Source: Candidatus Latescibacterota bacterium | Lineage (GTDB): Bacteria; Krumholzibacteriota; Krumholzibacteriia; WVZY01; JAKEHA01 | DNA length: 64,000 bases | NCBI GenBank assembly: GCA_963707635.1 | Contig: OY970173.1 | Span: 2,496,001 to 2,560,000 of the forward strand | Reading direction: 5' to 3' | In this document: positions 1 through 64,000 of the stretch, piece after piece | Layout of the letters: every line of letters begins with the position of its first letter | Numbering within the stretch: the first letter of the stretch is position 1 | Program-made: the position numbers and the translations under genes | Notes under the pieces: model-generated | Seen by the model: the letters and a program-made list of their open reading frames with translations, nothing else | Database searches by the model: none | What the model was told of the DNA's origin: nothing

Positions 1-1
1 G

Positions 2-232
2 AATCAGCTCGTCGCGTGACACCTCGCGCCCGCGCTCGGCCAGCCGGGCCCGCACCGCGTCGATGTGCTTGAGCACGGCGGGTGTGAGCCGCACTACCAC
101 CTCGACTTCCTTGGCGTCGGGTGAGAGCGGCGAGCGGCCGCGAATCAGCTTCGACACCGTGTCGGAGGCGGCTGCCTCCTTCGCGTCCTCGAACGGGTCG
201 CGCCCCATCGATCGCTTGCGTCGTTCAGGCAC
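2..232 (-). CDS. Small ParA partner, probable ribbon-helix-helix protein (3' end runs off the window)
   Basis: Not in the ORF track. Manual translation from GTG at 232: MPERRKRSMGRDPFEDAKEAAASDTVSKLIRGRSPLSPDAKEVEVVVRLTPAVLKHIDAVRARLAERGREVSRDELI... It overlaps the parA stop and has GGAGG at 245-249. The strand-helix-helix pattern (VVVRL..L..ID...VSRDELI) is RHH-like. Confidence 0.65.
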   Translation of the reverse strand, partial: MPERRKRSMGRDPFEDAKEAAASDTVSKLIRGRSPLSPDAKEVEVVVRLTPAVLKHIDAVRARLAERGREVSRDELI

Positions 233-962
233 GGGACAACACTTCCTCCGTCAACTGGTAGTAGTCGAACGCCCCGCGCGACATGGGCGAATACTCGAAA
301 ATGGTCTGGTTAAAGCTCGGTGCCTCGCGCAGCGACGTATTCACCCGGATCACGGTCTTGAAGACGAGATCCTTGAACCGGTCGCGGAGCGTGTCCAGCA
401 CGTCGATCGACAGTCGGGTGCGCCCGTCGTAGAACGTGGGCAGGATGCCGAGGATCGAGGTCTGGCGCGTCGAATTGTCGTTGATCTCGTCGATGATCTG
501 CATGGTCTGGCGCGCGCCCGCCTGCGCCAGGTAGTCCATGCTCACCGGGATGATCACCTGGTCGGCGTACACGATCGCGTTGATATTGATGAGATTCACC
601 GTCGGCGAGCAGTCGCAGATCACGACGTCGCATCCGCGCAGGTTGCGAAGCGCCATGTCGAGACGCCGCTCGCGGCTGGTGCGCGACGCCAGCACCATCT
701 CGATCTCGGCCAGGTCGCGCCCGCCGGAATCGATGACGAACAGGTTCTGCCGGGCCTCGATCACGTCGACCTCGCCGTACTGGAGCAGGTCGCACAGCGT
801 GCGCTGCCCCTTCAGGTCGAACGCGATGGCCACGTTGCGCTGTGGGTCGCAGTCGACCACCAGCACCTTCATGCCGCACAGGGCCAGCCCATGGGCGAGG
901 TTGATGGCGGTGGTCGTCTTCCCGGTTCCGCCCTTGGACGTGATGATGGCGATCTTCCTCAT
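225..962 (-). CDS. parA: ParA/Soj-family ATPase (orphan, no adjacent parB)
   Basis: MRKIAIITSKGGTGKTTT deviant Walker A, VDCDPQ, ICDCSP, ILPTFYDGRT and LREAPS. ATGA overlap with the upstream gene. Confidence 0.92.
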   Translation of the reverse strand: MRKIAIITSKGGTGKTTTAINLAHGLALCGMKVLVVDCDPQRNVAIAFDLKGQRTLCDLLQYGEVDVIEARQNLFVIDSGGRDLAEIEMVLASRTSRERRLDMALRNLRGCDVVICDCSPTVNLININAIVYADQVIIPVSMDYLAQAGARQTMQIIDEINDNSTRQTSILGILPTFYDGRTRLSIDVLDTLRDRFKDLVFKTVIRVNTSLREAPSFNQTIFEYSPMSRGAFDYYQLTEEVLSRA

Positions 963-3900
963 GCCGCGTCGTCGTCCTCGTCGCCGTCGTCGGCTTGCTC
1001 CTGCTCTGAACCGCCGCGATCGCGCAGCTGCTTGCCGTACTTCTCCCACCCGAGCGCGCGGAGCTTGTGGTCGCGGTCCACGTTTCGGTCTGTCACGGCC
1101 GAGTCGATGTCGAGATCGCCGGGCGTCGCCTCGTCGCCGCCGGCGTCGGCGAACTTGCCGCGGCCGAAGACCGGGGGCTCGTGGGGGGCCTCCGGCGGCG
1201 GACTCCCGTCGCGTGGCGTGCGGATGCTCGGGGCGCTATCCGCCGGTTTCCGGGTCGGCCGGACGGCCGGCGCGTCGGCTGGCCGGCCCGGCAGGGTCGC
1301 CGCACCCGGTCGCTCGCCCAGCACGTCGTCCAGCCCGTCCGCGTGCGTCTCGGGAGCTGCCGGGGCCACCGGCCTGGGCGGCCTGGGCGGCGGGCTGGCG
1401 GCAGGTTCCCCGGGACGCTGCTCGCGCACCGCCGCCACCGCCTCCGCGCGGGTGGCGAAGGCCGAAATGAAGGTCCGAAATTCGAGGCACGCGAACACGT
1501 CGGCCAGGTCGGTCCCCATGCCCGCCAGCGCCACCGCGCCGGTGGCCTCGAACGCGCGCGCGAACTGCCCCCACCCGCTGCTCGAGATGTACTCGACGCG
1601 CGTCAGGTCGAACACGATCGCGCGCGGAGCGCGCGCGAGCTCGCGCGAAAGCTCGTCGGACAAGAGCGACACCGCGGTGGTCTCCACCACGCCCGCGAGC
1701 GTGGCCACGCGCACTCCCTCGTCGCCGTCGCTCCATTCGAGGTCCATCCCCGGCGTGCTCGCGAACGAACGCCCGCGGGCCGTCTCCTCGGCGGCGGCCG
1801 CCGCCGGGGGCTCGTCCGCGATGGGCGCCGCCACGCGCCGGAAATCGTCGATCGCGTCGGCGAACATGTCGAAGGACGCGAGCACGATGTTGAACCCGAG
1901 CATGGTGAACACGTAGTACACGTCGGGGTCCATGCCGAAGAGTTTGATGTCCCCGCCCGCGCGGCGCACCTCGCGCAGGCGCTCGGTGAACACGCCCCAG
2001 CCGCCGCTCGACACGTACTCCACGAACGTCATGTCGACGACGACCCGGTTGCGCCCGCCCGCGAGCACCTGGTCCAGCGCGGCCCGGAGCCGCTCGGCGC
2101 TCACCGTGTCGATGATGCCCTTGAGCTGGAGCACCGCGATCTCTCCGCGTTCGCCGACGGTGGTGGCTTCGATGCGCAGGCTCTGCCATTCCATCGACGC
2201 CCCCGCCGGGGTCCCGCCCGTGTCGATGCCGTGCGACGACGCCATCGTATCGGCGCCCAGGTCGCGCCGGACCGGAGGCGCGCTGACGCGCCGTTGCTCG
2301 GGCGGGAGTGCCAGGTACGCGCGCGCTTCCGCGAGGCCGGGAAACGCACGCAGCACGTCGGCGAACCCGAGCAGCTCGTACACGTCGAACACCTCGGTGG
2401 TCATCCCGCACAGCACGATGTCGCCGCCGTGGTCGCGGAGCCCGCGCACTTCGCCGACGAACAGCCCCCACCCGCCGCTCGACACGTAGGATGTCTCGCC
2501 GAGGTCGACGACGATGCGCAGTGCGCCGGCCACGATCAGGTCATGCAGCTTGCGCTCGAGCGCGGACGAAGACGACGAATCCAGGTGCCCGGCCAGCCGC
2601 ATCTCTGTGATGCCGTCGGACGACGAAACCGCGATGCCCACGCCCTCGACCCGCTCGGTGATCTCGGCCGGGAGCGGCGCGCCGTCCGGCGCGGACGCGG
2701 GGATCGCCGGGGGCGCGACCCCCGGGATCTCGCGCAGGAGGTCGTCGACCAGGTCGCGGCGCGGCGCGGGTATCGGCTCCGCGCCCGGCACCTCGGGCGC
2801 CTCACGCCGCAGGCGGTTGCGGCGCAGGTAGTCGAGGCGGAGGTCTTTGGTATTCAAATTGAGCCGCTTGAGCTCCTCGTACACCATGCGCTCGGAAATG
2901 TGCTGCGACGGGTCACGGTCGCGGTTGTACTCCTCGGTGATGCGCTTGGCACCGAAATCGGGGTTGGCGGCGATGGTGCGGATGATCGCCTTGCGCGCCT
3001 CCAGGCTCACGCGCTTCAAGCTGACGTCGTCGCGCAGGATGTCGTTGCGCAGGCCCCGCTCGCCCATGGTTTCCAGCCGCTTCTTGTACCGGTAGAAGGT
3101 CGCCGGGGAGACCCGCATCTGCTGGCAGGCATCCTTCACACTCATGCCCTGCAACTCGACCATGTCGATCAGCTTCTTGCGAATGTCGAAGAGCACGTCG
3201 TCCGCCGTCATCTTCTCCTTCACCGCCACGACGGTGATGTCGTCGCTCTGCGGGTAATCCAGCGTGAAGCGCTTGATGTCCAGATCCAGCTTGGCGATGA
3301 ATTCCTCGGGCGAGAGGTAGCCGTGGGTCTTCACCATGTCCAGCAGGCGCTCTTCGCCGTACTGCTCGCGGCGCTCGTTCATGGCCTCGGTCACGCCGTC
3401 GGTGTAGATGACGAGCATGTCGTCCTTCTTGAGGCGGACCTTCTCGACGCTGATCGAGCGGCGGAACAGCGATTCGTCCGGCAGGCTGATGCCCACCGGG
3501 AAGCCGCGCGGGTTCAGGAAGAACGTCTCCCGGGTCTCGTGGCGGTAGAGAATCATCGGGTTGTGGCCCGCGCTCGCGTAGCTGATCACGCGGTTCTTGG
3601 AATCCAGAATGACGTAGAACATCGTGACGAACATGCCCTTCTTCATGTCGTCGGTCACGAAGGCGTTCATCTTCGACATCACGTCGCTGGCGTTGCGGTT
3701 GCCGCGGGCCTCCATGCGCAGCGCGGTCCGGATCATGGTCATGACCAGCGAACCCGGCACGCCCTTGCCGGACACGTCGGCGACCACCACCCCGATGGTG
3801 TCGTCGTCGACCTGCACGAAGTCGTAGTAGTCCCCGCCCACCTCGGCCGCGGCCTGGTAGAGCGGCGCGATGTCGTAGCCGCTGATCTGCGGGCGGCGCC

Positions 3901-5215
3901 GCGGGAGCAACGACTGCTGGATCTGCTTCGCGACCTCGATCTCCTTCTGCATCTTCTCCTGCTCGAGAATCGACGTCTGCGCCTTGCGGAACTTCTCGGT
4001 GATCTCGTTGAACACACCGGCGATGGCGCCGATTTCGGCCGGACCCCGGATGTCGAGCTTGCCCTCCAGGTTGCCGTCGCCGATCGCGCGCACGCCGTCG
4101 GTGAGCACCTGGATCGGCCGCACGAAGACCTGCACCAGCCCGATGACGAGCACGAGGCCGACTGCGAAAGTCGCCAGCAGGAGCAGCGACGTCTGCAGCC
4201 GCGTGTCCCGGATGGCGGCGCTCACGGCGTCCTCGTACACGCCGAGGTGGAGCCGCCCGATTTCGAACGAGCGTCCAGCCTCCCCCTCCACCGTCACCGC
4301 CACCGCGACGTCGCGGACGTCCTGATCGCCCTGGCGGTGGCGCGACCACGAGATCGCGCCGTCTTCGAGCAGCAGCTTGCCGGCCGGGGCCTGGTAGGGC
4401 TGGAACACTTCGTCGATCTGTCCGGACGCGCGAATATTGCCGGTCGCGTCAACCAGCCGCACGTAGGCCACCTCGTTCGAGCGCGCGACGAGCTTCGAAA
4501 GCTCCGCGGTCAAGTTCGTCTGCTCGATCGAGAACTCGCTCGGGTCGGTCAGCACGGGGAGGCTTCGACTCCCGAGGCTCTCCGCCAGCCGCCGTTTCTC
4601 GACCCACTGGTTCGCGCGCTGGGCCCCGATGTCGCGCGTCTGCCGGAGGAACACGAATCCCCACAGCACCGCCATCAGCAGGAACAGGCCCCCGCTGGCG
4701 CGCACCATGAACTTGAAGCGGAGCGTGCCGCGCAGCGGCATCTTCTCGGGGAGCACCGCGGCCGAGAACGCCGCCTGGCTGCGCTTGGTCAGGATGAGCT
4801 CGTTGCCCGCGTCGGTGGTGCGGTACTCGACCCCGTCCATCAGGCGGTTGATGAGGAATACGCCGAGCCCGCCCTTGCGCCCGGTCTCGACGTACTGGTC
4901 GAGGTCGGGGTCCTTGACGCTCGAGAAGTCGAAGTTCCGGCCCCGGTCCTTCAGGTGGATGCGCACGCGGCCGGAATCGATCTCGGCCACAACGGTGATA
5001 TCGCCGCCGGCCGTCTCGTACGCGTGCTTGATGATGTTGGTGCAGGCCTCGTCGACGGCGAGCTTGGTGTTCGAGACCTCGCGCGGGCTGAAGCCCGCGT
5101 CCTCGCACACCTCCACCACGAAGTCGCGAACCCGCCCCAGCTGCCCTTCCTCCGCCGCGACCGTGAGGTCGCGGACGTTGGGCTTCCGCTCCAGCATCGC
5201 CGCCGCGCGCGCCAT
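959..5215 (-). CDS. Membrane-anchored all-in-one partner-switching protein: RsbW-like HATPase - TM - extracytoplasmic domain - TM - HAMP - SpoIIE/RsbU PP2C - HTH - 3x STAS
   Basis: Kinase motifs LAVDEACTNIIKHAY, DRG and GGLGVFLI. Two hydrophobic TM segments. HAMP (RPIQVL...EIGAIAGVFNEI). PP2C motifs VGGDYYD, ADVSGKG, SAGH, YTDG and DDIT. HTH SVKDACQQMRVSPATFYRYKKR. Three STAS repeats with Y(V/I)SS(G/S)GWG. Start may be 5197. Confidence 0.9.
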   Translation of the reverse strand: MARAAAMLERKPNVRDLTVAAEEGQLGRVRDFVVEVCEDAGFSPREVSNTKLAVDEACTNIIKHAYETAGGDITVVAEIDSGRVRIHLKDRGRNFDFSSVKDPDLDQYVETGRKGGLGVFLINRLMDGVEYRTTDAGNELILTKRSQAAFSAAVLPEKMPLRGTLRFKFMVRASGGLFLLMAVLWGFVFLRQTRDIGAQRANQWVEKRRLAESLGSRSLPVLTDPSEFSIEQTNLTAELSKLVARSNEVAYVRLVDATGNIRASGQIDEVFQPYQAPAGKLLLEDGAISWSRHRQGDQDVRDVAVAVTVEGEAGRSFEIGRLHLGVYEDAVSAAIRDTRLQTSLLLLATFAVGLVLVIGLVQVFVRPIQVLTDGVRAIGDGNLEGKLDIRGPAEIGAIAGVFNEITEKFRKAQTSILEQEKMQKEIEVAKQIQQSLLPRRRPQISGYDIAPLYQAAAEVGGDYYDFVQVDDDTIGVVVADVSGKGVPGSLVMTMIRTALRMEARGNRNASDVMSKMNAFVTDDMKKGMFVTMFYVILDSKNRVISYASAGHNPMILYRHETRETFFLNPRGFPVGISLPDESLFRRSISVEKVRLKKDDMLVIYTDGVTEAMNERREQYGEERLLDMVKTHGYLSPEEFIAKLDLDIKRFTLDYPQSDDITVVAVKEKMTADDVLFDIRKKLIDMVELQGMSVKDACQQMRVSPATFYRYKKRLETMGERGLRNDILRDDVSLKRVSLEARKAIIRTIAANPDFGAKRITEEYNRDRDPSQHISERMVYEELKRLNLNTKDLRLDYLRRNRLRREAPEVPGAEPIPAPRRDLVDDLLREIPGVAPPAIPASAPDGAPLPAEITERVEGVGIAVSSSDGITEMRLAGHLDSSSSSALERKLHDLIVAGALRIVVDLGETSYVSSGGWGLFVGEVRGLRDHGGDIVLCGMTTEVFDVYELLGFADVLRAFPGLAEARAYLALPPEQRRVSAPPVRRDLGADTMASSHGIDTGGTPAGASMEWQSLRIEATTVGERGEIAVLQLKGIIDTVSAERLRAALDQVLAGGRNRVVVDMTFVEYVSSGGWGVFTERLREVRRAGGDIKLFGMDPDVYYVFTMLGFNIVLASFDMFADAIDDFRRVAAPIADEPPAAAAAEETARGRSFASTPGMDLEWSDGDEGVRVATLAGVVETTAVSLLSDELSRELARAPRAIVFDLTRVEYISSSGWGQFARAFEATGAVALAGMGTDLADVFACLEFRTFISAFATRAEAVAAVREQRPGEPAASPPPRPPRPVAPAAPETHADGLDDVLGERPGAATLPGRPADAPAVRPTRKPADSAPSIRTPRDGSPPPEAPHEPPVFGRGKFADAGGDEATPGDLDIDSAVTDRNVDRDHKLRALGWEKYGKQLRDRGGSEQEQADDGDEDDDAA

Positions 5216-5217
5216 GG

Positions 5218-7101
5218 CTAGCGCTGCCCCTCGACCTTGCGCACGCGCTCGCGCGCCTCCTCGATGGACCGCTGGACGCTTTCGTTGGTGGGATCGATCT
5301 CGAGGATCTTCTCCCATTCCGCGATCGCCTGCGCGTACTGGTCCCTGGAGAAGAACTGCATGCCGGCCAGGTAGAGCTCGCGCACCCGCGACTTCTCGGC
5401 GTCGGTGAGCGGCGTGGTGCGCCGCTTGGTCAACGCCATGAGTTTCTTGGCGTCGGCGTGGTCGGGCTGCAGAGTCAGGAGCTCGCGCAGGTCGGTCATG
5501 GCGCCCTGGTAGTTGCCAGCGTTGTACTTGGTGAGCGCGTCGTTATACAGCGTGACGATGCGGAGCTTGCGCTGCGAGGCCGCGTAGTCCTGGCTAACCG
5601 ACTCGATCTGCTTGCGGATGCGCGCGATCGACGTGCGGGCATTCGCGTTGTCCGGTTCGTATTGCTGCACGTTGTTCCACTCCGCGATCGCCTCGGTCAG
5701 GCGGCCGTCGCGTTCTAGCTGCTGCGCGCGTTCGGAGTGCGCACGGATCCGCTCGTTGATCTTCGCATTGGTTTGATCCAGGTAGTCGTGGGCGCCCACG
5801 TTGAGCGAATCGATCGCGAGGATCGCGTGCCACTCGGTGCGCGCGCCGATCATGTCGCCCTCGTTGAACAGGTCGAGCCCGCGGGCGAAGCGCGTGCGAA
5901 TCACGGCCTGGTTCCCCAGGTCCCGCACCGCCGCCGCCTGCTGGGCCAGCACCTGCTCGCGCGCCGCGTCGCGGGCCGCGGCCGCCTCCGCGTCGTCGGG
6001 CACGAATTCGAGGACGATCAGCCACTGGTTGAGGGCTCCGGCCCAGTCGTCGCTCGCCTCGAGCGCGCGCGCCTTCTCGCGGTGGGCGTTGATTCGCGTC
6101 TCGAAGGTGCGCTGGATGAGCAGCCGCTCGTCCTCGGCGCGCTGCGCCTCGATCGCCTCGCGCTTCTCGTCGAGGGTCTGGCCGAAGCGGCCGGTGAAGG
6201 TCACGGCCTGGTTCGAACCGCTCTCGTCACGCGAGTAGAATGCATAATCCACGCCGTAGTTGAACGCCCCCACGCCGAGCCCGAACGTGGGCGTGTCGTC
6301 GTCGAATCCGACCCGCAGCGCGACCAGCCGCGAGAACACGTACTCGGCGCCGGCGTGGAAGCGCCCGTCGGCACGCTCCGGGAGATCGTACTGCAGCATG
6401 AGCCGGAGCGCGGACCCGTTGTCGAACCTGCGCGTGTACCCGGCGCCGGCCAGGATGGTTCGATCAACCGTGTCGTCCTCGAGGTCGAGCTTGTACTGGG
6501 CGCCCACGATGTCCTGCAGGTTCACTCCCAGGGAAAGCGATCGCGCCCCGTCGGGTATGTAGCGGAAGCCGATGTCGACGCCGGGCGCCGTGCTGCTGAA
6601 CGGATCCACCTGCTGGCGGCTGATCTTGAAGGTCGCCCCCGCGGCCAGATTCCCGAACATCCACCCGAAATGGCGCTCGGCCGCGTAGGAGATGAGGAAC
6701 TGGCTCTCGCTGGCGTTACCTTCGCCGAGCGGGCGGCTGAACTCGTCGTACAGATCAAAGGTGGTGCCGACGTTCATGTAGCCCACGCCGAATGCGCCCG
6801 CCGAGAGGGTCGGGTAGACGAAGCCGAAGTAGGTATAGCCCGCCCCGGTGAACTCCCCGTAGAGCGGCATGTACATCGCCATGAACTGCATCGACTGCAC
6901 GTTGCGCAACGACGCCGGGTTCCAGTACACCGAGCTGGCGTCGTCGGCGAGGCTCACGAATGCCCCGCCGAGACCGATCCCACGCGACCCGGCGCCCAGC
7001 TTGAACGTGCTCGCGGTGCCGCCGTCCTGCGCGAAGGTGGGCGTCGTCAGCGCGACGAGCGCGGCGAGCAGCGCAACGATCACAACGCTCTGGTTTCTCA
7101 C
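5218..7101 (-). CDS. PorV/PorP-like outer-membrane barrel with C-terminal TPR repeats
   Basis: GTG start overlaps the giant-gene stop. Signal peptide (...TPTFA|Q). GAGSRGIGLGGAFVSLADDASSVYWNPA motif typical of PorV/FadL-like barrels. C-terminal helical repeats such as AIAEWEKILEIDPTN. Confidence 0.8.
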   Translation of the reverse strand: MRNQSVVIVALLAALVALTTPTFAQDGGTASTFKLGAGSRGIGLGGAFVSLADDASSVYWNPASLRNVQSMQFMAMYMPLYGEFTGAGYTYFGFVYPTLSAGAFGVGYMNVGTTFDLYDEFSRPLGEGNASESQFLISYAAERHFGWMFGNLAAGATFKISRQQVDPFSSTAPGVDIGFRYIPDGARSLSLGVNLQDIVGAQYKLDLEDDTVDRTILAGAGYTRRFDNGSALRLMLQYDLPERADGRFHAGAEYVFSRLVALRVGFDDDTPTFGLGVGAFNYGVDYAFYSRDESGSNQAVTFTGRFGQTLDEKREAIEAQRAEDERLLIQRTFETRINAHREKARALEASDDWAGALNQWLIVLEFVPDDAEAAAARDAAREQVLAQQAAAVRDLGNQAVIRTRFARGLDLFNEGDMIGARTEWHAILAIDSLNVGAHDYLDQTNAKINERIRAHSERAQQLERDGRLTEAIAEWNNVQQYEPDNANARTSIARIRKQIESVSQDYAASQRKLRIVTLYNDALTKYNAGNYQGAMTDLRELLTLQPDHADAKKLMALTKRRTTPLTDAEKSRVRELYLAGMQFFSRDQYAQAIAEWEKILEIDPTNESVQRSIEEARERVRKVEGQR

Positions 7102-10100
7102 TTCGCCACCGCGATTCGGAACTTGGCCGACTTCGAGCCCGCGTTCAGCACGCACACGTAGACGCCGTTGCGCACGACTTCGCCCTGACCGTTGCGGCCG
7201 TCCCAGGTCGTCTCCTGCGGCCCGGCCTGGGCGCGCGCGTCGCCCGAGGGAATCGTCTCTTCGTACACCAGGTCCCCGGTCAGCGCATAGATCTTGAGCG
7301 AGACGTCCGCCGGAGCGTCGAGGAAGTACGCGATTCGCGTCGCCTGCGATCCGGCGCGGAACGGATTCGGATAATTGTGCGTGTACTCCTGGAAGTTCCC
7401 GCTCAACACCACCAGCGATTGCGAGGTGACCTGCCCGTCGAGCGGCTGTCCCTGCGCATCGGTCACCCCGAGCGGGAGCGTCGAGGCCGGGTCTCGAACC
7501 ACCAGGCCACCCGATCGCACTCCCACACGAATCTCCGTCTCGCGCGGCTGCGCGTCCAGATCCAGCGCCACCACCGCGTTGACCGACGCGTTGGGCGCGA
7601 TCGTGCGATCCGCGCCCCCACCCAGGAGCGAGACCACGATCGGGTTGGTGGCGGGACTGGTGACCACGTAGGGCTGCGCACCGCCGAGGTCGATCTGGAG
7701 CCGCGCGAGCGTCGCCCCCACCGAAGCGGCCGAGAGCGGCTGGCCGTTCTTGCCGATCACGGTGATCGCAATGGTGTCGATCTGGGCATCGTTCACGCTG
7801 GGGTCGCTCGCGTTGTACGCGATCTCGACGCCCAGGAGGGTCACGTCGGCCGCGCCCGCGGGCACCACGCCGGTATTGATCCCGAGACTCTGCGACACGT
7901 TGCGCACCGCCACCGCGGCGCCTTCGGTCACCATGGCGATATTCGCGGTCCCGTTCGCCACCTGGGCGGGAAGACCGCTGTTTTCGTCGGCGGGGACGGC
8001 GGAGATCGTCACCGCGATCTGGTCGGGCCCGGACGGCTGCAGCGCGGCGTTGACATCCCACGCCACCGGTGTGCCCACCACGAACGGCTTCGCGACGGTT
8101 TCTCCACCCGCGAGCGTGTACCCGGGCGGGAGGCCGATCGAGAGCTGCCCGCCGGCCGCCACGCCCGCCGCGCCGGCTGCATTGGTCACGTTCGCCGTGA
8201 CCGTGAACGGAACCCCCACGCCGACCGCGTTGTCCGTGGCCTCCGGTGGCGCGGTCACACTCGCCGCCACCGAGAGCGAGGCGCGCGGCACCGTCGTGAC
8301 GGCGACCGTGTCCGCGACGGAAGGCACCGGGTTCTGCGAGTTCTCGTCGATACCCGCGAAGGTCACGACCGCGTCCGCCGCGCTCGCCGGCAGGCCGGGC
8401 GCAATCACGCTATACGTCACCGACAACACGCCGCCAGTTCCGTCGCCAAGGTCCCGCACCGGCCCCCCACTCGTCACGATATACCCCGCGGGCAGTGCCA
8501 GCGTGGCGGTAACGTTGTCCGTCGTCGAGGTCGCGGTCACTGCCGCCCGCAACGAGAAGGTCTGGCCCACGCTCACCGTGTCGTCCACCGCACCCGCCGG
8601 ACTGGTCGCCGACAGGCTCGGAGCCGAGAGCGCGCCGCCCGTCGCCACCGTGATCGACACCTGGTCGTCCGGCTGCGACGAGAATGCCGGCGCCGCCAGA
8701 TTGACGTCGTCAGGCGTGGTCGTGAGCGTGCATGTGAAAGCGACGGCCGCCTGCGGCGCCGCCGGCGCGGTCACCGTCCAGTCGATCGCAACGCCCGCGC
8801 TAAACGCCTGCACGGGCGATTCCAGCACCGAGAACCCGGACGGGCTCGTCAGCTTCACGTCAGCCGCACCGGCGAGGCTCGCCTGACCCGCGTTCGTCAC
8901 CAGGCCCGTCACCGTGAAGGTCTGATTCGGGCTCACCACCCCGCCTACGGCGGAGCTGGTCAGCGACAACACCAGGTCGGCGCGTCGCTGCGTCACCACC
9001 AGGTAGGTGTTGTCGACCGGGGGCTGCGGAATCACCGGCTGCCCGGAGTTGTGCGACACCACCCCGGATAGGATCGAGGAAGTGAACGTCTCGAGCGCCG
9101 CGGGCGCCGCCGGTGCGGTCACGCGGAACACGAAGGTGTGGCTCTCGTCCACGGCGATCGACTGGCGGCGCAGGCTCGCGGGCGCGACGCTCGACGCGCC
9201 GTCCTTGGCCAGCGACACCCGCACACTGTCCACGTCCTCGCCGCTGTTCTGGACGGTCACGTGGATCTCGTACGCGAAGCCGGTATTGACCGTGTCGCGA
9301 TTGGCGGTCGCGTGGTTGAAGGTCCCGAAGCCGGTAGTCGCGAGAATCGCGAGGCCGGCGACCTCCTGCACGCGCACGGTGGTGGCCCCGGCGTCGGAGA
9401 GTGCGATCGTCGGGTCGTTGCGGTCGTTGCCGCGCGCCCCCAGTGCGATGTCGACCAGCCCGGTGTCGCTCCCGGTCACGATCACGCTGTATACGAGCGA
9501 GTCCACCGCGCCTCCCGGCAGGCGCCAGGCCGGCGCGCCCGAGCCGAACGCCGTCGGCGGCTGAACCACGTAGTCGATCTTCGTGGCTCCCGCGATGGAG
9601 AAGGCGACGTCGGCCGCGACCGGCGGCGTCAGGTCCGCGCTCGCCTGTCCCGTATTCCGGAGCGCCACGACGATGTTCCACGGGTTCGACTGTCCCTGGG
9701 TCACGGACGCCTGCGACGGCCGCACGCTGGTGATGTCGAGCACCGCCGGCGACTGGATCGCGACGGGTGCAGTCGCATCGAGGGGAGGATTGTTCAGCGC
9801 CACGAGGTTGCTCTGCGCCGAGTTCTCGTCAACGGCGGATACGAGCGTGGTCGTGAAGGTCTCCAGCGTCGACGACGTCGCCGACGCCGTCACCGGCCAG
9901 GCGTACGCCACGGTCTGCCCGGCGGCGACCTCCGCGATCGGAGACACCGGCTGTATCGTGCTGAGCCCATCCGTCGCCATGCCGACCACGACGTCGCGCG
10001 CGTCCGCCTGACCGGTGTTCTGCACCTGCAGGATCACGTCGAAGGCCTGGCTTTCGTTCACGGCGACCGGATTCGGGGCCGCGACGGTCGTGGTGGTGAT

Positions 10101-13100
10101 GCGCAGCTGCGCCAGCGTCTCCACCACGATCTGACCGTAACCCGTCGACGCAACCGTCGTCGCCGAGCCCGCCGTCTGCGAATTCGCCTCGATCCAGGGC
10201 ACGGTCGCGTCGATACGACGCGTGCCGGCCGTAGTCCCGGTGGTGTCGACTATAAAGAGCAGGCTGTCGACCGACCCGCCCTCGAGCACGGTACCTCCGC
10301 CCAGCAGCGCGGACGAGGCCACGAACGCCCATCCCGCCGGCGGGCCCGCAAAGGCGATCCCGGCGCTCGCCGCGGCGACATCGACGTCCGCGCCCCCGGT
10401 GTTCGCGAGCACGACCCGCACCGACCAGTCGGCTACCTGGCCCGCGGTCACGTCCGGTCGCGACGTGTGCGTCGCGACCACCGCCACCGCCGCCGGCGAC
10501 TGCACAACGACGCTCCCGCGCCCGCCGTCGAAGGTATTGTCGTTCACGATCGTGAGATGGTTCAGGTCGCGCCCTTCGACGCGCCCGCTGATCACGATGT
10601 TGCCGGTCCTCGTCCCGGTCTGGGTCACGAGAAACTCGATGGTGCCGGTCTCGAGGGAGTCCAGAATGTCGCTGGCGCCGCCTCTCATCACGGGCGGGCT
10701 GACCGTGTACGTGAGATCCGGCTGCGCGTCCGGCGCGATGAACGTGAGGAACGTCTCCGCCGGCGAAAGGTCGAGGTCGATGGGAGCGGCGCCGGTATTC
10801 ACGACCGTCATGGTCGCGGTCCAGTCCGCGGTCTGTCCGGCGGTGACGCTCGGCTGCGACACGACGATCTGCTGGATCGACAGCTGCGGCGGCACCTGAA
10901 CGGTGACACCGTTGGGCACGACTTCCGACTCGGTCATGTCGATCTCATTGGCGTTGTAGCCGAAGTCCACGTTGAAGGCGTAGGGGCCGAGCGGAATCCC
11001 CGATTCAACGACCTTGGGCTCGAACAGGAGTCTGACCGTCTCGCCGCCGCGAATCGAATCGGGGCTGCCGAGAGCCAGGAACGCGCTGAATTGGTTGGCC
11101 GCAAAATGGACGCGCGTCAGGCCGTGGTCGAGCACCGCCGTTGCCGCGTTGGGGTTCGCGTTCGCCACGTCGACCTCGAAGGGGACGACCGAGCCGCTCG
11201 TGACCCCGGACGGGTCTATGTCGACGACGGTCAGGTTCGGCGACGCCTGCACACGGATCGAGCCCGCGCCCGGCGACGACAGCACGCGGGTGCTGTTCGT
11301 CTCCACTGCCGACACGGAAATGTTGAGCGCCTTCACGCCGTAACTCGAAAACGTCCCGGTGTTGTTGGCGTGCGCGATCAATGTGCCCGAGCTGCCCCCC
11401 GCGAGAATGAGTCCACCCTCCTCCAGATCCGTCGGCTTTACGAACACCGTGGGGCCGCCATCGTCCTGGATGCCGATCGTGAACCCGGCTGGCAGCGTGA
11501 GGCGCGCGTCCGATTGTCCGGAGTTGTGCACCGCGACGGTCACGTCCCAACCGAACGCCGTGCCCGCGGTCACGGTGCTCTGCGACGGCGTGACCGAGTC
11601 GACGACGATGTCCGCCGGGGTCTGGAGCGTGATCGAGCCCGTCCCGCCGCTGCCCGTGTCGTCGATGACGATGGTCCCGGTATTGATCTCGCTGCCGGTC
11701 ACGGTCCCGCCGATGGTCGCCACGCCGGCGCCGCCCCCCGTCGTCGTGACCAGGAAGCGCAGCGTGTCGGTCTCTCCGCCGGTGAGCGTCGCGCCCGACG
11801 GCATGGTGGCGGGGTTGACCGCCCAGCCCGTCGTGCCCGGGAACGTGAGGAACGAGTTCGCCTGAAGCAGCGACACACCGACCGCCGCACCGCCGGTGTT
11901 GCGCACCGCCATCTTCACCGCGTACGACTTCGCCGTCTGTCCCACCGTCGCCGTGGTCTGCGCGGTGGTGATGCTCTCGATGCTCAGCGCACCCGGAAGC
12001 TGGAGGGCAAAGCTGCCGGTGCCGCCATCGCTGGTGTCGTCGGTGAGAATGTCGCTCGAATTGAGATCGGTGCCGCGCACGAACCCGTTGACGATGATCG
12101 TCCCGACGGTATTCCCGGCCCCCTGCATACTAAAGACGAGCGAGTCGATGGCGCCGCCGTTGAGTATGGTGTTGCCCGCGTCCTCGAGTGCGGTCGGCGA
12201 CACGATCGTGTACTCCGAAGTGACGGGGGCGCCCGTGCCCAGCACGTTCAGCCCGAGTTTCGTCACCGCCGGGTCGAGGTCGAGGTCGACCGCCGCCCCA
12301 CCCGTGTTCTGCACCACCATCGTCACCGTCCAGGGCACGGCCTGCCCCTGCGTCACCGTCGCGCGGCTCGATCGCACGCCCACGATACTCAAGCTGGGCG
12401 CGTTCTCAACCGTGATCGCGCCCCCAATCGGGATGGTGCGCGTGCCGGTGACGCCGTTTTGCGTCCAGTGCAACTCGAGCACCGCGTCGGCCTGACCTCC
12501 CGTCAGAATCCCAGCCCCCACCACGGCGCCCGTGAAGAGCAGCGTAACCTGCGCGTCGGCGGCCACGTCCACCGGGCTCGTCTGGGTCAGCCCCACGTTG
12601 AACTGGTTCGAACCGAAGCGCAGGCGCGACGTCGTGCGGTCGAGGGTCAGCGTCGCCCCGCTGGGCGTCACCGGGTTGCTCACGGTCACCGCGAAGGCGA
12701 CGGACGTCCCCTTCGACACGCTCCCCGGCGCCAGCGACACGTAGGCGGCATCCGGCGCCTGCTGGACGGTCACGCTGCCCGTGTCGAAATCGTTTCGCGC
12801 CACCCCCGAGTTGAGCTCGGTGCCGTCGACGTCGATAGTGATTGTTTTCGACCCGAACGAGCTGTATGCGCCCGCGGTGGTGAGCGGGATCAGGAGCTGA
12901 TCGGTTTCGCCCCCGGAGAGCAGCGTGCCGCCACCGACGAGCGAGGCCGGCACAATGTACGCGGGCGGGGTAGTCGCATTCTGGAAGACGACGCTGACCG
13001 CCGCCCCGAGATCCAGGTCGACATCCGACTGGCCGGTGTTGGTGAGTGTCGCGACGACCGCCCACGGCACACTGGTCCCGCTCGTGATCGTCGTCCGCGA

Positions 13101-16100
13101 CGGCGTGATACCCGACACGGCGATCAAGCCCTGCGACTGCACGAGCACGCTTCCCAGCCCCGAAGACGAGACGGACAGCGCGCGCGCACTGTTGCTCTCC
13201 ACACCCGCGGTGGCCACGTCGACCATGGTCGGCCCGGTCACGCTGCCCGACTGCGTCACGTCGAACACCATCGTGTCCACTTCGCCTCCGGAGAGCACCG
13301 TCCCGCCGCCCACGAGCGCGGGCCGCACAGTGGATACCCAGCCGGCCGCCGGCGAGAACACGAGCCGCGACGTGGGTCCGGCGAGCGTGAGCACGACGTC
13401 GCTCCCGCCGGTGTTACGCACCGCGGCGCGCACCTGGAACGTCTTGCTCATCCCCTGCGTCACCTTCGGCTGCGACGGAATCACGGCGTTGAACGTGACC
13501 GCCGCCGGAGACTGGACCAGCAGGTTGCCCTTGCCGCCGAGGTTGGTGTCGGCGAACAGCGGCTGGCTGGTGTTGACGTCCTCGACCTCGAGCGCGCCCT
13601 CGATGGTCATGTTCCCGACCGTGGTCGCGTTGCCGGTGTTGTCCGAGACGTTGAACACCACCGTGTCGACGTCGCTGCCGGTGAGCAGCGTCCCTCCGGA
13701 AAAGGCCGCCGGGGTGGAGACCACGAATTGATTGGTACGGTCGACGCCGGCGTGGATGAAGCGCAGCGTCGCGGCCGTGAAGGTGACGTTCGCCCCGCCG
13801 TTGTTGGCCACCACCATGCGCACCTTGATGGGCTTGCCCTGGTCCTGGGTGAACAGCGGCTGCGACGGGATCATGGAGAGGATGGCGATGTTCGGCGCGT
13901 CCTGGACCAGCACGTTGTCCGCGACTGTGATCAGCTGGCCGAAGGGGAGGCCGTTTTCGAAGCCATTCAACTGGACCTGCGGGACATATGACGCGCTCGC
14001 GATGGATCCGCTGACGGACGTGCCCAGGAATTGCAGCGTGGTGGTACCGGGCGGCAGCGACGTCGGACCCGACGGGTTGAGCGCCGCGGTGAAGGCGCCG
14101 GCGGCGAACCGGATCGTGGTCGTCGCCGGGGAGAGGTTCACGGTGGCAAGGCCGGTGTTCACGAGCTGGACGGTGAACGCGACCGTCGCGGTCTTGCTCA
14201 CCTGGTCCGGGTCCAGCGCGTCGCCGGCCGCCGACGCCACACTCGCCGGCGTCACGACCGACACCGGGCTGCCGGTGAGCAATACGGGCGGCCAGGTGGA
14301 TGGCGCGCCGTTCTCGGTGCCGTGGGCGTCGAGCGTCACCGGATACGAACCGGGCGTGAACGTCCCCGGCACCGCCCGCGGCCGGAACGTCATGGTCTGC
14401 ATCGCGTTCCCGCCGGCGATCGCGTAGTTCTGCGTGGGCGACGCGCTGAACGTGCGCACGCCATCGGTGAAGGTAAGGCGCGTCGTCGTGGAATCCAGGA
14501 ACGCGAGCCCGCCGCCGGTGTTCCGTATCGTCGCCTGGAATGCGTAGATCTTGCCGCGAGAGGCGACCACCGGCGTCAACGTGGACGGCTCATAGGCCAG
14601 GATGGCCGCGGCCACGACTTCAACGGTCGCGCGCGGGTAAGGCGCCACCGCCAGGTCGACCACGGACTGTCCCCCCACGGTGCCGGTCGCAGCAGCATCG
14701 ATGCTGTAGAAACCCAGCGTCGCTCCGGTCTGTACGGTCACCGGGACGTTGAACACGCCGGATGCGCCCGGGCCGAGCGCGAGCCCCAGCTCGGGAGCAT
14801 TGCCGACGATGAACAGACCGGCGGGAATGAAGGTCAAGTCGATGTCGTTGATGGTCGTGCTCTGGGCCCCGTCGTTCTTGACCGTGACGGCGATGCTCGT
14901 CCCATAGCCCCGGCTCACCTGCCCCGACGCCGGCACGATGCCAGTGATTTCGATGTTGGTGACGAGCAGCGAGAGCGCGGGGAGGCTGCAGGCCACGTTG
15001 ACGGGCGCGGTATTCGCGTCCGCGCCGATGAGCGTCGCCGTCGGCGCGTACTGGGCGGTCAGGAAGGCCGGGTCGATGGCGGCCGACGCGAAGGCGAGGA
15101 TCGCGTTGCCGCTGCCCGGCACCAGCTGCTGCGCGGCCAGATTGGCCGAGTAGCTGTGGGTCCCGTCCGTGAACGAAAACGTGGTCGCGGTCGTCAGGTT
15201 GACCGACGTCGGCGACGAGTTATTGACCACCACGCTGAACGCGACCGAACTCCCCGGCACCACGATGGCCGGTGTGGGCGGGGTGTTGCACACCAGCACG
15301 GGCGGCGGCGCGAACGTGATATCGATGGTCCCGCTCGCCGTCCCGGTGGCGCTGGTCATCGTCACCGTCGACACGCCCACCGTGGTGGACGAACGCAGGT
15401 CGAACGTGATGGTGCCATTCGCCGCGATCGTCTTCGGGCTTCCACCCACGATGAAGCCGCCGAGGTTGGCCGACACGTTCACCGACAGCCCCGCCGTTAC
15501 CTGGTTGGCAAACGCGTCTCGAATGACGCCGCTGGTGATGGTCGTGGTCGAGGTGCCGTTGGCCGTGATCGTGGTGCGGGTCGCGGTCGCCGTGATTGCC
15601 CCGGCGGGTGCGGCGGGAACGACCGTCACCGCTTCACCCAGCCCCGTCACCGAGGGGTTGCCGACGGTGGCGGCGCGCACCTGGTAGGTCTGCACCTGGG
15701 TCGCGGTGACGGTCGTGACCGCGACGCCGTTGGACAGAGTCAGCGGGTTGGTGCCGAACACCAGACCGACGCCGGGATCCCCGGAGAGTGCGACCTGCGT
15801 CGCGTCGTCGTCGACGGGGTTGTTGTTGATGTCGTATGCCGTGATGGTGGCGTTCTTCGAAACCCCCGCCGTCGTCGACGACGCATTCATGACGACGGTG
15901 TAGTAGGCGATTCCGCCCGCGACCGTGGTGACGTTGAAGGTCACGCGCTCGCGTGCGGCCGGGGTGCCGTCCAGAATCGTCGCGGCCACCGTGCTAGGCC
16001 CCGCGGTGGTGGACGTGTGCAGACGCGCGACCGCGCGGCCGTTGGCCGCCGACGCGGCGATACCATCCGTCGAGTCGCCCACCGAATCGCGCAGGAACCC

Positions 16101-19100
16101 GCTCGGCGCCGGCGACGACTGGACGAGATACCTCACCGCCTGGCCCGCGACCGGGTTGCCCCACTGGTCGCGCACTTCCGTGCGCAGCGGTTGAGTCACC
16201 CCCACCGGTATCGACGGTGGGCTCGATCCGGCCACGTAGACCACGCGATACGCGGGGCCGTTGGTGACGGTCACTGTCGGGCTGATCCCGGTGGGACCGC
16301 CGCCCTGCGTCTGCGCCCCGACGGTGAACGTCTCCGCGACGGTGTCGCGCACGGTGGTCACGAACTGACCGGCGGCGAGCGTGCCCGAGACCGCGCCCAG
16401 GGTGGCATTCCCGGTGTGCAACACGTCGATAACGGTCGAGTTGTCCTGTGTCCGGTAGTTGTTGTTGGCGTCGCGCGCCTTGATGGTCACCGAGGTCACC
16501 TGGTTGGCGACGAGCGCCGTCGACCCGGTCGTTATCTCGTAGCTCGCGATCGGACCCGCGACCGTACTCACCGTGAAGTTCACCGTCTCCAGGGCCGGCG
16601 GCGCCCCGTCGAGAATGGTCGCGCGCACCAGGTTGGTCCCCGATCACGGTCCCGGTGGTCAGCGTCGTCGACACGTCTCCGGCCGCGTTGGTCGTCCCCG
16701 ACGGCGGTGCCGGCGACCCGCCGCCCTGGGTGACCGCGAACGACACCAGCTGGCCGACGACCGGATTGCCGAACGGATCGAGCACGCGCGCCGTCAAGAG
16801 CCGCGTCGCCCCCGCCACGATCCCGCTCCCATCGCCCGCCACGTTGGTCACGCGGTAGGCGGCGGCGGGTTTGATCTTTACAATGTTGGAGTAGCCTTCG
16901 AAGCTGCCGGCGTCCCGCGCCCGCACGCGCATCAGCTCGGCCACGGTGTACGATTCGTTGACCACCACCGCGCCCGCCACCAGCGTCGCCTGCGTGACCG
17001 ACAGCGGATTCCCGGTGGGGGTCGTCGTGACGTCGTCGACCGCGGTGAGCGTCACCGAGTTGCCCGCCGACGTCACCTTGTTGTTGAAGGCGTCGCGCGC
17101 CTCGATCGAGACGTTGAACGCCGCGCCCGCGATCGCGCTGTCGGCGGCGATCACCGCATAGCTCGCCACCACGCCGGTGTGGGTGACGGTCACGACTCGC
17201 TAGGTCGCCGGTGAGCCCCGCGGCTGCCGCCGCGATATCCCAGCCCCCAGCCGTCGGTCCGCGGCCGTAGACCGTCCGCGAGCCGCCGATCAGGTTGAAC
17301 GTGGTCGTGCCGACGCCGAAGTCGGTGAGGCTGAAGACCAGCGAGCTGCCCGCCTCCGGCGTCAGCGTCACCAGGCTGGTGTTGCCCGTGTCGAGGTTGT
17401 CGCTGCCGTCCAGCGCCTCCACCTTGAACGAAAACGGACTGCCCCGCCGGCGCCGTGCTGGCCGACAGGAACGTGATCTTCAGGTGGGTCGCGCCGCTCG
17501 AGACGGTGTTCACCGCGAACGTCACGCGTTCGCGCGCGAGCGGCGAGCCGTCGAGAATCTGCGCGTTCACCTGGTTCGTCCCCGCGGTCAGCGCGGTGTG
17601 GTAGGTCACGAGCCCGCGCCCGGAGCCGTTGGTGACGACGATGCCGTCGTTGGGATCGCCGTCGGTGTCGGTGAACGACGGTGTGCCGTCCGGCGCCGAC
17701 GCCACGGAGAAGGTGGCGAGCGCGCCGGGGACCGGGTTGCCGTAGAGGTCGCGGACCTCCACCTCCAGCGGGCGCGTCGTCCCCGCGGTGACCCCGCTTC
17801 CGTCGCCGCTGATCTTCACCACGCGGTAGGTGCCCGCGTTGGAAACCGAGACGACCGCGCTGGTGCCGCTCGGCGGTCCCCCGCCCGACTTCTCGGCGGT
17901 GATGGTGAACGTCTGCACGACCGTGTCCCGCACGGTGGTGGCGAACACGCCGTTGGTCAGCACCCCGGTCGCGGCCCCGAACTGCGCGCTGCCGGTCGAC
18001 GAGAGCGTGACCGACGTCGTATTGTCCAGCGTGACGACGTTGTTGCCCGCGTCGTAGGCGGTGATCGTGAGCGGCACCGTCTCGCCCGCGAGCAGCGAGG
18101 TCTGCTGCGGCACCACCGTGAAGTAGGCGATGCCGCCGGCCACGGTCTGTCACGCTGAACTCGACCAGCTCGTCGCTGGGAGGAACGCCGTCGAGGATGG
18201 TCGCGCGCACGCGGTTGTCGCCGGCGACGAGACCGGTGGTGAGCGTGGTGGCGGCGGTCCCGCTCCCGTTGCGTGGCGATCGACGCCGGCAGCACCGACC
18301 CGCCACCCTGGAACGCGACGAATGACACCTGCTCCCCCGCGACCGGGTTGTCGTAGGCGTCGAGCACCTGCGCGGTGAGCACGCGGGTCGCGCCGGCCGC
18401 GACGCCGATGGCGTCGCCGGACACCTTGGCGATGCGCTTGGCGGCCGCGGCGGAAACCGTGACGATGCCGCTCGTCCCTTCCTTGCTCCCCGCGTCGCTG
18501 ACCTTGACGCGGATCGCTTCGGCCTTGGTGTACGACTCACCGACCGTCGCCTGACCGCCAGCCAGGGTCGCACCGGTAACGAGCAGCGTCGACTGGGCGG
18601 GCCCGGGATTGATGTCGTCGATCGCGGCCAGCGTGATCCCGTTCGACGCTCCCACCACCCGGTTGTTGTACTCGTCGCGCGCTTCGATCGAGACGTTGAA
18701 GGTCGCCCCGGCCACGACACTCGCGACGGTAGACACGGCGTAGTCGTCGACGAGGCCGGTGTCGGTGACGATCAAGGGTTCGGTATCCGCGCCCAGTCCG
18801 CCGCCGCTGGTGGTGACATCCCAGTTCCCCGCCAGCGTGCCGAGCGTGTAGACCGTGCGCGCGCCGGAGGCGAGTGTGACCTGGGTGACGGTCGCGCCGA
18901 AATCGGTGAGGCTGAATTGCAGCCCGCTGCCCGCTTCCGGGGTCAGCGTGACGATGGCCGCGTTGCCGGTGTCGACGTTGCCGGTGCCGTCGACGGCCTC
19001 GACCAGAAACTGTACGCTCTGCCCCGCGGGCCGGGTCGAGGGTCCGACGAAGGTGATGCGCAGATTGGTGGCGCCGCTCGCGGTGGTGGTGTAGGTCACG

Positions 19101-21668
19101 TCGCCGACCGACACTTGCGCCACGTTGGCAGTGAACGCGTCGAGCACGTCCGCCAGACGCCGCGCCGGGCGGCGCCTGATAGCGCACCGTGATGCGGCCG
19201 TGGCGTCGGAGTTCCCGCAGCGCGCGGTGGGTTGAGGTGGTGGTCGGGTTGCGGGTCGACCGGGTCTCGGATACCAGCGACCCGTCGGCCGCGTTCTTGA
19301 TGAAAATGTCGACGCGCTCGCCGCTCTTGACGTTGCCGAACGCGTCGGTGAGCGTCGCCGTCACCACTTCGAACGAACTCACCGTGACGCTCTTGCTGCC
19401 CGGCGTGATCACGAGGTTGGCGCCCGGGCCTGCCGTGCCCGTGGCCGTGAAGTCGACGCTGGGCGTGCTTCCGCTCGCGATCAGCGCGCGCAGGCGGTTG
19501 AGCCCCACGATCGTGCCCAGGCGCCAGACATCGCAGTCGATGGTTCCGTCGGCGATGGTGACGCCGGTGCTGTCGACGCCGCCTCCGGCGACCACATCCA
19601 CGGTGCCTCCGCCACCGACGGCGCGAAACGTGACGGTGGCGCCGGAGACGAGGTTATCGAAGGCGTCGCGCACGCGCACCTTCGGCAACACCGCGACCGG
19701 CGTGTTGACCGCCGCCGACTGTCCTGCGCCGGCGACGAGTTCCACCTTGTCCGCGCCGCCGCTGGACACGGTGATGACTTGCGACTGGCCGCTGGCGGCG
19801 CCCTGCACCGCGTTCAACTGAAACAACTCGGCGCGCGTATCGGTGACGCGAAGCGGCGCGACACCGTTGTCACCGGGAGCGAACGTATACGTCGCGTCGT
19901 CGCCTGAGAGATTGACGAGTGTTCCCTGCGCGAGCGGTGCCGCCCACTCGACCACACCATTGCCCACGCCGCCGCTCGTCGTCGAGAGATTCACGGTGCC
20001 GGTGTAGCTGGTGACGACGTGGCCCTGTGCGTCGAGCGCGGTGAGCGTGACCGGCTTGATGGTCCCCGCGATTGCGTTCCCGTCGGGCATCGACCACTGG
20101 AAGCTCGCGATCCCGCCCGCGGTGAAGTTCACCACCGCGGAGTCGGTTACCGCGGTGGCGCCGATCACCGCCTTGACGGTGCGCGTGCCGACGATGGTGG
20201 TCGCCAGGGTTCCTGTCGCCTGACCGCTCCCGTTGGTGACCCCGCCCGGCTGGGTCAGCGTGGCGCCGGCGGCCGGGATGGCGGAGAGCGTCACCGACTG
20301 GCCGGAGACCGGGTTGTTGTTCGCGTCCCGGGCCGTGACCGTGATGGTGCTGGTGGAGGTGCCGTTCGCCGTCACCGGGGTGGTTGCCGCGACCAGGCTC
20401 GCGCCCCCGCTCACCGGTCCCGGCTGGAACGTGACCTGCGCCGTCGGCGTGAGCGCCTGTCCGTTGATGGTCGCCGAGACCGTCACCAGCTGCGCCGTCG
20501 TGTTCGTCACCGACCCGATCGCGCGCCCGTCGGCGCCGGTGGCGCTGCCCGGGTCGGCCTTGTTGGCGTTGCCGGTCACCGCCAGCACGACCGTGTCGCC
20601 CGCCCGCGGGTTGGCAAACGCGTCTCTCGAGGTCACGGTGACGGTGCTCTGGCTGGTGCCGTTGGCGATGACCGGGCCGGTCGCGGAAATGGTCGACACC
20701 GTCGTGCTCAACGGGCCGGGTAGCACGGAGACGGTGGCCACACCGCCGAGCACCGGCGATCCGGAGGTGGTGAGCATGGTGAGCGAATGAGGTGTCCCGG
20801 TCGTCGCGAGTGTCGCCCGGTAGTCGACGCGCACCGAACTCTGCCCGGTGGAGATCACGATGCTCGTAATCGGCGTCGAGTGATTCCCGGGCGAGTAGTA
20901 CGAGCCGTGGGTCGAAAACAAGCCGATGGTGCGATTCGCCGGCACCGCGGTGCGGTTGCCGAAGGCGTCGCGCACGACGATCCGGTACGCGGCGAAGTCG
21001 CCCGCGGTCATGGTGGTGTCGCCGGGAGCCGGATCCAGCGACGACGGGGCGCCCGCGACGACCGTCAGCTGCGGTGAGGTCGCGATGGAGACCGGGGACG
21101 CGCCCGCCGGGTCGGACGCCACCAGAAAGACGTGCACGCCGGTCGCCGTCGCGGCACTCGCCCGCGCGACGGCGCCGCCGGCGTCGTCGCCGTAAATGAG
21201 CGTGAGTGTGTTGCCGGCCGTCAACGTATCGACGTCAATCGTGACGACCTGGCCCCCCACCGTGAGCAGCGGGTTGCCCGTGGGCTCGTTGGTGCCAATG
21301 CTAACGAACGCCTCGGAGGTGGAAGACGAGGTCTGGGGCGCGCTCCATCCGGAGGGAATCGTCACGCGCACGGTGCCGTCGGTGATCGTCTCGGCCGCCG
21401 TGTAGACGATGGTCCACTTTCCGGCCGCACCTGCGGGAACCGATGCCGGCGGCGATATCGTCGCCGTCCCGCTGCCGGGGCCGGCCAGCGCAGGAACAGC
21501 GGCCGCGACCCACGCCATCGAGAGCCCCGCCGCGAGTCCCCGAGAGCACGCGCGGGTGGCGCTGCGACGGGGTCCCCGCCGCGCGGAGCCGGCGGGGTGG
21601 CGCGGCGACAGGACCCGCGCTAGCGGCGACAGGCCCCGCGAAGCTGCTGCGAAAACAGGCATGCTCAT
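7098..21668 (-). CDS. Giant (~4,850 aa) Ig-repeat surface protein/adhesin with C-terminal FlgD-Ig/T9SS sorting domain; frame broken by several indels at 16.6-19.3 kb
   Basis: Seven consecutive minus-strand ORF pieces carry continuous T/V/G/A/S-rich Ig-like sequence: 18537-21773, 17957-19147, 17368-18720, 17190-18143, 16580-17422, 15994-17193 and 7098-16628. Big_1/invasin-like repeats (ANGTSTSTITVTARDANNNPVSG). Signal-peptide-like AWVAAAVPALA|G. C-terminus NYPNPF...WDGRN...GVY...IAVAK. Start uncertain. Confidence 0.8.
15920..19078 (-). repeat. Tandem ~526-aa (~1.58 kb) internal duplication within the giant gene
   Basis: SGATNLRITF...VTLTPEAGSGLQFSLTDFG (19078) recurs as SGATHLKITF...VTLTPEAGSSLVFSLTDFG (17498). 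Both units end in ERVTF.V.TV. Offset is 1580 nt including 2 indels. Confidence 0.8.
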
Positions 21669-21740
21669 TTTTCGAACGGGCGTGCTCGACTTCCTGGGAC
21701 GGCGGCCGGCTGGACCGGGCGGAGAACCCATATCGACGCG

Positions 21741-21756
21741 TGCAACTCCCATGCCC
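21741..21756 (-). promoter_or_regulatory. Candidate sigma-54 (-24/-12) promoter of the giant-adhesin operon
   Basis: Minus strand GGGCAT-GGGAG-TTGCA versus consensus TGGCAC-N5-TTGCA, about 70 nt upstream of the probable start. Confidence 0.45.
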
Positions 21757-21853
21757 CACCAGCGGTTCCCCATTTCGGGGCATGACTACCCCGGGCTGGA
21801 GTCGGACTCAATCGGCGGGAACTCCAGCACCGACGCGAGCCGGGATTCCCGGG

Positions 21854-21882
21854 ATGGTAGCAGCCGGAGGCGGAATAGGCAA
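21854..21882 (-). promoter_or_regulatory. Alternative sigma-70-type promoter for the giant-adhesin operon
   Basis: TTGCCT-17-TACCAT with a TG extended -10 on the minus strand. Confidence 0.4.
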
Positions 21883-22022
21883 TCCCCGCAAGGGATTAGC
21901 CGGGACGACGGGGAACTGGCGGGAAGGGTGCCAGGGGGCGACCCGACACGGGTCGCTTGACCCAGGCGGCCGGGGCCAGGCCAACGGTTCGTGGCGGGGT
22001 GGACGGGCGGTTTGCCCCGTCG

Positions 22023-22403
22023 TCAGGGGGCAATGGCGAGCACTTTCACGATCGAGTTCCGGCTGTTGAACCCGTCGGGTTCCGACAGCGGGTTGGCGGG
22101 ATCCGGGACCCAGTTCTTCCCGTCCACCACGAACTTGTACGCGTACGTTCCCGGCGACAGCGGGTAGTAGAGCGTCCACTCGCCGTCGGAGTTGTCATCC
22201 GCCATCGGATCGGCCGTCGGCGACCAGTCGTTGAAGTCGCCGACGACACAGACCTTCTTCGCGTCGGGATTGCGATAACGAAACAGCACTCCGCCTTCGA
22301 CCAGTTGCGGGCCGGCCGCCGGGGTCGGCGGCGGCGGTCCCCCGCACCCCGTACACAGGACAGCAACGAGGACCGCGGTCCCAACCCGGCGACGTGTCAT
22401 CAT
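22023..22403 (-). CDS. Lipoprotein with CBM48/AMPK-type glycogen-binding domain
   Basis: MMTRRRVGTAVLVAVLCTGC lipobox. VCVVGDFNDW...PGTYAYKFVVDG.NW..DP.NP. Confidence 0.85.
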   Translation of the reverse strand: MMTRRRVGTAVLVAVLCTGCGGPPPPTPAAGPQLVEGGVLFRYRNPDAKKVCVVGDFNDWSPTADPMADDNSDGEWTLYYPLSPGTYAYKFVVDGKNWVPDPANPLSEPDGFNSRNSIVKVLAIAP

Positions 22404-22831
22404 CGAACCTCCAGTTCTCCGCCGCGACCCACCAGCAGAATCTCCGACGCCCGGCCCGCCGGGCCCGCGTCCACCTCGGCGGGATTGCCGGGGTCGAGAC
22501 GCCACACCGCCTCGTCGAGCCAGAAGAGGTACTGGTACCTTCCCGGAGAGAGCGTGACGACGATGTCCCACACGCCGTCTCCGTCGTCGTCGCTCATCAG
22601 ACCGATGTCGGCCTCGCCCGCGGGACCGTCCCCCTTCGCCCAGTTGTTGCCGGGCCAGCTGCCCGCGAGCTGCACGCGGTGCGCGGTCGGCGCGAAGAAG
22701 CGGAAGCGGACTCCGTCGTGGGTCACCGCCGGCATCGGCGCGCGCGAGCGCGGGGCCAGCGACGCGCACGACACCGCGCCCGCGACGGCGAGAGCCACGA
22801 TCGCAATCCGTGCGCATTTGAATCGCTCCAT
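22400..22831 (-). CDS. Lipoprotein with CBM48/early-set glycogen-binding domain
   Basis: Lipobox AVSC. FFAPTAHRVQLAGSW..NNW...GVW...LSPGRYQYLF. Confidence 0.8.
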   Translation of the reverse strand: MERFKCARIAIVALAVAGAVSCASLAPRSRAPMPAVTHDGVRFRFFAPTAHRVQLAGSWPGNNWAKGDGPAGEADIGLMSDDDGDGVWDIVVTLSPGRYQYLFWLDEAVWRLDPGNPAEVDAGPAGRASEILLVGRGGELEVR

Positions 22832-22842
22832 CGCCTTCGCTT

Positions 22843-24900
22843 CTAATCCAACTGAATGACGCATTCAAGCTTGATCGTGCCGAGATCTTCCAGCGACGTC
22901 TCCAGCCCGCGCAAGCTCTCGAGGAGCGGCGCCGCGTCGCTGCGCCGCACGCCGCTCTCGATGGTCCCGCGCAGGTACCCGGTCCGGCCGATGTCGGCGT
23001 AGTCCCCGACCACCGGGTCGAACACCACCGGGTCGAATCCGAATCCCAGGTTGAGCGAGACCCCGTCCCACGCGTAGCCCGCTTCCAGATAACCGTCCCA
23101 GTAGGAGGCCGCCGCCTGTGCCGGCGTGTCATCGTACCACGCCATTCTCGCGTCGGCTCGCGCAACCCAGCGCTGGCGGAGCGTGGTCTGAACGAACGCC
23201 CGCGCGCTCGCGTGCCGGACTTCCCCCGCCCACCCGCGCATCTGCACGCGCAGCGTCACCCCGGCCTCGGTCCGCCCGGAGTCCTTCTCCGCGGCGAAGG
23301 TGACCACGTCGTGCGACTCGAGGCCGAGACCGACGATCGAGGGCTCGTCGACCTCGTCCCAGAGTTGAAGCCACGGGTTGCGTTCCGGCCAGTCCGCATA
23401 CAGCGCATCTGGCGTGTCGCCGTAGCTGGCGTCGGTGTAGGTGAGCGTGGCGCGCAACGACCACCCGTGCCACGGGAGCGTGCCTTCGGCCACCACTCGC
23501 TGCACGTCGGCCCGCGACGACCCCTCGATGCCGTCGAAGTCGAAGCGCGTCCCGTCCCAGCGCAGCCGCACGCTTCCCCCCGCCACCGGGGCGGCCAGCT
23601 CGAAGAGCGCGCGCTTCGTGTCCATGATCGGCATGCGCGCGACCGCCGGCACCGCGTCCGCGCCGGGAGCAATCGTCGGCGGCAGCGTGCCCGTCACGGA
23701 TTCCGACGCAAACGCGTGCGCGTCGCAGTCCCCCTGGCCGTACGCGCCCGTGATGCGCAGCCCGTACACGTCGCGGGCGCGCAGCCACGCATTCGTCACG
23801 CGGCGATCCTCGCGGGTCGCGTACTCCGTGGTGGTGAACCCGGACGCGCCGCGCAGCACCGAAGCAAACACGCCGGGGTTGACCCCCAGGTCCTCCCGGC
23901 GCGTGACGCCGAGGTCGAAGCCGCCCAACGACGCGGTCGCGTCCAGCGCGAGGACGTCGGAATCGTCGAACGTGTACGCGTAGGTGTAGACCGTCGTGTC
24001 GGCGGCGGCGCCGGCCGCGAAGGACGCGAGCGCGGACGCCGGGATGGTGACCGCGGGACGCGGCGTGCGGGTGGTCTCGTCGGCGTAGAAGACGCGCAGC
24101 GACGCGTGCGACGCCGACGCCACCGCCGCGACGCCGTGGCGGCGGAACCCGGCGTCGTAGCCGAACACGCCCGCGTCCCCCACCAGCGCCATCGGATCGC
24201 TCGACGCCCACGTGGAGTCGTTCTCGAGGCCGCGCACGTCGATGCGTCCGAAATCGAGGTCGACGCGGCCGCGGTCGAAATACGCGTCGAGCGAGGGCGG
24301 CGACCACGTCCACGACGAATCGTCGGTCGCGACCCGCGCGCGCGCATCGAGGCGGGCGTACGACCCGTTCACTTCCGCGTCGACCCGCTGGGTCCCGTCC
24401 GCGTCGCCGTCGTCGACGCGGAGTGCCCCGATGTAGCGCAACCAGCCGTGCACATGCCGCGCGGGAGCGCCGGTTTCGCGGCGCTCGGTGTCCAGAATCA
24501 GCCCGCCGCTTCGCTCGATGAGCTTGATCGGAGAGCCCTTCTCGGCCGACCCCGGGTTGTCCGGGTCCGCGATCCAGTTCCCGTCGACGACGAACTTGTA
24601 CCGGTATTCACCCGCGACCAGGAACAGGCGCACCTCGAACTCCTCCCCGTTCGCGCGCATGCGCTCGACGGTCGGGTTCCAGAGGTTGAAGTCGCCCACC
24701 AGGTACACCTCCTGCGCGCCGGGCGCGCGCAGGGTGAAAACGACCTCGTCCTGCTCGACGCGAACGGCGGCGTGCGCCGGGAACGCGACAGCGGCGACGA
24801 CGGCGGCGCACAGCACTGCTAACCACGTGTGGCGCGCGCGTCGGGTATCCCCGCGAGCGGGGGCCCCTCCCGACACGCGCCCGCAAGTTCGCCGAATCAC
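22843..24900 (-). CDS. Exported protein: N-terminal CBM48-like domain fused to a probable outer-membrane beta-barrel
   Basis: Signal peptide (...AFPAHA|A). EVYLVGDFNLWNP...GEYRYKFVVDGNWIADPDNP. The remainder has amphipathic beta-strand patterns. GTG start overlaps the upstream stop; start uncertain. Confidence 0.7.
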   Translation of the reverse strand: MIRRTCGRVSGGAPARGDTRRARHTWLAVLCAAVVAAVAFPAHAAVRVEQDEVVFTLRAPGAQEVYLVGDFNLWNPTVERMRANGEEFEVRLFLVAGEYRYKFVVDGNWIADPDNPGSAEKGSPIKLIERSGGLILDTERRETGAPARHVHGWLRYIGALRVDDGDADGTQRVDAEVNGSYARLDARARVATDDSSWTWSPPSLDAYFDRGRVDLDFGRIDVRGLENDSTWASSDPMALVGDAGVFGYDAGFRRHGVAAVASASHASLRVFYADETTRTPRPAVTIPASALASFAAGAAADTTVYTYAYTFDDSDVLALDATASLGGFDLGVTRREDLGVNPGVFASVLRGASGFTTTEYATREDRRVTNAWLRARDVYGLRITGAYGQGDCDAHAFASESVTGTLPPTIAPGADAVPAVARMPIMDTKRALFELAAPVAGGSVRLRWDGTRFDFDGIEGSSRADVQRVVAEGTLPWHGWSLRATLTYTDASYGDTPDALYADWPERNPWLQLWDEVDEPSIVGLGLESHDVVTFAAEKDSGRTEAGVTLRVQMRGWAGEVRHASARAFVQTTLRQRWVARADARMAWYDDTPAQAAASYWDGYLEAGYAWDGVSLNLGFGFDPVVFDPVVGDYADIGRTGYLRGTIESGVRRSDAAPLLESLRGLETSLEDLGTIKLECVIQLD

Positions 24901-26372
24901 AGGTCCCCCCGCACGGAAAACGTGAGCACGCCGTCGCTGTCGGGGGCGGGCGCCCAGTCGTTCTCCTCGAGGAAGTACGGGTCGTCGCCCACGACGGCGC
25001 GGCCGTAGCCGAGGGTGAGCCAGGTGCGCCGCGTCGGACGGAACTCGAGGCGCGCGAATACCGCCTGCGTCCATGGCGGTGCATCGCGCACGATCCAGCG
25101 CAGGTAGAGCGCGCTGGTCGCGCTCCAGTTGACGCGGCCTTCCACGCCGGCCGAAGCGACGCTCGCGACGCCGATGCGGTCTACCATGGCGTCGACGCGG
25201 CCCGAAAAGCGCTGCAGCCCGCGTCCGTACCCGACGTGCACGAGGCCCGCGTCCTCACCGCCATCGGCGTCGTCGCGCGCCACACCCGCGCGCACCAGCA
25301 CGCCCGAGTTGTCGCGGAGCAACGCGTGCGCGGAGAGCTCGAGCGACCGTCGCGTCGCGTCGAAGAACTCGAAGCGGGTTTGCTCGCGCAGCGCGAGCCG
25401 CGCGTCGACCGCGTAGCGCCGGTGCGACCAATCCAGCCACGCCGCGCGGTCGACCGTCCCGGGGCGTCGCGACGAGAGATCGTCCACGTAGTCGGCGCCC
25501 GCCAGGTCATAGTGAAGCGTCGCCGTGATCCACCCGCTGGCGCCGACGCCGACGCGGTTCGCGCGCACCTCCGCAAACGTCGCCGAATTCTCCGGCGCGG
25601 CCGCGCGATACCCGGAACCCAGGTCGTCCCACGACGCGCCCGGGAAGAACATCCCGCTCCCGAACCCGGATTGCTCGTACGAGACCACCGCGGTCGCCCA
25701 GCGCGCGCAGGCCGATGCTTCGGCCTTCGCGATCGCGTGGTCGTCGCCCTGCTCGGGCGCGTTGTGGAGGTAGGAAAGCGAGGCGAATGCGTGCGAACCG
25801 GCATAGCGGGCGGCGCCGAGCTGAAGCACGCGGGTCGAAGGGCCCTCGTCGAGCCCGGCCGCCAGATACATCGCGCCGAAGTCGCCGCGCGAGCCGTCGA
25901 CGCGGATGCCGAGGCGGTGCGTGAAGCGTTCCACGCGGTCGTCGTCGACGATCGGGGTCCCGAGCTCGCCGGTGAAGAAGCGGCGCTCGTCGCCGAACGC
26001 GCAGGCTTCGATCGCGGTCCGGGAGGTGTCGCGCCACGCGTAGCGATACTCGCCCTGTGCGAGCCGAAACGCCACCCGGCCGAGCGCGTCGTCGGTCTGG
26101 TTCCACGACGCGACCCCCTTGAGGTAGAACCGGCCGCTGCGCTCGCCGCCGACCGTGGCGTCCGCCATGAAGCGCGACGAATCGGCGGGCGATCGTGACG
26201 CGAGATTCCACGCCGGCACCGCAGACTCGTCGGCAACCAGGCGGATGTCCAGCCGGGCACGCAGCGCCACCGGGACCGGGGAGCGCACGCCGATCGCATG
26301 CGCGCCCGATGCGAGCGCGCCCGACGCGAGCAGGATCGCGCCCGCGAGTCCCGTGCTAGCGCGACGAACCAT
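24897..26372 (-). CDS. Hypothetical exported, probable outer-membrane beta-barrel protein
   Basis: Signal peptide (...SGAHA|). Many alternating aromatic/hydrophobic strands. Ends with GVLTFSVRGDL. Confidence 0.65.
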   Translation of the reverse strand: MVRRASTGLAGAILLASGALASGAHAIGVRSPVPVALRARLDIRLVADESAVPAWNLASRSPADSSRFMADATVGGERSGRFYLKGVASWNQTDDALGRVAFRLAQGEYRYAWRDTSRTAIEACAFGDERRFFTGELGTPIVDDDRVERFTHRLGIRVDGSRGDFGAMYLAAGLDEGPSTRVLQLGAARYAGSHAFASLSYLHNAPEQGDDHAIAKAEASACARWATAVVSYEQSGFGSGMFFPGASWDDLGSGYRAAAPENSATFAEVRANRVGVGASGWITATLHYDLAGADYVDDLSSRRPGTVDRAAWLDWSHRRYAVDARLALREQTRFEFFDATRRSLELSAHALLRDNSGVLVRAGVARDDADGGEDAGLVHVGYGRGLQRFSGRVDAMVDRIGVASVASAGVEGRVNWSATSALYLRWIVRDAPPWTQAVFARLEFRPTRRTWLTLGYGRAVVGDDPYFLEENDWAPAPDSDGVLTFSVRGDL

Positions 26373-27246
26373 AGGGGGTCACTTTCTGTGGCCGCGAGTA
26401 GCGCAACGTCACGGCATAGCTCGCTCCGAGCGTTTCGTGGCCGGTCATGCCCGCGTCGAAGGCGAACCCCTGCCACAGAATGCCAACGCCGATCGTCGCG
26501 CGGTTGGAATCCAGGCCGCCGCGCAGCGCCAGGTGGCGCTCGAGACGCAGCTCCGCGCCGCCCCGATTCCTCCACGCGCCGGTGGCGTCCTGACGCGTCT
26601 CGACCGTGACCACCAGGCGATCCTGCCAGTAGTACGCCAGGCCCACCGCCTGGGCGGATTCCAGCGCGGTCGATCCGCCGCCCGGGACGAGGTCGATGTC
26701 GGGCTGGTTGAGATTGCGAATCGAGTAACCGACTCCGATGAACGCGAATGGACGCAGCAGCACGCCGGCGCCGAAGGCGACCGCGGTGGCGGGGTCGGCC
26801 GCTTCGTCCCCGGCGGCGACACGCGCGAGGTCCACGGACGCGCCGACTGAGAGCGACGCGTCTTCGGACGTGCGCTTCACGTCGCAAGCCACCGCGACCG
26901 TCAGCAGGTCTTCGGAGTACGCGCCGGCGAGGCCGCGGTGAAACCACGACGCGCCCAGGTTCACGCCTGGCACCGGCACCGCCACGGCGAGGTAGCCGTC
27001 GTCGAGGCCGGTGACGCCGTACGGGCGCTGGTAGGTGGCGAGGAGAGAGAGCGTGGGCAGGCTGCACAGGCCGGCCGGGTTGTCGACGACCGCGGAGGCG
27101 TCGTCCGCGATGGCAACGAACGCCCCGCCGAGCGCTGCTGCCCGCGTGGACAGGAGCGGGCGTTCGAAGTGCGCCGACGCCGCCGGAGCCAGTCCCGCGG
27201 CGAACAGCGCGACCACCGCACCGATGCGACCACCCGCCGGTGTCAT
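26356..27246 (-). CDS. PorV/PorP-like outer-membrane barrel
   Basis: Signal peptide, then STRAAALGGAFVAIADDASAVVDNPAGL. C-terminal HETLGASYAVTLRY. Confidence 0.78.
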   Translation of the reverse strand: MTPAGGRIGAVVALFAAGLAPAASAHFERPLLSTRAAALGGAFVAIADDASAVVDNPAGLCSLPTLSLLATYQRPYGVTGLDDGYLAVAVPVPGVNLGASWFHRGLAGAYSEDLLTVAVACDVKRTSEDASLSVGASVDLARVAAGDEAADPATAVAFGAGVLLRPFAFIGVGYSIRNLNQPDIDLVPGGGSTALESAQAVGLAYYWQDRLVVTVETRQDATGAWRNRGGAELRLERHLALRGGLDSNRATIGVGILWQGFAFDAGMTGHETLGASYAVTLRYSRPQKVTPYGSSR

Positions 27247-28352
27247 CGGACGACCGCGACTCCGATGCTCGCGCGCGCGCGGCTGCGCTCGGCGCCGCCG
27301 GTGAACTCCAGGTCGAACGTGGCCACGAATACGCCGCCGGGGACGATGCGCCCCTGCGCGTCGCGCCCGTCCCAGGTGATCGAGGCCTGCGGGGCGGGGC
27401 CGGCCAGTGCAACCGCAAACTCGCGGACTTCGCGGCCGTCCACCGAGAAGATCGTGCACGACCCCGAGACATCCTCGAACTCACCGGTGTGCGGGGCGAC
27501 GGTGAACGTCGCCGCCTCCGCGCGATCCGGCGCGAAGGCGCGCGTGTCCACGCGAACCCCGAGCGACTCTTTTCCCTGCGCGAGCGTCGCCTCCGTGCTG
27601 GTCTCGATGGCCGCCACCGCGCGCGGGGAGACGCCCGCGTCCGGACGACCGTCGGCGTCGGCGTCGGCGACGACCGCCAGCACGCGGTCGAGCCGCGCGC
27701 GCGCGAAGCGATCCGCTTCGGGCACGACGCGCGGATCCGGCGCCGCATCGCCGCTGCCGGTGCCCACGCCGCCGGTGATCGCACTCACCAGCCGCACCGG
27801 GCTCTCGAGGGAGAGGCGCGCCCACGGGATCGCCAACTCGAAACCGGCGCGGCCGTCGATGCTGGATTGCACCGCCGCCGGGAGCGTCGCCCGGTCCACC
27901 AGCGCGAACGGGTGGGACGCGTCGACCATCGCGACGCTGGGCGCCGCGTGGGGAGCGGCGAGCGCGATCAGGTTGGGTCGAATGCCGGGAAGGTCGATCG
28001 CCCGCCGAAACGAACCGGCGCCGTCGAGCTCGCTCAACCCGCCCGCCGTGGCGGCGAGGAACACGGCGGCGTATTCGCCGCGCGAACGAAAGTCGACGGC
28101 GAGATACAGGAACTCCGCGTCCCAGGTGAGTGCCACGCGGGCCAGATCGCGGTCGCTGCCCCAGCGTGAATCGGTGTCGCTCTCCGGAAACGTGCTGGTG
28201 GAGTCGAGCACCCACTCGTCCGCCGCGTACTCGTCGAGGACACCGTCGATGGAAATGCGGTCGCGAAGCGAGGTCGCGGTGGTGGGGTGGACCGCGGTGG
28301 GGGCGAGCGAGGCGAGGAGAGCGAGGCAGCCCGCGCGGCGCCGCAGCTTCAC
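27243..28352 (-). CDS. Secreted protein with CBM9/DOMON-like N-terminal domain and C-terminal FlgD-Ig/T9SS sorting domain
   Basis: ISIDGVLDEY...VALTWDAEFLYLAV. C-terminus AFAPD...IFSVDGREVR...WDGRDAQG..V.GGVF...VAVVR. Confidence 0.72.
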   Translation of the reverse strand: MKLRRRAGCLALLASLAPTAVHPTTATSLRDRISIDGVLDEYAADEWVLDSTSTFPESDTDSRWGSDRDLARVALTWDAEFLYLAVDFRSRGEYAAVFLAATAGGLSELDGAGSFRRAIDLPGIRPNLIALAAPHAAPSVAMVDASHPFALVDRATLPAAVQSSIDGRAGFELAIPWARLSLESPVRLVSAITGGVGTGSGDAAPDPRVVPEADRFARARLDRVLAVVADADADGRPDAGVSPRAVAAIETSTEATLAQGKESLGVRVDTRAFAPDRAEAATFTVAPHTGEFEDVSGSCTIFSVDGREVREFAVALAGPAPQASITWDGRDAQGRIVPGGVFVATFDLEFTGGAERSRARASIGVAVVR

Positions 28353-28834
28353 CGGGTCGCTCCCTCTTCGTCCAGTCGCTTGAGGCCCTCGAGGATCAGG
28401 TGGTCGAGCGGGATGTCGATGAACACGTCCTGCGTCTTCGGCTTGCGCCCGTAGGTGAAGCGAAACTTACCCGTGCGCCAGCGGACGACTTCGTACACGA
28501 CTTCCTTGATCTGCTCTTCGATCGCCCGCCGCAGCGTGAGCGCGTCGATGGCCCCCATCTCCACGAGCACCGTCCCCAGCCGCGTCCGCTCTTCCTTCAT
28601 CTCCAGCGCGCGTTCCAGGTGCTCGCGGGTGATGAACCGCTGCGCCACCAGATACTCGCCCAGCTTGACCCGCCGGTTGGTGATCTCCGCGTAGGTCACG
28701 CTCCCCTCGTCGAAAAACACGCGGGCAGTGCTGGGGCCGTGTTCGAGCGCCAGCTCGCCGGTGCTCTGCGCGAGATTGATCAGTTGCAGGACCGAAATGG
28801 GTCCGAAGATCGCGAGATTACCGCGCAAGTCCAC
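28349..28834 (-). CDS. Stand-alone DUF4388 (PATAN-like) domain protein
   Basis: LRGNLAIF...VLQLI...STGEL...FFDEG, KLGEYLV..., RLGTVLVEMG, W..G.F.F and LILEGLKRLDE. Confidence 0.82.
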   Translation of the reverse strand: MDLRGNLAIFGPISVLQLINLAQSTGELALEHGPSTARVFFDEGSVTYAEITNRRVKLGEYLVAQRFITREHLERALEMKEERTRLGTVLVEMGAIDALTLRRAIEEQIKEVVYEVVRWRTGKFRFTYGRKPKTQDVFIDIPLDHLILEGLKRLDEEGATR

Positions 28835-28843
28835 TTCGCTACC

Positions 28844-29722
28844 TCACATCGCGCGCCGGGCGCGCCGCCGGTGCATCCACCCCAGACGGGCCTGGGAAAC
28901 GACTATAGACGCAAATCCGAGGCCGAGAAAAGCGAATAGAGCCTCTCGGACCGCGGGCGAGAGACGCGCGCCGCCCGCGCTCGCCATGAGCACGGCAACT
29001 CCTGCCGCCTGCACCACCCCGACCACCTTGCCCGGTATCGTCGCTCGAAACTCGATGCCGCCGGTCGCGAGGAACAGACCCAGCGAGCCCGCCAGCAGCA
29101 TGGCGTAGCGCACGGTCAGGAGGAGGTATAGCCACCCGGGGACGAGATTGTCGACTACAAACACGGTGAAGACGGCGTAGGTGGAAACGACGTCCGCCAC
29201 CGGGTCCATGACGACGCCGAACTCGCTCGGTTCGCGCCGCGCGCGGGCGACGACGCCGTCGGCCACGTCGGTGATCGCGAGCAGCGCGTAGACGGCCAGC
29301 GCCGCCTGGTAGTCGTGCCGGGCGAGCAGCACGACCACCGGGCCGATCAGGACCAATCGAAGCACGGTCAGGGCGTTGGCGGCTCCGAACCGGGAGAGCG
29401 GGTGCGCGTCGCCTCCGGCCGACGGCGAAACGACCAGCGTGATCGCGCTGCACCAGACGAGCGCGGCCGCGAACAGCCCCCCCGCGAGGGTCGCGCCCAC
29501 CATCGTGAGCGCGTCGCGAAGCGGGCCGGGGAAACCCATGCACGACCCGGCGGCGGCAACCGCCGCGAGCGCCAGCGACGCGCGCATGCCGGCGCGAACC
29601 ACGGGGCCGTGCGCCCGGCGCGCCTCGGCCGCGTCGCGCCCGCTCTCGCGGACGAACACGGCGAACGACGCGATCCCCCCGCGTCGGAGCATCGCGGCGC
29701 GGGCGCGGGCTGAGAACATCAT
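28844..29722 (-). CDS. CDP-alcohol phosphatidyltransferase family protein
   Basis: ANALTVLR and TDVADGVVAR....SEFGVVMDPVAD signature. Confidence 0.88.
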   Translation of the reverse strand: MMFSARARAAMLRRGGIASFAVFVRESGRDAAEARRAHGPVVRAGMRASLALAAVAAAGSCMGFPGPLRDALTMVGATLAGGLFAAALVWCSAITLVVSPSAGGDAHPLSRFGAANALTVLRLVLIGPVVVLLARHDYQAALAVYALLAITDVADGVVARARREPSEFGVVMDPVADVVSTYAVFTVFVVDNLVPGWLYLLLTVRYAMLLAGSLGLFLATGGIEFRATIPGKVVGVVQAAGVAVLMASAGGARLSPAVREALFAFLGLGFASIVVSQARLGWMHRRRARRAM

Positions 29723-29758
29723 GCGTGCGTCGCGGGCCGGGCGGGCCGCCGGAGGGTC

Positions 29759-32407
29759 CTAGAGCGCGGCGTGCGCGGCCGCGAGCCTCGCCACCGGCAC
29801 CCGAAAGGGCGAACAACTGACGTAGTCGAGTCCGATCTCGTGCATCAAACGCACGGACGCCGGGTCGCCGCCGTGCTCGCCGCACACCCCCACCTTGAGA
29901 GACGGCTTCGCGCGGCGGCCCTCCTCGGTAGCCAGCCGGACCAGCCGGCCGACGCCATCCACGTCGATGGTCTCGAACGGATCCCGGGACAGGATCCCGG
30001 CGTCGATGTACGCACGAATGAACTTCGGCGAGTCGTCGCGACTGAAGCCGAACGTCATCTGCGTGAGGTCGTTGGTTCCGAAGCTGAAGAAGTCCGACAC
30101 GTCGGCGATCTCCGCCGCCGTGAGCGCCGCCCGTGGCACTTCGATCATGGTGCCCACCGTGTAGTCGATCCGCTCGTGCAGCCCCGCGAGCACCCGCTCC
30201 GCCTCGCGCACGATCAGCGAGCGCAGCCACACGAGCTCCGCGCGCAACCCCACCAGCGGCACCATGATCTCGGGGTGTACAACGGTGCCGCCGGCCCGCA
30301 CCGTACACGCGGCCTCGATGATGGCCCGAACCTGGATTTCGTAGATCTCGGGAAAGGTGATGCCGAGGCGGCACCCGCGGTGGCCGAGCATCGGGTTGAA
30401 CTCGTGGAGCGACTGGATCTTGAGCGTCAGGGCGTGCGCGTCGACACCGATTCGCCGCGCGAGCGCGTCGATTTCCGCCGCCTGGGTGGGGACGAATTCG
30501 TGCAGCGGCGGGTCGAGCAGCCGGATCGTGACCGGAAACCCGTCCATCGCTCGAAAAACGCCGGCGAAGTCCTCGCGCTGCATGGGAAGAATTCGCTCGA
30601 GCGCCTCCAGACGAGCCTCCCGCGTGTCGGCGAGGATCATGCGACGCACCCAGTCGATGCGATCTTCCTGAAAGAACATGTGCTCGGTGCGGCACAGCCC
30701 GATGCCCTCCGCGCCGAAACGGCGCGCCTGCACGGCGTCCGTGGGCGTGTCCGCATTCGCGCGCACCTTGAGCGTGCGGAAGCGATCGACCCAGGTCATG
30801 AAGCGGTCGAAGGTGCGGTCGAGCGTCGCTGCCACGGTCGGAACCTCGCCTGCGTACACCTTGCCGGTGCTACCCTCGACCGTGATGGTGTCTCCCTCGC
30901 GAAACACGCGGCCGTTTGCGCGAAACTCCTCCGCCGCGTAGTCGACGGTGATGCCGGTGCACCCGACCACACAGCACTTCCCCATCCCCCGCGCCACCAC
31001 CGCGGCGTGCGACGTCATGCCGCCGGTGCTGGTGAGGATGGCCCGCGCCACCTTCATGCCGTCGATGTCCTCCGGGGAGGTTTCCGAGCGCACCAGCACC
31101 ACGCGCTCGCCGGCCCCCGCGCGCTCTACCGCGCGCGCTACCGTGAACACCACGCGCCCCGACGCGGCGCCGGGGGACGCGGGCAGCCCCTGCGCCACGG
31201 CGGCGGGGGCGTCCGCGGGGTCGATGGTGGGGTGGAGGAGCTGCTCCAGCTGCTCCGGCGCCACTCGCTGGACGGCGGTGCGCTCGTCGATCAGTCCCTC
31301 GTCCACCATGTCCACCGCGATGCGCACCGCGGCGTGCCCGGTCCGCTTCCCTCCCCGCGTCTGCAACATCCACAGGCGCCCCGACTCGATCGTGAACTCG
31401 ATGTCCTGCATGTCGCGGTAATGGTGTTCCAGGCGCTCGTAGACGTCGACCAGTTGGCCATACAGCGCCGGCATGCGGGCCTCGAGACTCTCCGCCGTGC
31501 CGTTGATCGCCATTGGCGTGCGGGTACCAGCGACCACATCCTCCCCCTGCGCGTTGACGAGATACTCGCCGAAAAAGCGTTTGGCTCCGGTGGACGGATC
31601 GCGTGTGAAGGCGACTCCGGTCGCGCAGTCGTCACCCATGTTGCCGAACACCATTGCCTGGACGGTGACGGCCGTGCCCCAGTGGTCGGGGTAGCCGTGC
31701 ATGGCGCGGTAGGAGACGGCGCGGGGGGAATTCCAGGAGCGGAACACCGCTGCGATCGCGCCCCAGAGCTGCTGATGGGGATCCTGCGGGAAGTCCGCGC
31801 CGGTGGCGGCGCGGACGATCTCGCGCTGCTCGCGCACCAGATCCTCCAGCACGTCGGCGCGCAGCTCGTGGTCCGCGTCCGCGCGGGCCGCGACGCGACG
31901 CGACGTCAGCGCGTGCTCGAATCGCTCGGAGGGGATCCCGAGGACGACGTCGCCGTACATCTGGATGAGGCGGCGATAACTGTCGAGCGCGAAGCGGGGG
32001 TTGCGCGTGCGCTCTCCGAGGCCGCGCACCGTCTCGTCGTTGAGGCCGAGGTTCAAGACCGTGTCCATCATACCCGGCATTGACGCGCGCGCGCCGGAAC
32101 GCACGGATACCAGCAGCGGACTGGACGGGTCGCCGAAGCGCCGGCCGGTTTCCACCTCGAGGCGGTGGAGGTGCTCGGCCACTTCCTCGCCCAGACCGTC
32201 CGGATACCCGCCGGTGTGCGCCATGAAGTAGGCGCACACTTCGGTGGTGATGGTGAAGCCGGGAGGGACCGGGATACCGAGGTTGGCCATCTCGGCCACG
32301 TCGGCGCCCTTGCCGCCGAGGAGGTCGCGCATCGCCGCCCCGCCTTCCGCGCGCGGCGCGCCAAAATGGTACACGTGCTGGACGGAGGGCTTGCGCGCGC
32401 GCGTCAT
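29759..32407 (-). CDS. ppdK: Pyruvate, phosphate dikinase
   Basis: LLGGKG, LLVSVRSGARASMPGMMDTVLNLG, GGMTSHAAVVARG, GIGLCRTEHMFF and GVCGEHGG. Confidence 0.97.
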   Translation of the reverse strand: MTRARKPSVQHVYHFGAPRAEGGAAMRDLLGGKGADVAEMANLGIPVPPGFTITTEVCAYFMAHTGGYPDGLGEEVAEHLHRLEVETGRRFGDPSSPLLVSVRSGARASMPGMMDTVLNLGLNDETVRGLGERTRNPRFALDSYRRLIQMYGDVVLGIPSERFEHALTSRRVAARADADHELRADVLEDLVREQREIVRAATGADFPQDPHQQLWGAIAAVFRSWNSPRAVSYRAMHGYPDHWGTAVTVQAMVFGNMGDDCATGVAFTRDPSTGAKRFFGEYLVNAQGEDVVAGTRTPMAINGTAESLEARMPALYGQLVDVYERLEHHYRDMQDIEFTIESGRLWMLQTRGGKRTGHAAVRIAVDMVDEGLIDERTAVQRVAPEQLEQLLHPTIDPADAPAAVAQGLPASPGAASGRVVFTVARAVERAGAGERVVLVRSETSPEDIDGMKVARAILTSTGGMTSHAAVVARGMGKCCVVGCTGITVDYAAEEFRANGRVFREGDTITVEGSTGKVYAGEVPTVAATLDRTFDRFMTWVDRFRTLKVRANADTPTDAVQARRFGAEGIGLCRTEHMFFQEDRIDWVRRMILADTREARLEALERILPMQREDFAGVFRAMDGFPVTIRLLDPPLHEFVPTQAAEIDALARRIGVDAHALTLKIQSLHEFNPMLGHRGCRLGITFPEIYEIQVRAIIEAACTVRAGGTVVHPEIMVPLVGLRAELVWLRSLIVREAERVLAGLHERIDYTVGTMIEVPRAALTAAEIADVSDFFSFGTNDLTQMTFGFSRDDSPKFIRAYIDAGILSRDPFETIDVDGVGRLVRLATEEGRRAKPSLKVGVCGEHGGDPASVRLMHEIGLDYVSCSPFRVPVARLAAAHAAL

Positions 32408-32409
32408 CG

Positions 32410-33909
32410 CTACCCCGACACGCTCTCGGTGTCGATCTGGGCGCGCTGCAGCCGGCCGCTGTAGTCGACGTAGACCGACTTCCACTCGGTGAAGATGTCG
32501 AGCACGGTGTGCGACGCCTCGCGATGGCCGTTGCCCGTGTCCTTGACGCCCCCGAACGGCAGCTGCACCTCGGCGCCGATGGTCGGGCCGTTCACGTAGG
32601 TGATGCCCGCCTCGATGTCGCGGATGGCGCGGAACGCCTGATTCACATCGCGGGTGTAGATCGAGCTCGAGAGACCATAGTCGGTGTCGTTGAGCGTTGC
32701 AATGGCGTCGTCCAGATCGCGCACTTCCAGCACCGCGAGCACGGGACCGAAGATCTCCTCGCGGGCGATACGCATCGAGCGCGTCACCCCGTCGAAGATG
32801 GTGGGGGTGTAGAACCAGCCCTTTTCACACTCGCCGCGGGCGTAGATCTCGCCGCCGTGCACGAGCCGGGCGCCGTCCTCCCGTTTGCCGATCTCGACGT
32901 AGCGGTGGACGCTCTCGCGCTGGGACGCGCTCACCATCGGTCCCACCTGGACGGTCTCGTCGAGGCCGTTGCCGAGCTTCAATGTCCTGACGCGCTCGAC
33001 GAGCATTTCGAGAAAGCGCTGTTTGATCGGCCGGTGGAGAATGAGGCGGCTGGTGGCCGTGCACCGCTGCCCCGCGGTACCGAAGGCGCCCCACAGCACG
33101 CCGTCGAGCGCGAGCTCGAGGTCCGCATCCTCCATCACGATCTGCGCGTTCTTTCCCCCCAGCTCCAGCGACAGCCGCTTCAGAGACTTGCCGCACACCT
33201 GCGCGAGGTGGCGGCCCACTTCCGACGAGCCGGTGAACGAGATGACGCGGACGTCGGGATGGTCGACCAGCCGGGCGCCGACGTTGCGCCCGTCTCCCGT
33301 CACCACGTTGACGACTCCCGGTGGAATGCCGGCTTCTTCGCACGCCTTCACCAGGTTGATCACCGACAGCGGCGTGTCGCTCGCCGGCTTGAGAATGGCG
33401 GTATTGCCGCACACCAGCGCCGGGAAGAGCTTCCAGGTGGGAATCGCCATGGGAAAATTCCACGGCGTGATCAGACCGCACACGCCGATGGGATGGCGCT
33501 CGGACCAGCCCGCCTTGCTGGGAAGTTCACACGGGACGGAATCCCCGAACAGGCGCCGTCCTTCGCCCCCCGCCAGAAAGGCGGTGTCGATTCCCTCCTG
33601 CACGTCGCCGCGCGTTTCCGAGAGGGTCTTGCCCATCTCGCGCGTCATGTCGCGCGCGAAGGCTTCCTTGTGCGCGGTCAGGATCGCGCCGGCCTTGAAC
33701 AGGTACTCGGCCCGCTTCGGGGCCGGGACCAGGCGCCAGGACGCGTACGCGCGTTTTGCCGCCACCACCGCGTCGTCCACGTCCTCCGCGGACGACGCCT
33801 GGAACGTGCACACCACTTCGTCGCGATCGGCCGGGTTGCGATTCTCGTCGGCGCGCCTCGCGCGGGAGCGAACCCACTTGCCGTCGATGTAGTTCAGCAT
33901 CTCTTGCAT
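32410..33909 (-). CDS. NAD(P)-dependent aldehyde dehydrogenase
   Basis: ITPWNFP, FTGS, LELGGKN, GQRCTA and EEIFGP. Confidence 0.95.
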   Translation of the reverse strand: MQEMLNYIDGKWVRSRARRADENRNPADRDEVVCTFQASSAEDVDDAVVAAKRAYASWRLVPAPKRAEYLFKAGAILTAHKEAFARDMTREMGKTLSETRGDVQEGIDTAFLAGGEGRRLFGDSVPCELPSKAGWSERHPIGVCGLITPWNFPMAIPTWKLFPALVCGNTAILKPASDTPLSVINLVKACEEAGIPPGVVNVVTGDGRNVGARLVDHPDVRVISFTGSSEVGRHLAQVCGKSLKRLSLELGGKNAQIVMEDADLELALDGVLWGAFGTAGQRCTATSRLILHRPIKQRFLEMLVERVRTLKLGNGLDETVQVGPMVSASQRESVHRYVEIGKREDGARLVHGGEIYARGECEKGWFYTPTIFDGVTRSMRIAREEIFGPVLAVLEVRDLDDAIATLNDTDYGLSSSIYTRDVNQAFRAIRDIEAGITYVNGPTIGAEVQLPFGGVKDTGNGHREASHTVLDIFTEWKSVYVDYSGRLQRAQIDTESVSG

Positions 33910-34005
33910 TGCGCTGTTTCCTTTCGATACAGATGCGAGGCGTGTGCGGGGGCGCCGGCGACGATGGCATACGGGCGGGACGGCGCGTCCGGTCGAGTCG
34001 CAGCG

Positions 34006-34035
34006 ACTCTAGCAAAACCGCCTTTCGCGCGTCAA
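34006..34035 (-). promoter_or_regulatory. Sigma-70-type promoter of the ALDH-ppdK unit
   Basis: TTGACG-18-TAGAGT with a TG extended -10. Confidence 0.55.
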
Positions 34036-34125
34036 TTCCGGGTCTGGAACGCAAACGGGGCCACGACCAATGGTCGCGGCCCCGGAACAATCTGGCCGGC
34101 GGCGCGTCCGGGCGGTCGCGCGCGC

Positions 34126-35421
34126 TCAACGAATGATGGTGATGCGCCCGTAGACCGAGTCGCCGCTCGACGCCTCGAGTCGATAGACGTACACGCCGGA
34201 CGCCACCGGCTCCTCGTAGCCGTTGCGCGTATCCCACTCCACGTTGCCGGTCCCCCCCTGGTGCGTGTGCCACCACACCAGGTCGCCCGCCACGGTGTAA
34301 ACCTGGATGGTACAGTCCGAGGGAACGTTCACGAAACGAATAACCTCGTCCGGATAGTTGTGGTAGTTGTCGGCTGTCAAGCGGCTCGACCCTGACCGGA
34401 ACGGGTTGGGCACCGCGTACACGTCATAGAGATCGTTCTGCGGGTTGGATTGCATCTTGACCTCCACGAGCTGCTCCCCGCATTCGTACGGTGTTCCCAG
34501 CGTCACCGCGCAATTGTCGACCTTGACCAGGCCCTGCTGACCGGATGTCGGCGTGTAGCCCCGATCGAAGGTGGTCACCGCGTAGTAGTAGGTGAACCCG
34601 TTGACCGCGTTGCAGTCGAACCAGAACAGCTGGTCGCTCTCGAGCGGCAGGTCGATGCGCGACCCGAGGCACTCGATGTCGCCGTACGGTGAAAACCACG
34701 GCGGGTCCTGCCTGAGCGTCGGAAGGATGTCGTAAAAATAGACCGAGTCGACAATGCTGCCCCCGGTGGCCTGCCCCCTGAACGCTTCCTGCTTGGACAC
34801 CTCGCCGAGAACCTCGAGGTCGCTTCCGTCGCTCTCGATCCCGCGCCACACGTGGAACCCCTCGAAATCCTCGAGCCCCAGGATGAACCCGCCCTGGGTG
34901 TCGACCTGCCCGGCGGAGAAGCGAATCTGCACGCCGAAGTCAACGAGGGCCAGCGTCCTCTGGTCCTTGAACAAGAGCGGGATCCATGCGTTCGGCACAT
35001 AGGAGGGTTGCAGCACGATCCGGTTGCTGAAGTACTCCTCATGACGGATGGAGAAATTGATGGTGATGGAATCCTGCCCGACCGTCCCGCCGGCGATCGC
35101 CCGGAAGTCCACGGTGCGGTCGATGTCGCCCGTGTAGGCGCCGCGCGTTCCCGGCACGCTCGACTCGCTGGCGGACGAATCCCGCAACCAGCCGGTGGTA
35201 TCCGGTTGGAGGACGAAAGCCGAACAACTGTCGGGGCTCTCCCGCCACGTGATGAAGTTGACGAAGTGCTTCTTCCCCGCGTCGTATGCGCTGTGCACCC
35301 TGACATCGGTCGGCGCCTGAAGAGTCAAGCCGGTCGGAGCGCTGGCGCGCGCGGTGAAGGCAATACTCACGAGGAGCCCGGCGGTCAGCGCCACGCCCCT
35401 TCGGGAACCCGGTGAGTTCAA
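34126..35421 (-). CDS. Secreted protein with C-terminal T9SS/FlgD-Ig sorting domain
   Basis: TTG start with GGAGG. Signal peptide. FEGFHVWR...YYYAVTTFD (FN3-like). VPNPF...IRFVNVP...WDTRN...VASGVY...ITIIR. Confidence 0.78.
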   Translation of the reverse strand: MNSPGSRRGVALTAGLLVSIAFTARASAPTGLTLQAPTDVRVHSAYDAGKKHFVNFITWRESPDSCSAFVLQPDTTGWLRDSSASESSVPGTRGAYTGDIDRTVDFRAIAGGTVGQDSITINFSIRHEEYFSNRIVLQPSYVPNAWIPLLFKDQRTLALVDFGVQIRFSAGQVDTQGGFILGLEDFEGFHVWRGIESDGSDLEVLGEVSKQEAFRGQATGGSIVDSVYFYDILPTLRQDPPWFSPYGDIECLGSRIDLPLESDQLFWFDCNAVNGFTYYYAVTTFDRGYTPTSGQQGLVKVDNCAVTLGTPYECGEQLVEVKMQSNPQNDLYDVYAVPNPFRSGSSRLTADNYHNYPDEVIRFVNVPSDCTIQVYTVAGDLVWWHTHQGGTGNVEWDTRNGYEEPVASGVYVYRLEASSGDSVYGRITIIR

Positions 35422-35467
35422 GCAAGTCCCTCCTGGATCACAATCGTCGCATCCGCCGGCGCTCGCC

Positions 35468-37834
35468 TCACGGCGAGGTCGATGCCGTCGCCGACCCGGG
35501 CACGCGTGGCAGCTGCCATTCGTTGAAGAAGATGTACTCCATGGCCGGCTTGACCTGATTCGGCTTGAAGTACACCGGAGGAAACCCGAACACGACGCTG
35601 CGTGCGCCGATCGCCCCAGGCACATCCGCGACCCGGTCCGCGAACGCACTGGTCCAGAAAGCCACCGGCTCATTGTACGTCGGTTCCTGGGTGTCGAGGG
35701 AAATCATCCCGTAGATGGGCTGGAAGCAATTCCGCGGGTTAGAAACATACTGGCAGGCCTTCCCGCTGCGGAAGTACGAGGGGTTGTACACTTCCGCATC
35801 GAGCCCTCTGTCCGACGGCTGGTAGAACATGCCCGGCTCGGTTATTTCGTCCCGCAGCTCGAGGGGCGGAAAGTTCAAGTCGAGTGGATTGGCGCCGCGC
35901 ATGGTGTCGTCCCGCAAGGAGGTCAGATCATAGGGGTCGCGATATTGCTCCACGGAGCAGTAGAACTGCGCCCCAGACTGGCGGTAGCGGCGCCGGCTGC
36001 TAAACATGTACCCGTAGTCGATGACGTCCACGCACAGCTCTCTGTACGCGAACGAAATCTCGCCCATGGGGTCGGAGACATCCGGTCCGTCGGACCCGGT
36101 CTGGAGGTCTTGGCCTTCCATCTCGTATCTCACGATTAGCGGGTGACGCGGGCTGGCAAGGTCACGGTTCTCGACAAGCTGCACCGGGTGCTGACCTGCG
36201 AGCATGAGGTGCACGCCGGCCGCCATCGAGAGGGCGAGGTAGTTCGGCTGCACCTTGCCGCTCAGAGGGCCGCCGCCAGATGTCGTTCGCTGCGAGCGAT
36301 ATTGAATATACGAGTAAAGCAGGGGAAAATCGGCCTCCTGACCGACGTCGGCGTAGACACTCCAGATAATCGCCTTGTACCGGGCCAGCAGCGCCAGCGG
36401 TACCTCACCCGCCTTGGACAGGCTGATCACGTCGCTCGCCAGGTCGAAGCCCTTGACGTTCGACACCATGTCGACCCAGAACGCGTCGTGCTCGGCGTCG
36501 TTGGGCAATACTCCCCGCCCCCGACCATTGCCCCACCCCGGATCCGACGCTGGTTGTTCGTCCGGCTTGAAGTCATCGACGATCAGCACGTCTCGCTCCA
36601 GGGTGAACTGAATCACGTTGACCTTGATCTCGACGCGCGAGCAGAAGCCGGAATTGTCCACCACCTCGACCGTCAGGGTGTGGGTTCCGAAAAAGAATGT
36701 TCGCGGAGTCGTTGAGGCCACGCTCTGGACGAACGGAGTCCAATCAACCTCCCACTGCTCGGGGTCGGTCAGGTCCGAGATGTCCCACCCGAAACGGTAC
36801 CCTGAAACGATACCGCCGTAATCCTTGGCGTCCGCTGCAAAAGAAAAATTCAGCGTGACCCCGGCGGGAACATCGAGGACCGTGAGCGGTGTGCTGCACG
36901 TGGTCGTGGCCGTCGCTCCCATGTAGACGTTCGCCACCGTGAGCAGCGGCCCCGTGATGCGACTACCCACGCGCAGCCGCCGCACGTTGAATGCCTCGTC
37001 GAGCACCGGGGTCACCGCACCCGCCTCGTCCTTGGCACGCATGGCGAAGATGTAGGTGCCGTATTCCTGCGGCGGCGACGTCCAGAACTTACCGCTGTCG
37101 TTCTCGGCGCGGTAGAAGACCCACGGGTACCATTCTTTTTGGGACGCCGGGGAGCCGCTGCGGAGGTACGCAATCGTCGCGTCGAGGGGTCTCTGAGCGG
37201 AGGCGAAGGGTTTCGTGCTTACCAGCGCCCATTGCACCGAGTCCGGCTCCTGCGCCACCAGGCGGTCGCTCACGTAGTCCGATGCCAGCCAGCTGAAGGT
37301 GATGATCGGCGGGACGTCGGCGGGCGTCGTGACGCCTGGGGTCCCGACCGGGATCATGATGTTCACCGACGGGGACAACGTCCTGGACGTGAACGAGCGG
37401 TAGGCGGGCCGGGTCGAGCGCAGGCCCTCCTCGTCGACCGCGCGGATGAAGAAGGTGTGCGAGCGTCTGAATTCGCTGATCTGCGACGTGGGCCTCGGAT
37501 CCGCCAGGTTGTCCGCAGAAAACACAATCGTCGAATCGTTCGCGAGCACCGGGGTCCACGGCTTTCCCACCGTGTCCGCCGGGTTGAACACGCCGGTCGT
37601 GTTGTTCGTGGTCAGGAACTCGTAGCGGAGGATCTCGCCGTCTGGGTCCCATCCCCCCCAGTACAGGTGCACTCTGTACTTCTCTACCGTGCCTTCCGGC
37701 GGCGCTGCCGACAACCATACCCGCGGCGGCTGGTTCTCAAGGCGGGTACCTTGGATTCCCTCGCTGGTGCATGCCTGAAACATGCCCAACACGGCGAAGG
37801 CGATCAACCATATGCACAGCCCATGACGCCTCAT
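35468..37834 (-). CDS. Large hypothetical lipoprotein (Ig/FN3-like repeats plus C-terminal alpha/beta domain)
   Basis: Lipobox FQAC. NQPP...YW.G.D.DG...HTFFIRAVDEEG. C-terminal DVLIVDD/YKAIIW/VVFGFP. AGAGG RBS. Confidence 0.78.
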   Translation of the reverse strand: MRRHGLCIWLIAFAVLGMFQACTSEGIQGTRLENQPPRVWLSAAPPEGTVEKYRVHLYWGGWDPDGEILRYEFLTTNNTTGVFNPADTVGKPWTPVLANDSTIVFSADNLADPRPTSQISEFRRSHTFFIRAVDEEGLRSTRPAYRSFTSRTLSPSVNIMIPVGTPGVTTPADVPPIITFSWLASDYVSDRLVAQEPDSVQWALVSTKPFASAQRPLDATIAYLRSGSPASQKEWYPWVFYRAENDSGKFWTSPPQEYGTYIFAMRAKDEAGAVTPVLDEAFNVRRLRVGSRITGPLLTVANVYMGATATTTCSTPLTVLDVPAGVTLNFSFAADAKDYGGIVSGYRFGWDISDLTDPEQWEVDWTPFVQSVASTTPRTFFFGTHTLTVEVVDNSGFCSRVEIKVNVIQFTLERDVLIVDDFKPDEQPASDPGWGNGRGRGVLPNDAEHDAFWVDMVSNVKGFDLASDVISLSKAGEVPLALLARYKAIIWSVYADVGQEADFPLLYSYIQYRSQRTTSGGGPLSGKVQPNYLALSMAAGVHLMLAGQHPVQLVENRDLASPRHPLIVRYEMEGQDLQTGSDGPDVSDPMGEISFAYRELCVDVIDYGYMFSSRRRYRQSGAQFYCSVEQYRDPYDLTSLRDDTMRGANPLDLNFPPLELRDEITEPGMFYQPSDRGLDAEVYNPSYFRSGKACQYVSNPRNCFQPIYGMISLDTQEPTYNEPVAFWTSAFADRVADVPGAIGARSVVFGFPPVYFKPNQVKPAMEYIFFNEWQLPRVPGSATASTSP

Positions 37835-37844
37835 AGCCATACCT

Positions 37845-39716
37845 CTAGCGCTCAAACTTCAGGTAGAACGTCACGACCCGCGCGGGCGTCCACCTGCCCA
37901 GCGACTCGTAGTTGAACGCGTTGATCAAGTTTCTGGTGCCCGGTTGTGGACCGGCGGCGCTGTCCTGCGGAACTGCATTCCAGAACACGTACTGCGAAAA
38001 GTCTCTCTCTCCCAATCTCGTATCGCGCCCGTACAGGACCATCGTGATGGTGTTGTTGAAGTACCCGGGGAGCGCGGCGAACACGTCGTCGCCCTCGGGG
38101 TCGTCGTACCGGATCAGCACCTCCATGCGGTCGCTCATCGCGTTGTCCGCGGTGCCCGCGAACCACGCCGGCCCGGCCCGGCCCAGCGACCACGATGTTC
38201 CCGTCCCCGACGACGCGCTATAACCTGTGTACACGAAATAACGCCACGACCTGATCGCCGACCCCAAGGGGTCTCTGGGATCGTCGTGGCCCGTGGCACT
38301 TACCGTCCATGCGAAGCGTTTGTAGTAACGACCGTTGCTCGACACCGTGTCGCTTTCCGCGTCGTACGGCCACCCCACCCCCTTATAGAAGTGCCACGTC
38401 AGTGTGTCCACCGTCGACACGTCGAGGGGGCTGCCCTGCTGGTCGCGCACGGCCCACGTGTCCATGGTCGGGTCGAAGTTCCCGATGATGTGGAACGAGG
38501 GCGCCGTCCCGTCGCGCGTCCCGTTTTCGTCGATCCCGGCGGCGAAGAAGTCGTACTCCACCGACCCGACGTCGACCGAGTTCGAATCCGTCGCCGAACC
38601 CTTGTCGGAGTCGTGGCGTCCGCTTCGCGGCAGCCAGTTGCTGTCCTCATAGGCCGAGGGAACGCGCGCCGAGGTTCGCAGGTATCGGACCTGGAAGTCG
38701 ATGCAGCTGTCCGGGAGGGTGGCCGAACACGTCCAGACATCGCGCTTATCGTCGAACGCCCTGTATCGGGACCATATCCAGCTGCCCAACGGCACGGTGT
38801 CCGGGATCCCGTCGGTGAAATTCACCGTTCGGACGATCCGGAGGTTGTTCCTGAAGGACGTATTCTTGACACTGATTATCTCCGTTTGTGGGTCGAAGTT
38901 GACGACCACCTGGGAAACACCGGTTCGGAACTGGCCCGCGTCGATCTGCGACTCCGCGTTGGCGCCGTCGATGCACTTGGCCGCGAATCTGAAGACCCCG
39001 GCGGGAAATGCGTCTGCGTCCTTGTTCGGGAAGGTCCGCATCGTGTCCCCGATGTCGGTCCAGGCGTTGGAGCCCTGGAGGACGATGGTGGCGCTCAACG
39101 GGTAATAGTAATATCCGCCAAGCGACCCGTTGATCGTCAGCCCGTGGTAGCTGATGGCAAAGGGGTGATACATTCCGACGGTGTCGGCTGGCGGCGTTCG
39201 CTTCGTGTACGGCCGCGCCGCGCCGTTGATGTAGTTGACGAATCGTATCTGGGGGAGTTGGCCGATCGTCGCCACGAATTCCACCCCCGCCGGTTGGGGG
39301 TCGATGACGCCGTTGTCATCGATCGCCGCCACCAGAAAGGCCTGGCGATTCTTGCGCACTCCCACCCCGCCGACATCCTTGTACGCGACAAACGAGAACA
39401 CCGAATCGGTGCGCGTCGTGATGCGCCCGAGCTGGTAGTCACGGAGGCGCCCGGCCGGGTTCCACGTGGACTCCCCCAGGGCGAGCGTGTCCTGTATCGA
39501 CCACAGGTAGCGCGTCGTCGTCCCGTCCCGATCGACGCCCCGCCAGTATACGTGCACGAGGTACTCGTACTCGCTCGAATCCGGCGGCGCGTACCACAGC
39601 TGGGTATCCGGCGGCTGGTTGCGGTCCACCAGCGACGGCTGGTTACGACGGCAGGACGCCGTCAGCGCGACCAGGCACACGGCGAGCGCAGCGGCTCCCT
39701 TGAGGTATCTCGGCAT
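37845..39716 (-). CDS. Hypothetical lipoprotein, N-terminally paralogous to the downstream lipoprotein
   Basis: MPRYLKGAAALAVCLVALTASC lipobox. NQPPDT...YWRGVDRDG...FLVAAIDDNG. AAGGAG RBS. Confidence 0.78.
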   Translation of the reverse strand: MPRYLKGAAALAVCLVALTASCRRNQPSLVDRNQPPDTQLWYAPPDSSEYEYLVHVYWRGVDRDGTTTRYLWSIQDTLALGESTWNPAGRLRDYQLGRITTRTDSVFSFVAYKDVGGVGVRKNRQAFLVAAIDDNGVIDPQPAGVEFVATIGQLPQIRFVNYINGAARPYTKRTPPADTVGMYHPFAISYHGLTINGSLGGYYYYPLSATIVLQGSNAWTDIGDTMRTFPNKDADAFPAGVFRFAAKCIDGANAESQIDAGQFRTGVSQVVVNFDPQTEIISVKNTSFRNNLRIVRTVNFTDGIPDTVPLGSWIWSRYRAFDDKRDVWTCSATLPDSCIDFQVRYLRTSARVPSAYEDSNWLPRSGRHDSDKGSATDSNSVDVGSVEYDFFAAGIDENGTRDGTAPSFHIIGNFDPTMDTWAVRDQQGSPLDVSTVDTLTWHFYKGVGWPYDAESDTVSSNGRYYKRFAWTVSATGHDDPRDPLGSAIRSWRYFVYTGYSASSGTGTSWSLGRAGPAWFAGTADNAMSDRMEVLIRYDDPEGDDVFAALPGYFNNTITMVLYGRDTRLGERDFSQYVFWNAVPQDSAAGPQPGTRNLINAFNYESLGRWTPARVVTFYLKFER

Positions 39717-39779
39717 GCGAAGAACGGCTCCTTCGTGCGTAGCGTAAGCTGGCGCGGGGACTCGAGCTGAAGCGGTTGC

Positions 39780-39809
39780 AATATAAGCGTATGGCAATTT
39801 GGGTGTCAA
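39780..39809 (-). promoter_or_regulatory. Sigma-70-type promoter of the lipoprotein operon
   Basis: TTGACA-18-TATATT. Confidence 0.65.
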
Positions 39810-39918
39810 ACCAAATCTGTCCCGGCTCCCGTGCAGATAGGGTCGGACGGCACTCCCCGCTTCCCACCCCCCCCTTCGCCCCAACTCCACAACACCCGCT
39901 TCCCGCCCGGCAATGCTC

Positions 39919-39959
39919 AAAAAGAAAGCGGGGGCTCGACCTTGCGATCGAGCCCCCGC
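39919..39959 (-). terminator. Rho-independent terminator after the 1037-aa gene
   Basis: GCGGGGGCTCGA-TCGCAAGG-TCGAGCCCCCGC-TTTCTTTTT on the minus strand (12-bp perfect stem plus U tract). Confidence 0.9.
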
Positions 39960-39991
39960 CGGACTACGACACCCGTGTGTCGAAGAACTTC

Positions 39992-42900
39992 CTACTTCAG
40001 AAGAACCATCTTCTTCGTCTGCGTGAAGTTGTTCGCAACGAGCTTGTAGAAATACACACCGCTCGAGACTGCCTGGCCCGCGTCGTTGCGACCGTCCCAC
40101 ACCTTCGTGTGGGCACCCGCCGCGAACTGCTCGTTAGCCAGCGTCCGGACCAGCTGGCCCGCCACGTTGTAAACCTTGAGGTTCACAAGACCGCGCTCCT
40201 TGACCGAGAACGCGATCGTCGTCTGCGGGTTGAACGGGTTCGGGTAGTTCTGCGAGAGGCTGTTGCTAGCAACCGCGCCTGTCCCCGTCGGCTGGGGCGG
40301 CGTGTTGCCGAGCCACGTGATGATGTCGTGCAGGTGCTTTGCACGGTCCGAAATACCATCGTTTTCATCGTCACGGATGTACGAGAACCCGAAGCCGGAC
40401 AGAATAACGCCGACACTGACCGTCTGCGGGTTGACCGTGCGATCCGAAACGATCGCGCTGTTGATCGGCTCAGGCGTCCACACGCCGCCAGTCGGCGCGC
40501 CGTAGCTGCCCTCCGACACCGCATCGCCGGTCGGCGTCATCACGTCGAAGTCGTTGTACACATTGCAACCACCGTACGCAAAGAACGTATCGCCGGCGAA
40601 GCACCCGGCCGGGTCGGTGTTGATCAACGGATTGATCGGGAACCCCTTGACATAGTGATCGCCGCCATTGGGATTCGACAGCGAATACCGGATGTAGGCC
40701 TTGAAGTTGGCCGCAGCCGTGCCTGTAAAGGCCTGCAACCGGGACGGCTGGTCGTCGCCGCAGAAATACAGGCCACCCGGATTCGTCAGGCCATCCAGGA
40801 ACTGCTTGAGGATTAGCGTATCGGGGCTCTTGTCGTGGTTCGTTGCCCCCGTCACGCCGTCGCCGATGCCGACCGTGAGATCACCGGAATCCCAGATGAT
40901 CTTCCGGTAGTTGCCGGTCAACTGAGTGATATCGTTGACTCGGCTACCCAGGCGGTTGGCAACGTCGGACGAAGGTCCGCGAACGTCGAACCGATCCACA
41001 TCGTCAAGCAGTCCGAGCGACTGGAACGCCGTGTCGAAGTACGGCTGACCACCGCGGCCGTCCAAGCAGTCGACATACAGAATGTCGCCATTTACCGCGC
41101 CACCGGCGGGCAAGCACGTGAACTCGGAAGCGTAGGTCGCCGCCTCGCTGGCGGTGTTCACCTGCAGGGTGAGAGCCGAACCGCCAAGGTACGTCTTCAC
41201 ACCGTTGGTGTTCTCCGCAGAGTACCAGAAGCATATGGTATCGCCCGGCTCCCACAGGCAGTCGTTGAGGTCGATACAGTACTTATCCAGTACATCCGTC
41301 GTGTCGAGACGGACGATATCCCACACGATGCTATTGACGGTTGTCGTGCCCACCCACGGGAACCTCGCAGGATCCTGTGTGAGAGCCGCACCGGTCTTGT
41401 TAGCCTGACCCTGCGGCCATGTGGCCACATAGATGTAGGCCTTCGGCTTGCCGGTGCCGTCGAGGGCGAGCCCCGCCTCCGGGTCGGCCATCGAGTACAC
41501 AACCGCGCTGTCATACGGGACGATACCCGGGGTGGTATAGCCGTTGCTGGTGGCCGCCCCGTCCGCGCGAACAAAGCCAGCCCAATCGCCGGTCGTCTCC
41601 GCGAAGTTGTCCTGGAACTGCTCCGAATCGCGGACCGTCCACTGCGGGCCATCTGCCTCGACACGATAGACTCTCACCGTGTCAAACAGCGGCGCCTGGG
41701 TGTGGCAGGTTGTGGCGGCCCCACCGCACCACGGACGGCAGTTGTCGAGGACACCCAGGCCGACCTGGACGTCGGAAGCGTTGGAGAGGTCCAGGAGGGG
41801 CGCCAGAACTGACTGCGCCCGTCCCCACGCCGGGGTACCGTTCGAGTAGTAAACAAAGTTAATGTCGTGCCACGCCTTCGGGCAGGGATTGCCGGTGTCA
41901 TACTGGCGCACGCGCCACACATAGAACACCAGGTTTGCCAGCGGAAGGTGAACGTACACCGTAAACTCCATGTTCAGCACGGAACCGGCGGTCCCCGCCA
42001 GGGAGATCTTCGGCGACCAGATCTCGTTGTGGATGTACGCGCCGTACTGATTCATCAGCGGCACGACCCTCTGCGCCGGCTTGCCGATGCAGCCGCCGAA
42101 GAAGGGGGAATTGTTGATGGCGGCCCATACGCAGGAAAGATCTTTCCGGCACGGGTCATCCTGCGCAATCGAGGTGCCCGGGAAAGTGGCCATGTAATTC
42201 CCGAAGCCATTTACCTTGCCCGCGATCCAGTCGTTGGACGATGTGGCACCGACCACTTCGTCCTCGAACTCCTCGAGCATGCCACCCTCGACAGTGAGGC
42301 TGTCGACATGGACAGCGCCGTTGGTCGGATAGACGCCGTCCTCGTCCGAATACGCGTGCTGCGATTGGAAGCGCAGGCGCACCTTGACGGGGCCAGCGGC
42401 CGGAACCACGGGTTTCGACACGACGAGGAAGGAGTCGAAGTCAACCGGGACATTAGCGTCAAGGTCGGTGAGGCCGTCGGGTGTGGCTCCCGTACCTGGT
42501 CCGACACCGCCATACAACCGCTTCCAGACCTCGTTTCCGGAGTTGCTGCAGTCGGCCGTATACTCGATCGACCAGCCGCAGTACGTGTAGTGGGAACTCC
42601 ACTGGGCGATCATCGCCACATCCACGTTACCCACGACGGCGACGCAGCTCTTCATCGACCACGTCTGGTCCCAGTTGTTACCGTAGCCGGGAGCCGACTC
42701 GTAGGAGCAAACGAGCCCATCAGGATTGTTCGCACGCGTTCCGCACCAGAGCGACTTCGAACCCCGAATCGGCGCATAATCCGCCGCCGGAAGCCCGGAA
42801 TAGTCGTCGATGTGCCAGTAAAGAGGGCTGACCGTCGACAGATCAACCCCGGTCCAGCCCTGGGCCGTACACGTGGTAGGACTGGCGTCGAAATTATACG

Positions 42901-43105
42901 CCCCCAGAATCGTCGTGTTCGCCGCCGCGGTCGCCGCCAGAGCCTGCTGCTCCGAGCGGTAGTCCGACGTGGGCGACTGGTACGCGTTTATCTGGTAATC
43001 GCCATAATTCGGTTCATGCTTCTTGCCAGCCTTCGCAAACGCCATCGAAGCGATGAGCGTGAGACCGAGCGCAAGAACACAGGAACCGCGCAATGCATTC
43101 TTCAT
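39992..43105 (-). CDS. Cys-rich secreted multidomain protein with T9SS type A sorting domain
   Basis: Signal peptide (...SMAFA|K). Jelly-roll-like N-terminal region (KSLWCG...GYGNNW). C-terminus LSQNYPNPFNPQTTI...WDGRN...SSGVYFYKL...KKMVLLK. Confidence 0.88.
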   Translation of the reverse strand: MKNALRGSCVLALGLTLIASMAFAKAGKKHEPNYGDYQINAYQSPTSDYRSEQQALAATAAANTTILGAYNFDASPTTCTAQGWTGVDLSTVSPLYWHIDDYSGLPAADYAPIRGSKSLWCGTRANNPDGLVCSYESAPGYGNNWDQTWSMKSCVAVVGNVDVAMIAQWSSHYTYCGWSIEYTADCSNSGNEVWKRLYGGVGPGTGATPDGLTDLDANVPVDFDSFLVVSKPVVPAAGPVKVRLRFQSQHAYSDEDGVYPTNGAVHVDSLTVEGGMLEEFEDEVVGATSSNDWIAGKVNGFGNYMATFPGTSIAQDDPCRKDLSCVWAAINNSPFFGGCIGKPAQRVVPLMNQYGAYIHNEIWSPKISLAGTAGSVLNMEFTVYVHLPLANLVFYVWRVRQYDTGNPCPKAWHDINFVYYSNGTPAWGRAQSVLAPLLDLSNASDVQVGLGVLDNCRPWCGGAATTCHTQAPLFDTVRVYRVEADGPQWTVRDSEQFQDNFAETTGDWAGFVRADGAATSNGYTTPGIVPYDSAVVYSMADPEAGLALDGTGKPKAYIYVATWPQGQANKTGAALTQDPARFPWVGTTTVNSIVWDIVRLDTTDVLDKYCIDLNDCLWEPGDTICFWYSAENTNGVKTYLGGSALTLQVNTASEAATYASEFTCLPAGGAVNGDILYVDCLDGRGGQPYFDTAFQSLGLLDDVDRFDVRGPSSDVANRLGSRVNDITQLTGNYRKIIWDSGDLTVGIGDGVTGATNHDKSPDTLILKQFLDGLTNPGGLYFCGDDQPSRLQAFTGTAAANFKAYIRYSLSNPNGGDHYVKGFPINPLINTDPAGCFAGDTFFAYGGCNVYNDFDVMTPTGDAVSEGSYGAPTGGVWTPEPINSAIVSDRTVNPQTVSVGVILSGFGFSYIRDDENDGISDRAKHLHDIITWLGNTPPQPTGTGAVASNSLSQNYPNPFNPQTTIAFSVKERGLVNLKVYNVAGQLVRTLANEQFAAGAHTKVWDGRNDAGQAVSSGVYFYKLVANNFTQTKKMVLLK

Positions 43106-43430
43106 ACGTATTCCCCCATCGTTGCTGAGAAGGAATGTGAATACGCGAAACCCAATTTATTCACTGCATCGCTTCGCTGGGGCGCAGCGTCGCGTGGACA
43201 TCGGCGGCGAGGAACCTTTCTGAAACGACTCCCACTCCACCTCCTAGTCCGTTTCAGGAACGGGCCGTTCACTACCGTCGGTCGGTCAGGTGTCGGGTTA
43301 CTACTTAACACCAACGGTGGTCGGCTTCAAAGAACGCCGGTACTCGCGCGTCCCAACAAGAGATGAAGTCATGCAAGAGGTCGGGCGGCTGTCCACCCTG
43401 ATATGACCCTCTGCCCCTAGTCCGGAAAGA

Positions 43431-43460
43431 AGGTTACCACAGGTCTTTACCGGGTGTCAA
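43431..43460 (-). promoter_or_regulatory. Sigma-70-type promoter giving a ~320-nt leader to the 1037-aa gene
   Basis: TTGACA-18-TAACCT with a TG extended -10. Confidence 0.62.
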
Positions 43461-43528
43461 CGGGTATATCCAGTCCCGGGTTGGTCGCGTGGGGGCGCGG
43501 GCGCCGATTTGGCGGAAGGCCGCCTCGG

Positions 43529-45706
43529 TCAGGCCGCCGGGGTGGGGCCCTGCTCGACGATGGCGAGGAAGTCGGCGTAGCGGCCAAACAGCGTGTAGAC
43601 CGCCGCCAGCAGGCCGTGGCGGTTGGCGCGGACCGCGGGGTCGTTACAATTGACCAGCACCCGCTCGAAGTAGGCGTCGATGGGGTCGGCCAGCCTGGAC
43701 AGGGCCCGGAGAACGGCCCCGGCGTCCGCCCGCGCCTCGGCCTCGCCGACCTCGTCCAGCGTTGAGCGGGTTCGGGCCAGCACGTCGGCTTCGACCGGGT
43801 CCTGGAACCGCTCCTCCGAAAACGACCCCAGCTCACCCGTCCCCGCCAGCCCGGCGCGGATGTCCTCGAGACTGACGCCGAGCCGGCGCTCTTCCTTCGC
43901 CAGGATGTTCCCCACCCGCCGCACACCGGTCACCAGCCGTTCGAAGCGAGGGTCGCCCCGGAGGGCTGCGATGGCGCGCGCGCGGTAGAGCGCCACCGCG
44001 GGTTGCGCCCATCCCGCCGACATGACCGCCGCCGCCACGTCGAACGGGACCGCGTTCTCCCGAAGAAAGGCTTCCACCCGGGCGCGCAGAAACTCGGCGA
44101 CCTCCGCCCCGATCCGCTGCTCCTGCCAGCGTGCGCGCAGCTGGTCGCGGTCGAGCACCGACCCGTAGCTGCGAGCCGACAATTCGAGGATTTCGTCGAG
44201 ACGCGCGCCCGCGAGCTCGGCGGCAATGCGGACGAGGCCGTTCGCGCTGCGTCGGATCGCGAACGGATCCTGCGAGCCGGTCGGCTTCTGCCCGGAAAGA
44301 AACGACCCCACGATGGTGTCGAACCGGTCCGCGATCCCGAGCACGCGCGCGAGTGTCGTGGCGGGCAGCGCGTCGCCGGCGGCCCGCGGCGCGTAGTGGT
44401 CACGAATCGCGCCCGCCACCGCGGCGTCCTCGCCGGCGGCCCCGGCGTAGTGGGCGCCGATGATGCCCTGGAGCGCGGTGAACTCCTTGCCGTCGCGGAT
44501 CATGGTGCTGGCCAGGTCCGCCTTCGCGAGACGGGCGGCGCGCGCGAGCAGCCGGTCGTCGACCTGCGCGGCGGCGGGCAGGCGCGCGTTCACTTCCCTC
44601 GCCACCTCGAGCACGCGGCGCCATTTCTGACCCACGCTGCCGAGTCCCTCGATGAACACGATCCGGTCCAGCTCGTCGGAGAGCGCTTCGACCCCGCGTT
44701 TCGAGTCCTCGCGCCAGTAGAACTCCGCGTCCTCGAGGCGCGCTCGCAGGACCCGCTCGTTGCCGCGCACCACCTCGGCGGCGCCCTTCACGGGGCCGTC
44801 GGTAAAGGTCACGAAGCGCGGCACCAGCGCTCCGCGCGAATCCGCGAGCGCGACGTAGCGCTGGTGGGCCCGCATCGCCGTCACGATCACCTGCGGCGGG
44901 AGGTCCAGATAGCGGCGGTCGAATTCCCCCACCAGCACGCGCGGGTCTTCGAGCATGAACGCGAGCTCGGTCAGGAGGTCGTCGTCTTCTATTACGTCGA
45001 GCCGGTTCGCCGCGGCCGCGCGCCGCGCCAGCGCGCCGATGCGGCTCCGGCGCTCGTCGTGGTCCAGGACCACGCCCAGCGATTTCACGCGCGAAACATA
45101 CGCGCGCGCATCCGGGATCGACAGCCGCTCGTCGCGCATCCACGGGCGGGCGCAGGTCACGCGCCCGCTGGCGACCCCCCCGAACGAGAACGGGACCACC
45201 TCCGCGCCATACAATGCCACGATCCATCGTACCGGGCGCGCGAAGCGCGCGCCCCCCGCCTCCCATTTCATGCTCTTAGGGAATTTGAGATTCGCGATCA
45301 ACGCCGGCAGTTCCTCGCGCAGCACCGCCGCGGTCTTCCTGCGGGCGAGTTGCCGGCGCACGGCGAGGTACTCGCCGCGGGGCGTGGTCACCCGCTGGAG
45401 TGAGGCGACCTCGACCCCCTGCGCGCGGGCGAATCCCTCCGCTGCCGGCGCGGGGCGGCCGTCCTCGAGAAACGCCTTGGAAACCGGGGGGCCGGTGGCC
45501 ACTTCCTCGCCCTCCGCCTGCCGGTCGGCGACGCCGCGCGCCAGCAGCACCAGCCGCCGGGGCGTGCCCGTAGTGTACAGTTCACTATGAACAATCCGCC
45601 CGCGCGCCAGCAACGCGGACGCGTCGGCGGCGAGCTGAGCGATCGCCGGCGATACGTACGACGCGGGGAGGTTCTCGGCGCCGACTTCCAGCACGAACTC
45701 GCTCAC
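43529..45706 (-). CDS. glyS: Glycine-tRNA ligase beta subunit
   Basis: [40 protein letters not shown] and [13 protein letters not shown] start overlaps the glyQ stop. Confidence 0.95.
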
Positions 45707-46680
45707 GCGCGCCTCTTCCCCGGTCGGCGCGGCGGCGCGGCCGCGCGAAAGGCCTTGGCCCCGGCGCGCGCGAGCAGCGGAAACCCGAGCGCCTCTCGCT
45801 TCTCGACGTACGCCACCGCGACCTTGCGCGCGAGCGCGCGGATGCGTCCGATGTAGGTGGTGCGCTCGGTGACGCTGATGGCACCGCGGGCGTCGAGCAG
45901 GTTGAACACGTGGGAGAGTTTCACCACGTAATCGTACGCGGGCAGCACCAGCCTCGCGGCGAGCATCGTCCCCGCTTCGCGCTCGTAGTCCTGGAACAGA
46001 CGGAAGTACATCTCCGCGTTGGCCCGCTCGAAGTGAAACGCGGAGAACTCCTGCTCGGCCTGGAGATTCATCTCGCCCCACGAGACCCCGGGCGCCCACT
46101 CCACCTCCAGCACCGAGTCGACCCGCTGCAGGTACAGGCACAGGCGCAAGAGCCCGTACGTGATCTCGGCCGTGACCGGTTCGAGCTCGAGCGAGCCCGC
46201 CTGCTGGAAGTACGTGAACTGCGTGATCTCCATCCCGTCCATCCAGATTTCCCACCCGAGTCCCGACGCCCCGAGCGTGGGCGCCTCCCAGTCGTCCTCC
46301 ACCAGGCGGATGTCGTGGCGGCCGGGGTCGATGCCGATGGCGCGCAGACTTTCAATGTAGAGCGCGAGCACGTCGTCCGGCGGCGGCTTGAGCACGACCT
46401 GGTACTGGAGGAACTGCTGCACGCGATTCGGATTCTCTCCGTAGCGACCGTCGCGCGGTCGCTTCGAGGGCTCGACGTACGCCGCGCGCCAGGGCTCCGG
46501 GCCCAGGACGCGCAGGAAGGTGGCGGGGTTTAAGGTGCCGGCGCCGACCTCGGAGTTGTACGGCTGCACCAGCACGCACCCCTGCCGCGCCCAGAATTCG
46601 CCGAGGCGGGCGATGATCTCCTGCTTGGTGGGAGCCGACGCCGGCGCGGGCGTCGGGCGTTTGCGTGCACGCGGGGTCAA
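45703..46680 (-). CDS. glyQ: Glycine-tRNA ligase alpha subunit
   Basis: [24 protein letters not shown] and [12 protein letters not shown]. Confidence 0.97.
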
Positions 46681-46729
46681 CGAGGTCCTTTCGGGAGTCG
46701 GCCCGTCGCGCGACGCGCGACGATCACGT

Positions 46730-47464
46730 TCATATGAGGCTCAACGAGCGGGGCAGGTGGTACCCCTGGACGTGGTACGTATAGGTCCAGTGCACGAGCC
46801 TGCCCAGCTCCTTTCGCACGCCCTTGGAGACGGCCTCGCCGGCGATCGCCGGGTAGGACGCGGTCGCGCACCGCGCCGCCGCGGAGACCACGTCGGCGGT
46901 CAGCGAGACCGACTCCGCCATCGGCGCGCGGTGCTCGGCGCAGAAACTCACTCCGTCGCGCGGGCTGTACAACCCGTCTTCCGGCGCCGCGCCGCAGTGC
47001 ACGCACGCCACCGTGTCGGGGGAGAGGCCGAGTGCCGCGAGGAGTTTGATCGCGAACGCGAGAAACACGAGCATCGGGTCCGCCCCCTTCGCCGCCGACA
47101 GGAATTCCGACGCGGTGTCCACGACCGCGTCGTCGAGGCTGGCGCCGGGCACGCACACCTGGTTGAGCAGTTCGAGCGCGGCCAGGTTCGCGGCCAGGTC
47201 CGGCAGCGAATCGCGCTCCACCGGCGACTTCCCCAGCAGCGACGCCTCCTTGAGATAGTGCGTCGCCTGCCCGTCGCGGTGGTAGCACACGATTTCGATC
47301 TCGTTGCCGGGCTCGAGCACCCCGCGCGTCGGGTGCTTCGTGCTCATGGCACCCTTGGCCAGCAGCCGGACCTTGCCGCTGCGGCGCCCCAGGAAGAGGA
47401 CCGTGAGACTCGTCTCTCCCGTGCGCCCGGTGGCGAGCACGATGCCGCTGTCCTTGATCAGCAT
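46730..47464 (-). CDS. recO: DNA repair protein RecO
   Basis: N-terminal OB fold (GIVL...[10 protein letters not shown]), CVHCG zinc motif, and synteny with glyQS. Confidence 0.9.
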
Positions 47465-47474
47465 AGGCCTCTCC

Positions 47475-48824
47475 TCAGTGGCTCCTAAGATAGGCCGACG
47501 CCAGCGAAAGGTAAATGGCCATCCCGATCACGTCGTTCGACACGGTGATGAACGGGCCGGTGGCGACGGCCGGGTCCACTTTCCACCGCTGCAGGAGGAG
47601 CGGCACCGACGACCCGATCAACGACGCGACCAGGATGGTCAGCATGAGCGACCCCCACAAGAGCGCGCCCAGCGCGGCGTCGCGACGCCACGCGTACACG
47701 AATGCGAACAGGAGCAGCCCCAGCGCGGTCCCGTTCAGAAACGCGACCTGCATCTCCTTGAGAACCCGCCGCCCGATGCGCAGGATGTTCGCCTGCCCGA
47801 GCGCGATCTCGCGCACCGCCACGATGGCCGCCTGCATGCCGTGGTTGCCGGCGGTGGCCACGATCAACGGGATGAAGAACGCGAGCACGACGTAGGTGGT
47901 CAGCGGCGCCTCGTAGCGGCTCATGATGAAGGCCCCCACCATTTCGCCGAAGAACCCCATGACCAGCCACGGCAGCCGGGTGCGCGACACCTTGAGAAAC
48001 GACGTCGCGCCGAACTCCTGGTCGCTGGTCCCCGCGATGCGGGTGATGTCCTCGGTCGCCTCCTCCTCGATGACATCGATGATGTCGTCCATGGTAATGC
48101 GCCCGACCAGCCGGTTCTCGGAATCGACCACCGGCATGATGAACTCGTCGTACTTCGAGAACATCGCCGCCACCCGCTCCTGGTCCATGTCGACGGGGAC
48201 GCTGACCACGTTGCGCTCCATCACGTCGCGCACGCGCGCGGCCGGGGAGCGCAGCACCAGGTCCAGGATCCCGAGGAACCCCACCAGCTGGCCGGACTCG
48301 TTGACCACGAAGACGCGCTGCGGGCTCTCGACCTCCGCCGCCACCGCGCGCACCACGCCGATGGCGTCCTGGACGGTCGCGTCCTCGCGCACCGACACGC
48401 GCTCGACCTGCATGAGTCCGCCCGCCGTGTCGGCGCCGAACTCGAGCAGCTCGTGGATCTCGGCGCGATCGCCGCTGGGGAGGAGTGCTTCGACCCGCTC
48501 GGTCTTCTCGGGCGACAGCGTGGACATCAGGTCCGCCGCGTCGTCGGACGGGAGCTCTTCGAGCAGCGAAACGACCTCGCGGTCGCTCAACTGCTGGAGC
48601 AGTGCGTGGCCGGCCTTCCCGTCGAGTTCGGTGAGCACCTCCGCGGCGCGCTGGGTGTGCAGCCGTTTCAGCACGAGGATCTGCCGCTCGGGCTCGAGCT
48701 CCTGCAGGATGTCGGCGATGTCGGCGGAATGCAGGGGAGCGAGAAACGCGTCGAGCCCGGCCAGGTCGCCGGAATCGATCAGCGCGCGCGCGCGGCCGAC
48801 GTCCTCGATGCGTGTCCGTTCCAT
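47475..48824 (-). CDS. mgtE: Magnesium transporter MgtE
   Basis: MgtE-N, CBS pair, RLPWL, GNHG.Q and DPAVATGPFITVSND. Confidence 0.95.
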   Translation of the reverse strand: MERTRIEDVGRARALIDSGDLAGLDAFLAPLHSADIADILQELEPERQILVLKRLHTQRAAEVLTELDGKAGHALLQQLSDREVVSLLEELPSDDAADLMSTLSPEKTERVEALLPSGDRAEIHELLEFGADTAGGLMQVERVSVREDATVQDAIGVVRAVAAEVESPQRVFVVNESGQLVGFLGILDLVLRSPAARVRDVMERNVVSVPVDMDQERVAAMFSKYDEFIMPVVDSENRLVGRITMDDIIDVIEEEATEDITRIAGTSDQEFGATSFLKVSRTRLPWLVMGFFGEMVGAFIMSRYEAPLTTYVVLAFFIPLIVATAGNHGMQAAIVAVREIALGQANILRIGRRVLKEMQVAFLNGTALGLLLFAFVYAWRRDAALGALLWGSLMLTILVASLIGSSVPLLLQRWKVDPAVATGPFITVSNDVIGMAIYLSLASAYLRSH

Positions 48825-48832
48825 AGGGCGGC

Positions 48833-48862
48833 ATCGTAGGAGAGGGTGTGAACTCGTGGCAA
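48833..48862 (-). promoter_or_regulatory. Sigma-70-type promoter directly upstream of mgtE
   Basis: TTGCCA-18-TACGAT, 8 nt before the ATG. Confidence 0.55.
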
Positions 48863-48929
48863 GCGGGAGTTGGTCGAGCGCGGCGAACCGGCGAGATTCT
48901 CCGTCGCCGGGCGCGCGCGGCCGGCGGCG

Positions 48930-50189
48930 TCAGGCGTCTTCGCGGGTGACCGGCTCGGTGGAGGCCAGCCCCCGCACCAGCACGCGCACGATGCGCTGGC
49001 GCTCGACGGACTGGATCTCGAACCCCACCGGCCCCTCCATCCAGCGGTCGCCCACGCGCGGCACGCGCCCGATCTGGTGGTAGAGCAGTCCGGCCAGCGT
49101 GTCCGCCACGTCTTCGGCCAGCGAGAGACCGAGCACGTCGTTGAGTTCCTCGATGCGGACCCGTCCGCTGACCACGGCGGTGTCGCGGTCGAGGCGGCGC
49201 ACCAGTTCCTCTTCCGAGTCGAACTCGTCGCGGATGTCGCCCACCAGTTCCTCGATGACGTCCTCGAGCGTGATGATGCCCGCCGTGCCCCCGTACTCGT
49301 CGACGACGATGGCGAGGTGCTGGCGCCGGACCTTGAACTCGGTGAGGAGGTCGGTGATGCGCTTGCTCTCCGGCACGAAGAACGCCTCGCGCGCGAGCGT
49401 GCGGATCGAGAAGTCCTCGCCTCCGAGCACCTTCACCAGCAGGTCCTGCGTGTGCAGGGTGCCGATGATGCGGTCGATCGATCGTTCGTACACGGGGATG
49501 CGCGAATGCCCCGCCTCCATGATCACGGACAGGGCGTCTTCGCGCTCCATCGCGACGTCGAGGGCGACGATGTCGATGCGCGGGATCATGACCTCGCGCA
49601 CGCGGGTCTCGCCGAAGTCGGCGATGCTGGAGATGATGCGGTGTTCGGCGTCTTCGACCACCTCGCCGCCCCGCCCCGGCCGGGTCCCGAGCAGGCTGAT
49701 CTTTTCCGCGAGCGGAATCACCTCGAACGCGAACAGCCGCGGCAGCGCGGGCGACGCGCGGCCGAGCAGCTTCGTCGCCGCCACCGCCAGCGGGCGCAGC
49801 GCATACACGGTGGGGATGACGAGGAAGCCGACCGCGCGCAGCAGCGTTTCCGCGCCTTCCAGGGCGAGGGCGCGGGCGGCGAACCCGGGCAGCAGGATCG
49901 AGGCCGCCGCGAATACTCCGGAACCCAGCGCGCCGGCGTCGTGCACCAGCGCCACCGCCGAGACCACCACCAGCAGCACGGCCAGCGCGCGCCCGATCCC
50001 CAGCGCCACCCCGGTGTGCACCGGGTCTCCGATCGCTCGCGCGGCCAGCCAGTCCACGCCCGCGCCATCGTCGTGCTCGGGGCCGCGAACCGACAGCACG
50101 CCCAGCGCGGTGAGCGCCGCGCAATACGCGGAGAGGAAGACCACCGACGTCGCGTACAGGATGACTATCAGACCGGCGTCCATGCCCAT
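48930..50189 (-). CDS. Hemolysin/CorC (CNNM-CBS-CorC_HlyC) transporter
   Basis: VREVMIPR, GHSRIPVY, AIVVDEYGGTAGIITLEDVIEELVG and DTLAG. Confidence 0.92.
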   Translation of the reverse strand: MGMDAGLIVILYATSVVFLSAYCAALTALGVLSVRGPEHDDGAGVDWLAARAIGDPVHTGVALGIGRALAVLLVVVSAVALVHDAGALGSGVFAAASILLPGFAARALALEGAETLLRAVGFLVIPTVYALRPLAVAATKLLGRASPALPRLFAFEVIPLAEKISLLGTRPGRGGEVVEDAEHRIISSIADFGETRVREVMIPRIDIVALDVAMEREDALSVIMEAGHSRIPVYERSIDRIIGTLHTQDLLVKVLGGEDFSIRTLAREAFFVPESKRITDLLTEFKVRRQHLAIVVDEYGGTAGIITLEDVIEELVGDIRDEFDSEEELVRRLDRDTAVVSGRVRIEELNDVLGLSLAEDVADTLAGLLYHQIGRVPRVGDRWMEGPVGFEIQSVERQRIVRVLVRGLASTEPVTREDA

Positions 50190-50190
50190 T

Positions 50191-50661
50191 TCATCGTCCC
50201 GGGAACAACTCGCGCCACACGCGCGCGGGAAGAATCTGTTTGAGAACGAATCGCTCGCGGCGCTCCATGCGCGCCGCGCCGGCGTCGTCTTCGTGGTCGT
50301 ACCCCAGCACGTGCAGGAATCCGTGCACGACGATGCGCACTGCGAGGTCGCGCGTCTCCACCCCCAGCCGGCTGGCGTCGCGCGCGAGCGTCTGGTGCGA
50401 CACCACCACGTCGCCGATCGCTTCCGCGGCTTTCACCCGCCTGCCGTGCGTCCGGTAGGAAAACGACAGGACGTCGGTGGGCCGGTCTTTGCCCCGATAG
50501 CGGCGGTTGAGCCGGCGGATCGTGCGGTCGTCCACGATCATTACATTAATGGACGCCTCCGCGGGCGGGAGCAATGCCGCCGCCCGGCGCACGCGCGCCT
50601 TCCACGCGCGATCGATCCACCCTGGCGCGCGGCCGTCAGCCCGATTCAGCCAGACTCTCAC
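50191..50661 (-). CDS. ybeY: rRNA maturation endoribonuclease YbeY
   Basis: LNRRYRGKDRPTDVLSF and HGFLHVLGYDH. Confidence 0.95.
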   Translation of the reverse strand: MRVWLNRADGRAPGWIDRAWKARVRRAAALLPPAEASINVMIVDDRTIRRLNRRYRGKDRPTDVLSFSYRTHGRRVKAAEAIGDVVVSHQTLARDASRLGVETRDLAVRIVVHGFLHVLGYDHEDDAGAARMERRERFVLKQILPARVWRELFPGR

Positions 50662-52881
50662 GAATCGTCCTGTCGTCGTCGCGGGGCGGGGCCTCCTGCC
50701 CGGGGTAGGCCACGCGTCGGTGGTAGACGCTGGTCAGCATCGAAATCAGACGCTCGCGCACCACGCCGAGCTCGTGCAGCGTGATGCCGCTGTCGTCCAG
50801 CTCGCCCTCCGCCGCGCGCGCGTCGACCAGGCGCGCCACCATCGCGCGAATCTGCGCCGGCGTCGGGTCCCGCAGCGAGCGCACCGCCGCCTCCACGGTA
50901 TCGGCGCACATCAGGATCGCCGCCTCGCGCGAGCGCGGCCGCGGACCCGGGTAGCGAAAGTCGTCGCGGTTGACGCTGGTGTGCGAATCGGTCTCGAGCG
51001 CCTTCTGGTAGAAGTACGCCATCACGGTGGTGCCGTGGTGCTCGCGGATTCCTTCTACGATCACCTCCGGCAGCTTCTCCTGGCGCGCGAGCTCGACGCC
51101 GTCCTTGACGTGCGAAACCAGGATCAAGGCGCTCATCTGCGCGGTGATCTTCTCGTGCTTGTTGAACCCGGGCTCCTGATTCTCCGCGAAGTACTCGGGC
51201 TTGAAGATCTTTCCGATGTCGTGATAGTACGCCATCACGCGCGCGCGCAGCGCGTCGGCACCGATCTCGGTGGCGATGGCATCCACCAGGTTGCCCAGCA
51301 GCATGGAATGGTGGTAGGTGCCCTGCGCCTCCATGTTGAGGCGCTTCAGGATCGGCTTGTTGAGGTCGGTCAACTCGAGCAGCGTGAAGCGGGAGGTGCG
51401 GTTGAAGACCTGCTCGAACACCGGCAGCAGGAACACGGTTGCCACCGCGGTGAAGAGCCCGTTGACCGCTCCCCAGAAGGTCTGCGCCGGGATGGCGTGC
51501 CAGCCCGCGCGCGACCCGCCCTCGACCGCGACCGCGCCGAGCGCGTACGCGCCGGCCACGAACAGGAACACGGAATACCCCCGGCTGCGCGCGCGCATGC
51601 GCTCGATGCCCGCCACCCCCGCCGTGCCCGCGACCCAGGCGACGAACGCCGGGCCGACGCCGATCGGGGTGGCCAGCGGGAGCAGCGCGGCCGCGAACGC
51701 GCTGGTCGCCAGCCCCACGCGGAAATCGAACAGCGCCGCCAGCATCACCGCCGCGAAGGCAACCGGCGCCAGGTAGGCGCTCCACCCGAAGCGAACCAGC
51801 ACCGCCACCACCGCGAGGTACACGAGCAGGACCGCGAACACCGCCGCCAGGTGCGACAAACTGGCGTAGACCGGGCGATTGAAAACCGCCAGGTAGACAC
51901 CGAACAAGAGGCACAGCAGTCCCACGCGCAACGCCTGCGCGGCGAACACGCCCGCCACCGCCTGCGGCGAGCGGTCGGGGCCGCGCGCGGCCCGCGCCTC
52001 CTCCAGCGCGCGCAGCGCGGCTTCCTGCTCCCGGGTGACGCGCTCGTTCTGCGCGACCAGGCGCTCGCCGCCCGCCACTTCGAAGTACGTCTTCACCGCG
52101 GCGGACGCGGCCTCGCGCCGGTGATTGGTCTCGTCGACGTCGAAGACCAGGTTCGGGAGCACGTGCCCGCGCACCAGCTCGAAGAAGACCCTCCCCCGCG
52201 CGGATGCGTCGGCGAAGCGCGCGCGCGCCTCGGCACGCACCGTCTCGTCGAGCTGGCGCTGGTCGACCACGTCGGCCGCGCGCCGCCGCTGCTCGCCACC
52301 GCTTTCGACCACGACGATGTCGCGGAAATCGTTGCGCCGCAGCACCGAGGCGTTGTCGACCACGCCGCGCGCGAACAGGTCGCGCTGGCACTCACGAATC
52401 TCCGAGCGCATCGCCGAGAAGCCGTCGGGCGAGAGGGCGACCCGGAGCTGGTCGCGCGAAATCCCCGGGAGCCACGGCGCTGCGCGCTCGGCCCGCGCGT
52501 CGTCGTCGAGGCCGCGCGCGTACACCGCGGCCGAGACCGTGTCGAGCAGCGCGGCGAGGTCGGCCGCGAGGTCGCGCTCGACGTCGCGGCGACGCTGGAA
52601 CACCGGGGACACCGACAGGGCCGCGCGCGCCCTGGCGACTTGCAGCTCGTCGCGCGAGAGCGGGACTCGAAACGAGTGGGGGGCGACGACGTCGCGATCG
52701 GCCACCTCGCCCGCGTGGAAGCCGGGTGAGACGCGCCCGCGCACCGGGGGGAGCAGGACGACCACCATCAGCGTGAACGCCAGCGCCAGCAGCACGCGCG
52801 CCCCGGCGGCCCGGCGGCGCCCCGCGCCGTCGCCCGCGGCGACGTGGTTGCGGACCCGGAGCAGGCGGGTGAGCGGGTTGT

Positions 52882-52885
<4 letters not shown>
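50636..52885 (-). CDS. 7TM-HD phosphohydrolase (PgpH/YqfF-like, putative c-di-AMP phosphodiesterase)
   Basis: 7TMR-HD extracellular domain, TM region, GTYHHS, YYHDIGK, EHHGT and DFRYPGP.P. Located between phoH and ybeY. Confidence 0.9.
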
Positions 52886-53865
<980 letters not shown>

Positions 53866-53954
53866 TCGTCACGCACCTCCTGTCGCCAAACCGCTTCGGT
53901 CCACGACCGACCAGCCTTCGACCATGGACCCCTTCCCCGGGGGAGCGGTGTCAA

Positions 53955-53984
53955 AATATAGGCCAGAAAGCGCGCCCGCGCCAA
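53955..53984 (-). promoter_or_regulatory. Sigma-70-type promoter of the phoH operon
   Basis: TTGGCG-18-TATATT. Confidence 0.45.
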
Positions 53985-53988
53985 GCAG

Positions 53989-54684
53989 CTAGCGCGGGAT
54001 GGTGAGCACGATCCCGGGCTCCAGGTTGGTCGGGTCCTGGACCTTGTCCTTGTTGGCCTCGTAGAGGCGCACCCACGCGGCCGGATCGCCGTACACTTCC
54101 CAGTAACCGGCGATCGTCTCCAGCGTTTCGAAGGGCAGGACCACGTGCTCGGAAGGCAGCTCGCGCGGAATCGCCAGCGTCATGTTGGGATAGATCCAGA
54201 CCGGGTCTTCGATCTTGTCGAGGTTGGCCCGGTAAATTCGTGGCCACTTGGTCCAGTCGGCGTAGATCTCGTCGCGCTCCGCGATGATCGAAAGACAGTC
54301 GAGTTCCTTGACCGTGTATTCCTTGGGCAGCTGCTCGAGCGCGTTGACCTGCTGCGTCAGCGTCCGGATCTCGGCGTCCGTGCGCAGGACCTCTTTCTCC
54401 ACCGGCGTGATCTGATTGCGCAGCGATTCGACCTGCTTGCGCGCCTCCACCAGCTCCGCCTGCCTCGCCTCGACGTCGCCCTGGATCCGGTTGCGCTCGG
54501 TCTCCAGCGCCCGGCAGTACGCCGATTTCTCCGAATTGGACAGCGCCGTGAACTCGTCTTCCGAGTAGTACTCGCCCGCCTTCACGTCGACGGTGCGCCC
54601 CGTGGTCTTGCTGCAACCGCACAGCCCGGCGAATCCGCCCACGGCGATCGCCCCCACGACGCTCATCTTCGCCACCCGGCGCAT
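53989..54684 (-). CDS. Lipoprotein with coiled coil and two LysM domains
   Basis: Lipobox LCGC. YTVKELDCLSIIA...IY...W..IY.AN...I.DP..IYP...L.IP, present twice. Confidence 0.88.
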   Translation of the reverse strand: MRRVAKMSVVGAIAVGGFAGLCGCSKTTGRTVDVKAGEYYSEDEFTALSNSEKSAYCRALETERNRIQGDVEARQAELVEARKQVESLRNQITPVEKEVLRTDAEIRTLTQQVNALEQLPKEYTVKELDCLSIIAERDEIYADWTKWPRIYRANLDKIEDPVWIYPNMTLAIPRELPSEHVVLPFETLETIAGYWEVYGDPAAWVRLYEANKDKVQDPTNLEPGIVLTIPR

Positions 54685-54687
54685 GGA

Positions 54688-55041
54688 CTACGAGGACTCC
54701 TTCTTCGGGGTGGCCGGCTTCGCCTCGGCGGGCTTCTTTTCGGTGCGGCCGCTGCCCTGCTTGAGTAGCTCGAGACGGCGGCGGAGCTCGTCCGGCCTGG
54801 GTTTCTTCGTCTCCAGGTCGGCCTGCTTGGCGGCCAGGTCGTCGGTCAGACGCTTGACGCGGTCCTGGACCCCGGCCAGGTCCTTCTCGACCACCGTGAG
54901 GTCTTCTTTCAGTTCCTCGATCTCGACCGGCGAGACGTTGCACGGCGCGACCCGGGTGCACCCCAAAAACAGCACCGCCGCCGCACACGCGACAAGCATA
55001 TGGAGCCGAGCGCGAAACTCGTAACGCAGGTTCATATTCAT
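54688..55041 (-). CDS. Small coiled-coil lipoprotein, hypothetical
   Basis: Lipobox-like LFLGC followed by a heptad-rich helix. Start uncertain. Confidence 0.7.
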   Translation of the reverse strand: MNMNLRYEFRARLHMLVACAAAVLFLGCTRVAPCNVSPVEIEELKEDLTVVEKDLAGVQDRVKRLTDDLAAKQADLETKKPRPDELRRRLELLKQGSGRTEKKPAEAKPATPKKESS

Positions 55042-55075
55042 ATGGTGGGGGTTGGAGGAAAACGGGAACCCCGGA

Positions 55076-55105
55076 ACCCTAACAACCTCCAGACGGGACT
55101 GTCAA
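55076..55105 (-). promoter_or_regulatory. Sigma-70-type promoter of the lipoprotein-LysM pair
   Basis: TTGACA-18-TAGGGT with a TG extended -10. Confidence 0.6.
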
Positions 55106-55172
55106 GGGGCGTTCGAATCGCGGGTCCTGTCGCCGACAGCCCGGTGCGGCTCGCTTCGTCCGCGCCTGCGCA

Positions 55173-56996
55173 CTAGACTCGCTCGCCGCCCGGGCGCCCG
55201 TCGGCGCCACCCGCCGGGCGCCGAATCTCGAGGTGGAGCTCGCGAATCTGGTCGGGGTCCACCTCGGACGGCGCGTCGTCCATCAGCGACGTCGCCTTCT
55301 GTGTCTTCGGGAACGCGATCACGTCGCGGATCGACGCGGCCCCCACCAGGGTCATCAGCAGCCGGTCGACCCCGGGCGCAATCCCGCCGTGGGGGGGTGC
55401 GCCGAATTCCAACGCGTCGAGCAGAAAGCCGAAGCGCCGAGCGGCATCCGCTTTGGTGATGCCCGTCACCGCCATCACGCGCTCCTGCAGCTCGCGATTG
55501 TGGATACGGATGCTCCCCGACGCAAGCTCCATCCCGTTGCACACCAGGTCGTAGAGGTGCGCGCGCACGCGCAGCGGGTCCGATTCCAGAAACTGGACGT
55601 CCTCCTCGAACGGCATCGAGAAGAGGTGATGGCAGGGCGCGTACCCGCCACGCTCCTCGTCGCGCTCGAACAGCGGGAATTCGTTGACCCACACGAAATC
55701 GAAGCGCTCCGTGCGGTCGAGTCCGAGCCGGCGGCCGACGTCGGTGCGCAGCCGGCCGAGGAGGAGCGAAATCGCGGGCACCTCGCCGACCAGGGCGAGC
55801 AGCAGGTCCCCTTCCTCCATCGCGCAGCCGGCGATGATCCGCGCCTCGACGGGCTGGCCGAGGAACTTGGCGGCCACGCCGGTCAGGCGGCCGTCCGCGC
55901 GCCGCAGGCTCAAGAGCCCGCCCGCGCCGCCCGCTTTGGCGAGCGACTCCAGCTCGTCGACGTCCTTCTTGGCGAGCCTCGCCCCGCCCGCGACCACGAA
56001 GCCGCGCACGTGGCGACCGGCGGCCAGCGCCTCTTGCACGACGCGAAACTCAGTTCCCTCGAAGTACGCCGAGATCGATCGGATCTCCATCCCCAGCCGC
56101 AGGTCGGGTTTGTCCGAGCCGTAACGCTCGATGGCGTCGCGGTACGCGAGGCGCGGAAACGGCGTCGCGAGTGCCACGCCACGGCCGACGCGAAACACTT
56201 CGCCCATCATTCCCTCGACCAATTCGAACACGTGGTCCTCGCGCGGGAAACTCATCTCGATGTCGATCTGGGTGTGCTCGGGCTGACGGTCGGCGCGCAG
56301 GTCCTCGTCGCGCAGGCAACGCGCGATCTGAAAGTACTTGTCGAAGCCGGCCACCATCAGGATCTGCTTGTAGAGTTGCGGGCTCTGGGGGAGCGCGTAG
56401 AAGCACCCCGGGTGCAGCCGGCTGGGCACCAGGTAGTCGCGGGCGCCCTCGGGGGTGGCGCGCACCAGCATCGGCGTCTCGATCTCCAGGAATCCGCGCG
56501 CCGAGAGAAAATTGCGGATCGCGAGCACGACGCGGTGGCGCAGCTCGAGATTCTCCTTGAGGGGCCTCCGGCGAAGGTCCAGGTAGCGGTACTTCAGCCG
56601 CAGCTCCTCGCTGGCCTTGACGTCGTCGGTGATGGTGAACGGGAGCACCTGCGAGCGATTCAGCACCACCACGCGCGCCGCCGCCACTTCGATCGCCCCG
56701 GTGGACGAATCGTCCCGCACCATTTCTTTCGGCCGCACGCGCACGGAGCCTTCCACCGCGATGACGTCCTCCATGCGCAGCGCCGCGGTGACGGCGCCGA
56801 GGGCGTCGTTCGACGCGTCGACCACCACCTGCACGTGCCCGTAGCGGTCCCGCAGGTCGATGAAGTGGACCCCGCCGAGGTTGCGCAGCCGGGACACCCA
56901 GCCCATGAGGCGCACCGTGGTTCCCGCCGCGTCCTGGCCGAGCTCGCCGCAGGTGTGCGAACGATCGAACGGCAGCCAGTATCCCTCGATGCTCAC
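55173..56996 (-). CDS. aspS: Aspartate-tRNA ligase
   Basis: RSHTCGEL, FIDLRD, RLKYRYLDLR, TPEGARD, PQSPQ and GAPPHGGIA. GTG start overlaps the hisS stop. Confidence 0.97.
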   Translation of the reverse strand: MSIEGYWLPFDRSHTCGELGQDAAGTTVRLMGWVSRLRNLGGVHFIDLRDRYGHVQVVVDASNDALGAVTAALRMEDVIAVEGSVRVRPKEMVRDDSSTGAIEVAAARVVVLNRSQVLPFTITDDVKASEELRLKYRYLDLRRRPLKENLELRHRVVLAIRNFLSARGFLEIETPMLVRATPEGARDYLVPSRLHPGCFYALPQSPQLYKQILMVAGFDKYFQIARCLRDEDLRADRQPEHTQIDIEMSFPREDHVFELVEGMMGEVFRVGRGVALATPFPRLAYRDAIERYGSDKPDLRLGMEIRSISAYFEGTEFRVVQEALAAGRHVRGFVVAGGARLAKKDVDELESLAKAGGAGGLLSLRRADGRLTGVAAKFLGQPVEARIIAGCAMEEGDLLLALVGEVPAISLLLGRLRTDVGRRLGLDRTERFDFVWVNEFPLFERDEERGGYAPCHHLFSMPFEEDVQFLESDPLRVRAHLYDLVCNGMELASGSIRIHNRELQERVMAVTGITKADAARRFGFLLDALEFGAPPHGGIAPGVDRLLMTLVGAASIRDVIAFPKTQKATSLMDDAPSEVDPDQIRELHLEIRRPAGGADGRPGGERV

Positions 56997-58261
56997 CGCG
57001 ACTCTCCTCGTCCCGGCGCCGCCGCGTTGGCGTGCGCCGCCAGCTGCGCGTCCGCAATCCGCGTGTGCGTGCGCGCCCCCAGGTCGTGCCATTCCACCTC
57101 GTCCGGCGCGGCGGCGTCGACCACGACCGCCACCTTCGACTTTTGCTTCGCCGCCGCCTCGAGCTGGGTCTTGCGCGACCGACCCGACAGGTCGACGTGC
57201 GCGCTGCCGGTTGCGCGCAGAGTGCGCGCTGCCACCAGCGCCCTCGCCTCGGCGGCCTCGCCCACGCACACCACGTAGTAGTCGGTGGATTCACTCCCGC
57301 GCGCGGCGGGACTGCCGGCCGGCAGCGCGTCGACGATTCGCTCCAGCCCGGCGCTGAACCCGATCGCGGGGGTCGGCGGCCCGCCGCATTGTTCGACCAG
57401 CGTGTCGTAGCGCCCGCCGCCGCAGATCGCATCCTGCGCGCCGTGCGCGCCGCAGTAGACTTCGAACACGGTGCGCGTGTAATAGTCGAGCCCGCGCACG
57501 AGGTAGGGATCCTCGACGAAGGAAATACCCAGCGCCCCGAGCATCTCCCGCACCCGCGCGAAGTGCGCCGCGTCCTCGTCCACCAGGTGTTCCGAGATCA
57601 GCGGCAGCCGGCGCTTGAGCTTCTCGCCGTATTCCTTCGAGTCGAAGATGCGCAGCGGGTTGTGCGCGTAGCGCTCCATCGCCTCCGGCGCGAGCTCGCT
57701 CGCGAGCGCGCGAATCGCCTCGAGCAGGACGCCGCGGTAGCGCTCGCGCGAGCGCTCGCCGCCCACGGAATTGAGCCGGAGGTCGATTCCGGAGAGTCCG
57801 AGGGCCGCGAGCGCTTCGACCACCACCTGGATGACCTCCGCGTCGAGCCCCGGGCTCGCGCTGCCCAGCGCTTCGGCCCCCACCTGGTGAAACTGCCGGT
57901 AGCGCCCGGCCTGCGGGCGATCGTAGCGGAACATGGGGCCGAGGTACCACAGCCGCTGCACCCCGCCCCACCGGTGCATGCCGTTCTCGAGATAGGCGCG
58001 GATGACGGACGCCGTGTTTTCGGGACGGAGCGTGAGGCTGCGCCCCCCGCGATCGTCGAACGTGTACATCTCCTTGCTGACGATGTCCGACTGCTCCCCC
58101 ACCGCGCGGACGAACAGCTCGGTCGATTCGAAGATCGGAGTGCGGATGCCGCGGTAGCCGAAGCGGTCGAACACCGCGGTGAAGGCGCTCTCGACCGAGC
58201 GCCAGCGGTCGATCTCGACCGGCGTCACGTCGTGGGTTCCCCGGGGCCGTGAGTACTTCAT
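56993..58261 (-). CDS. hisS: Histidine-tRNA ligase
   Basis: PRGT, LRPENTA, FRYDRPQAGRYRQFHQ, LVRGLDYY and GGGRYD. Confidence 0.97.
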   Translation of the reverse strand: MKYSRPRGTHDVTPVEIDRWRSVESAFTAVFDRFGYRGIRTPIFESTELFVRAVGEQSDIVSKEMYTFDDRGGRSLTLRPENTASVIRAYLENGMHRWGGVQRLWYLGPMFRYDRPQAGRYRQFHQVGAEALGSASPGLDAEVIQVVVEALAALGLSGIDLRLNSVGGERSRERYRGVLLEAIRALASELAPEAMERYAHNPLRIFDSKEYGEKLKRRLPLISEHLVDEDAAHFARVREMLGALGISFVEDPYLVRGLDYYTRTVFEVYCGAHGAQDAICGGGRYDTLVEQCGGPPTPAIGFSAGLERIVDALPAGSPAARGSESTDYYVVCVGEAAEARALVAARTLRATGSAHVDLSGRSRKTQLEAAAKQKSKVAVVVDAAAPDEVEWHDLGARTHTRIADAQLAAHANAAAPGRGESR

Positions 58262-58266
58262 GGTCG

Positions 58267-58668
58267 TCACTCCGCGGCCACGCGGACGCGCGGGGTGCGG
58301 GCCGCGTGCAACAGGCACGCGGTCGCGGCGACGGCGGCGCCGGTCAGGTCCGCGAGCCAGTCGTGGAGATCCGTGAGCCGCCCTGGAATGGTGCCCTGGA
58401 AGAGCTCGTCCGCCGACGCCAGCACCGCGACCACCGCCACCAGCGCCAGCGCCGCGGTCAGGCGATCGCGCGCCAGCGCGGGCGCCAGCGCGCGCCACAA
58501 CAGGAAGGTCAGCCCCCCGTACTCGAGCGCGTGCGCGAGCTTGTCCTTCAGGTCGAATTCCGGACCCGGGGCGTGCAGATACGGTCGCGACGACACGAAA
58601 AAGATCAGGGCGATGTACGCGATCGTCGCCGCGAGCCATCGTCGCCGGACACCTGCGGGTTGATTCAT
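58267..58668 (-). CDS. VanZ-family membrane protein
   Basis: DKLAHALEY, DELFQ..IPGR and DWLAD..G. Confidence 0.88.
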   Translation of the reverse strand: MNQPAGVRRRWLAATIAYIALIFFVSSRPYLHAPGPEFDLKDKLAHALEYGGLTFLLWRALAPALARDRLTAALALVAVVAVLASADELFQGTIPGRLTDLHDWLADLTGAAVAATACLLHAARTPRVRVAAE

Positions 58669-58680
58669 AGGGACTCTGTC

Positions 58681-59139
58681 TTACCGGTCGCCGAAACGCT
58701 TCAACACACCGATCACGTCGGCGGGATCACCCGCGCGCCGGATATCGTCGCGAAATTCGGCGTGGTTCAACAGACGTGAAATCTTCGCCAGGACGCGAAT
58801 GTGTTCCCGCCGTTTTTCCTTCGGGCCGAGTACGACGAACAACACGTCCACGTCCGCCTCGTCCGGCGCGCCGAAGGCGACGCCGGCCACCGTGCGGTAC
58901 ACGCCGGCCACCAGGCGATCGACCCCGTCGGTGTACGCGTGCGGGATCGCGACCCCGTTGCCCACGCCCGTGCTCATCACGCGTTCCCGGGCGAGCAGGT
59001 CGTCGAGCGCGGTGGCACGGTCCGTGACGAACCCCTTTCGGTCGAAGTCGTCGACGACGGCCTCGAGGAGCGCCTCCTTGGCGAGGGGCGGCAGGGCGGT
59101 CACGACGGTCTGGGGAACGAACAGGTCGGTTAGTCGCAT
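58681..59139 (-). CDS. PTS EIIA (fructose/nitrogen-regulatory type) protein
   Basis: LLARE...STGVGNGVAIPH and HIRVLAKISR. Confidence 0.92.
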   Translation of the reverse strand: MRLTDLFVPQTVVTALPPLAKEALLEAVVDDFDRKGFVTDRATALDDLLARERVMSTGVGNGVAIPHAYTDGVDRLVAGVYRTVAGVAFGAPDEADVDVLFVVLGPKEKRREHIRVLAKISRLLNHAEFRDDIRRAGDPADVIGVLKRFGDR

Positions 59140-59165
59140 CGCATTGCCGTCGGCCGGGACATGCA

Positions 59166-59194
59166 ACATTAGGTGCGCCCGGGCGGCCTGTCAA
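59166..59194 (-). promoter_or_regulatory. Sigma-70-type promoter of the PTS IIA-vanZ-hisS-aspS unit
   Basis: TTGACA-17-TAATGT. Confidence 0.62.
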
Positions 59195-59216
59195 GCGCGC
59201 TCGCCGCCCGTGGACG

Positions 59217-60155
59217 TCAGCGCCCGGAAGGAAACACGCGCACGTCGAGCGTGTCGGCGCTGATCCGCGCCAACTCGACCCCCGCCGGGAGGATCACGCT
59301 CGGGCACAGGCGGTAGGTGGCGGGCTTGCGCCCGCTCAACTCGACCAGCACGGATACGTCTCCGGAAGACAGCGTGTCCAGCACCGCGGACGGCCCCTTG
59401 AGCGTCAACGACACGGTGGCGGGAGTGACCTCGGCGTCGATGTCGGGAGAATCCAGCAGAACGGTGGGCGGCACGTTGGCCAGCACTCGTTCGCCGCGCG
59501 GGCTCACGCGCAGCGTCACGTCCACGCGGGCCGGGTCGCACACCACCGCGGGTACGCCGCAATCGAGCGCCACGCTGCGCGTGTCCGAGCTGTGAACGCG
59601 CGCGAGGTCCACCGGATCCGTGCTCACGTGCTGGATGCGCTCGACCGCGGACGCCGGGCCACGCACGGTGACCCAGGCCGGGTCGATGCTAACGCCGCCG
59701 TCGAGCAGGACCACGTCGGCCGGGAGCACGCCCTCGGCCGCCAGCGAGACCTGCACGCGGCGCGTCGCCATCGGCTCGAGATCGATTTCCACCGCCGAGG
59801 GCGAGGTCACCTGCATGCTGCCGGGCGCGAAGCCCCCCGCCCCGCGCACGTGCTGGCTCGTCAACGGCACCCGCTGTCGTCCGGGGCCCAGACCGGCCAG
59901 GTCGATCACGACCTCGAGCTTGCGAAACCCCATCGTCACGACCCGGCGGCGCGAGGCCGTGATTCGCACCTGCGCCGAAACCGGCACTGCGTTCGCGATC
60001 GCGAGCGAATCCGAGAGCCCCTCGAGCACCAGCGCCGCCGTGCGCACGCGCACGACCTCCTCCTGCCCGCTGGCGTTGAACCACACCAGCAGCGCCACCA
60101 CCACCGCGAGCACTTTGGCACCGAAATTGTGGGTAACCGCGCGCGCGAGTTTCAT
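59217..60155 (-). CDS. CdaR/YbbR-domain protein
   Basis: N-terminal TM (NFGAKVLAVVVALLVW) plus three YbbR repeats (P..VTVRGP). Confidence 0.85.
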   Translation of the reverse strand: MKLARAVTHNFGAKVLAVVVALLVWFNASGQEEVVRVRTAALVLEGLSDSLAIANAVPVSAQVRITASRRRVVTMGFRKLEVVIDLAGLGPGRQRVPLTSQHVRGAGGFAPGSMQVTSPSAVEIDLEPMATRRVQVSLAAEGVLPADVVLLDGGVSIDPAWVTVRGPASAVERIQHVSTDPVDLARVHSSDTRSVALDCGVPAVVCDPARVDVTLRVSPRGERVLANVPPTVLLDSPDIDAEVTPATVSLTLKGPSAVLDTLSSGDVSVLVELSGRKPATYRLCPSVILPAGVELARISADTLDVRVFPSGR

Positions 60156-60179
60156 CGGCGATGGCTCGTCGCGCCGGCA

Positions 60180-61547
60180 CTAGTTCGCGCGCACGACGAG
60201 TTCCTGCCCCACGCGCAGGCTGCTGCGGGTCCCAAGGCTGTTGAGCTGGCGCAACCGGTCCACCGAGGTCTTGTAGAGCCGAGAGATGGTCCACAGCGTG
60301 TCGCCGCGCTGCACGCGGTGGATGACCGCGGTCTCCTGCGCGCTGCGCTGCGGCGGGTGCAGGCGGAAGAACTCCAGCACTCCGTCCGCCACCGCGCGCG
60401 CCATGGTCTCGCGGCCGGCGGCGTCCCGCACCAGCCGGGCGTCGGACGCGTTGGAGATGAACCCAGCTTCGACGAGCACCGACGGCATCGTGATCGTGCG
60501 CAGCACCGAGAACGACTTCTGTTTCACCGCGCGCGTGGGCAGCAGCCGGCGGTCGCGGACCGATTCCAGAATCGACTCCGCGAGCAGCTCGCTGCGCGCG
60601 AGCACGCTCTGCTGGTTGACGTCGAGGAGCATGTGGACGATGTCTCCGTCGTCGCCCGGGTCGAGCCCGAAGTCGTGCGCCGCCTCGCCGCTCGCCAGCG
60701 CCTTGCTGGCGGCGCGCTGGGCCCCCGCGGGGGCGACGAAATAGATCTCGGCGCCGCGGGCCGAGCTGCTCGGCGCCGAGTTCAGGTGCATGCTGACGAA
60801 TACGTCGGCGTGCTTCTCTTCGGCGATCTGGTTGCGCCGCTCCAGCGTGAGGTAGACGTCGGAGTCGCGCGTGAGGACGGCGTCGACTCCCGGCTGGCGG
60901 TCGAGGATCGCGGCCACCCGCCGGGCAAGGTCGAGGCAGAGCTTCTTCTCGACCAGGGCGTACTTTCCGATGGCGCCGGTGTCGTGGCCTCCGTGACCCG
61001 CATCGATGGCCACCACGAAGGGCCGCGACGGCGAGGTTCGCGCGCCGGAAGGCGCGACGGCGGTTTCCGGGTTCGGAACCGAATCCGCCTCGGCGACGGG
61101 TTTGGTCACGGCCATCGCGGCTGGCGCCGCCACGGCCTCCGCGAGGTCGACGACGATCCGAAACGGCTTGCCGTCGCCTGCCGGGAGCGAGAATTCCTTC
61201 CAGGTGACGCCGGGCTCGACACCCACGACGACCTCGACCCGCTCGTTACCCGCGCTTGCGTGGAGATCGCGAACACCGTTGCTCCCGACGACCGCGTCTG
61301 CCTGCACCGACCGGTCGAGGGAGGCTCCCGGAACCACGATCGAGATGGCGGACGAGTCGGCCAGGTAGTCCACCATGAAGCCCGACCGCCGGGTCAGGTC
61401 CAGAACGACCCGGGTCTGTCCCGTCTGGGCCGAGTAGCGCACCGACCGGACCACCAGCGGGGTCGCCGACCGGGCAAGCTGGGCCGAAAGGCACGAAACC
61501 CCCGCCGCCAGGGCGAGTATCTGGTTCAACCTGCGGTAATAACTCAT
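60180..61547 (-). CDS. N-acetylmuramoyl-L-alanine amidase (AMIN + Amidase_3 + LysM)
   Basis: TRVVLDL, IDAGHGGHD.GA, FVSMHLN, PSVLVEAGF and HRVQRGDTLW. Confidence 0.93.
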   Translation of the reverse strand: MSYYRRLNQILALAAGVSCLSAQLARSATPLVVRSVRYSAQTGQTRVVLDLTRRSGFMVDYLADSSAISIVVPGASLDRSVQADAVVGSNGVRDLHASAGNERVEVVVGVEPGVTWKEFSLPAGDGKPFRIVVDLAEAVAAPAAMAVTKPVAEADSVPNPETAVAPSGARTSPSRPFVVAIDAGHGGHDTGAIGKYALVEKKLCLDLARRVAAILDRQPGVDAVLTRDSDVYLTLERRNQIAEEKHADVFVSMHLNSAPSSSARGAEIYFVAPAGAQRAASKALASGEAAHDFGLDPGDDGDIVHMLLDVNQQSVLARSELLAESILESVRDRRLLPTRAVKQKSFSVLRTITMPSVLVEAGFISNASDARLVRDAAGRETMARAVADGVLEFFRLHPPQRSAQETAVIHRVQRGDTLWTISRLYKTSVDRLRQLNSLGTRSSLRVGQELVVRAN

Positions 61548-61579
61548 TATCGAAACGAAAGATAAACTATCCGACCCGA

Positions 61580-61609
61580 ACCATACCGGCGTCAGTCGGT
61601 GGGTGGCAA
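61580..61609 (-). promoter_or_regulatory. Sigma-70-type promoter of the amidase gene
   Basis: TTGCCA-18-TATGGT. Confidence 0.55.
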
Positions 61610-61621
61610 GAAAAAAAGGGG

Positions 61622-62545
61622 TCAGTCCGCGAGGACGAATCGCATCGGGTCGATGCGCTCGCCTTCCTGCTCGATCTCATAATGGAGGTGCGAGAACGTC
61701 GATCGGCCGGTCGAGCCCACGCGCCCCACCACGTCCCCCCGAACCACGCGCTGGCCCTTCTGGACCAGCCGGCGCTGCAGGTGCGCGTAGCGGGTCACGA
61801 AGCCGGCGCTGTGGGAGATCTCCACCACGTTGCCGTAGGTCTGCCATACTCCCGAGAACGTCACCACTCCATCGGCGGTGGCCTGGACCGGCGTGCCCAG
61901 GCGGGCAGAGAAGTCGACCCCGCGGTGCATGGTGCGCCGTCCGCTGATGGGGTCCATGCGCCATCCGAAGCGGCTGGAAACGAATCCGACGTTTACCGGG
62001 CGCAAGGACGGCGTCGTTCGCACCTGCTCGTTGGAGGCTTCCAGGCGCGCGACGATGATCTCGTAGTCGTCGCGCTGGAGGCGGGCCTGGCGCAGCAGCT
62101 TGTCGATATCTTCCCGCGCGTCGGCCAGGCGATTGCGCGTGCCCGGGTCGACGTCCGGAATCGCGTAGGCGAGCCCGAGCGCGGGCCCGCCAACCCCCAC
62201 CTCGGCCACGTCGTCGCTCAACTCGTCGAGGTTGGCGAGGATGCGGGCCTTCTTCTGGAAATCGAAATTCTGGGAGACCTGACGGCGCAGCGTTTCCATT
62301 TCGCCGTCGAGTTGGTCGATCTGGGAGCGAAGGGCGCCGTTTTCCTTCGCCATGAGCTCTACGCGGTAGGCGTCCTGGAGCCGGCTCGAGTAATGGAGGA
62401 CGGTCCACCCGGACGCGCCGAGAGCGATCAGCACCGTGATCGCGAGCGCGAGAACCGCGTTGCGCCGGACTGTAAACGAGCGCGGTTCGCTCGCGCCGTC
62501 CGGCAAGTATAGAAATGTTAGAAGCTTATCGCGGATCACAACCAC
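61622..62545 (-). CDS. M23-family metallopeptidase
   Basis: TM plus coiled coil, H.GVD, YAHL, GSTGRST..HLHYE. Confidence 0.93.
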   Translation of the reverse strand: MVVIRDKLLTFLYLPDGASEPRSFTVRRNAVLALAITVLIALGASGWTVLHYSSRLQDAYRVELMAKENGALRSQIDQLDGEMETLRRQVSQNFDFQKKARILANLDELSDDVAEVGVGGPALGLAYAIPDVDPGTRNRLADAREDIDKLLRQARLQRDDYEIIVARLEASNEQVRTTPSLRPVNVGFVSSRFGWRMDPISGRRTMHRGVDFSARLGTPVQATADGVVTFSGVWQTYGNVVEISHSAGFVTRYAHLQRRLVQKGQRVVRGDVVGRVGSTGRSTFSHLHYEIEQEGERIDPMRFVLAD

Positions 62546-62579
62546 GCCGCCTGTACACGTTCACCGGCATCTGCGGCCG

Positions 62580-62608
62580 AGGCTAAGCAACGCCCCCCGG
62601 CGTGTCAA
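62580..62608 (-). promoter_or_regulatory. Sigma-70-type promoter of the M23 gene
   Basis: TTGACA-17-TAGCCT. Confidence 0.55.
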
Positions 62609-62668
62609 GCCAATCAGACGCGGGCAAGGTTCGTACCAGCCCTGGCCCCGCGCCGCCATGCGTCCGCA

Positions 62669-62701
62669 TAAGGAAAGGGCAGGAGCCCGCGCCCCTGCCC
62701 T
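62669..62701 (-). terminator. Probable intrinsic terminator after the sigma factor gene
   Basis: AGGGCAGG...CCTGCCCT stem followed by TTCCTT on the minus strand. Confidence 0.55.
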
Positions 62702-62729
62702 CGAGAGAACGTCCGCGTCGGGCCGTTGC

Positions 62730-63632
62730 CTACTGCTCCATGTAGCCCTGGAGGAACTTCGCGCGCGTGGAATGGCGAAGCCGCTGGATCGCCTTTTCCT
62801 TGATCTGGCGAATGCGCTCGCGCGTGAGCTTCAGGCGCTTGCCGATATCCTCGAGCGTCATGGGGGCGTCGCCGCCCAAGCCGAAGTAGAGCGACAGGAT
62901 CTGGCGCTCGCGCTCCGAGAGGGTGGCGAGCGCGCGTTCGAGATCGTCGCTCAGCGCGGCGGCGTAGGTGTCCTCGTCGGGCGCGGCCTGGGCCTCGTCG
63001 GTGAGGTAGTCGACCAGCGCCGTGTCGTCTTTCTCGCTCGAGTACGGGTCGTCCAGCGAGACGTGTGTGTTCGCGATGACCATCGTGTCGGCAACTTCCT
63101 TCGCCGAGATGTTGAGCCGCGCCGCGATCTCGTCGGCGCTCGGCGCCCGGCCGAGCTCCTGGTCGAGCTGGCGCGACACCTTGCCGATCCGGTACAGCGT
63201 GCCCGCCCGGTTCAGGGGCAGGCGCACGATCCGCGAGTGCTCGGCCAGCGCCTGCAGCATCGCCTGGCGGATCCACCACACGGCGTAGGAGATGAACTTG
63301 AAACCCCGTTCTTCGTCGAAGCGGTGCGCCGCCTTGATCAGGCCCAGGTTCCCCTCGTTGATGAGGTCCTCGAGCGAGAGGCCCTGGTTCGCGTACTGCT
63401 TCGCGATCGAGACCACGAAGCGGAGGTTGGCGCGCACGAGCCCGTCCAGCGCGTCCTTGTCGCCGCCGCGAATGCGAACCGCCAGGTCCCGCTCCTGCTC
63501 GCGGGTCAACAGCGCCGTGCGGTTGATCTCGTGGAGATAGAGGTCGAGGCTCCGGATGCCGGCTCCGGCCTCGGACTCCTTCGACGCCCGCTCGCGCGGT
63601 TCCAGACGATCTTCCATTTCTCGTTCTCGCAT
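62730..63632 (-). CDS. RNA polymerase sigma-70 factor, RpoD/SigA family lacking region 1.1
   Basis: YLHEI, ANLRFVVSIAKQY, DLINEGNLGL, GFKFISYAVWWIRQ and TRERIRQI. AGGAGG 8 nt before the ATG at 63632. Confidence 0.93.
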   Translation of the reverse strand: MREREMEDRLEPRERASKESEAGAGIRSLDLYLHEINRTALLTREQERDLAVRIRGGDKDALDGLVRANLRFVVSIAKQYANQGLSLEDLINEGNLGLIKAAHRFDEERGFKFISYAVWWIRQAMLQALAEHSRIVRLPLNRAGTLYRIGKVSRQLDQELGRAPSADEIAARLNISAKEVADTMVIANTHVSLDDPYSSEKDDTALVDYLTDEAQAAPDEDTYAAALSDDLERALATLSERERQILSLYFGLGGDAPMTLEDIGKRLKLTRERIRQIKEKAIQRLRHSTRAKFLQGYMEQ

Positions 63633-63681
63633 TACTTCATCCTCCTGGTTCTTACCCATCCACACTGCCCCAGGGGTTGAG

Positions 63682-63999
63682 TCACTTTCGATCGGGTATC
63701 ACCGGCACGTAGGTGGTAACCCGTCCTCTCTTCACCAGGAACGCGATTGGTTCCTTCCGGTCTTGCAGTTTCTTCGACATCGCCTCGTACTCCTCGATGC
63801 CGCCCACTTCGTGCGAATACACCTCGGTGATCACATCGCCTTCCCGGAGGCCAGCATCCTCCGCGGGGCTCTCCCCCTCCACCTCCGTCACCACCACACC
63901 GGTCTGTCCACGATCGAGCCCGAACCGACGCCGGGTTTCGCTGTTCCTCGCGTCTTCCACCCGGATCCCCAGCCATGCGCCGCTTTCGTGCTCGGGGGC
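63682..63999 (-). CDS. C-terminal PDZ domain of a DegP/HtrA-family protease (partial)
   Basis: WLGI..., GVVVTEVEGESPAEDAGLREGDVI and FLVKRG. Runs off the window edge. Confidence 0.8.
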   Translation of the reverse strand, partial: APEHESGAWLGIRVEDARNSETRRRFGLDRGQTGVVVTEVEGESPAEDAGLREGDVITEVYSHEVGGIEEYEAMSKKLQDRKEPIAFLVKRGRVTTYVPVIPDRK

Positions 64000-64000
64000 G

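Follow-up and report, generated by a model that had tools for sequence, protein, structure and literature searches.

Five genes lie on the (-) strand at the start of the window, the stretch of 64,000 nt that was analysed and in whose positions all coordinates are given (Table 1). They encode a giant Ig-repeat protein, an outer-membrane barrel with TPRs, an inner-membrane sensor, an orphan ParA and a small protein resembling ribbon-helix-helix (RHH) proteins. The giant and barrel genes overlap by a GTGA at 7098-7101, the barrel and sensor genes are separated by 2 nt (5216-5217), the sensor and ParA genes overlap by an ATGA at 959-962, and the ParA gene overlaps the small RHH-like gene at 225-232, all four junctions being as an earlier note on this DNA had described them. 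The five genes listed in that note are likewise present, but the cluster continues past the window start, where the list misses the genes of a TPR protein (395 aa) and of two STAS proteins, 133 aa and 130 aa in length. These are accompanied by genes for a membrane protein of 728 aa and for a lamin-tail protein, and synteny extends to apparently unrelated genes. Promoter and terminator scanning of window positions 1-8000 revealed nothing above shuffled sequences.

Table 1. Features of the cluster, in window positions.
Feature	Position	Strand	Remarks
Giant, predicted secreted protein with Ig repeats (Big_1 / invasin D3) and a FlgD_ig sorting domain at its C-terminus	7098..21668	(-)	frameshifted, start codon uncertain
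Type IX-like C-terminal sorting domain (CTD), distinct subtype VRNG-x-Y ... F-K/R-IAVAK	7101..7415	(-)	CTD profile
PorV-family outer-membrane barrel with ~340-aa helical/TPR arm	5218..7101	(-)	627 aa; signal-like N-terminus, predicted beta-barrel, fold matches
Partner-switch sensor, 1418 aa	959..5215	(-)	RsbW-type kinase - TM - Cache - TM - HAMP - PP2C - double HTH - 3 STAS - disordered linker - conserved tail
RsbW/SpoIIAB-type serine kinase domain	4784..5158	(-)	HATPase_c_2; catalytic motifs
Single Cache domain, extracytoplasmic, flanked on both sides by a TM helix	4190..4648	(-)	sCache_3_2 in homologues
PP2C/SpoIIE phosphatase	3218..3808	(-)	catalytic motifs
Bipartite transposase-type HTH module	2807..3217	(-)	IS481/IS630-like by HMM
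Three tandem STAS domains	1451..2635, boundaries approximate	(-)	YxSSxGWG motif in each
Sensor C-terminal tail motif D-x-K/R-L/I-R/K-x-L/I/M-G-W-x-x-Y-G-x-x-L	1025..1078	(-)	tracks adjacent ParA
Orphan ParA-family ATPase, KGGTGKTT Walker A, without N-terminal extension	225..962	(-)	
5' part of 90-aa likely ribbon-helix-helix protein, basic N-terminus RRKRSMGRDPF	1..232	(-)	remainder outside window

The giant had been described as a protein of ~4,850 aa; an Ig-repeat CTD protein is indeed encoded, but not in a single open frame. The frame is interrupted by 12 internal stops and shifts six times net, each time by +1 (near 19250-19160, 18275, 18150, 17435, 17200 and 16640); the figure of ~4,850 aa is therefore obtained by reading through these breaks. 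Hydrophobic, signal-like residues occupy positions 44-62 counted from 21668. The collinear orthologue in a relative (G002) is an intact ORF of 4,820 aa, and intact giant ORFs in relatives reach 5,918 aa. The six frameshifts (16,640-19,250) are likely assembly errors; in three DNA read runs, only relatives at a small share were found, and the near-identical pieces lay outside the break sites. The giant's CTD scores 139 bits on a giant-CTD profile from which the window's copy had been excluded, compared to 86 bits for the runner-up among the genome's 108 CTD-like matches. FlgD_ig gives 26.4 bits in the window's giant (cut-off 27) and 34.4 bits in G002, and TIGR04183 gives 19.6 bits on the giant CTD, under its cut-off of 23. 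No catalytic Pfam domain was found in the giant, and this absence, together with the Ig repeats, suggests that the protein may be an adhesin. Export by a type IX-like translocon is likely. The source genome (G000) harbors a SprA homologue that scores over the cut-off, and SprA-like ORFs are present in this genome and in 10/10 outside-phylum genomes (over the cut-off in 5); searches of the source genome for GldM and GldN gave no match, with the controls silent too.

The barrel with TPRs was correctly recognized in the earlier note: NF033709 (PorV_fam) gives 91.8 bits (cut-off 90), TPRs are detected, and the closest fold matches are the T9SS translocon chains 8gl6_F (E 1.6e-11) and 6h3i_F. Its identification as PorV proper, the general type A shuttle, was rejected on an NF033710 score of 23.9 bits versus 250; a stronger PorV-family gene is located at 2.285 Mb, directly after the gene of a 1,296-aa CTD protein, a putative PorU. 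The TPR arm is presumably periplasmic, and it is unmatched by every other PorV-family match in the source genome. Cargo-plus-PorV gene pairs are common in this genome, so the adjacency of giant and barrel is by itself ordinary. In a tree built from 28 barrel domains, the barrel-TPR proteins group by lineage, but the branch that would join these clades stays open and takes in two long-branch paralogues, making monophyly possible at most. FCPU426-like barrels carry a TPR arm of about half the length.

For the sensor, a membrane protein with kinase, phosphatase and STAS domains had been claimed, and HATPase_c_2, two TM helices, HAMP, SpoIIE and three STAS domains are all found, but the claim did not list the double HTH. 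The kinase N-box pattern is conserved in 60/62 homologues and the G1 and G2 patterns in 62/62, the PP2C patterns GGD, DVxGKG and YTDG are conserved in 62/62 and DD[IL]T in 61/62, and the YxSSxGWG of each STAS domain is located at the expected phospho-serine position. The sensor is a partner-switching module of the RsbW/RsbV/RsbU type, with GHKL kinase, PP2C and STAS domains and with catalytic and phospho-site motifs intact. No receiver family is among its Pfam matches, and TM-Cache-TM-HAMP is present instead. The HTH module (residues ~667-803) is found in all aligned sensors, in degenerate form in the FCPU426-like ones; a fold search returned weak matches to TnsB, Pax and Tc3, all at E>0.06, and none at E<=0.001. 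Outside the phylum, the free STAS proteins of 4/4 giant-adjacent loci also carry a fused copy of the second HTH. In the source genome no SigB, SigF or SigG scores over the cut-off of TIGR02980 (best 133 bits versus 234), a test whose scope is these three factors; control of another sigma factor would be compatible with it.

The earlier note had proposed looking for co-occurrence of the genes in other genomes, and such co-occurrence was found. Among 208 genomes of the phylum, the barrel is present in 89, the sensor in 89 and both in 86, and in 84 of these 86 the two genes are adjacent, as read from coordinates; they are also adjacent in 25/26 loci from other phyla with upstream DNA. The distance from the barrel stop to the kinase N-box has a median of 156 nt (61 loci). 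Differing flanks leave the pair intact, with hflX upstream in 4/4 Bacteroidota loci scanned and rnr upstream in 2/2 FCPU426-like loci scanned, and the pair outlasts the loss of all other synteny. Because the genomes are kin, these counts represent few independent events. The giant family is found in 74 of the 208 genomes, 72 of which harbor the sensor, and barrel, sensor and giant are all absent from families f3 (0/91) and f6 (0/12). At 13 Bacteroidota and 7 FCPU426-like loci the pair has no giant next to it. Of the Bacteroidota genomes searched, 8/8 encode a giant homologue at another site, and the seven Bacteroidota giants with a fetched C-terminus share the CTD subtype, with no barrel of the barrel-TPR family downstream of them. 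In FCPU426-like genomes giant matches are weak or none; the best CTD match was rejected as the giant because it belongs to another operon, and second-rank CTDs with an NGVY motif, present in 4/5 genomes, are candidates only. One KSB1 locus (L151) harbors a sensor without an upstream barrel, and the same genome has a second, complete locus. The conserved core is the PorV-family barrel-TPR protein plus the sensor, with giant, ParA and RHH nested around it. As regards gene order, the claim of one coupled operon of five genes holds for this core but not for giant adjacency, ParA and RHH, which are not constant, and a single indivisible unit was rejected since the giant is not next to the pair at those Bacteroidota and FCPU426-like loci and ParA and RHH are lineage-limited.

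The genome's sole parB is at 433 kb, beside another parA that is 31% identical to the cluster ParA, so the cluster ParA is not the chromosomal ParA/Soj and its earlier description as an orphan stands. The clusters of family f7, of genus g12 and of every other phylum examined lack ParA. Across 63 loci, sensor tail and adjacent ParA are both present in 32 and both absent in 31, and in genus g12 ParA, fused STAS domains and tail are lost together. The tail is a likely ParA dock, but it accompanies the fused STAS domains as well, and in most cases the TPR gene, which leaves possible partners other than ParA. As to the idea that ParA localizes the complex or the adhesin, ParA tracks the sensor tail but not the adhesin, and is lineage-limited. 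The small protein has weak RHH_1 matches in 15/20 homologues (best E 7e-4), with the window copy below the cut-off; its nearest named atlas clusters are at 0.88-0.89, and a comparison with solved structures returned unrelated matches only. The RHH-like character proposed earlier thus finds some backing in the homologues, but general membership in the unit does not, the gene being confined to families f1 and f2, which belong to one order. ParA-bearing lineages mostly lack the RHH gene and room for one, and the RHH protein was rejected as the general ParA partner because of this confinement.

We propose, at a probability of about 0.5, that the cluster is a trans-envelope signalling chain leading from type IX secretion parts to a SypE-like partner switch. 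The giant would be exported by a type IX-like translocon and held by its dedicated PorV-family barrel, which would act as the cognate shuttle for the unusual sorting domain, while a contact is predicted between the TPR arm and the Cache domain that belongs to the inner-membrane kinase/phosphatase. This contact may alter when the giant is loaded, exported or pulled on, and the change would pass through HAMP to the kinase/phosphatase balance and to STAS phosphorylation. The output would be SypA-like, via the STAS proteins and the HTH of the sensor, and not the release of a SigB/SigF-type sigma factor. The Krumholzibacteriia sensor would be positioned by a later addition, a cassette that comprises the three fused STAS domains, the tail and ParA and, in one order, RHH.

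The earlier note had suggested complex modelling of the TPRs with the periplasmic domain. The model of TPR with Cache scored 0.42 compared to 0.00 for the best control, which is weak support, since 0.42 lies in a range more often wrong than right unless contact is likely beforehand, and the score may be inflated because the TPR and Cache alignments share one phylogeny. At least 40% of the contacts agree between runs, with partner pLDDT of at least 81. In the benchmark, 18/157 solved complexes reached the mark at 0.60 or under, and 2/215 mismatches passed, both at 0.60 or under. For the chain from adhesin through barrel-TPR and sensor to switch, the barrel-sensor linkage is strong and the contact model adds weakly to it, but the link to the giant is looser. 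Several observations point against a contact chain, namely that no part of the sensor is less conserved than Cache (mean column identity 29%), that the L151 sensor lacks a barrel, and that FCPU426-like TPR arms are short.

Cache domains commonly bind small ligands. It is possible, though rather unlikely, that the Cache domain of the sensor detects a small molecule and that synthesis or export of the giant is under the control of the switch, the operon of barrel and sensor serving joint expression only. The match to sCache_3_2 in 42/62 homologues, the weak profile similarity to DcuS, itself a ligand sensor, and the weak support for a TPR-Cache complex are consistent with such co-regulation without contact, as is the control of biofilm by SypE and SypA, for which the portion of the source consulted describes no outer-membrane partner (PMC10120452). 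However, it is the barrel that accompanies the sensor throughout the phyla examined, and not the giant that would be regulated, and no other PorV-family protein of the genome matches the TPR part.

We consider it distinctly improbable that giant, barrel-TPR and sensor form a mechanical envelope anchor in which the HTH holds on to the chromosome, ParA shifts or positions the assembly, and the kinase/phosphatase toggles the tether. Such a tether would account for the HTH in all aligned sensors, and ParA tracks the sensor tail, in line with partners that link ParA-type ATPases to cargo via short charged peptides (10.1101/2022.06.09.495121). Yet the HTH stays where the cluster ParA is missing (f7, g12 and the other phyla examined), the occurrence of the second HTH on free STAS proteins fits protein docking or regulation equally, and known ParA docks are N-terminal whereas the sensor tail is C-terminal. 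Least probable of the readings weighed is that independent modules share a conserved neighbourhood, with the giant a decaying pseudogene here and ParA-RHH an unrelated partition-like cassette. The giant harbors at least six frameshifts in 2.6 kb compared to 1 clear split among 98 sampled loci elsewhere (the sample drew on 817 ORFs of fetched loci; of the 98 loci that could be scored, 10 were flagged, and 9 of these were set aside as 7 shadow or wrong-frame ORFs and 2 pieces of the giant), the RHH gene is limited to one order, and the synteny runs into apparently unrelated genes. However, all six net shifts are +1 and fall in an internally repeated region, the 3,176-aa C-terminal and 806-aa N-terminal parts of the giant are stop-free, and related contigs (single low-depth contigs) are one base shorter at 17435 and at 18150. 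Moreover, the barrel-sensor pair outlives the other synteny, and ParA, fused STAS domains and tail disappear jointly in g12.

In the FecA/FecR/FecI system, an outer-membrane barrel with a periplasmic extension contacts an inner-membrane transducer; the likeness to the proposed signalling chain is one of logic only, since barrel family, transducer and output differ. ParF/ParG-type systems comprise a ParA with a small RHH partner. The gene order, in which a small protein of basic N-terminus comes after ParA, also recalls McdAB (10.1101/2022.06.09.495121), but, in contrast to both systems, the constant correlate of ParA here is the C-terminal tail of the sensor and not the small gene. Cognate shuttle genes have been reported directly downstream of their T9SS cargo genes (PMC12618676), and the cluster resembles SprB/SprF, Fjoh_3952/Fjoh_3951 and PorV with type A CTDs in having a gene for a large, putative CTD cargo directly followed by a barrel shuttle gene, with SprA in the genome (PMC12618676, PMC10994853). 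Unlike SprB/SprF, its shuttle is of the PorV and not the PorP/SprF family, the CTD is FlgD_ig-like, and the barrel adds a 340-aa TPR arm, its gene being followed by a sensor gene. SypE of Vibrio fischeri is reported as both serine kinase and phosphatase on the STAS protein SypA, the downstream component (PMC10120452), and the cluster likewise combines kinase and phosphatase in one protein with predicted STAS targets; whereas SypE is a response regulator, the cluster sensor has a TM-Cache-TM-HAMP input, an added HTH, fused STAS domains and a tail, and is linked to a barrel. Mycobacterium tuberculosis Rv1364c carries PAS, PP2C, kinase and a single STAS domain on one chain and regulates SigF (PMC9138534). 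The cluster sensor shares the single chain of sensor, PP2C, kinase and STAS but differs in domain order and STAS number, and in the source genome, in contrast, no SigB/F/G passes the cut-off. The CTD-bearing surface protein PorA of Porphyromonas has been proposed to relay a signal to an inner-membrane sensor in the PorXY-SigP pathway (PMC7712824), a histidine kinase and an ECF sigma factor acting there in place of a partner switch, and that source, as far as consulted, mentions no TPR-armed dedicated barrel.

A literature search centred on sources other than subscription journals found no published description of the cluster, and 10.1101/2023.11.21.568195 mentions neither T9SS, PorV nor these phyla. 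We tentatively suggest, at somewhat less than even odds, an undescribed class of surface signalling, common to several uncultured phyla, whose receptor would be a type IX shuttle in its second role: the barrel holds the giant on the outside, its TPR arm spans the periplasm and drives a sensor with a DNA-binding module, and the Krumholzibacteriia sensor docks ParA by a C-terminal peptide. For sensing the state of a type IX-secreted surface protein, the PorA-PorXY proposal names no physical route in the portion of the source consulted (PMC7712824); the cluster would be a concrete candidate route with two small soluble parts, the TPR arm and the Cache domain. A partner switch without a SigB/F-type sigma would gain a candidate output in the fused HTH, and the cluster offers a candidate C-terminal ParA dock. 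Lastly, the high conservation of the cluster in several uncultured phyla suggests a function central to their lifestyle, for instance attachment.

The gene cluster is real: its four junctions lie at exactly the coordinates read in the earlier note, and a domain search of the unbroken reading frames of barrel, sensor and ParA found the domains claimed for each. The giant gene, previously taken as a single open frame, carries 12 internal stops within the frame of 7098-21668. Its orthologue in a relative (G002) is an unbroken 4,820-aa ORF with which the window copy is collinear, and comparison of the two revealed six frame changes, every one +1, spanning ~19,250 to 16,640, with extra compensating indels near 19,250-19,160. 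Elsewhere in the source genome (G000; a single contig, 3.2 Mb, in which the window occupies C1:2,496,001-2,560,000), comparison found one clear split ORF among 98 sampled loci, which, together with the frameshifted third parA-like gene, indicates that the cluster of shifts is local to the giant. The affected region lies within an internal repeat (67% identity across 913 nt), and in two low-depth contigs of relatives one base is absent at 17435 and 18150; assembly error is likelier than pseudogenisation as the cause.

Coordinates and order of the features discussed
Feature	Position	Content
Giant	window 7098-21668 (-)	Ig repeats, C-terminal sorting domain (CTD)
Barrel-TPR	window 5218-7101 (-)	PorV family
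Sensor	window 959-5215 (-)	1,418 aa
Sensor kinase	residues 20-144	
Sensor TM	residues 171-189	
Sensor Cache		between the TM segments
Sensor TM	residues 343-361	
Sensor HAMP		
Sensor PP2C	residues 470-666	
Sensor double HTH	residues 667-803	
Sensor C-terminal part		three STAS, disordered linker, conserved tail
ParA	window 225-962 (-)	
Small gene	window 1-232 (-)	90 aa, RHH-like
Beyond window start		rest of 90-aa gene, TPR protein, two STAS proteins, 728-aa membrane protein, lamin-tail protein
Syntenic stretch just before window position 1	L164:5733-11949	TPR to lamin-tail-domain genes, syntenic over much of the phylum
Upstream cluster	window 22023-28352	CTD-like cargo, weak PorV-family barrel, glycogen-binding CBM48-type domain proteins
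Low-G+C segment	window 34001-44000	G+C 62-64%, vs ~69% in the rest of the window
Third parA-like gene, outside window	G000:C1 ~209.9-210.9 kb	split by a frameshift in the assembly
Second cargo-shuttle operon, outside window	L203:396-11447 (G000:C1 ~230.9-241.9 kb)	CTD cargo, PorV-family barrel with FlgD-like tail, ~1,030-aa protein, ExbB, ExbD, TonB
Free STAS genes, outside phylum	L135:14109-14762; L136:12572-13252; L137:14070-14783; L139:13270-13953	copy of the second sensor HTH at the C-terminus

Conservation of the cluster is nested. In a survey of 208 phylum genomes, sensor and barrel-TPR are each present in 89, the giant family in 74 and the ParA clade in 77 (in G044 the adjacent copy is more distant), counts that represent few independent events because the genomes are related; none of the four was found in families f3 (0/91) and f6 (0/12). 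Barrel and sensor occur together in 86 genomes, adjoining in 84 as read from coordinates and lying on separate contigs in the other two. Of the coupled five-gene unit proposed earlier, giant, barrel and sensor adjoin in 28 of 30 phylum neighbourhoods fetched. ParA comes next in 24, and the small gene is present in 10, each from the cluster's own family (f1) or one of the same order (f2); other ParA loci, leaving out G044, have no space for it.

Outside the phylum, the barrel directly precedes the sensor in 25 of the 26 loci having upstream DNA, and the giant adjoins in four, KSB1 and Calditrichota among them; it does not adjoin at 13 Bacteroidota-type loci or at 7 FCPU426-like ones. All eight Bacteroidota genomes searched encode a homologue of the giant at another site (E 1e-54 to 1e-82); seven, with the C-terminus covered, share the CTD subtype of the window giant, and no barrel of this family lies downstream of them. 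Among five FCPU426-like genomes, giant matches were weak in three and lacking in two. The CTD of the giant is a distinct subtype among the ~108 CTD-like proteins of G000, and Pfam scans of intact giants returned Ig-like families only (4/4). PorV-family matches in G000 number 10, at 9 loci; several of these barrels directly follow cargo whose CTD is atypical.

In the barrel model (pLDDT 89.5), beta strands extend up to residue 283 and are followed by helices only; the top fold matches are T9SS translocon chains. The usual barrel topology places a helical extension in the periplasm, and the arm would therefore be periplasmic. Catalytic motifs of the sensor are retained in 60 to 62 of 62 homologues. 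Its HTH region, which we infer to bind DNA, is similar in HMM comparison to the DNA-binding domains of transposases (IS481, E 1.2e-13, far under the family cut-off), with weak fold matches to TnsB, Pax and Tc3 (E>0.06).

We favor, at a probability of about 0.5, trans-envelope signalling from giant through barrel and sensor to STAS and HTH, a route that we infer beyond the gene and domain facts. The giant would most likely be exported via SprA, an ORF resembling which is present in G000 and in 10/10 outside-phylum genomes, and then be handed over to this barrel; PMC12618676 and PMC10994853 describe cargo handed to cognate shuttles encoded directly downstream. Contact of the TPR arm with Cache would then shift the balance of kinase versus phosphatase on STAS. 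Predicted as a complex, each as a 62-row alignment, arm and Cache scored 0.42 against 0.00 for the best control, with at least 40% of contacts agreeing between runs and a partner pLDDT of at least 81; common phylogeny within the alignments may raise this score. In the benchmark at ≤0.60, 18 of 157 solved complexes reached the mark, while 2 of 215 mismatches passed, both at ≤0.60. The model thus weakly supports contact, for which gene linkage is a good prior. Among the alternatives, co-regulation of barrel and sensor with no contact is the most credible, if an unlikely one; a mechanical tether is less probable, and a neighbourhood of unrelated genes slightly less probable still.

Under trans-envelope signalling, a SypA-like output by way of STAS proteins and HTH is preferred because no SigB, SigF or SigG passes the cut-off in G000. 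The switch may instead control another sigma factor, as reportedly occurs in Chlamydia (PMC4552016). The preferred output resembles the SypA type as presented in PMC10120452.

Since the chromosomal parA-parB pair of G000 lies at 433-435 kb, away from the window, the window ParA is an orphan, as had been claimed. The C-terminus is complete in 69 distinct sensors, of which 63 have at least 800 nt of downstream DNA; 28 of the 63 combine the tail pattern with ParA next, 31 have neither, and four have ParA with a variant tail, as judged by eye. In genus g12 of the same order the sensor is short, and fused STAS, tail and ParA are missing together. The tail is a candidate ParA dock by this co-occurrence; it also goes along with the fused STAS domains. 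The small protein, proposed as an RHH partner of ParA, has weak RHH matches and a basic N-terminus reminiscent of the one in G000 ParB; it is limited to f1 and f2 and looks like a late addition.

The separate modules have known counterparts (cargo-shuttle pairs, SypE/SypA, Rv1364c, PorA-PorXY, orphan ParA); a search of main texts, mostly outside subscription journals, returned no case of a TPR-armed PorV-family barrel being coupled to a partner-switch sensor. If barrel-sensor contact is confirmed, the system would be categorically new.

Of the five FCPU426-like genomes fetched (L204-L208; Pfam check of L204 and L206), four have an operon whose order, judged from ORF sizes, is comparable to that of the second cargo-shuttle operon; in the fifth the ORFs are broken. 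G000 has SprA, and GldM/GldN gave no match in a search whose controls were silent too; a type IX-like translocon driven by ExbBD-TonB is a lead.

Among flanking genes, those encoding the CBM48-type proteins keep synteny with the giant in most neighbourhoods of f1, f2, f4, f5, f8 and f9 but not in f7, and the 728-aa membrane protein has atlas look-alikes with GATase1_like/VWA. The two free STAS proteins downstream share the SSxGWG motif of the sensor's fused STAS. A free STAS protein carries the second-HTH copy in four giant-adjacent outside-phylum loci; at L135-L137, the STAS domains at the end of the sensor are replaced by a long linker plus TPR-like repeats. In three Bacteroidota genomes (L181, L186, L187), the orphan giant is followed, several genes further downstream, by a STAS gene with the same motif (SSAGWG).

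Follow-up and report, generated by a model that had tools for sequence, protein, structure and literature searches.

RsbW-type kinases phosphorylate a serine of STAS-domain proteins and PP2C domains remove the phosphate, as in the SypE/SypA pair of Vibrio. SypE carries an N-terminal RsbW-type serine kinase, a central input domain and a C-terminal PP2C phosphatase on one chain (PMC3610818, PMC10120452, PMC8256260), and, as far as these accounts go, its locus encodes the STAS substrate, builds a surface structure and has no known sigma factor target. In Vibrio fischeri, the action of SypE on SypA comes at a step after transcription (PMC3610818), and SypE/SypA is an example of a sigma-less partner switch. 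Rv1364c of Mycobacterium tuberculosis also unites sensor, PP2C, kinase and STAS in one polypeptide (PMC9138534; PDB 3ke6), in the order PAS-PP2C-kinase-STAS, with one STAS and a link to SigF, and both of its enzymes use its own STAS serine as substrate (PMC9138534). Both activities share a chain in Pseudomonas aeruginosa PA3346 of the PA3346/PA3347 system, a response regulator fed by HptB, while the Chlamydia RsbU/RsbV/RsbW system has two STAS substrates, a ligand-responsive phosphatase and a separate kinase, RsbW, whose reported target is the housekeeping sigma factor (PMC8256260). The Bacillus systems RsbU/RsbV/RsbW-SigB and SpoIIE/SpoIIAA/SpoIIAB-SigF consist of separate proteins with a cognate sigma factor (PMC8256260).

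Here we analyze a 64,000-nucleotide stretch of DNA (the window) from an uncultured Krumholzibacteriota-type bacterium, in which a single gene encodes a predicted membrane protein that joins a kinase, a sensor, a phosphatase, a double helix-turn-helix (HTH) and three STAS domains (Table 1). Judged by this layout, the fusion protein is SypE-like but is not SypE itself. Its input consists of two predicted transmembrane segments (TMs), a Cache-like domain and a HAMP domain, whereas that of SypE is a REC domain, which Pfam and NCBIfam searches did not find in the fusion protein; SypE lacks the HTH, the tethered STAS domains and the ParA neighbor that the fusion gene has; and the linked product is a T9SS-type protein rather than the polysaccharide of SypE. 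Unlike Rv1364c, the protein is kinase-first with three STAS domains, and the system has a predicted membrane sensor, a double HTH, two free STAS proteins and no SigF-type sigma factor above cutoff. Its domains are homologous to those of the Bacillus proteins, with the acceptor serines and docking residues retained (PDB 6m36, 1th8, 1tid), but they lie on one chain with no sigma factor in the cluster. It is not, like PA3346, an HptB-fed response regulator, and PMC8256260 describes PA3346/PA3347 and the Chlamydia Rsb proteins without an HTH or tethered STAS domains.

The hallmarks of partner switching are present in the form of an intact kinase, the acidic motifs of PP2C and the STAS serines, and a SigB/SigF-type sigma factor encoded with the module is absent. 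The fusion protein reached none of the NCBIfam equivalog cutoffs for RsbW, SpoIIAA, SpoIIAB and SpoIIE. We did not find the architecture in titles, abstract openings or passages of the open-licence PMC and bioRxiv literature, although fusions of this kind might appear in supplementary domain tables (e.g., Table S1 of PMC13712970). The protein is a variant of known partner switching, and its interest is limited because one-chain kinase/phosphatase/STAS fusions are known and every one of its domains comes from a described family. What the family offers is a conserved case with candidate outputs close at hand (the double HTH, ParA and a secreted giant protein), and all cytoplasmic parts of the protein could be expressed in a laboratory host.

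Table 1. Features of the fusion gene and its neighborhood (window positions; aa, residues of the fusion protein).
Feature	Position	Strand	Residues (aa)	Basis or remark
Fusion gene	959..5215	-	1418 in all	kinase-TM-sensor-TM-HAMP-PP2C-double HTH-STAS x3-conserved tail
RsbW/SpoIIAB-type Ser kinase	4778..5176	-	14-146	PF13581, E 6e-29; RsbW 6m36, E 4e-14
TM1 (predicted)	4643..4711	-	~169-191	hydropathy peak 1.8
Single-Cache-like sensor (predicted extracytoplasmic)	4196..4642	-	192-340	sCache_3_2 weak, E 0.065
TM2 (predicted) and HAMP	3971..4195	-	~341-365 and 363-415	Kyte-Doolittle, Pfam
PP2C/SpoIIE phosphatase	3212..3895	-	441-668	PF07228, E 7e-48
Bipartite double HTH, transposase/paired type	2816..3208	-	670-800	HTH_28/29/23 above cutoff
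STAS1	2291..2632	-	862-975	Pfam, alignment; acceptor-equivalent S913 at 2479
STAS2	1841..2188	-	1010-1125	Pfam, motif position; S1070 at 2008
STAS3	1430..1738	-	1160-1262	Pfam, motif position; S1212 at 1582
Conserved C-terminal motif (GWxxY)	1016..1102	-	1372-1400	after low-complexity linker
Soj-like ParA ATPase	225..962	-		T. thermophilus Soj, E 3e-41
Ribbon-helix-helix (RHH)-like gene, 90 aa	1..232, runs off window	-		RHH_1 weak, E 0.03
Two free STAS genes	beyond window, 1.3-2.1 kb left of base 1			motif YISSAGWG
Other genes past the same edge				TPR gene, 728-aa VWA-like gene, LTD-FlgD gene
PorV/PorQ-family protein with C-terminal TPRs	5218..7101	-		NF033709, 91.8 bits, cutoff 90
Giant surface protein	7098..21700	-		Ig-repeat (Big_1/Invasin_D3), FlgD-like/T9SS-type C-terminus; start approximate
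Sigma54-type -24/-12 site	21742..21755	-		GGCA-N6-TTGC, upstream of giant gene
Sigma70-like -35/-10 match	21854..21882	-		127 bp upstream of sigma54-type site

Architecture and conservation of the fusion protein

The reading frame begins with an ATG at 5215, ends with a TGA at 959 and contains no internal stops. We rejected an ATG at 5317 as the start, since a frame from there would run into the PorV-TPR gene, and the homologs are conserved from about residue 15 of the 5215 start. Pfam searches placed HATPase_c_2 at residues 20-144 (E 6e-29), HAMP at 363-407, SpoIIE at 470-666 (E 7e-48) and STAS in three stretches (E 1e-41). Among the 120 best homologs, 114 are longer than 1300 aa, and all residue counts out of 114 refer to these. 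The kinase-to-PP2C core was found stop-free in 54 of 121 genomes of the phylum, and in 44 of the 121 it lies inside an open frame of at least 1335 aa. In all three pairwise comparisons, pN was well below pS in the kinase, the PP2C, the HTH and all three STAS domains, and much less so in the linkers.

Such a fusion could in principle be an artefact of chimeric assembly or read-through, or a gene in decay that bears a recent transposon scar. The reading frame of the adjoining giant gene, as assembled here, does change several times at ~16.6-19.4 kb (the same part forms long open frames in relatives L103, L105, L107-L110 and L112), and one relative, G078, carries a fusion gene broken within the HTH. 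However, the 114 long homologs are drawn from several databases, the HTH shows purifying selection, the core recurs in the long open frames counted above, and the gene is not a chimera because the catalytic motifs and the three acceptor-equivalent serines are invariant in 113 or 114 of the 114. Independent assemblies have already refuted this reading, the chance of which is practically nil.

The kinase is of the GHKL serine type, its N, G1 and G2 boxes are intact, and residues E56, N60, H64, D90, G92, G116 and G118 are kept in 113/114 homologs, with one gap. The PP2C domain is the most conserved (0.83), has matches in the PDB (3es2, 3ke6, 6k4e) and retains D462, D465, D480, D606, D658 and D659 in every one of the 114; we take these aspartates to be metal ligands. 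Docking between RsbW kinases and SpoIIAA-type STAS proteins involves known Arg and Asp positions (PMC10120452), the former occupied by kinase R30 in our alignment with 6m36 and the latter by D879 of STAS1 and D1036 of STAS2 in alignments with SpoIIAA, while in STAS3 the Asp is replaced by Glu in 74/114 homologs.

The three STAS motifs, YVSSGGWG, YVSSGGWG and YISSSGWG, start at residues 910, 1067 and 1209. The second serine of the first, S913, aligns with the SpoIIAA serine (Ala in PDB 1tid, Ser in 1th8); this structure alignment covers STAS1, and S1070 and S1212 are assigned by motif position. In the loop, SSxGWG, a serine replaces the SpoIIAA-type Asp before the acceptor. The three domains form three separate ortholog groups, with STAS2 the most conserved (0.68) and STAS3 the most diverged (0.40), and the GWxxY motif of the tail is present in 112/114 homologs.

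Kyte-Doolittle analysis gave exactly two hydrophobic segments, the second spanning 4195-4121 (-) with a peak of 2.7, and a segment at the TM1 position appears in most family representatives and is missed in some. A two-TM topology would place the kinase, PP2C and STAS domains in the cytoplasm. The hydrophobicity of TM1 is only moderate, and the charges counted under the positive-inside rule (4 versus 5 K/R) do not orient it. Of the folded domains, the predicted sensor is conserved least (mean identity 0.39); homolog P0205 matches sCache_3_2 at E 1e-7, and the first match in an Atlas search (0.97) was a cluster with PF17203 on 63% of its members.

The double HTH resembles IS481/IS630 transposases, TnsB, Tc3 and the Pax paired domain in having two lobes and a flexible linker, with fold matches below significance. 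It matches only the N-terminal parts of the IS481/IS630 models (model positions 1-124, far below cutoff). Unlike in transposases, no catalytic domain follows (Pfam and NCBIfam searches found neither a DDE domain nor an integrase family in the protein), and in several phyla the module, DNA-binding-type by prediction, is a constant part of a signalling protein. An alignment-based structure model with two helical lobes (pLDDT 89.5) replaced a single-sequence model (pLDDT 69). Its top Foldseek matches were TnsB, Pax5, Pax6, MuA and Tc3, every one at E > 0.001; a PDB sequence search returned only a TetR-like partial match, and the Atlas score of 0.85 is a lead only.

An earlier note on this DNA had described a single-frame fusion of kinase, sensor, HAMP, PP2C and three STAS domains, and the 1418-aa stop-free frame and Pfam assignments bear this out. 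Its approximate domain coordinates agree with ours, the chimeric assembly and internal stops that it had asked about were not found, and the kinase boxes and PP2C aspartates that it called intact are so by sequence conservation and selection. Each tethered STAS keeps the serine it had proposed, by alignment for S913 and by motif position for the others. Its arrangement of TM1, extracytoplasmic domain and TM2 holds as a prediction, which supports its cytoplasmic placement of kinase, phosphatase and substrates. Its list of domains was correct but omitted the C-terminal motif and the conserved double HTH, the latter being named only among suggested checks, and its model drew on neither the HTH nor the ParA and surface-protein neighborhood.

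Family history and gene neighborhood

Tethered STAS domains are missing from 65 of 93 kinase-first representatives, whose chains end in the HTH module, so that the widespread core, as read from these sequences, is kinase-sensor-PP2C-HTH. The HTH is present in 72 of the 93, by which measure it is older than the tethered STAS domains. In a quick tree, the three-STAS form falls within the STAS-less ones (clade SH-aLRT only 81) and likely arose later. A free STAS gene lies downstream in 6/7 STAS-less loci with downstream sequence, the exception being L006 (Calditrichota), with no STAS within the fetched flank; genome L101 keeps the free STAS and lacks the sensor gene, and the fused three-STAS form has not displaced the free STAS genes next to it. 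All five SSxGWG motifs of the genome fall within the fusion-gene cluster. The claim that one protein holds the whole cascade stands for the parts on its chain and is not supported as a complete account, given two free STAS proteins, no cluster sigma factor and most relatives without tethered STAS domains. "Intramolecular" is likewise not supported as a full description, since the free STAS proteins share the SSxGWG motif, most representatives are STAS-less and the three-STAS form is nested. Naturally occurring forms of the system range from separate genes through the fused core to a core with two and one with three STAS domains, and the effect of substrate tethering on the kinase/phosphatase cycle can therefore be asked.

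The conserved cluster order is giant T9SS-type surface protein, PorV-TPR, fusion gene, ParA, TPR and free STAS, and its first three members, through the sensor gene, keep their order across the phylum as well as in loci of Eisenbacteria, Calditrichota and KSB1. The PorV-TPR stop lies 2 bases ahead of the fusion gene, and the ParA start codon overlaps the fusion gene stop (ATGA). ParA, with a Walker A motif invariant in 18/18, comes after the fusion gene in 16/16 of the three-STAS loci that were fetched (from 15 distinct genomes), as it does in L007 and the two-STAS locus L086. It is absent from 7/7 STAS-less, tail-less loci with downstream sequence, so that it co-occurs with the tail motif of the fusion protein. 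The ParA subfamily occurs in 49/121 genomes and in 0/8 of family f7.

A sigma54-type site occurs on the sense strand, in single copy, in 17/17 upstream regions examined, and in Eisenbacteria L005 too. It has the GG-N10-GC spacing of a -24/-12 site (consensus tGGcacg/tTGCt; PMC4641369), and the other features of a sigma54-dependent operon, RpoN and enhancer-binding proteins, are encoded in the genome. Because the pattern is not enriched across the window (2 matches versus 1.7 expected), the weight of this site lies in its positional conservation across relatives only. The sigma70-like match, by a loose pattern counted without a chance control, recurs in 12/17 regions. No Sigma70_r2 match was found in the cluster and no SigB/F/G-type sigma factor (TIGR02980) above cutoff in the genome (best 133 versus 234 bits). 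Sigma-linked modules do exist in this genome, since another RsbW adjoins a STAS and an ECF-type sigma factor.

Candidate outputs of the proposed switch

With moderate confidence, we favor a membrane kinase/phosphatase of the SypE kind that likely determines whether five STAS domains, three tethered and two encoded downstream, are phosphorylated, with an output that likely falls on the giant surface protein without a sigma factor step. We prefer the SypE-like part because of motif invariance, purifying selection, the docking residues, five STAS domains in one cluster and the SypE-like domain order, and the sigma-less part because no SigB/F/G-type factor exceeds cutoff, the cluster has no Sigma70_r2 match and a sigma54-type site heads it. 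An envelope ligand would bind the Cache-like domain and signal through TM2 and HAMP, mainly to the adjacent PP2C, with the N-terminal kinase supplying the opposing activity. The free STAS proteins are probably the ancestral substrate and the diffusible output, and the tethered ones, as later additions phosphorylated in cis or across a dimer, probably provide local buffering or a threshold, besides serving as a scaffold. More tentatively, the double HTH and the tail/ParA pair could link the sensor to DNA and fix its place in the cell. The giant protein as the likely regulated target rests on gene neighborhood, which is no proof.

Alternatively, the protein may be a membrane-tethered one-component transcription factor, in which STAS phosphorylation gates binding of the HTH to an operator such as its own cluster's sigma54 promoter. 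The HTH predates the tethered STAS domains, its lobes are conserved (0.74 and 0.60) and under purifying selection, its nearest folds are sequence-specific bipartite DNA-binding domains, and the Eisenbacteria free STAS bears a copy of the second lobe. However, apart from the two promoter-like sites, 15 regions upstream of the cluster share no motif that exceeds shuffles, all Foldseek E values exceed 0.001, and some long-tailed members have lost the first lobe or carry a degenerate one. The chain also lacks the AAA+ enhancer protein that sigma54 promoters require (PMC4641369), 14 strong matches to which lie elsewhere in the genome, and we regard this reading as unlikely. The broader proposal of a domesticated transposase DNA-binding module, gated by a STAS array and equipped with its own ParA, as a membrane-tethered regulator and sigma-less switch over a sigma54-driven T9SS cluster in several uncultured phyla seems to us rather unlikely.

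It is also conceivable that the protein is a canonical, self-contained intramolecular switch, whose tethered STAS domains, when dephosphorylated, would occupy the kinase and thereby free a sigma factor encoded elsewhere. All three keep their acceptor serine as separate ortholog groups, Rv1364c offers a precedent on one chain with a link to SigF (PMC9138534), and the ECF-linked RsbW shows a sigma-linked module in the same genome; yet the homology-annotated (partially annotated) fetched loci contain no sigma gene, no SigB/F/G-type factor exceeds cutoff, most lineages have the core without tethered STAS domains, and free STAS genes persist next to the fused form, which together make this improbable. 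ParA/MinD ATPases encoded close to a cargo position that cargo (PMC10241942), and the co-occurrence of tail and ParA and the subfamily's absence from family f7 would fit a positioning scaffold, in which the HTH binds the nucleoid non-specifically, the tail recruits ParA to mark a membrane secretion site for the giant protein, and phosphorylation toggles assembly. Since kin share the co-occurrence, its counts amount to about two or three independent events; moreover, the core is widespread without ParA and in some families the 90-aa RHH-like protein offers ParA another partner, and we hold such a scaffold to be very doubtful.

The kinase retains the N-terminal Arg used by anti-sigma factors. 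Together with the 18 Sigma70_r2 matches that the genome holds outside the cluster, this makes a distant sigma factor target possible.

Architecture and conservation of the sensor protein

The sensor gene begins 2 bases past the stop codon of the PorV-TPR gene, and its own stop overlaps the start of the ParA gene. Our recomputed domain positions agree to within ~55 bases with those of the earlier note, whose account of the kinase, sensor, HAMP, PP2C, and three STAS domains holds, although it left out a helix-turn-helix (HTH) module. Hydropathy analysis gave two hydrophobic segments only, and the sensor domain is probably a single Cache, judging from a match that is weak in the protein itself and clear in one homolog and in Atlas. 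Among NCBIfam models, the anti-sigma antagonist superfamily matched above its cutoff, and the RsbW model and N-terminal parts of the IS481 and IS630 transposase models matched below theirs.

Location and domains of the sensor gene product
Feature	Position	Strand or molecule	Source or remark
Sensor gene	window 5215-959	(-)	single open frame, 1418 residues
HATPase_c_2	aa 20-144	sensor protein	Pfam
HAMP	aa 363-407	sensor protein	Pfam
SpoIIE	aa 470-666	sensor protein	Pfam
HTH_28/29/23	aa 678-724	sensor protein	Pfam
STAS, three stretches		sensor protein	Pfam

Among the best 120 of 1520 homologs, 114 (query included) were longer than 1300 aa, with 47-93% identity, and source names bearing a taxon were Krumholzibacteria or Latescibacteria. 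Across the 114 aligned long homologs, kinase residues E56, N60, H64, D90, G92, G116, and G118 occur in 113 (one gap), while the PP2C motifs GGDYYD, VADVSGKG, YTDG, and DD and the serines S913, S1070, and S1212 are kept in all; S913 aligns to a SpoIIAA residue found as Ser in structure 1th8 and as Ala in 1tid. The kinase-to-PP2C core gave a strong, stop-free match in 54 of 121 phylum genomes, single copy in each; open frames of at least 1335 aa hold it in 44 of these, and one match begins at residue 162. With this query, the core was not found in families f3 (0/9) and f6 (0/49). Rough codon counts against three relatives placed pN far below pS for the kinase, PP2C, HTH, and all three STAS domains, and nearer pS in the linkers. 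We conclude from these sequence comparisons that the sensor gene is real and conserved. The fusion that the earlier note proposed runs through one frame free of internal stops, conserved in the 114 long homologs, and we consider an artefact extremely improbable. In the one-contig genome G078 (L087, L088), the gene is broken inside the HTH, with halves ~870 kb apart, through either rearrangement or misassembly.

Family breadth and the tethered STAS domains

Of the 150 top representatives after clustering at 50% identity, 93 are kinase-first: 65 STAS-less and HTH-ended, 21 without an HTH (some of them fragments), and 7 STAS-carrying (two with three domains, four with two, and one with a weak single domain unconfirmed by Pfam), counts that reflect diversity rather than abundance because this clustering collapses the three-STAS clade. 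Many STAS-less members bear long acidic tails with terminal TPRs. In named records, the core occurs in Eisenbacteria, Calditrichota, and KSB1, and FCPU426 and related loci encode sensor-PP2C, STAS, and kinase separately. In loci L009 and L010-L013 (FCPU426, Goldiibacteriota, Firestonebacteria, Spirochaetes), sensor-HAMP-PP2C and STAS are separate genes, the kinase is separate or fused to other domains, and a PorV-TPR-like gene precedes some.

A quick HAMP-PP2C tree (100 rows, midpoint root) united the three-STAS proteins, one fragment included, in a shallow clade (SH-aLRT 81), itself within a group of support 97 that also contains STAS-less and two-STAS forms. Given this nested place, we read the tethered three-STAS form as a late gain. 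STAS1, STAS2, and STAS3 each formed their own group (support 96, 100, and 92; quick tree with long-branch warnings), so the three positions have long been distinct.

Gene cluster and promoter region

We compared 32 loci, hand-chosen from the matches. The fetched three-STAS loci share a recurring order: giant Ig-repeat protein, PorV-TPR (PorV family match above its cutoff), sensor, ParA, (RHH), TPR, two free STAS, VWA-like, and LTD-FlgD. All five SSxGWG STAS motifs of the source genome lie inside this cluster, and a free STAS gene is present in six of the seven STAS-less loci with downstream sequence, the exception being L006 (Calditrichota). One f6 genome (G025, L101) keeps a free YISSAGWG STAS and the VWA-like and LTD genes, and the sensor was not found in it.

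Upstream of the giant gene, GGCA-N6-TTGC occurred in 16 of 17 regions (in 20 shuffles, no word was shared by more than 8), and in 17 of 17 once the sole region without it (L114) was lengthened; it was always single and on the sense strand. Of 18 fetched upstream regions, two were excluded: L106, which has a gap where the gene starts, and L119, which gave no match. The source genome has a background of 0.009 matches per 500 bases on a single strand. The Eisenbacteria locus carries the site too, and the KSB1 locus has a version with a single change. The site agrees with the sigma54 consensus given in PMC4641369; the source genome encodes RpoN and has 14 strong enhancer-binding domain matches. 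A loose sigma70-like pattern, counted without a chance control, lies 117-276 bases upstream of the site in 12 of 17 regions. A second GGCA-N6-TTGC match (window 42165-42178, (-)), inside a large secreted-protein frame, is within chance expectation.

The giant gene (~14.6 kb) shows several frame changes at window ~16600-19400 (-), where several relatives are open and L004 and L095 have similar breaks; these are probably assembly indels. CBM48-containing genes lie upstream of it (window 22026-29000, (-)); in 12 of 18 fetched relatives a CBM48 gene adjoins the promoter region or lies close by, and in many relatives a pyruvate phosphate dikinase-like gene (by eye) lies further upstream.

Proposed mode of action

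The sensor protein is most likely a SypE-like enzyme equipped with a membrane sensor, a reading we hold with moderate confidence. As described in PMC3610818, SypE has the kinase-input-phosphatase order that the sensor protein shares, and it controls SypA, a STAS protein, at a point downstream of transcription; the sensor protein differs in lacking REC. SypE and PA3346 are bifunctional enzymes with free STAS (PMC8256260), and sensor, PP2C, kinase, and STAS on one chain were already known from Rv1364c (PMC9138534), from which the sensor protein differs both in domain order and with regard to SigF. We expect the sensor protein to work like these three. An envelope signal would pass through TM2 and HAMP to PP2C, shifting the balance against the kinase, and five STAS domains would read that balance. 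The free STAS may be the ancestral output, with the tethered copies added later as a buffer or scaffold, and regulation likely bears on how the giant surface protein is made or displayed. The open literature searched, with few subscription papers and no supplements in scope, yielded no description of this architecture.

That the HTH is itself a direct DNA-binding output seems unlikely, though it is the strongest competitor. An alignment-based model of aa 668-800 (pLDDT 89.5) has two helical lobes joined by a flexible linker, and its best Foldseek matches were TnsB (CAST, Tn7), Pax5, Pax6, MuA, and Tc3, with probability up to 0.98 and no E-value below 0.001; the catalytic transposase domain is absent after the HTH. 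Upstream of the giant gene, comparison with shuffled sequences yielded no third shared motif and hence no HTH operator. C-terminal extensions resembling the second lobe occur in free STAS proteins of Eisenbacteria (L005:12430-13098, profile match) and a KSB1-like bacterium (L032:6228-6935, by eye). A canonical intramolecular switch releasing a sigma is slightly less probable still: unlike in canonical partner-switching systems, we found no cognate sigma, as no SigB/F/G-type sigma in the source genome passes the cutoff and none of its 18 Sigma70_r2 matches lies inside the cluster. Four further RsbW-like kinases occur in this genome (G000:C1:17700-19070, 527100-531100, 2735800-2738900, and 2327400-2328300), one beside STAS and an ECF-type sigma and one beside STAS and PP2C.

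We give little credence to a scaffold positioned by ParA. ParA lies downstream of the sensor in 16 of 16 three-STAS loci (15 distinct genomes), in the two-STAS locus L086, and in L007, and after the sensor in none of the seven STAS-less loci with downstream sequence; its subfamily is found in 49 of 121 phylum genomes and 0 of 8 in family f7. Kin share this pattern, which thus amounts to two or three events, not dozens. A 90-aa gene after ParA (window 1-232, (-); L001:17961-18233), detected in families f1 and f2 only, matches RHH weakly and encodes a basic N-terminus; its product is a candidate ParA activator.

Follow-up and report, generated by a model that had tools for sequence, protein, structure and literature searches.

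A large membrane protein encoded in the window (the whole 64,000-nucleotide stretch of DNA analyzed here) carries, between its phosphatase and its STAS domains, a double helix-turn-helix (HTH) module that very probably derives from an IS481-type transposase. Sequence comparisons indicate that the module is ancient and not a recent IS insertion, and the fused gene occurs in nearly all sampled genomes of two phyla, KSB1 and Calditrichota. That the module binds DNA of some kind appears probable; that it constitutes the DNA-binding output of a sigma-less membrane kinase/phosphatase switch is a narrower proposal, given here somewhat less than an even chance.

A membrane partner switch with an embedded double HTH

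The switch gene (959..5215, with its ATG at 5215) is an open reading frame for 1,418 residues; like all other genes, domains, and motifs given window coordinates here, it lies on the minus strand. By Pfam, its domain order is an RsbW kinase, a transmembrane segment, a periplasmic domain with weak sCache-like character, a second transmembrane segment, HAMP, PP2C, the double HTH, three STAS domains, and a tail, with the two transmembrane stretches placed by hydropathy around residues 171 and 343. This architecture puts a periplasmic sensor-type domain, a membrane anchor, and a cytoplasmic predicted DNA-binding domain on one chain. The RsbW/SpoIIAB-type serine kinase domain (4784..5158, Pfam) retains an N-box (E56/N60) and the motifs D90-x-G92 and G115-G116-x-G118, none of which varies among 66 aligned proteins, and the acidic metal-site motifs of the PP2C/SpoIIE phosphatase (3218..3943), GGDYYD, VADVSG, YTDG, and DDIT, are likewise intact and invariant. 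The HAMP domain (3986..4129) follows the second membrane segment, and each of the three STAS domains (1430..2644) has a Y[VI]SSxGWG phospho-acceptor-type motif. With these motifs intact, a GHKL serine kinase, a PP2C phosphatase, and STAS domains bearing an acceptor serine are all predicted within the 1,418-residue protein.

The double HTH module (2816..3202, residues 672-800) lies in frame and directly behind PP2C. Its first unit, HTH1 (3035..3202, residues 672-727), begins right after the last PP2C strand and has the basic recognition helix VSPATFYRYKKR; the second, HTH2 with its terminal helix (2816..3010, residues 736-800), is followed by a proline-rich linker and then by STAS. A first-pass annotation of the window had placed a transposase-type double HTH between the phosphatase and the STAS repeats, and the excised segment indeed matches four Pfam models (HTH_28, HTH_29, HTH_23, and HTH_Tnp_1) above their cut-offs, with an HTH_32 match on the second unit below cut-off. 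The type had been given as IS481, IS630, or IS3, of which the first has held up and the others have not: the NCBIfam IS481 transposase model NF033577 is matched over positions 2-109 of its 284 at E 3.4e-15 (56 bits, where the cut-off is 224), nine orders better than the IS630, ISNCY, and IS3 models (E 1e-6, 2e-6, and 3e-6). Origins from IS630, IS3, or ISNCY were rejected on these profile scores, the tree described below holding IS481 members without those three families.

Neither Pfam nor NCBIfam matches an rve or DDE core anywhere in the protein, and the seven inverted pairs in 2600-3400 include no terminal inverted repeats round the module, the sole pair that spans it having both arms (2609-2625 and 3196-3212) within coding sequence. 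The earlier description of the segment as in frame, with neither a DDE domain nor inverted repeats, therefore agrees with the reading frame and with both scans. This module is the single match of the IS481 model in the genome, and it occupies the same position of the same gene across phyla. A sequence search of the PDB with the module gave one weak match, to the first HTH only, in a Listeria protein; the Atlas search gave HTH_28/29/32 clusters only.

Origin, conservation, and spread of the module

The module query also retrieved real HTH-HTH-rve transposases from related genomes. A tree was built from 105 segments (42 signaling, 31 IS481-like, and 32 from glycosyltransferase fusions) over 148 columns, with duplicates, fragments under about 105 residues, and a small number of poorly matching IS rows omitted. 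The signaling HTHs fall on one side of a branch with support 100/96, their next neighbors are 15 IS481 rows (86/82), and the glycosyltransferase-fusion HTHs form a separate branch (94/80). Because IS481 rows lie between these two fixed groups, the direction of change was probably from transposase to host, as far as an unrooted tree with no outgroup can indicate. The P, G, and L residues of HTH2 and its terminal Arg are common to all sequence sets, with P752, G755, L782, L787, and R793 invariant in the signaling, GT2, and STAS sets.

The glycosyltransferase fusions represent a second fixed family, in which two IS481-type double HTHs stand ahead of a GT2 glycosyltransferase in proteins of up to 2,949 residues. 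They were seen in 16 of 42 scanned proteins (P0210, P0215, P0227, P0237, P0241, P0258, P0260, and others); the clusters with taxon names are three from Patescibacteria and one from Aminicenantes.

In orthologs of the switch, the module is 129 residues long without indels in all 30 loci returned. Its median dN/dS (0.16 for HTH1 and 0.23 for HTH2, versus 0.15 for PP2C and 0.19-0.24 for STAS) was obtained with a Nei-Gojobori script from 16 genus-level loci, the 120 pairs of which are not independent, and its GC3 is 0.91, with 0.89-0.96 in the rest of the gene. Among the 120 matches listed, 98 are full-length homologs (at least 1,300 residues); their mean identity to the 1,418-residue protein is 73% in HTH1, 63% in HTH2, 70% in the kinase, 85% in PP2C, and 22% in the linker that follows the module, and within them the recognition helix S-P-x-T-Y-Y-R-Y-K-K-R is nearly invariant. 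Conservation across phyla is 44% for HTH2 versus 35% for HTH1. The segment is matched in 44 of 61 genomes, its own included.

These data bear directly on whether the module might be a recent or functionless in-frame IS remnant. Such a remnant would fit with the loss of the module from most Zixibacteria copies, but the indel-free loci, a dN/dS of about 0.2, the host-like GC3, and the occurrence of the module across phyla as a single clade all argue against it, so that ortholog presence, purifying selection, and the single clade refute this explanation and leave it next to no probability. The segment is thus neither absent nor degenerate in its orthologs. The suggestion that it is a domesticated transposase HTH is sustained by the IS481 profile match, the rve-bearing relatives, the one clade, purifying selection, and presence in several phyla.

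A profile built from 26 full-length proteins found the switch gene in 59 of 61 genomes from the phylum to which the KSB1 records belong, 30/31 of Calditrichota, 41/41 of Zixibacteria, 9/31 of Eisenbacteria, and 42/91 of the window's own phylum, two families of which (35 and 9 genomes) have none; scattered copies occur in records labelled FCPU426 and Spirochaetes. The phyla are named after the titles of the records at the center loci, and the names of homologs assign the organism to Candidatus Krumholzibacteria. Wherever the profile matched a KSB1, Calditrichota, or Eisenbacteria genome, the match runs over the HTH positions, as it does in 41 of the 42 matched genomes of the window's own phylum. 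In Zixibacteria the HTH is kept in 10 of 41 copies, and 17 of the other 31 were fetched, all of them without it; with most copies in that group devoid of the module, it is evidently dispensable in some lineages. An HTH stands directly behind a switch-type PP2C in 84 of the best 150 of 299 representative matches. The C-terminus past the HTH varies, with three STAS domains here and TPRs or short tails elsewhere. Paralogs of the switch in the KSB1 phylum (L164-L168; 1,262-1,993 residues) end in TPRs and retain HTH2 without HTH1, in five of the five fetched.

Candidate outputs of the switch

In the preferred reading, the two-HTH front end of an IS481-type transposase was fixed long ago behind the PP2C of a membrane switch, where it would bind chromosomal DNA as the direct output of the switch, replacing a sequestered sigma factor. 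A periplasmic signal would pass through HAMP to the balance of kinase and phosphatase, and this balance would set how far the STAS domains, three fused and two free, are phosphorylated. The STAS state, or movement of the PP2C domain that is predicted to carry the HTHs, would then uncover the dimer's HTH pairs or shift their position on target promoters, for which the membrane-anchored one-component regulators ToxR and CadC offer a model; envelope genes would be likely targets, the upstream giant-protein/PorV operon being one example. Where KSB1, Calditrichota, Zixibacteria, and Eisenbacteria have a soluble STAS-HTH2 protein, that protein would take part in the output or provide it itself, as does CapS (see below). 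This reading is favored because the module is IS481-derived without DDE, is under selection, has a basic HTH1 helix, and has bipartite DNA-binding domains as its structural neighbors. Weighing against it are the neutral linker, the acidic HTH2 helix, the failure to detect an operator, the absence of the module from about three-quarters of Zixibacteria copies, and the retention of HTH2 alone in all five KSB1 paralogs.

The chemistry of the two units is uneven. The recognition helix of HTH1 has a net charge of +3.1 (n=83) versus +2.8 in IS481 (n=31), whereas the linker between the HTHs has +0.1 versus +3.9, and the recognition helix of the kinase HTH2 has +0.2 versus +1.4, two conserved acidic residues (E/D-E) having been gained; where helix 3 begins, the signaling HTHs mostly have P or T in place of the arginine of the IS481 "S-R." An AlphaFold model of the module, from a 20-row alignment, has two three-helix units with one extra helix behind each (mean pLDDT 92). 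The pTM of 0.83 for a model of PP2C plus HTH, versus 0.58 for the HTHs alone, gives a weak hint that PP2C and the HTH units may pack in a fixed arrangement. Foldseek with the HTH model returned nothing at E 0.001 or better, and the best VIA-align score (Z 6.3) is below that tool's noise level. The structural neighbors over both units are the DNA-binding regions of TnsB, Pax, Tc3, Mu, and IstA, all with weak scores, so the fold matches back only the description "tandem HTH." With the PP2C+HTH model, Foldseek returned PP2C-type phosphatases only, among the matches listed.

A different use of the same surfaces would be protein docking, in which the HTHs have been co-opted and DNA binding lost, with RNA polymerase, a sigma-54 activator, the switch's own kinase (mimicking a sigma factor), or a shared partner as candidate ligands. 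This is considered unlikely, even if the acidic pair in the HTH2 recognition helix and the neutral linker would suit it, as would the fact that HTH2, the better conserved unit across phyla, is the one kept everywhere, in STAS fusions and KSB1 paralogs alike. HTH1, however, retains its basic recognition helix. Switches of the SypE/SypA type act, according to the accessible text of their description, through an unidentified protein output (PMC10120452), which also fits docking.

Further evidence comes from a second copy of the motif. Downstream STAS proteins of KSB1, Calditrichota, Zixibacteria, and Eisenbacteria have a copy of HTH2 at the C-terminal end; this STAS-HTH2 is an IS481-type HTH, not a winged one, and was found in 41 of 65 related loci. 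Both HTH copies are present in 27 of these loci, the kinase copy alone in 21, the STAS copy alone in 14, and neither in 3 (of 68 loci, 3 were dropped for short flanks; duplicates and one fragment were skipped). STAS-HTH2 is strongly basic (net charge +7.3) and exposes conserved tryptophans, the latter again in keeping with docking. No STAS-HTH2 was found in the genome studied here, in which the kinase copy is the sole one; docking of the kinase HTH to a STAS-HTH was therefore rejected for this genome. As the kinase HTH and STAS-HTH2 each survive alone, a shared third ligand is favored over mutual docking. A tree of HTH2 alone (65 columns, 96 rows) groups kinase and STAS copies at 48% support only, so that duplication within the operon is a possibility.

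In nine Zixibacteria loci (L178-L186), a run of 9-10 A occurs at the same spot in the STAS-HTH2 linker (in L184 at 5843-5852). Three of the nine are in frame; the other six are not, and each would need an identical -1 shift, with a similar peptide beyond the run. The run in L184 is spanned without gaps by a DNA contig, possibly its source, and by an RNA-library contig of another study. Slippage or frameshifting that would give STAS with and without HTH is likely, with assembly error possible outside L184.

The closest described parallel to a STAS-HTH output is the CapK-CapS system (Chambers et al., EMBO J 2026, PMC13373217), in which, according to the accessible part of that report, an anti-sigma-type kinase and a STAS-HTH protein regulate transcription directly, CapS being a STAS-winged HTH repressor released by phosphorylation. 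Both systems pair an anti-sigma-type kinase with a STAS substrate and have HTHs, on both partners in CapK-CapS and in the relatives with STAS-HTH2; operation without a sigma factor and control of DNA binding by STAS phosphorylation, described for CapK-CapS, are for the present switch proposals only. From the same portion of the source, CapK is soluble, activated by DNA damage, without PP2C, and beside immune operons, whereas the present switch has a membrane sensor and both kinase and phosphatase and neighbors PorV-TPR and the giant protein. CapS joins its STAS to a MarR/ArsR-like winged HTH, whereas the present HTH is IS481-type and bipartite and the STAS domains in this genome have no HTH. 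The role of the kinase's own HTH is left unexplained in the text available, and its deletion from CapK had no effect (PMC13373217), which also counts against a DNA output here.

The operon usually runs from the giant protein through PorV-TPR and the switch, sometimes with ParA, to STAS. Upstream of the switch here lie a PorV/PorQ-family barrel fused to TPRs (5218..7101) and a giant secreted-type protein (7098..21668), which is broken into several frame-shifted ORFs in this assembly; the frame of this gene is open over 4,311-5,918 residues in five relatives, and the pieces are probably assembly errors. The C-terminal domain of the giant protein is, by resemblance, presumably of the sorting type. 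On the other side, a ParA/Soj-family ATPase (225..962) overlaps the stop codon of the switch and is followed by the start of a 90-residue protein (1..232, continuing beyond the window) that looks ribbon-helix-helix-like by eye, without a Pfam match. Next in the genome come a TPR gene and then two free STAS genes without HTH. That this TPR gene is a split-off C-terminus of the KSB1 kinases was not supported (23% identity, over TPRs only).

The switch itself has a C-terminal WEKYGKQL motif (1025..1048). A C-terminal motif of this [WF]xxYxxxL type occurs in 16 of 16 loci where ParA lies next to the gene and in 0 of 49 where it does not, in a comparison in which the pattern was written after inspecting the tails and the loci are kin and not independent. 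An adjacent ParA is found at 16 of 48 HTH loci versus 0 of 17 HTH-less loci. Because ParA tracks the C-terminal motif and not the HTH, the tail, a candidate ParA-binding peptide, would be the likelier ParA partner. Nucleoid tethering had also been put forward as an output of this module; through the neighboring ParA, such tethering is not tied to the HTH.

A related explanation, improbable though not far-fetched, is that non-sequence-specific DNA binding tethers the switch to the nucleoid and, with ParA on the tail, positions the switch and perhaps the site of giant-protein secretion. Adjacency of ParA exclusively to HTH-bearing genes and the perfect association with the tail motif count in its favor, and the lack of a detected operator in the promoter region and the departure of base-contact positions from IS481 while basic residues are kept point the same way. 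Yet ParA is not adjacent at 32 of the 48 HTH loci; in Zixibacteria, HTH, tail, and ParA lie side by side, so that a single deletion could take all three, in loci that are kin; and an HTH1 recognition helix that hardly varies within the order is more in line with a specific target.

Such a target was sought in the 21.7-22.0 kb promoter region. Two promoter motifs stand in tandem ahead of the giant-protein operon (21741-21882, minus strand): a sigma-54-type -24/-12 motif, GGCA-N6-TTGC (21741..21757), in 20 of 20 upstream regions, and a sigma-70-type motif with an extended -10 (21854..21882) in 17 of 20. The sigma-54 pattern has two matches in the window versus 1.0 expected by chance, its support being its conservation in all 20 regions; RpoN is encoded in the genome, and the motif implies an activator in trans. 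An 8-mer search over the upstream regions of 20 genomes, at this one promoter region, detected no operator; most of what it gave was the sigma-54 motif and words from coding sequence. Located 16 bp ahead of the -35 box, a TAA-N4-TTGT tract is IHF-site-like in 6 of 17 regions at two or fewer mismatches, the comparison being to the generally known IHF consensus.

The switch operon contains no sigma-70-family gene, the nearest being at the far end of the window, in accord with the original remark that it encodes no alternative sigma factor. In the genome, which is 96% complete, none of six matches to the SigB/F/G-type model TIGR02980 is above cut-off; in a control, the model scored above cut-off in 1 of 14 genomes. 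There are 18 sigma-70-family matches, including three group-2-like and many ECF sigmas. Two very similar group-2-like paralogs lie at 62730-63665 (minus strand) in the window and at G000:C1:857073-858029. At a separate locus (L132, G000:C1:17715-19066), an RsbW-like protein, a STAS protein, and an ECF sigma form a trio, suggestive of a partner switch with an ECF sigma as its target. Given the 18 sigma-70-family matches, one of them an ECF gene next to a separate RsbW/STAS pair, the membrane switch may act in trans on a sigma factor of the ECF or group-2 type.

Such a target enters into a further alternative, in which DNA is the input: the HTHs would detect nucleic acid, or contact with the nucleoid, and adjust the adjoining phosphatase, and a sigma factor or activator encoded elsewhere would be the output. 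The direct junction of PP2C to HTH1, the pTM of their joint model, and the activator in trans implied by the sigma-54 motif are compatible with this distinctly unlikely reading. CapK, with the order HTH-STAS-kinase, is turned on by single-stranded DNA, but the position predicted for its DNA site lies between STAS and kinase and not at the HTH, in the part of the report available (PMC13373217). A DNA input would also not account for the basic HTH2 that free STAS proteins bear in other phyla, and a periplasmic sensor-type domain is already part of the protein.

Relation to known systems and significance

ToxR/CadC-like regulators, a class defined by a periplasmic sensor, a membrane anchor, a cytoplasmic DNA-binding domain, and a specific operator, have, like the switch, sensor, anchor, and DNA-binding domain on one chain, although their OmpR-type winged helix is of a different HTH class. 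The Pax paired domain and other domesticated bipartite DNA-binding domains, which are of transposase origin, likewise consist of two HTHs and a linker kept without a catalytic core; the Pax-type domains are eukaryotic and Tc1/mariner-type, however, and the structural matches are weak (Foldseek ranks 1, 3, and 9; E 0.1 or worse). The kinase, PP2C, and STAS of the canonical RsbU/RsbV/RsbW-SigB and SpoIIE/AA/AB-SigF switches are also present here, whereas a cognate SigB/F/G-type sigma was not found.

With the N-terminus of IS481 transposases (NF033577), HTH-like according to the accessible text of PMC10045372, the module shares two tandem HTHs and a terminal L-N-T-x-x-x-R helix. It differs from an IS481 element in having no DDE core or terminal repeats, in being single-copy and inherited with its operon under purifying selection, and in its less basic linker and HTH2 helix. 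Mycobacterium tuberculosis Rv1364c (PMC9138534; PDB 3ke6) also has kinase, PP2C, and STAS on one chain but, as far as the available text describes it, is soluble, has the order PAS-PP2C-kinase-STAS, regulates SigF, and has no HTH. In the Vibrio fischeri SypE-SypA pair, a non-canonical system for which the portion of PMC10120452 at hand shows no sequestered sigma, SypE has an N-terminal kinase with PP2C behind it on one chain, with a receiver domain in place of a membrane sensor and, in the same text, no HTH on either partner.

No account of this switch family was found in the literature covered, outside which lie most subscription papers and supplements, nor in the literature searched was there a clear case of a transposase DNA-binding domain as a fixed part of a bacterial signaling protein. 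The present tests add the independence of the two HTH copies, the link between ParA and the tail, the promoter motifs, the A-run, and a second capture in glycosyltransferases. Sigma-less partner switches usually have outputs that are not known, and this family offers a concrete candidate in a 130-residue assayable domain, with natural variants that have or do not have the HTH, ParA, or STAS-HTH as ready controls. In KSB1 and Calditrichota, moreover, regulation is little described, and the family is near-universal in both as sampled. A broader picture can be offered tentatively, as a possibility somewhat more doubtful than the DNA output itself: an ancient near-core system of KSB1, Calditrichota, Zixibacteria, Krumholzibacteria, and Eisenbacteria, in which a partner switch would have swapped its sigma output for HTHs captured from IS481, as a double HTH at the membrane and a soluble STAS HTH (dosed by A-run slippage in one clade), with ParA positioning through the tail, and with the glycosyltransferases of Patescibacteria having captured the module independently. 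If true, the independent glycosyltransferase capture would make the IS481 module a reusable regulatory part in bacteria.
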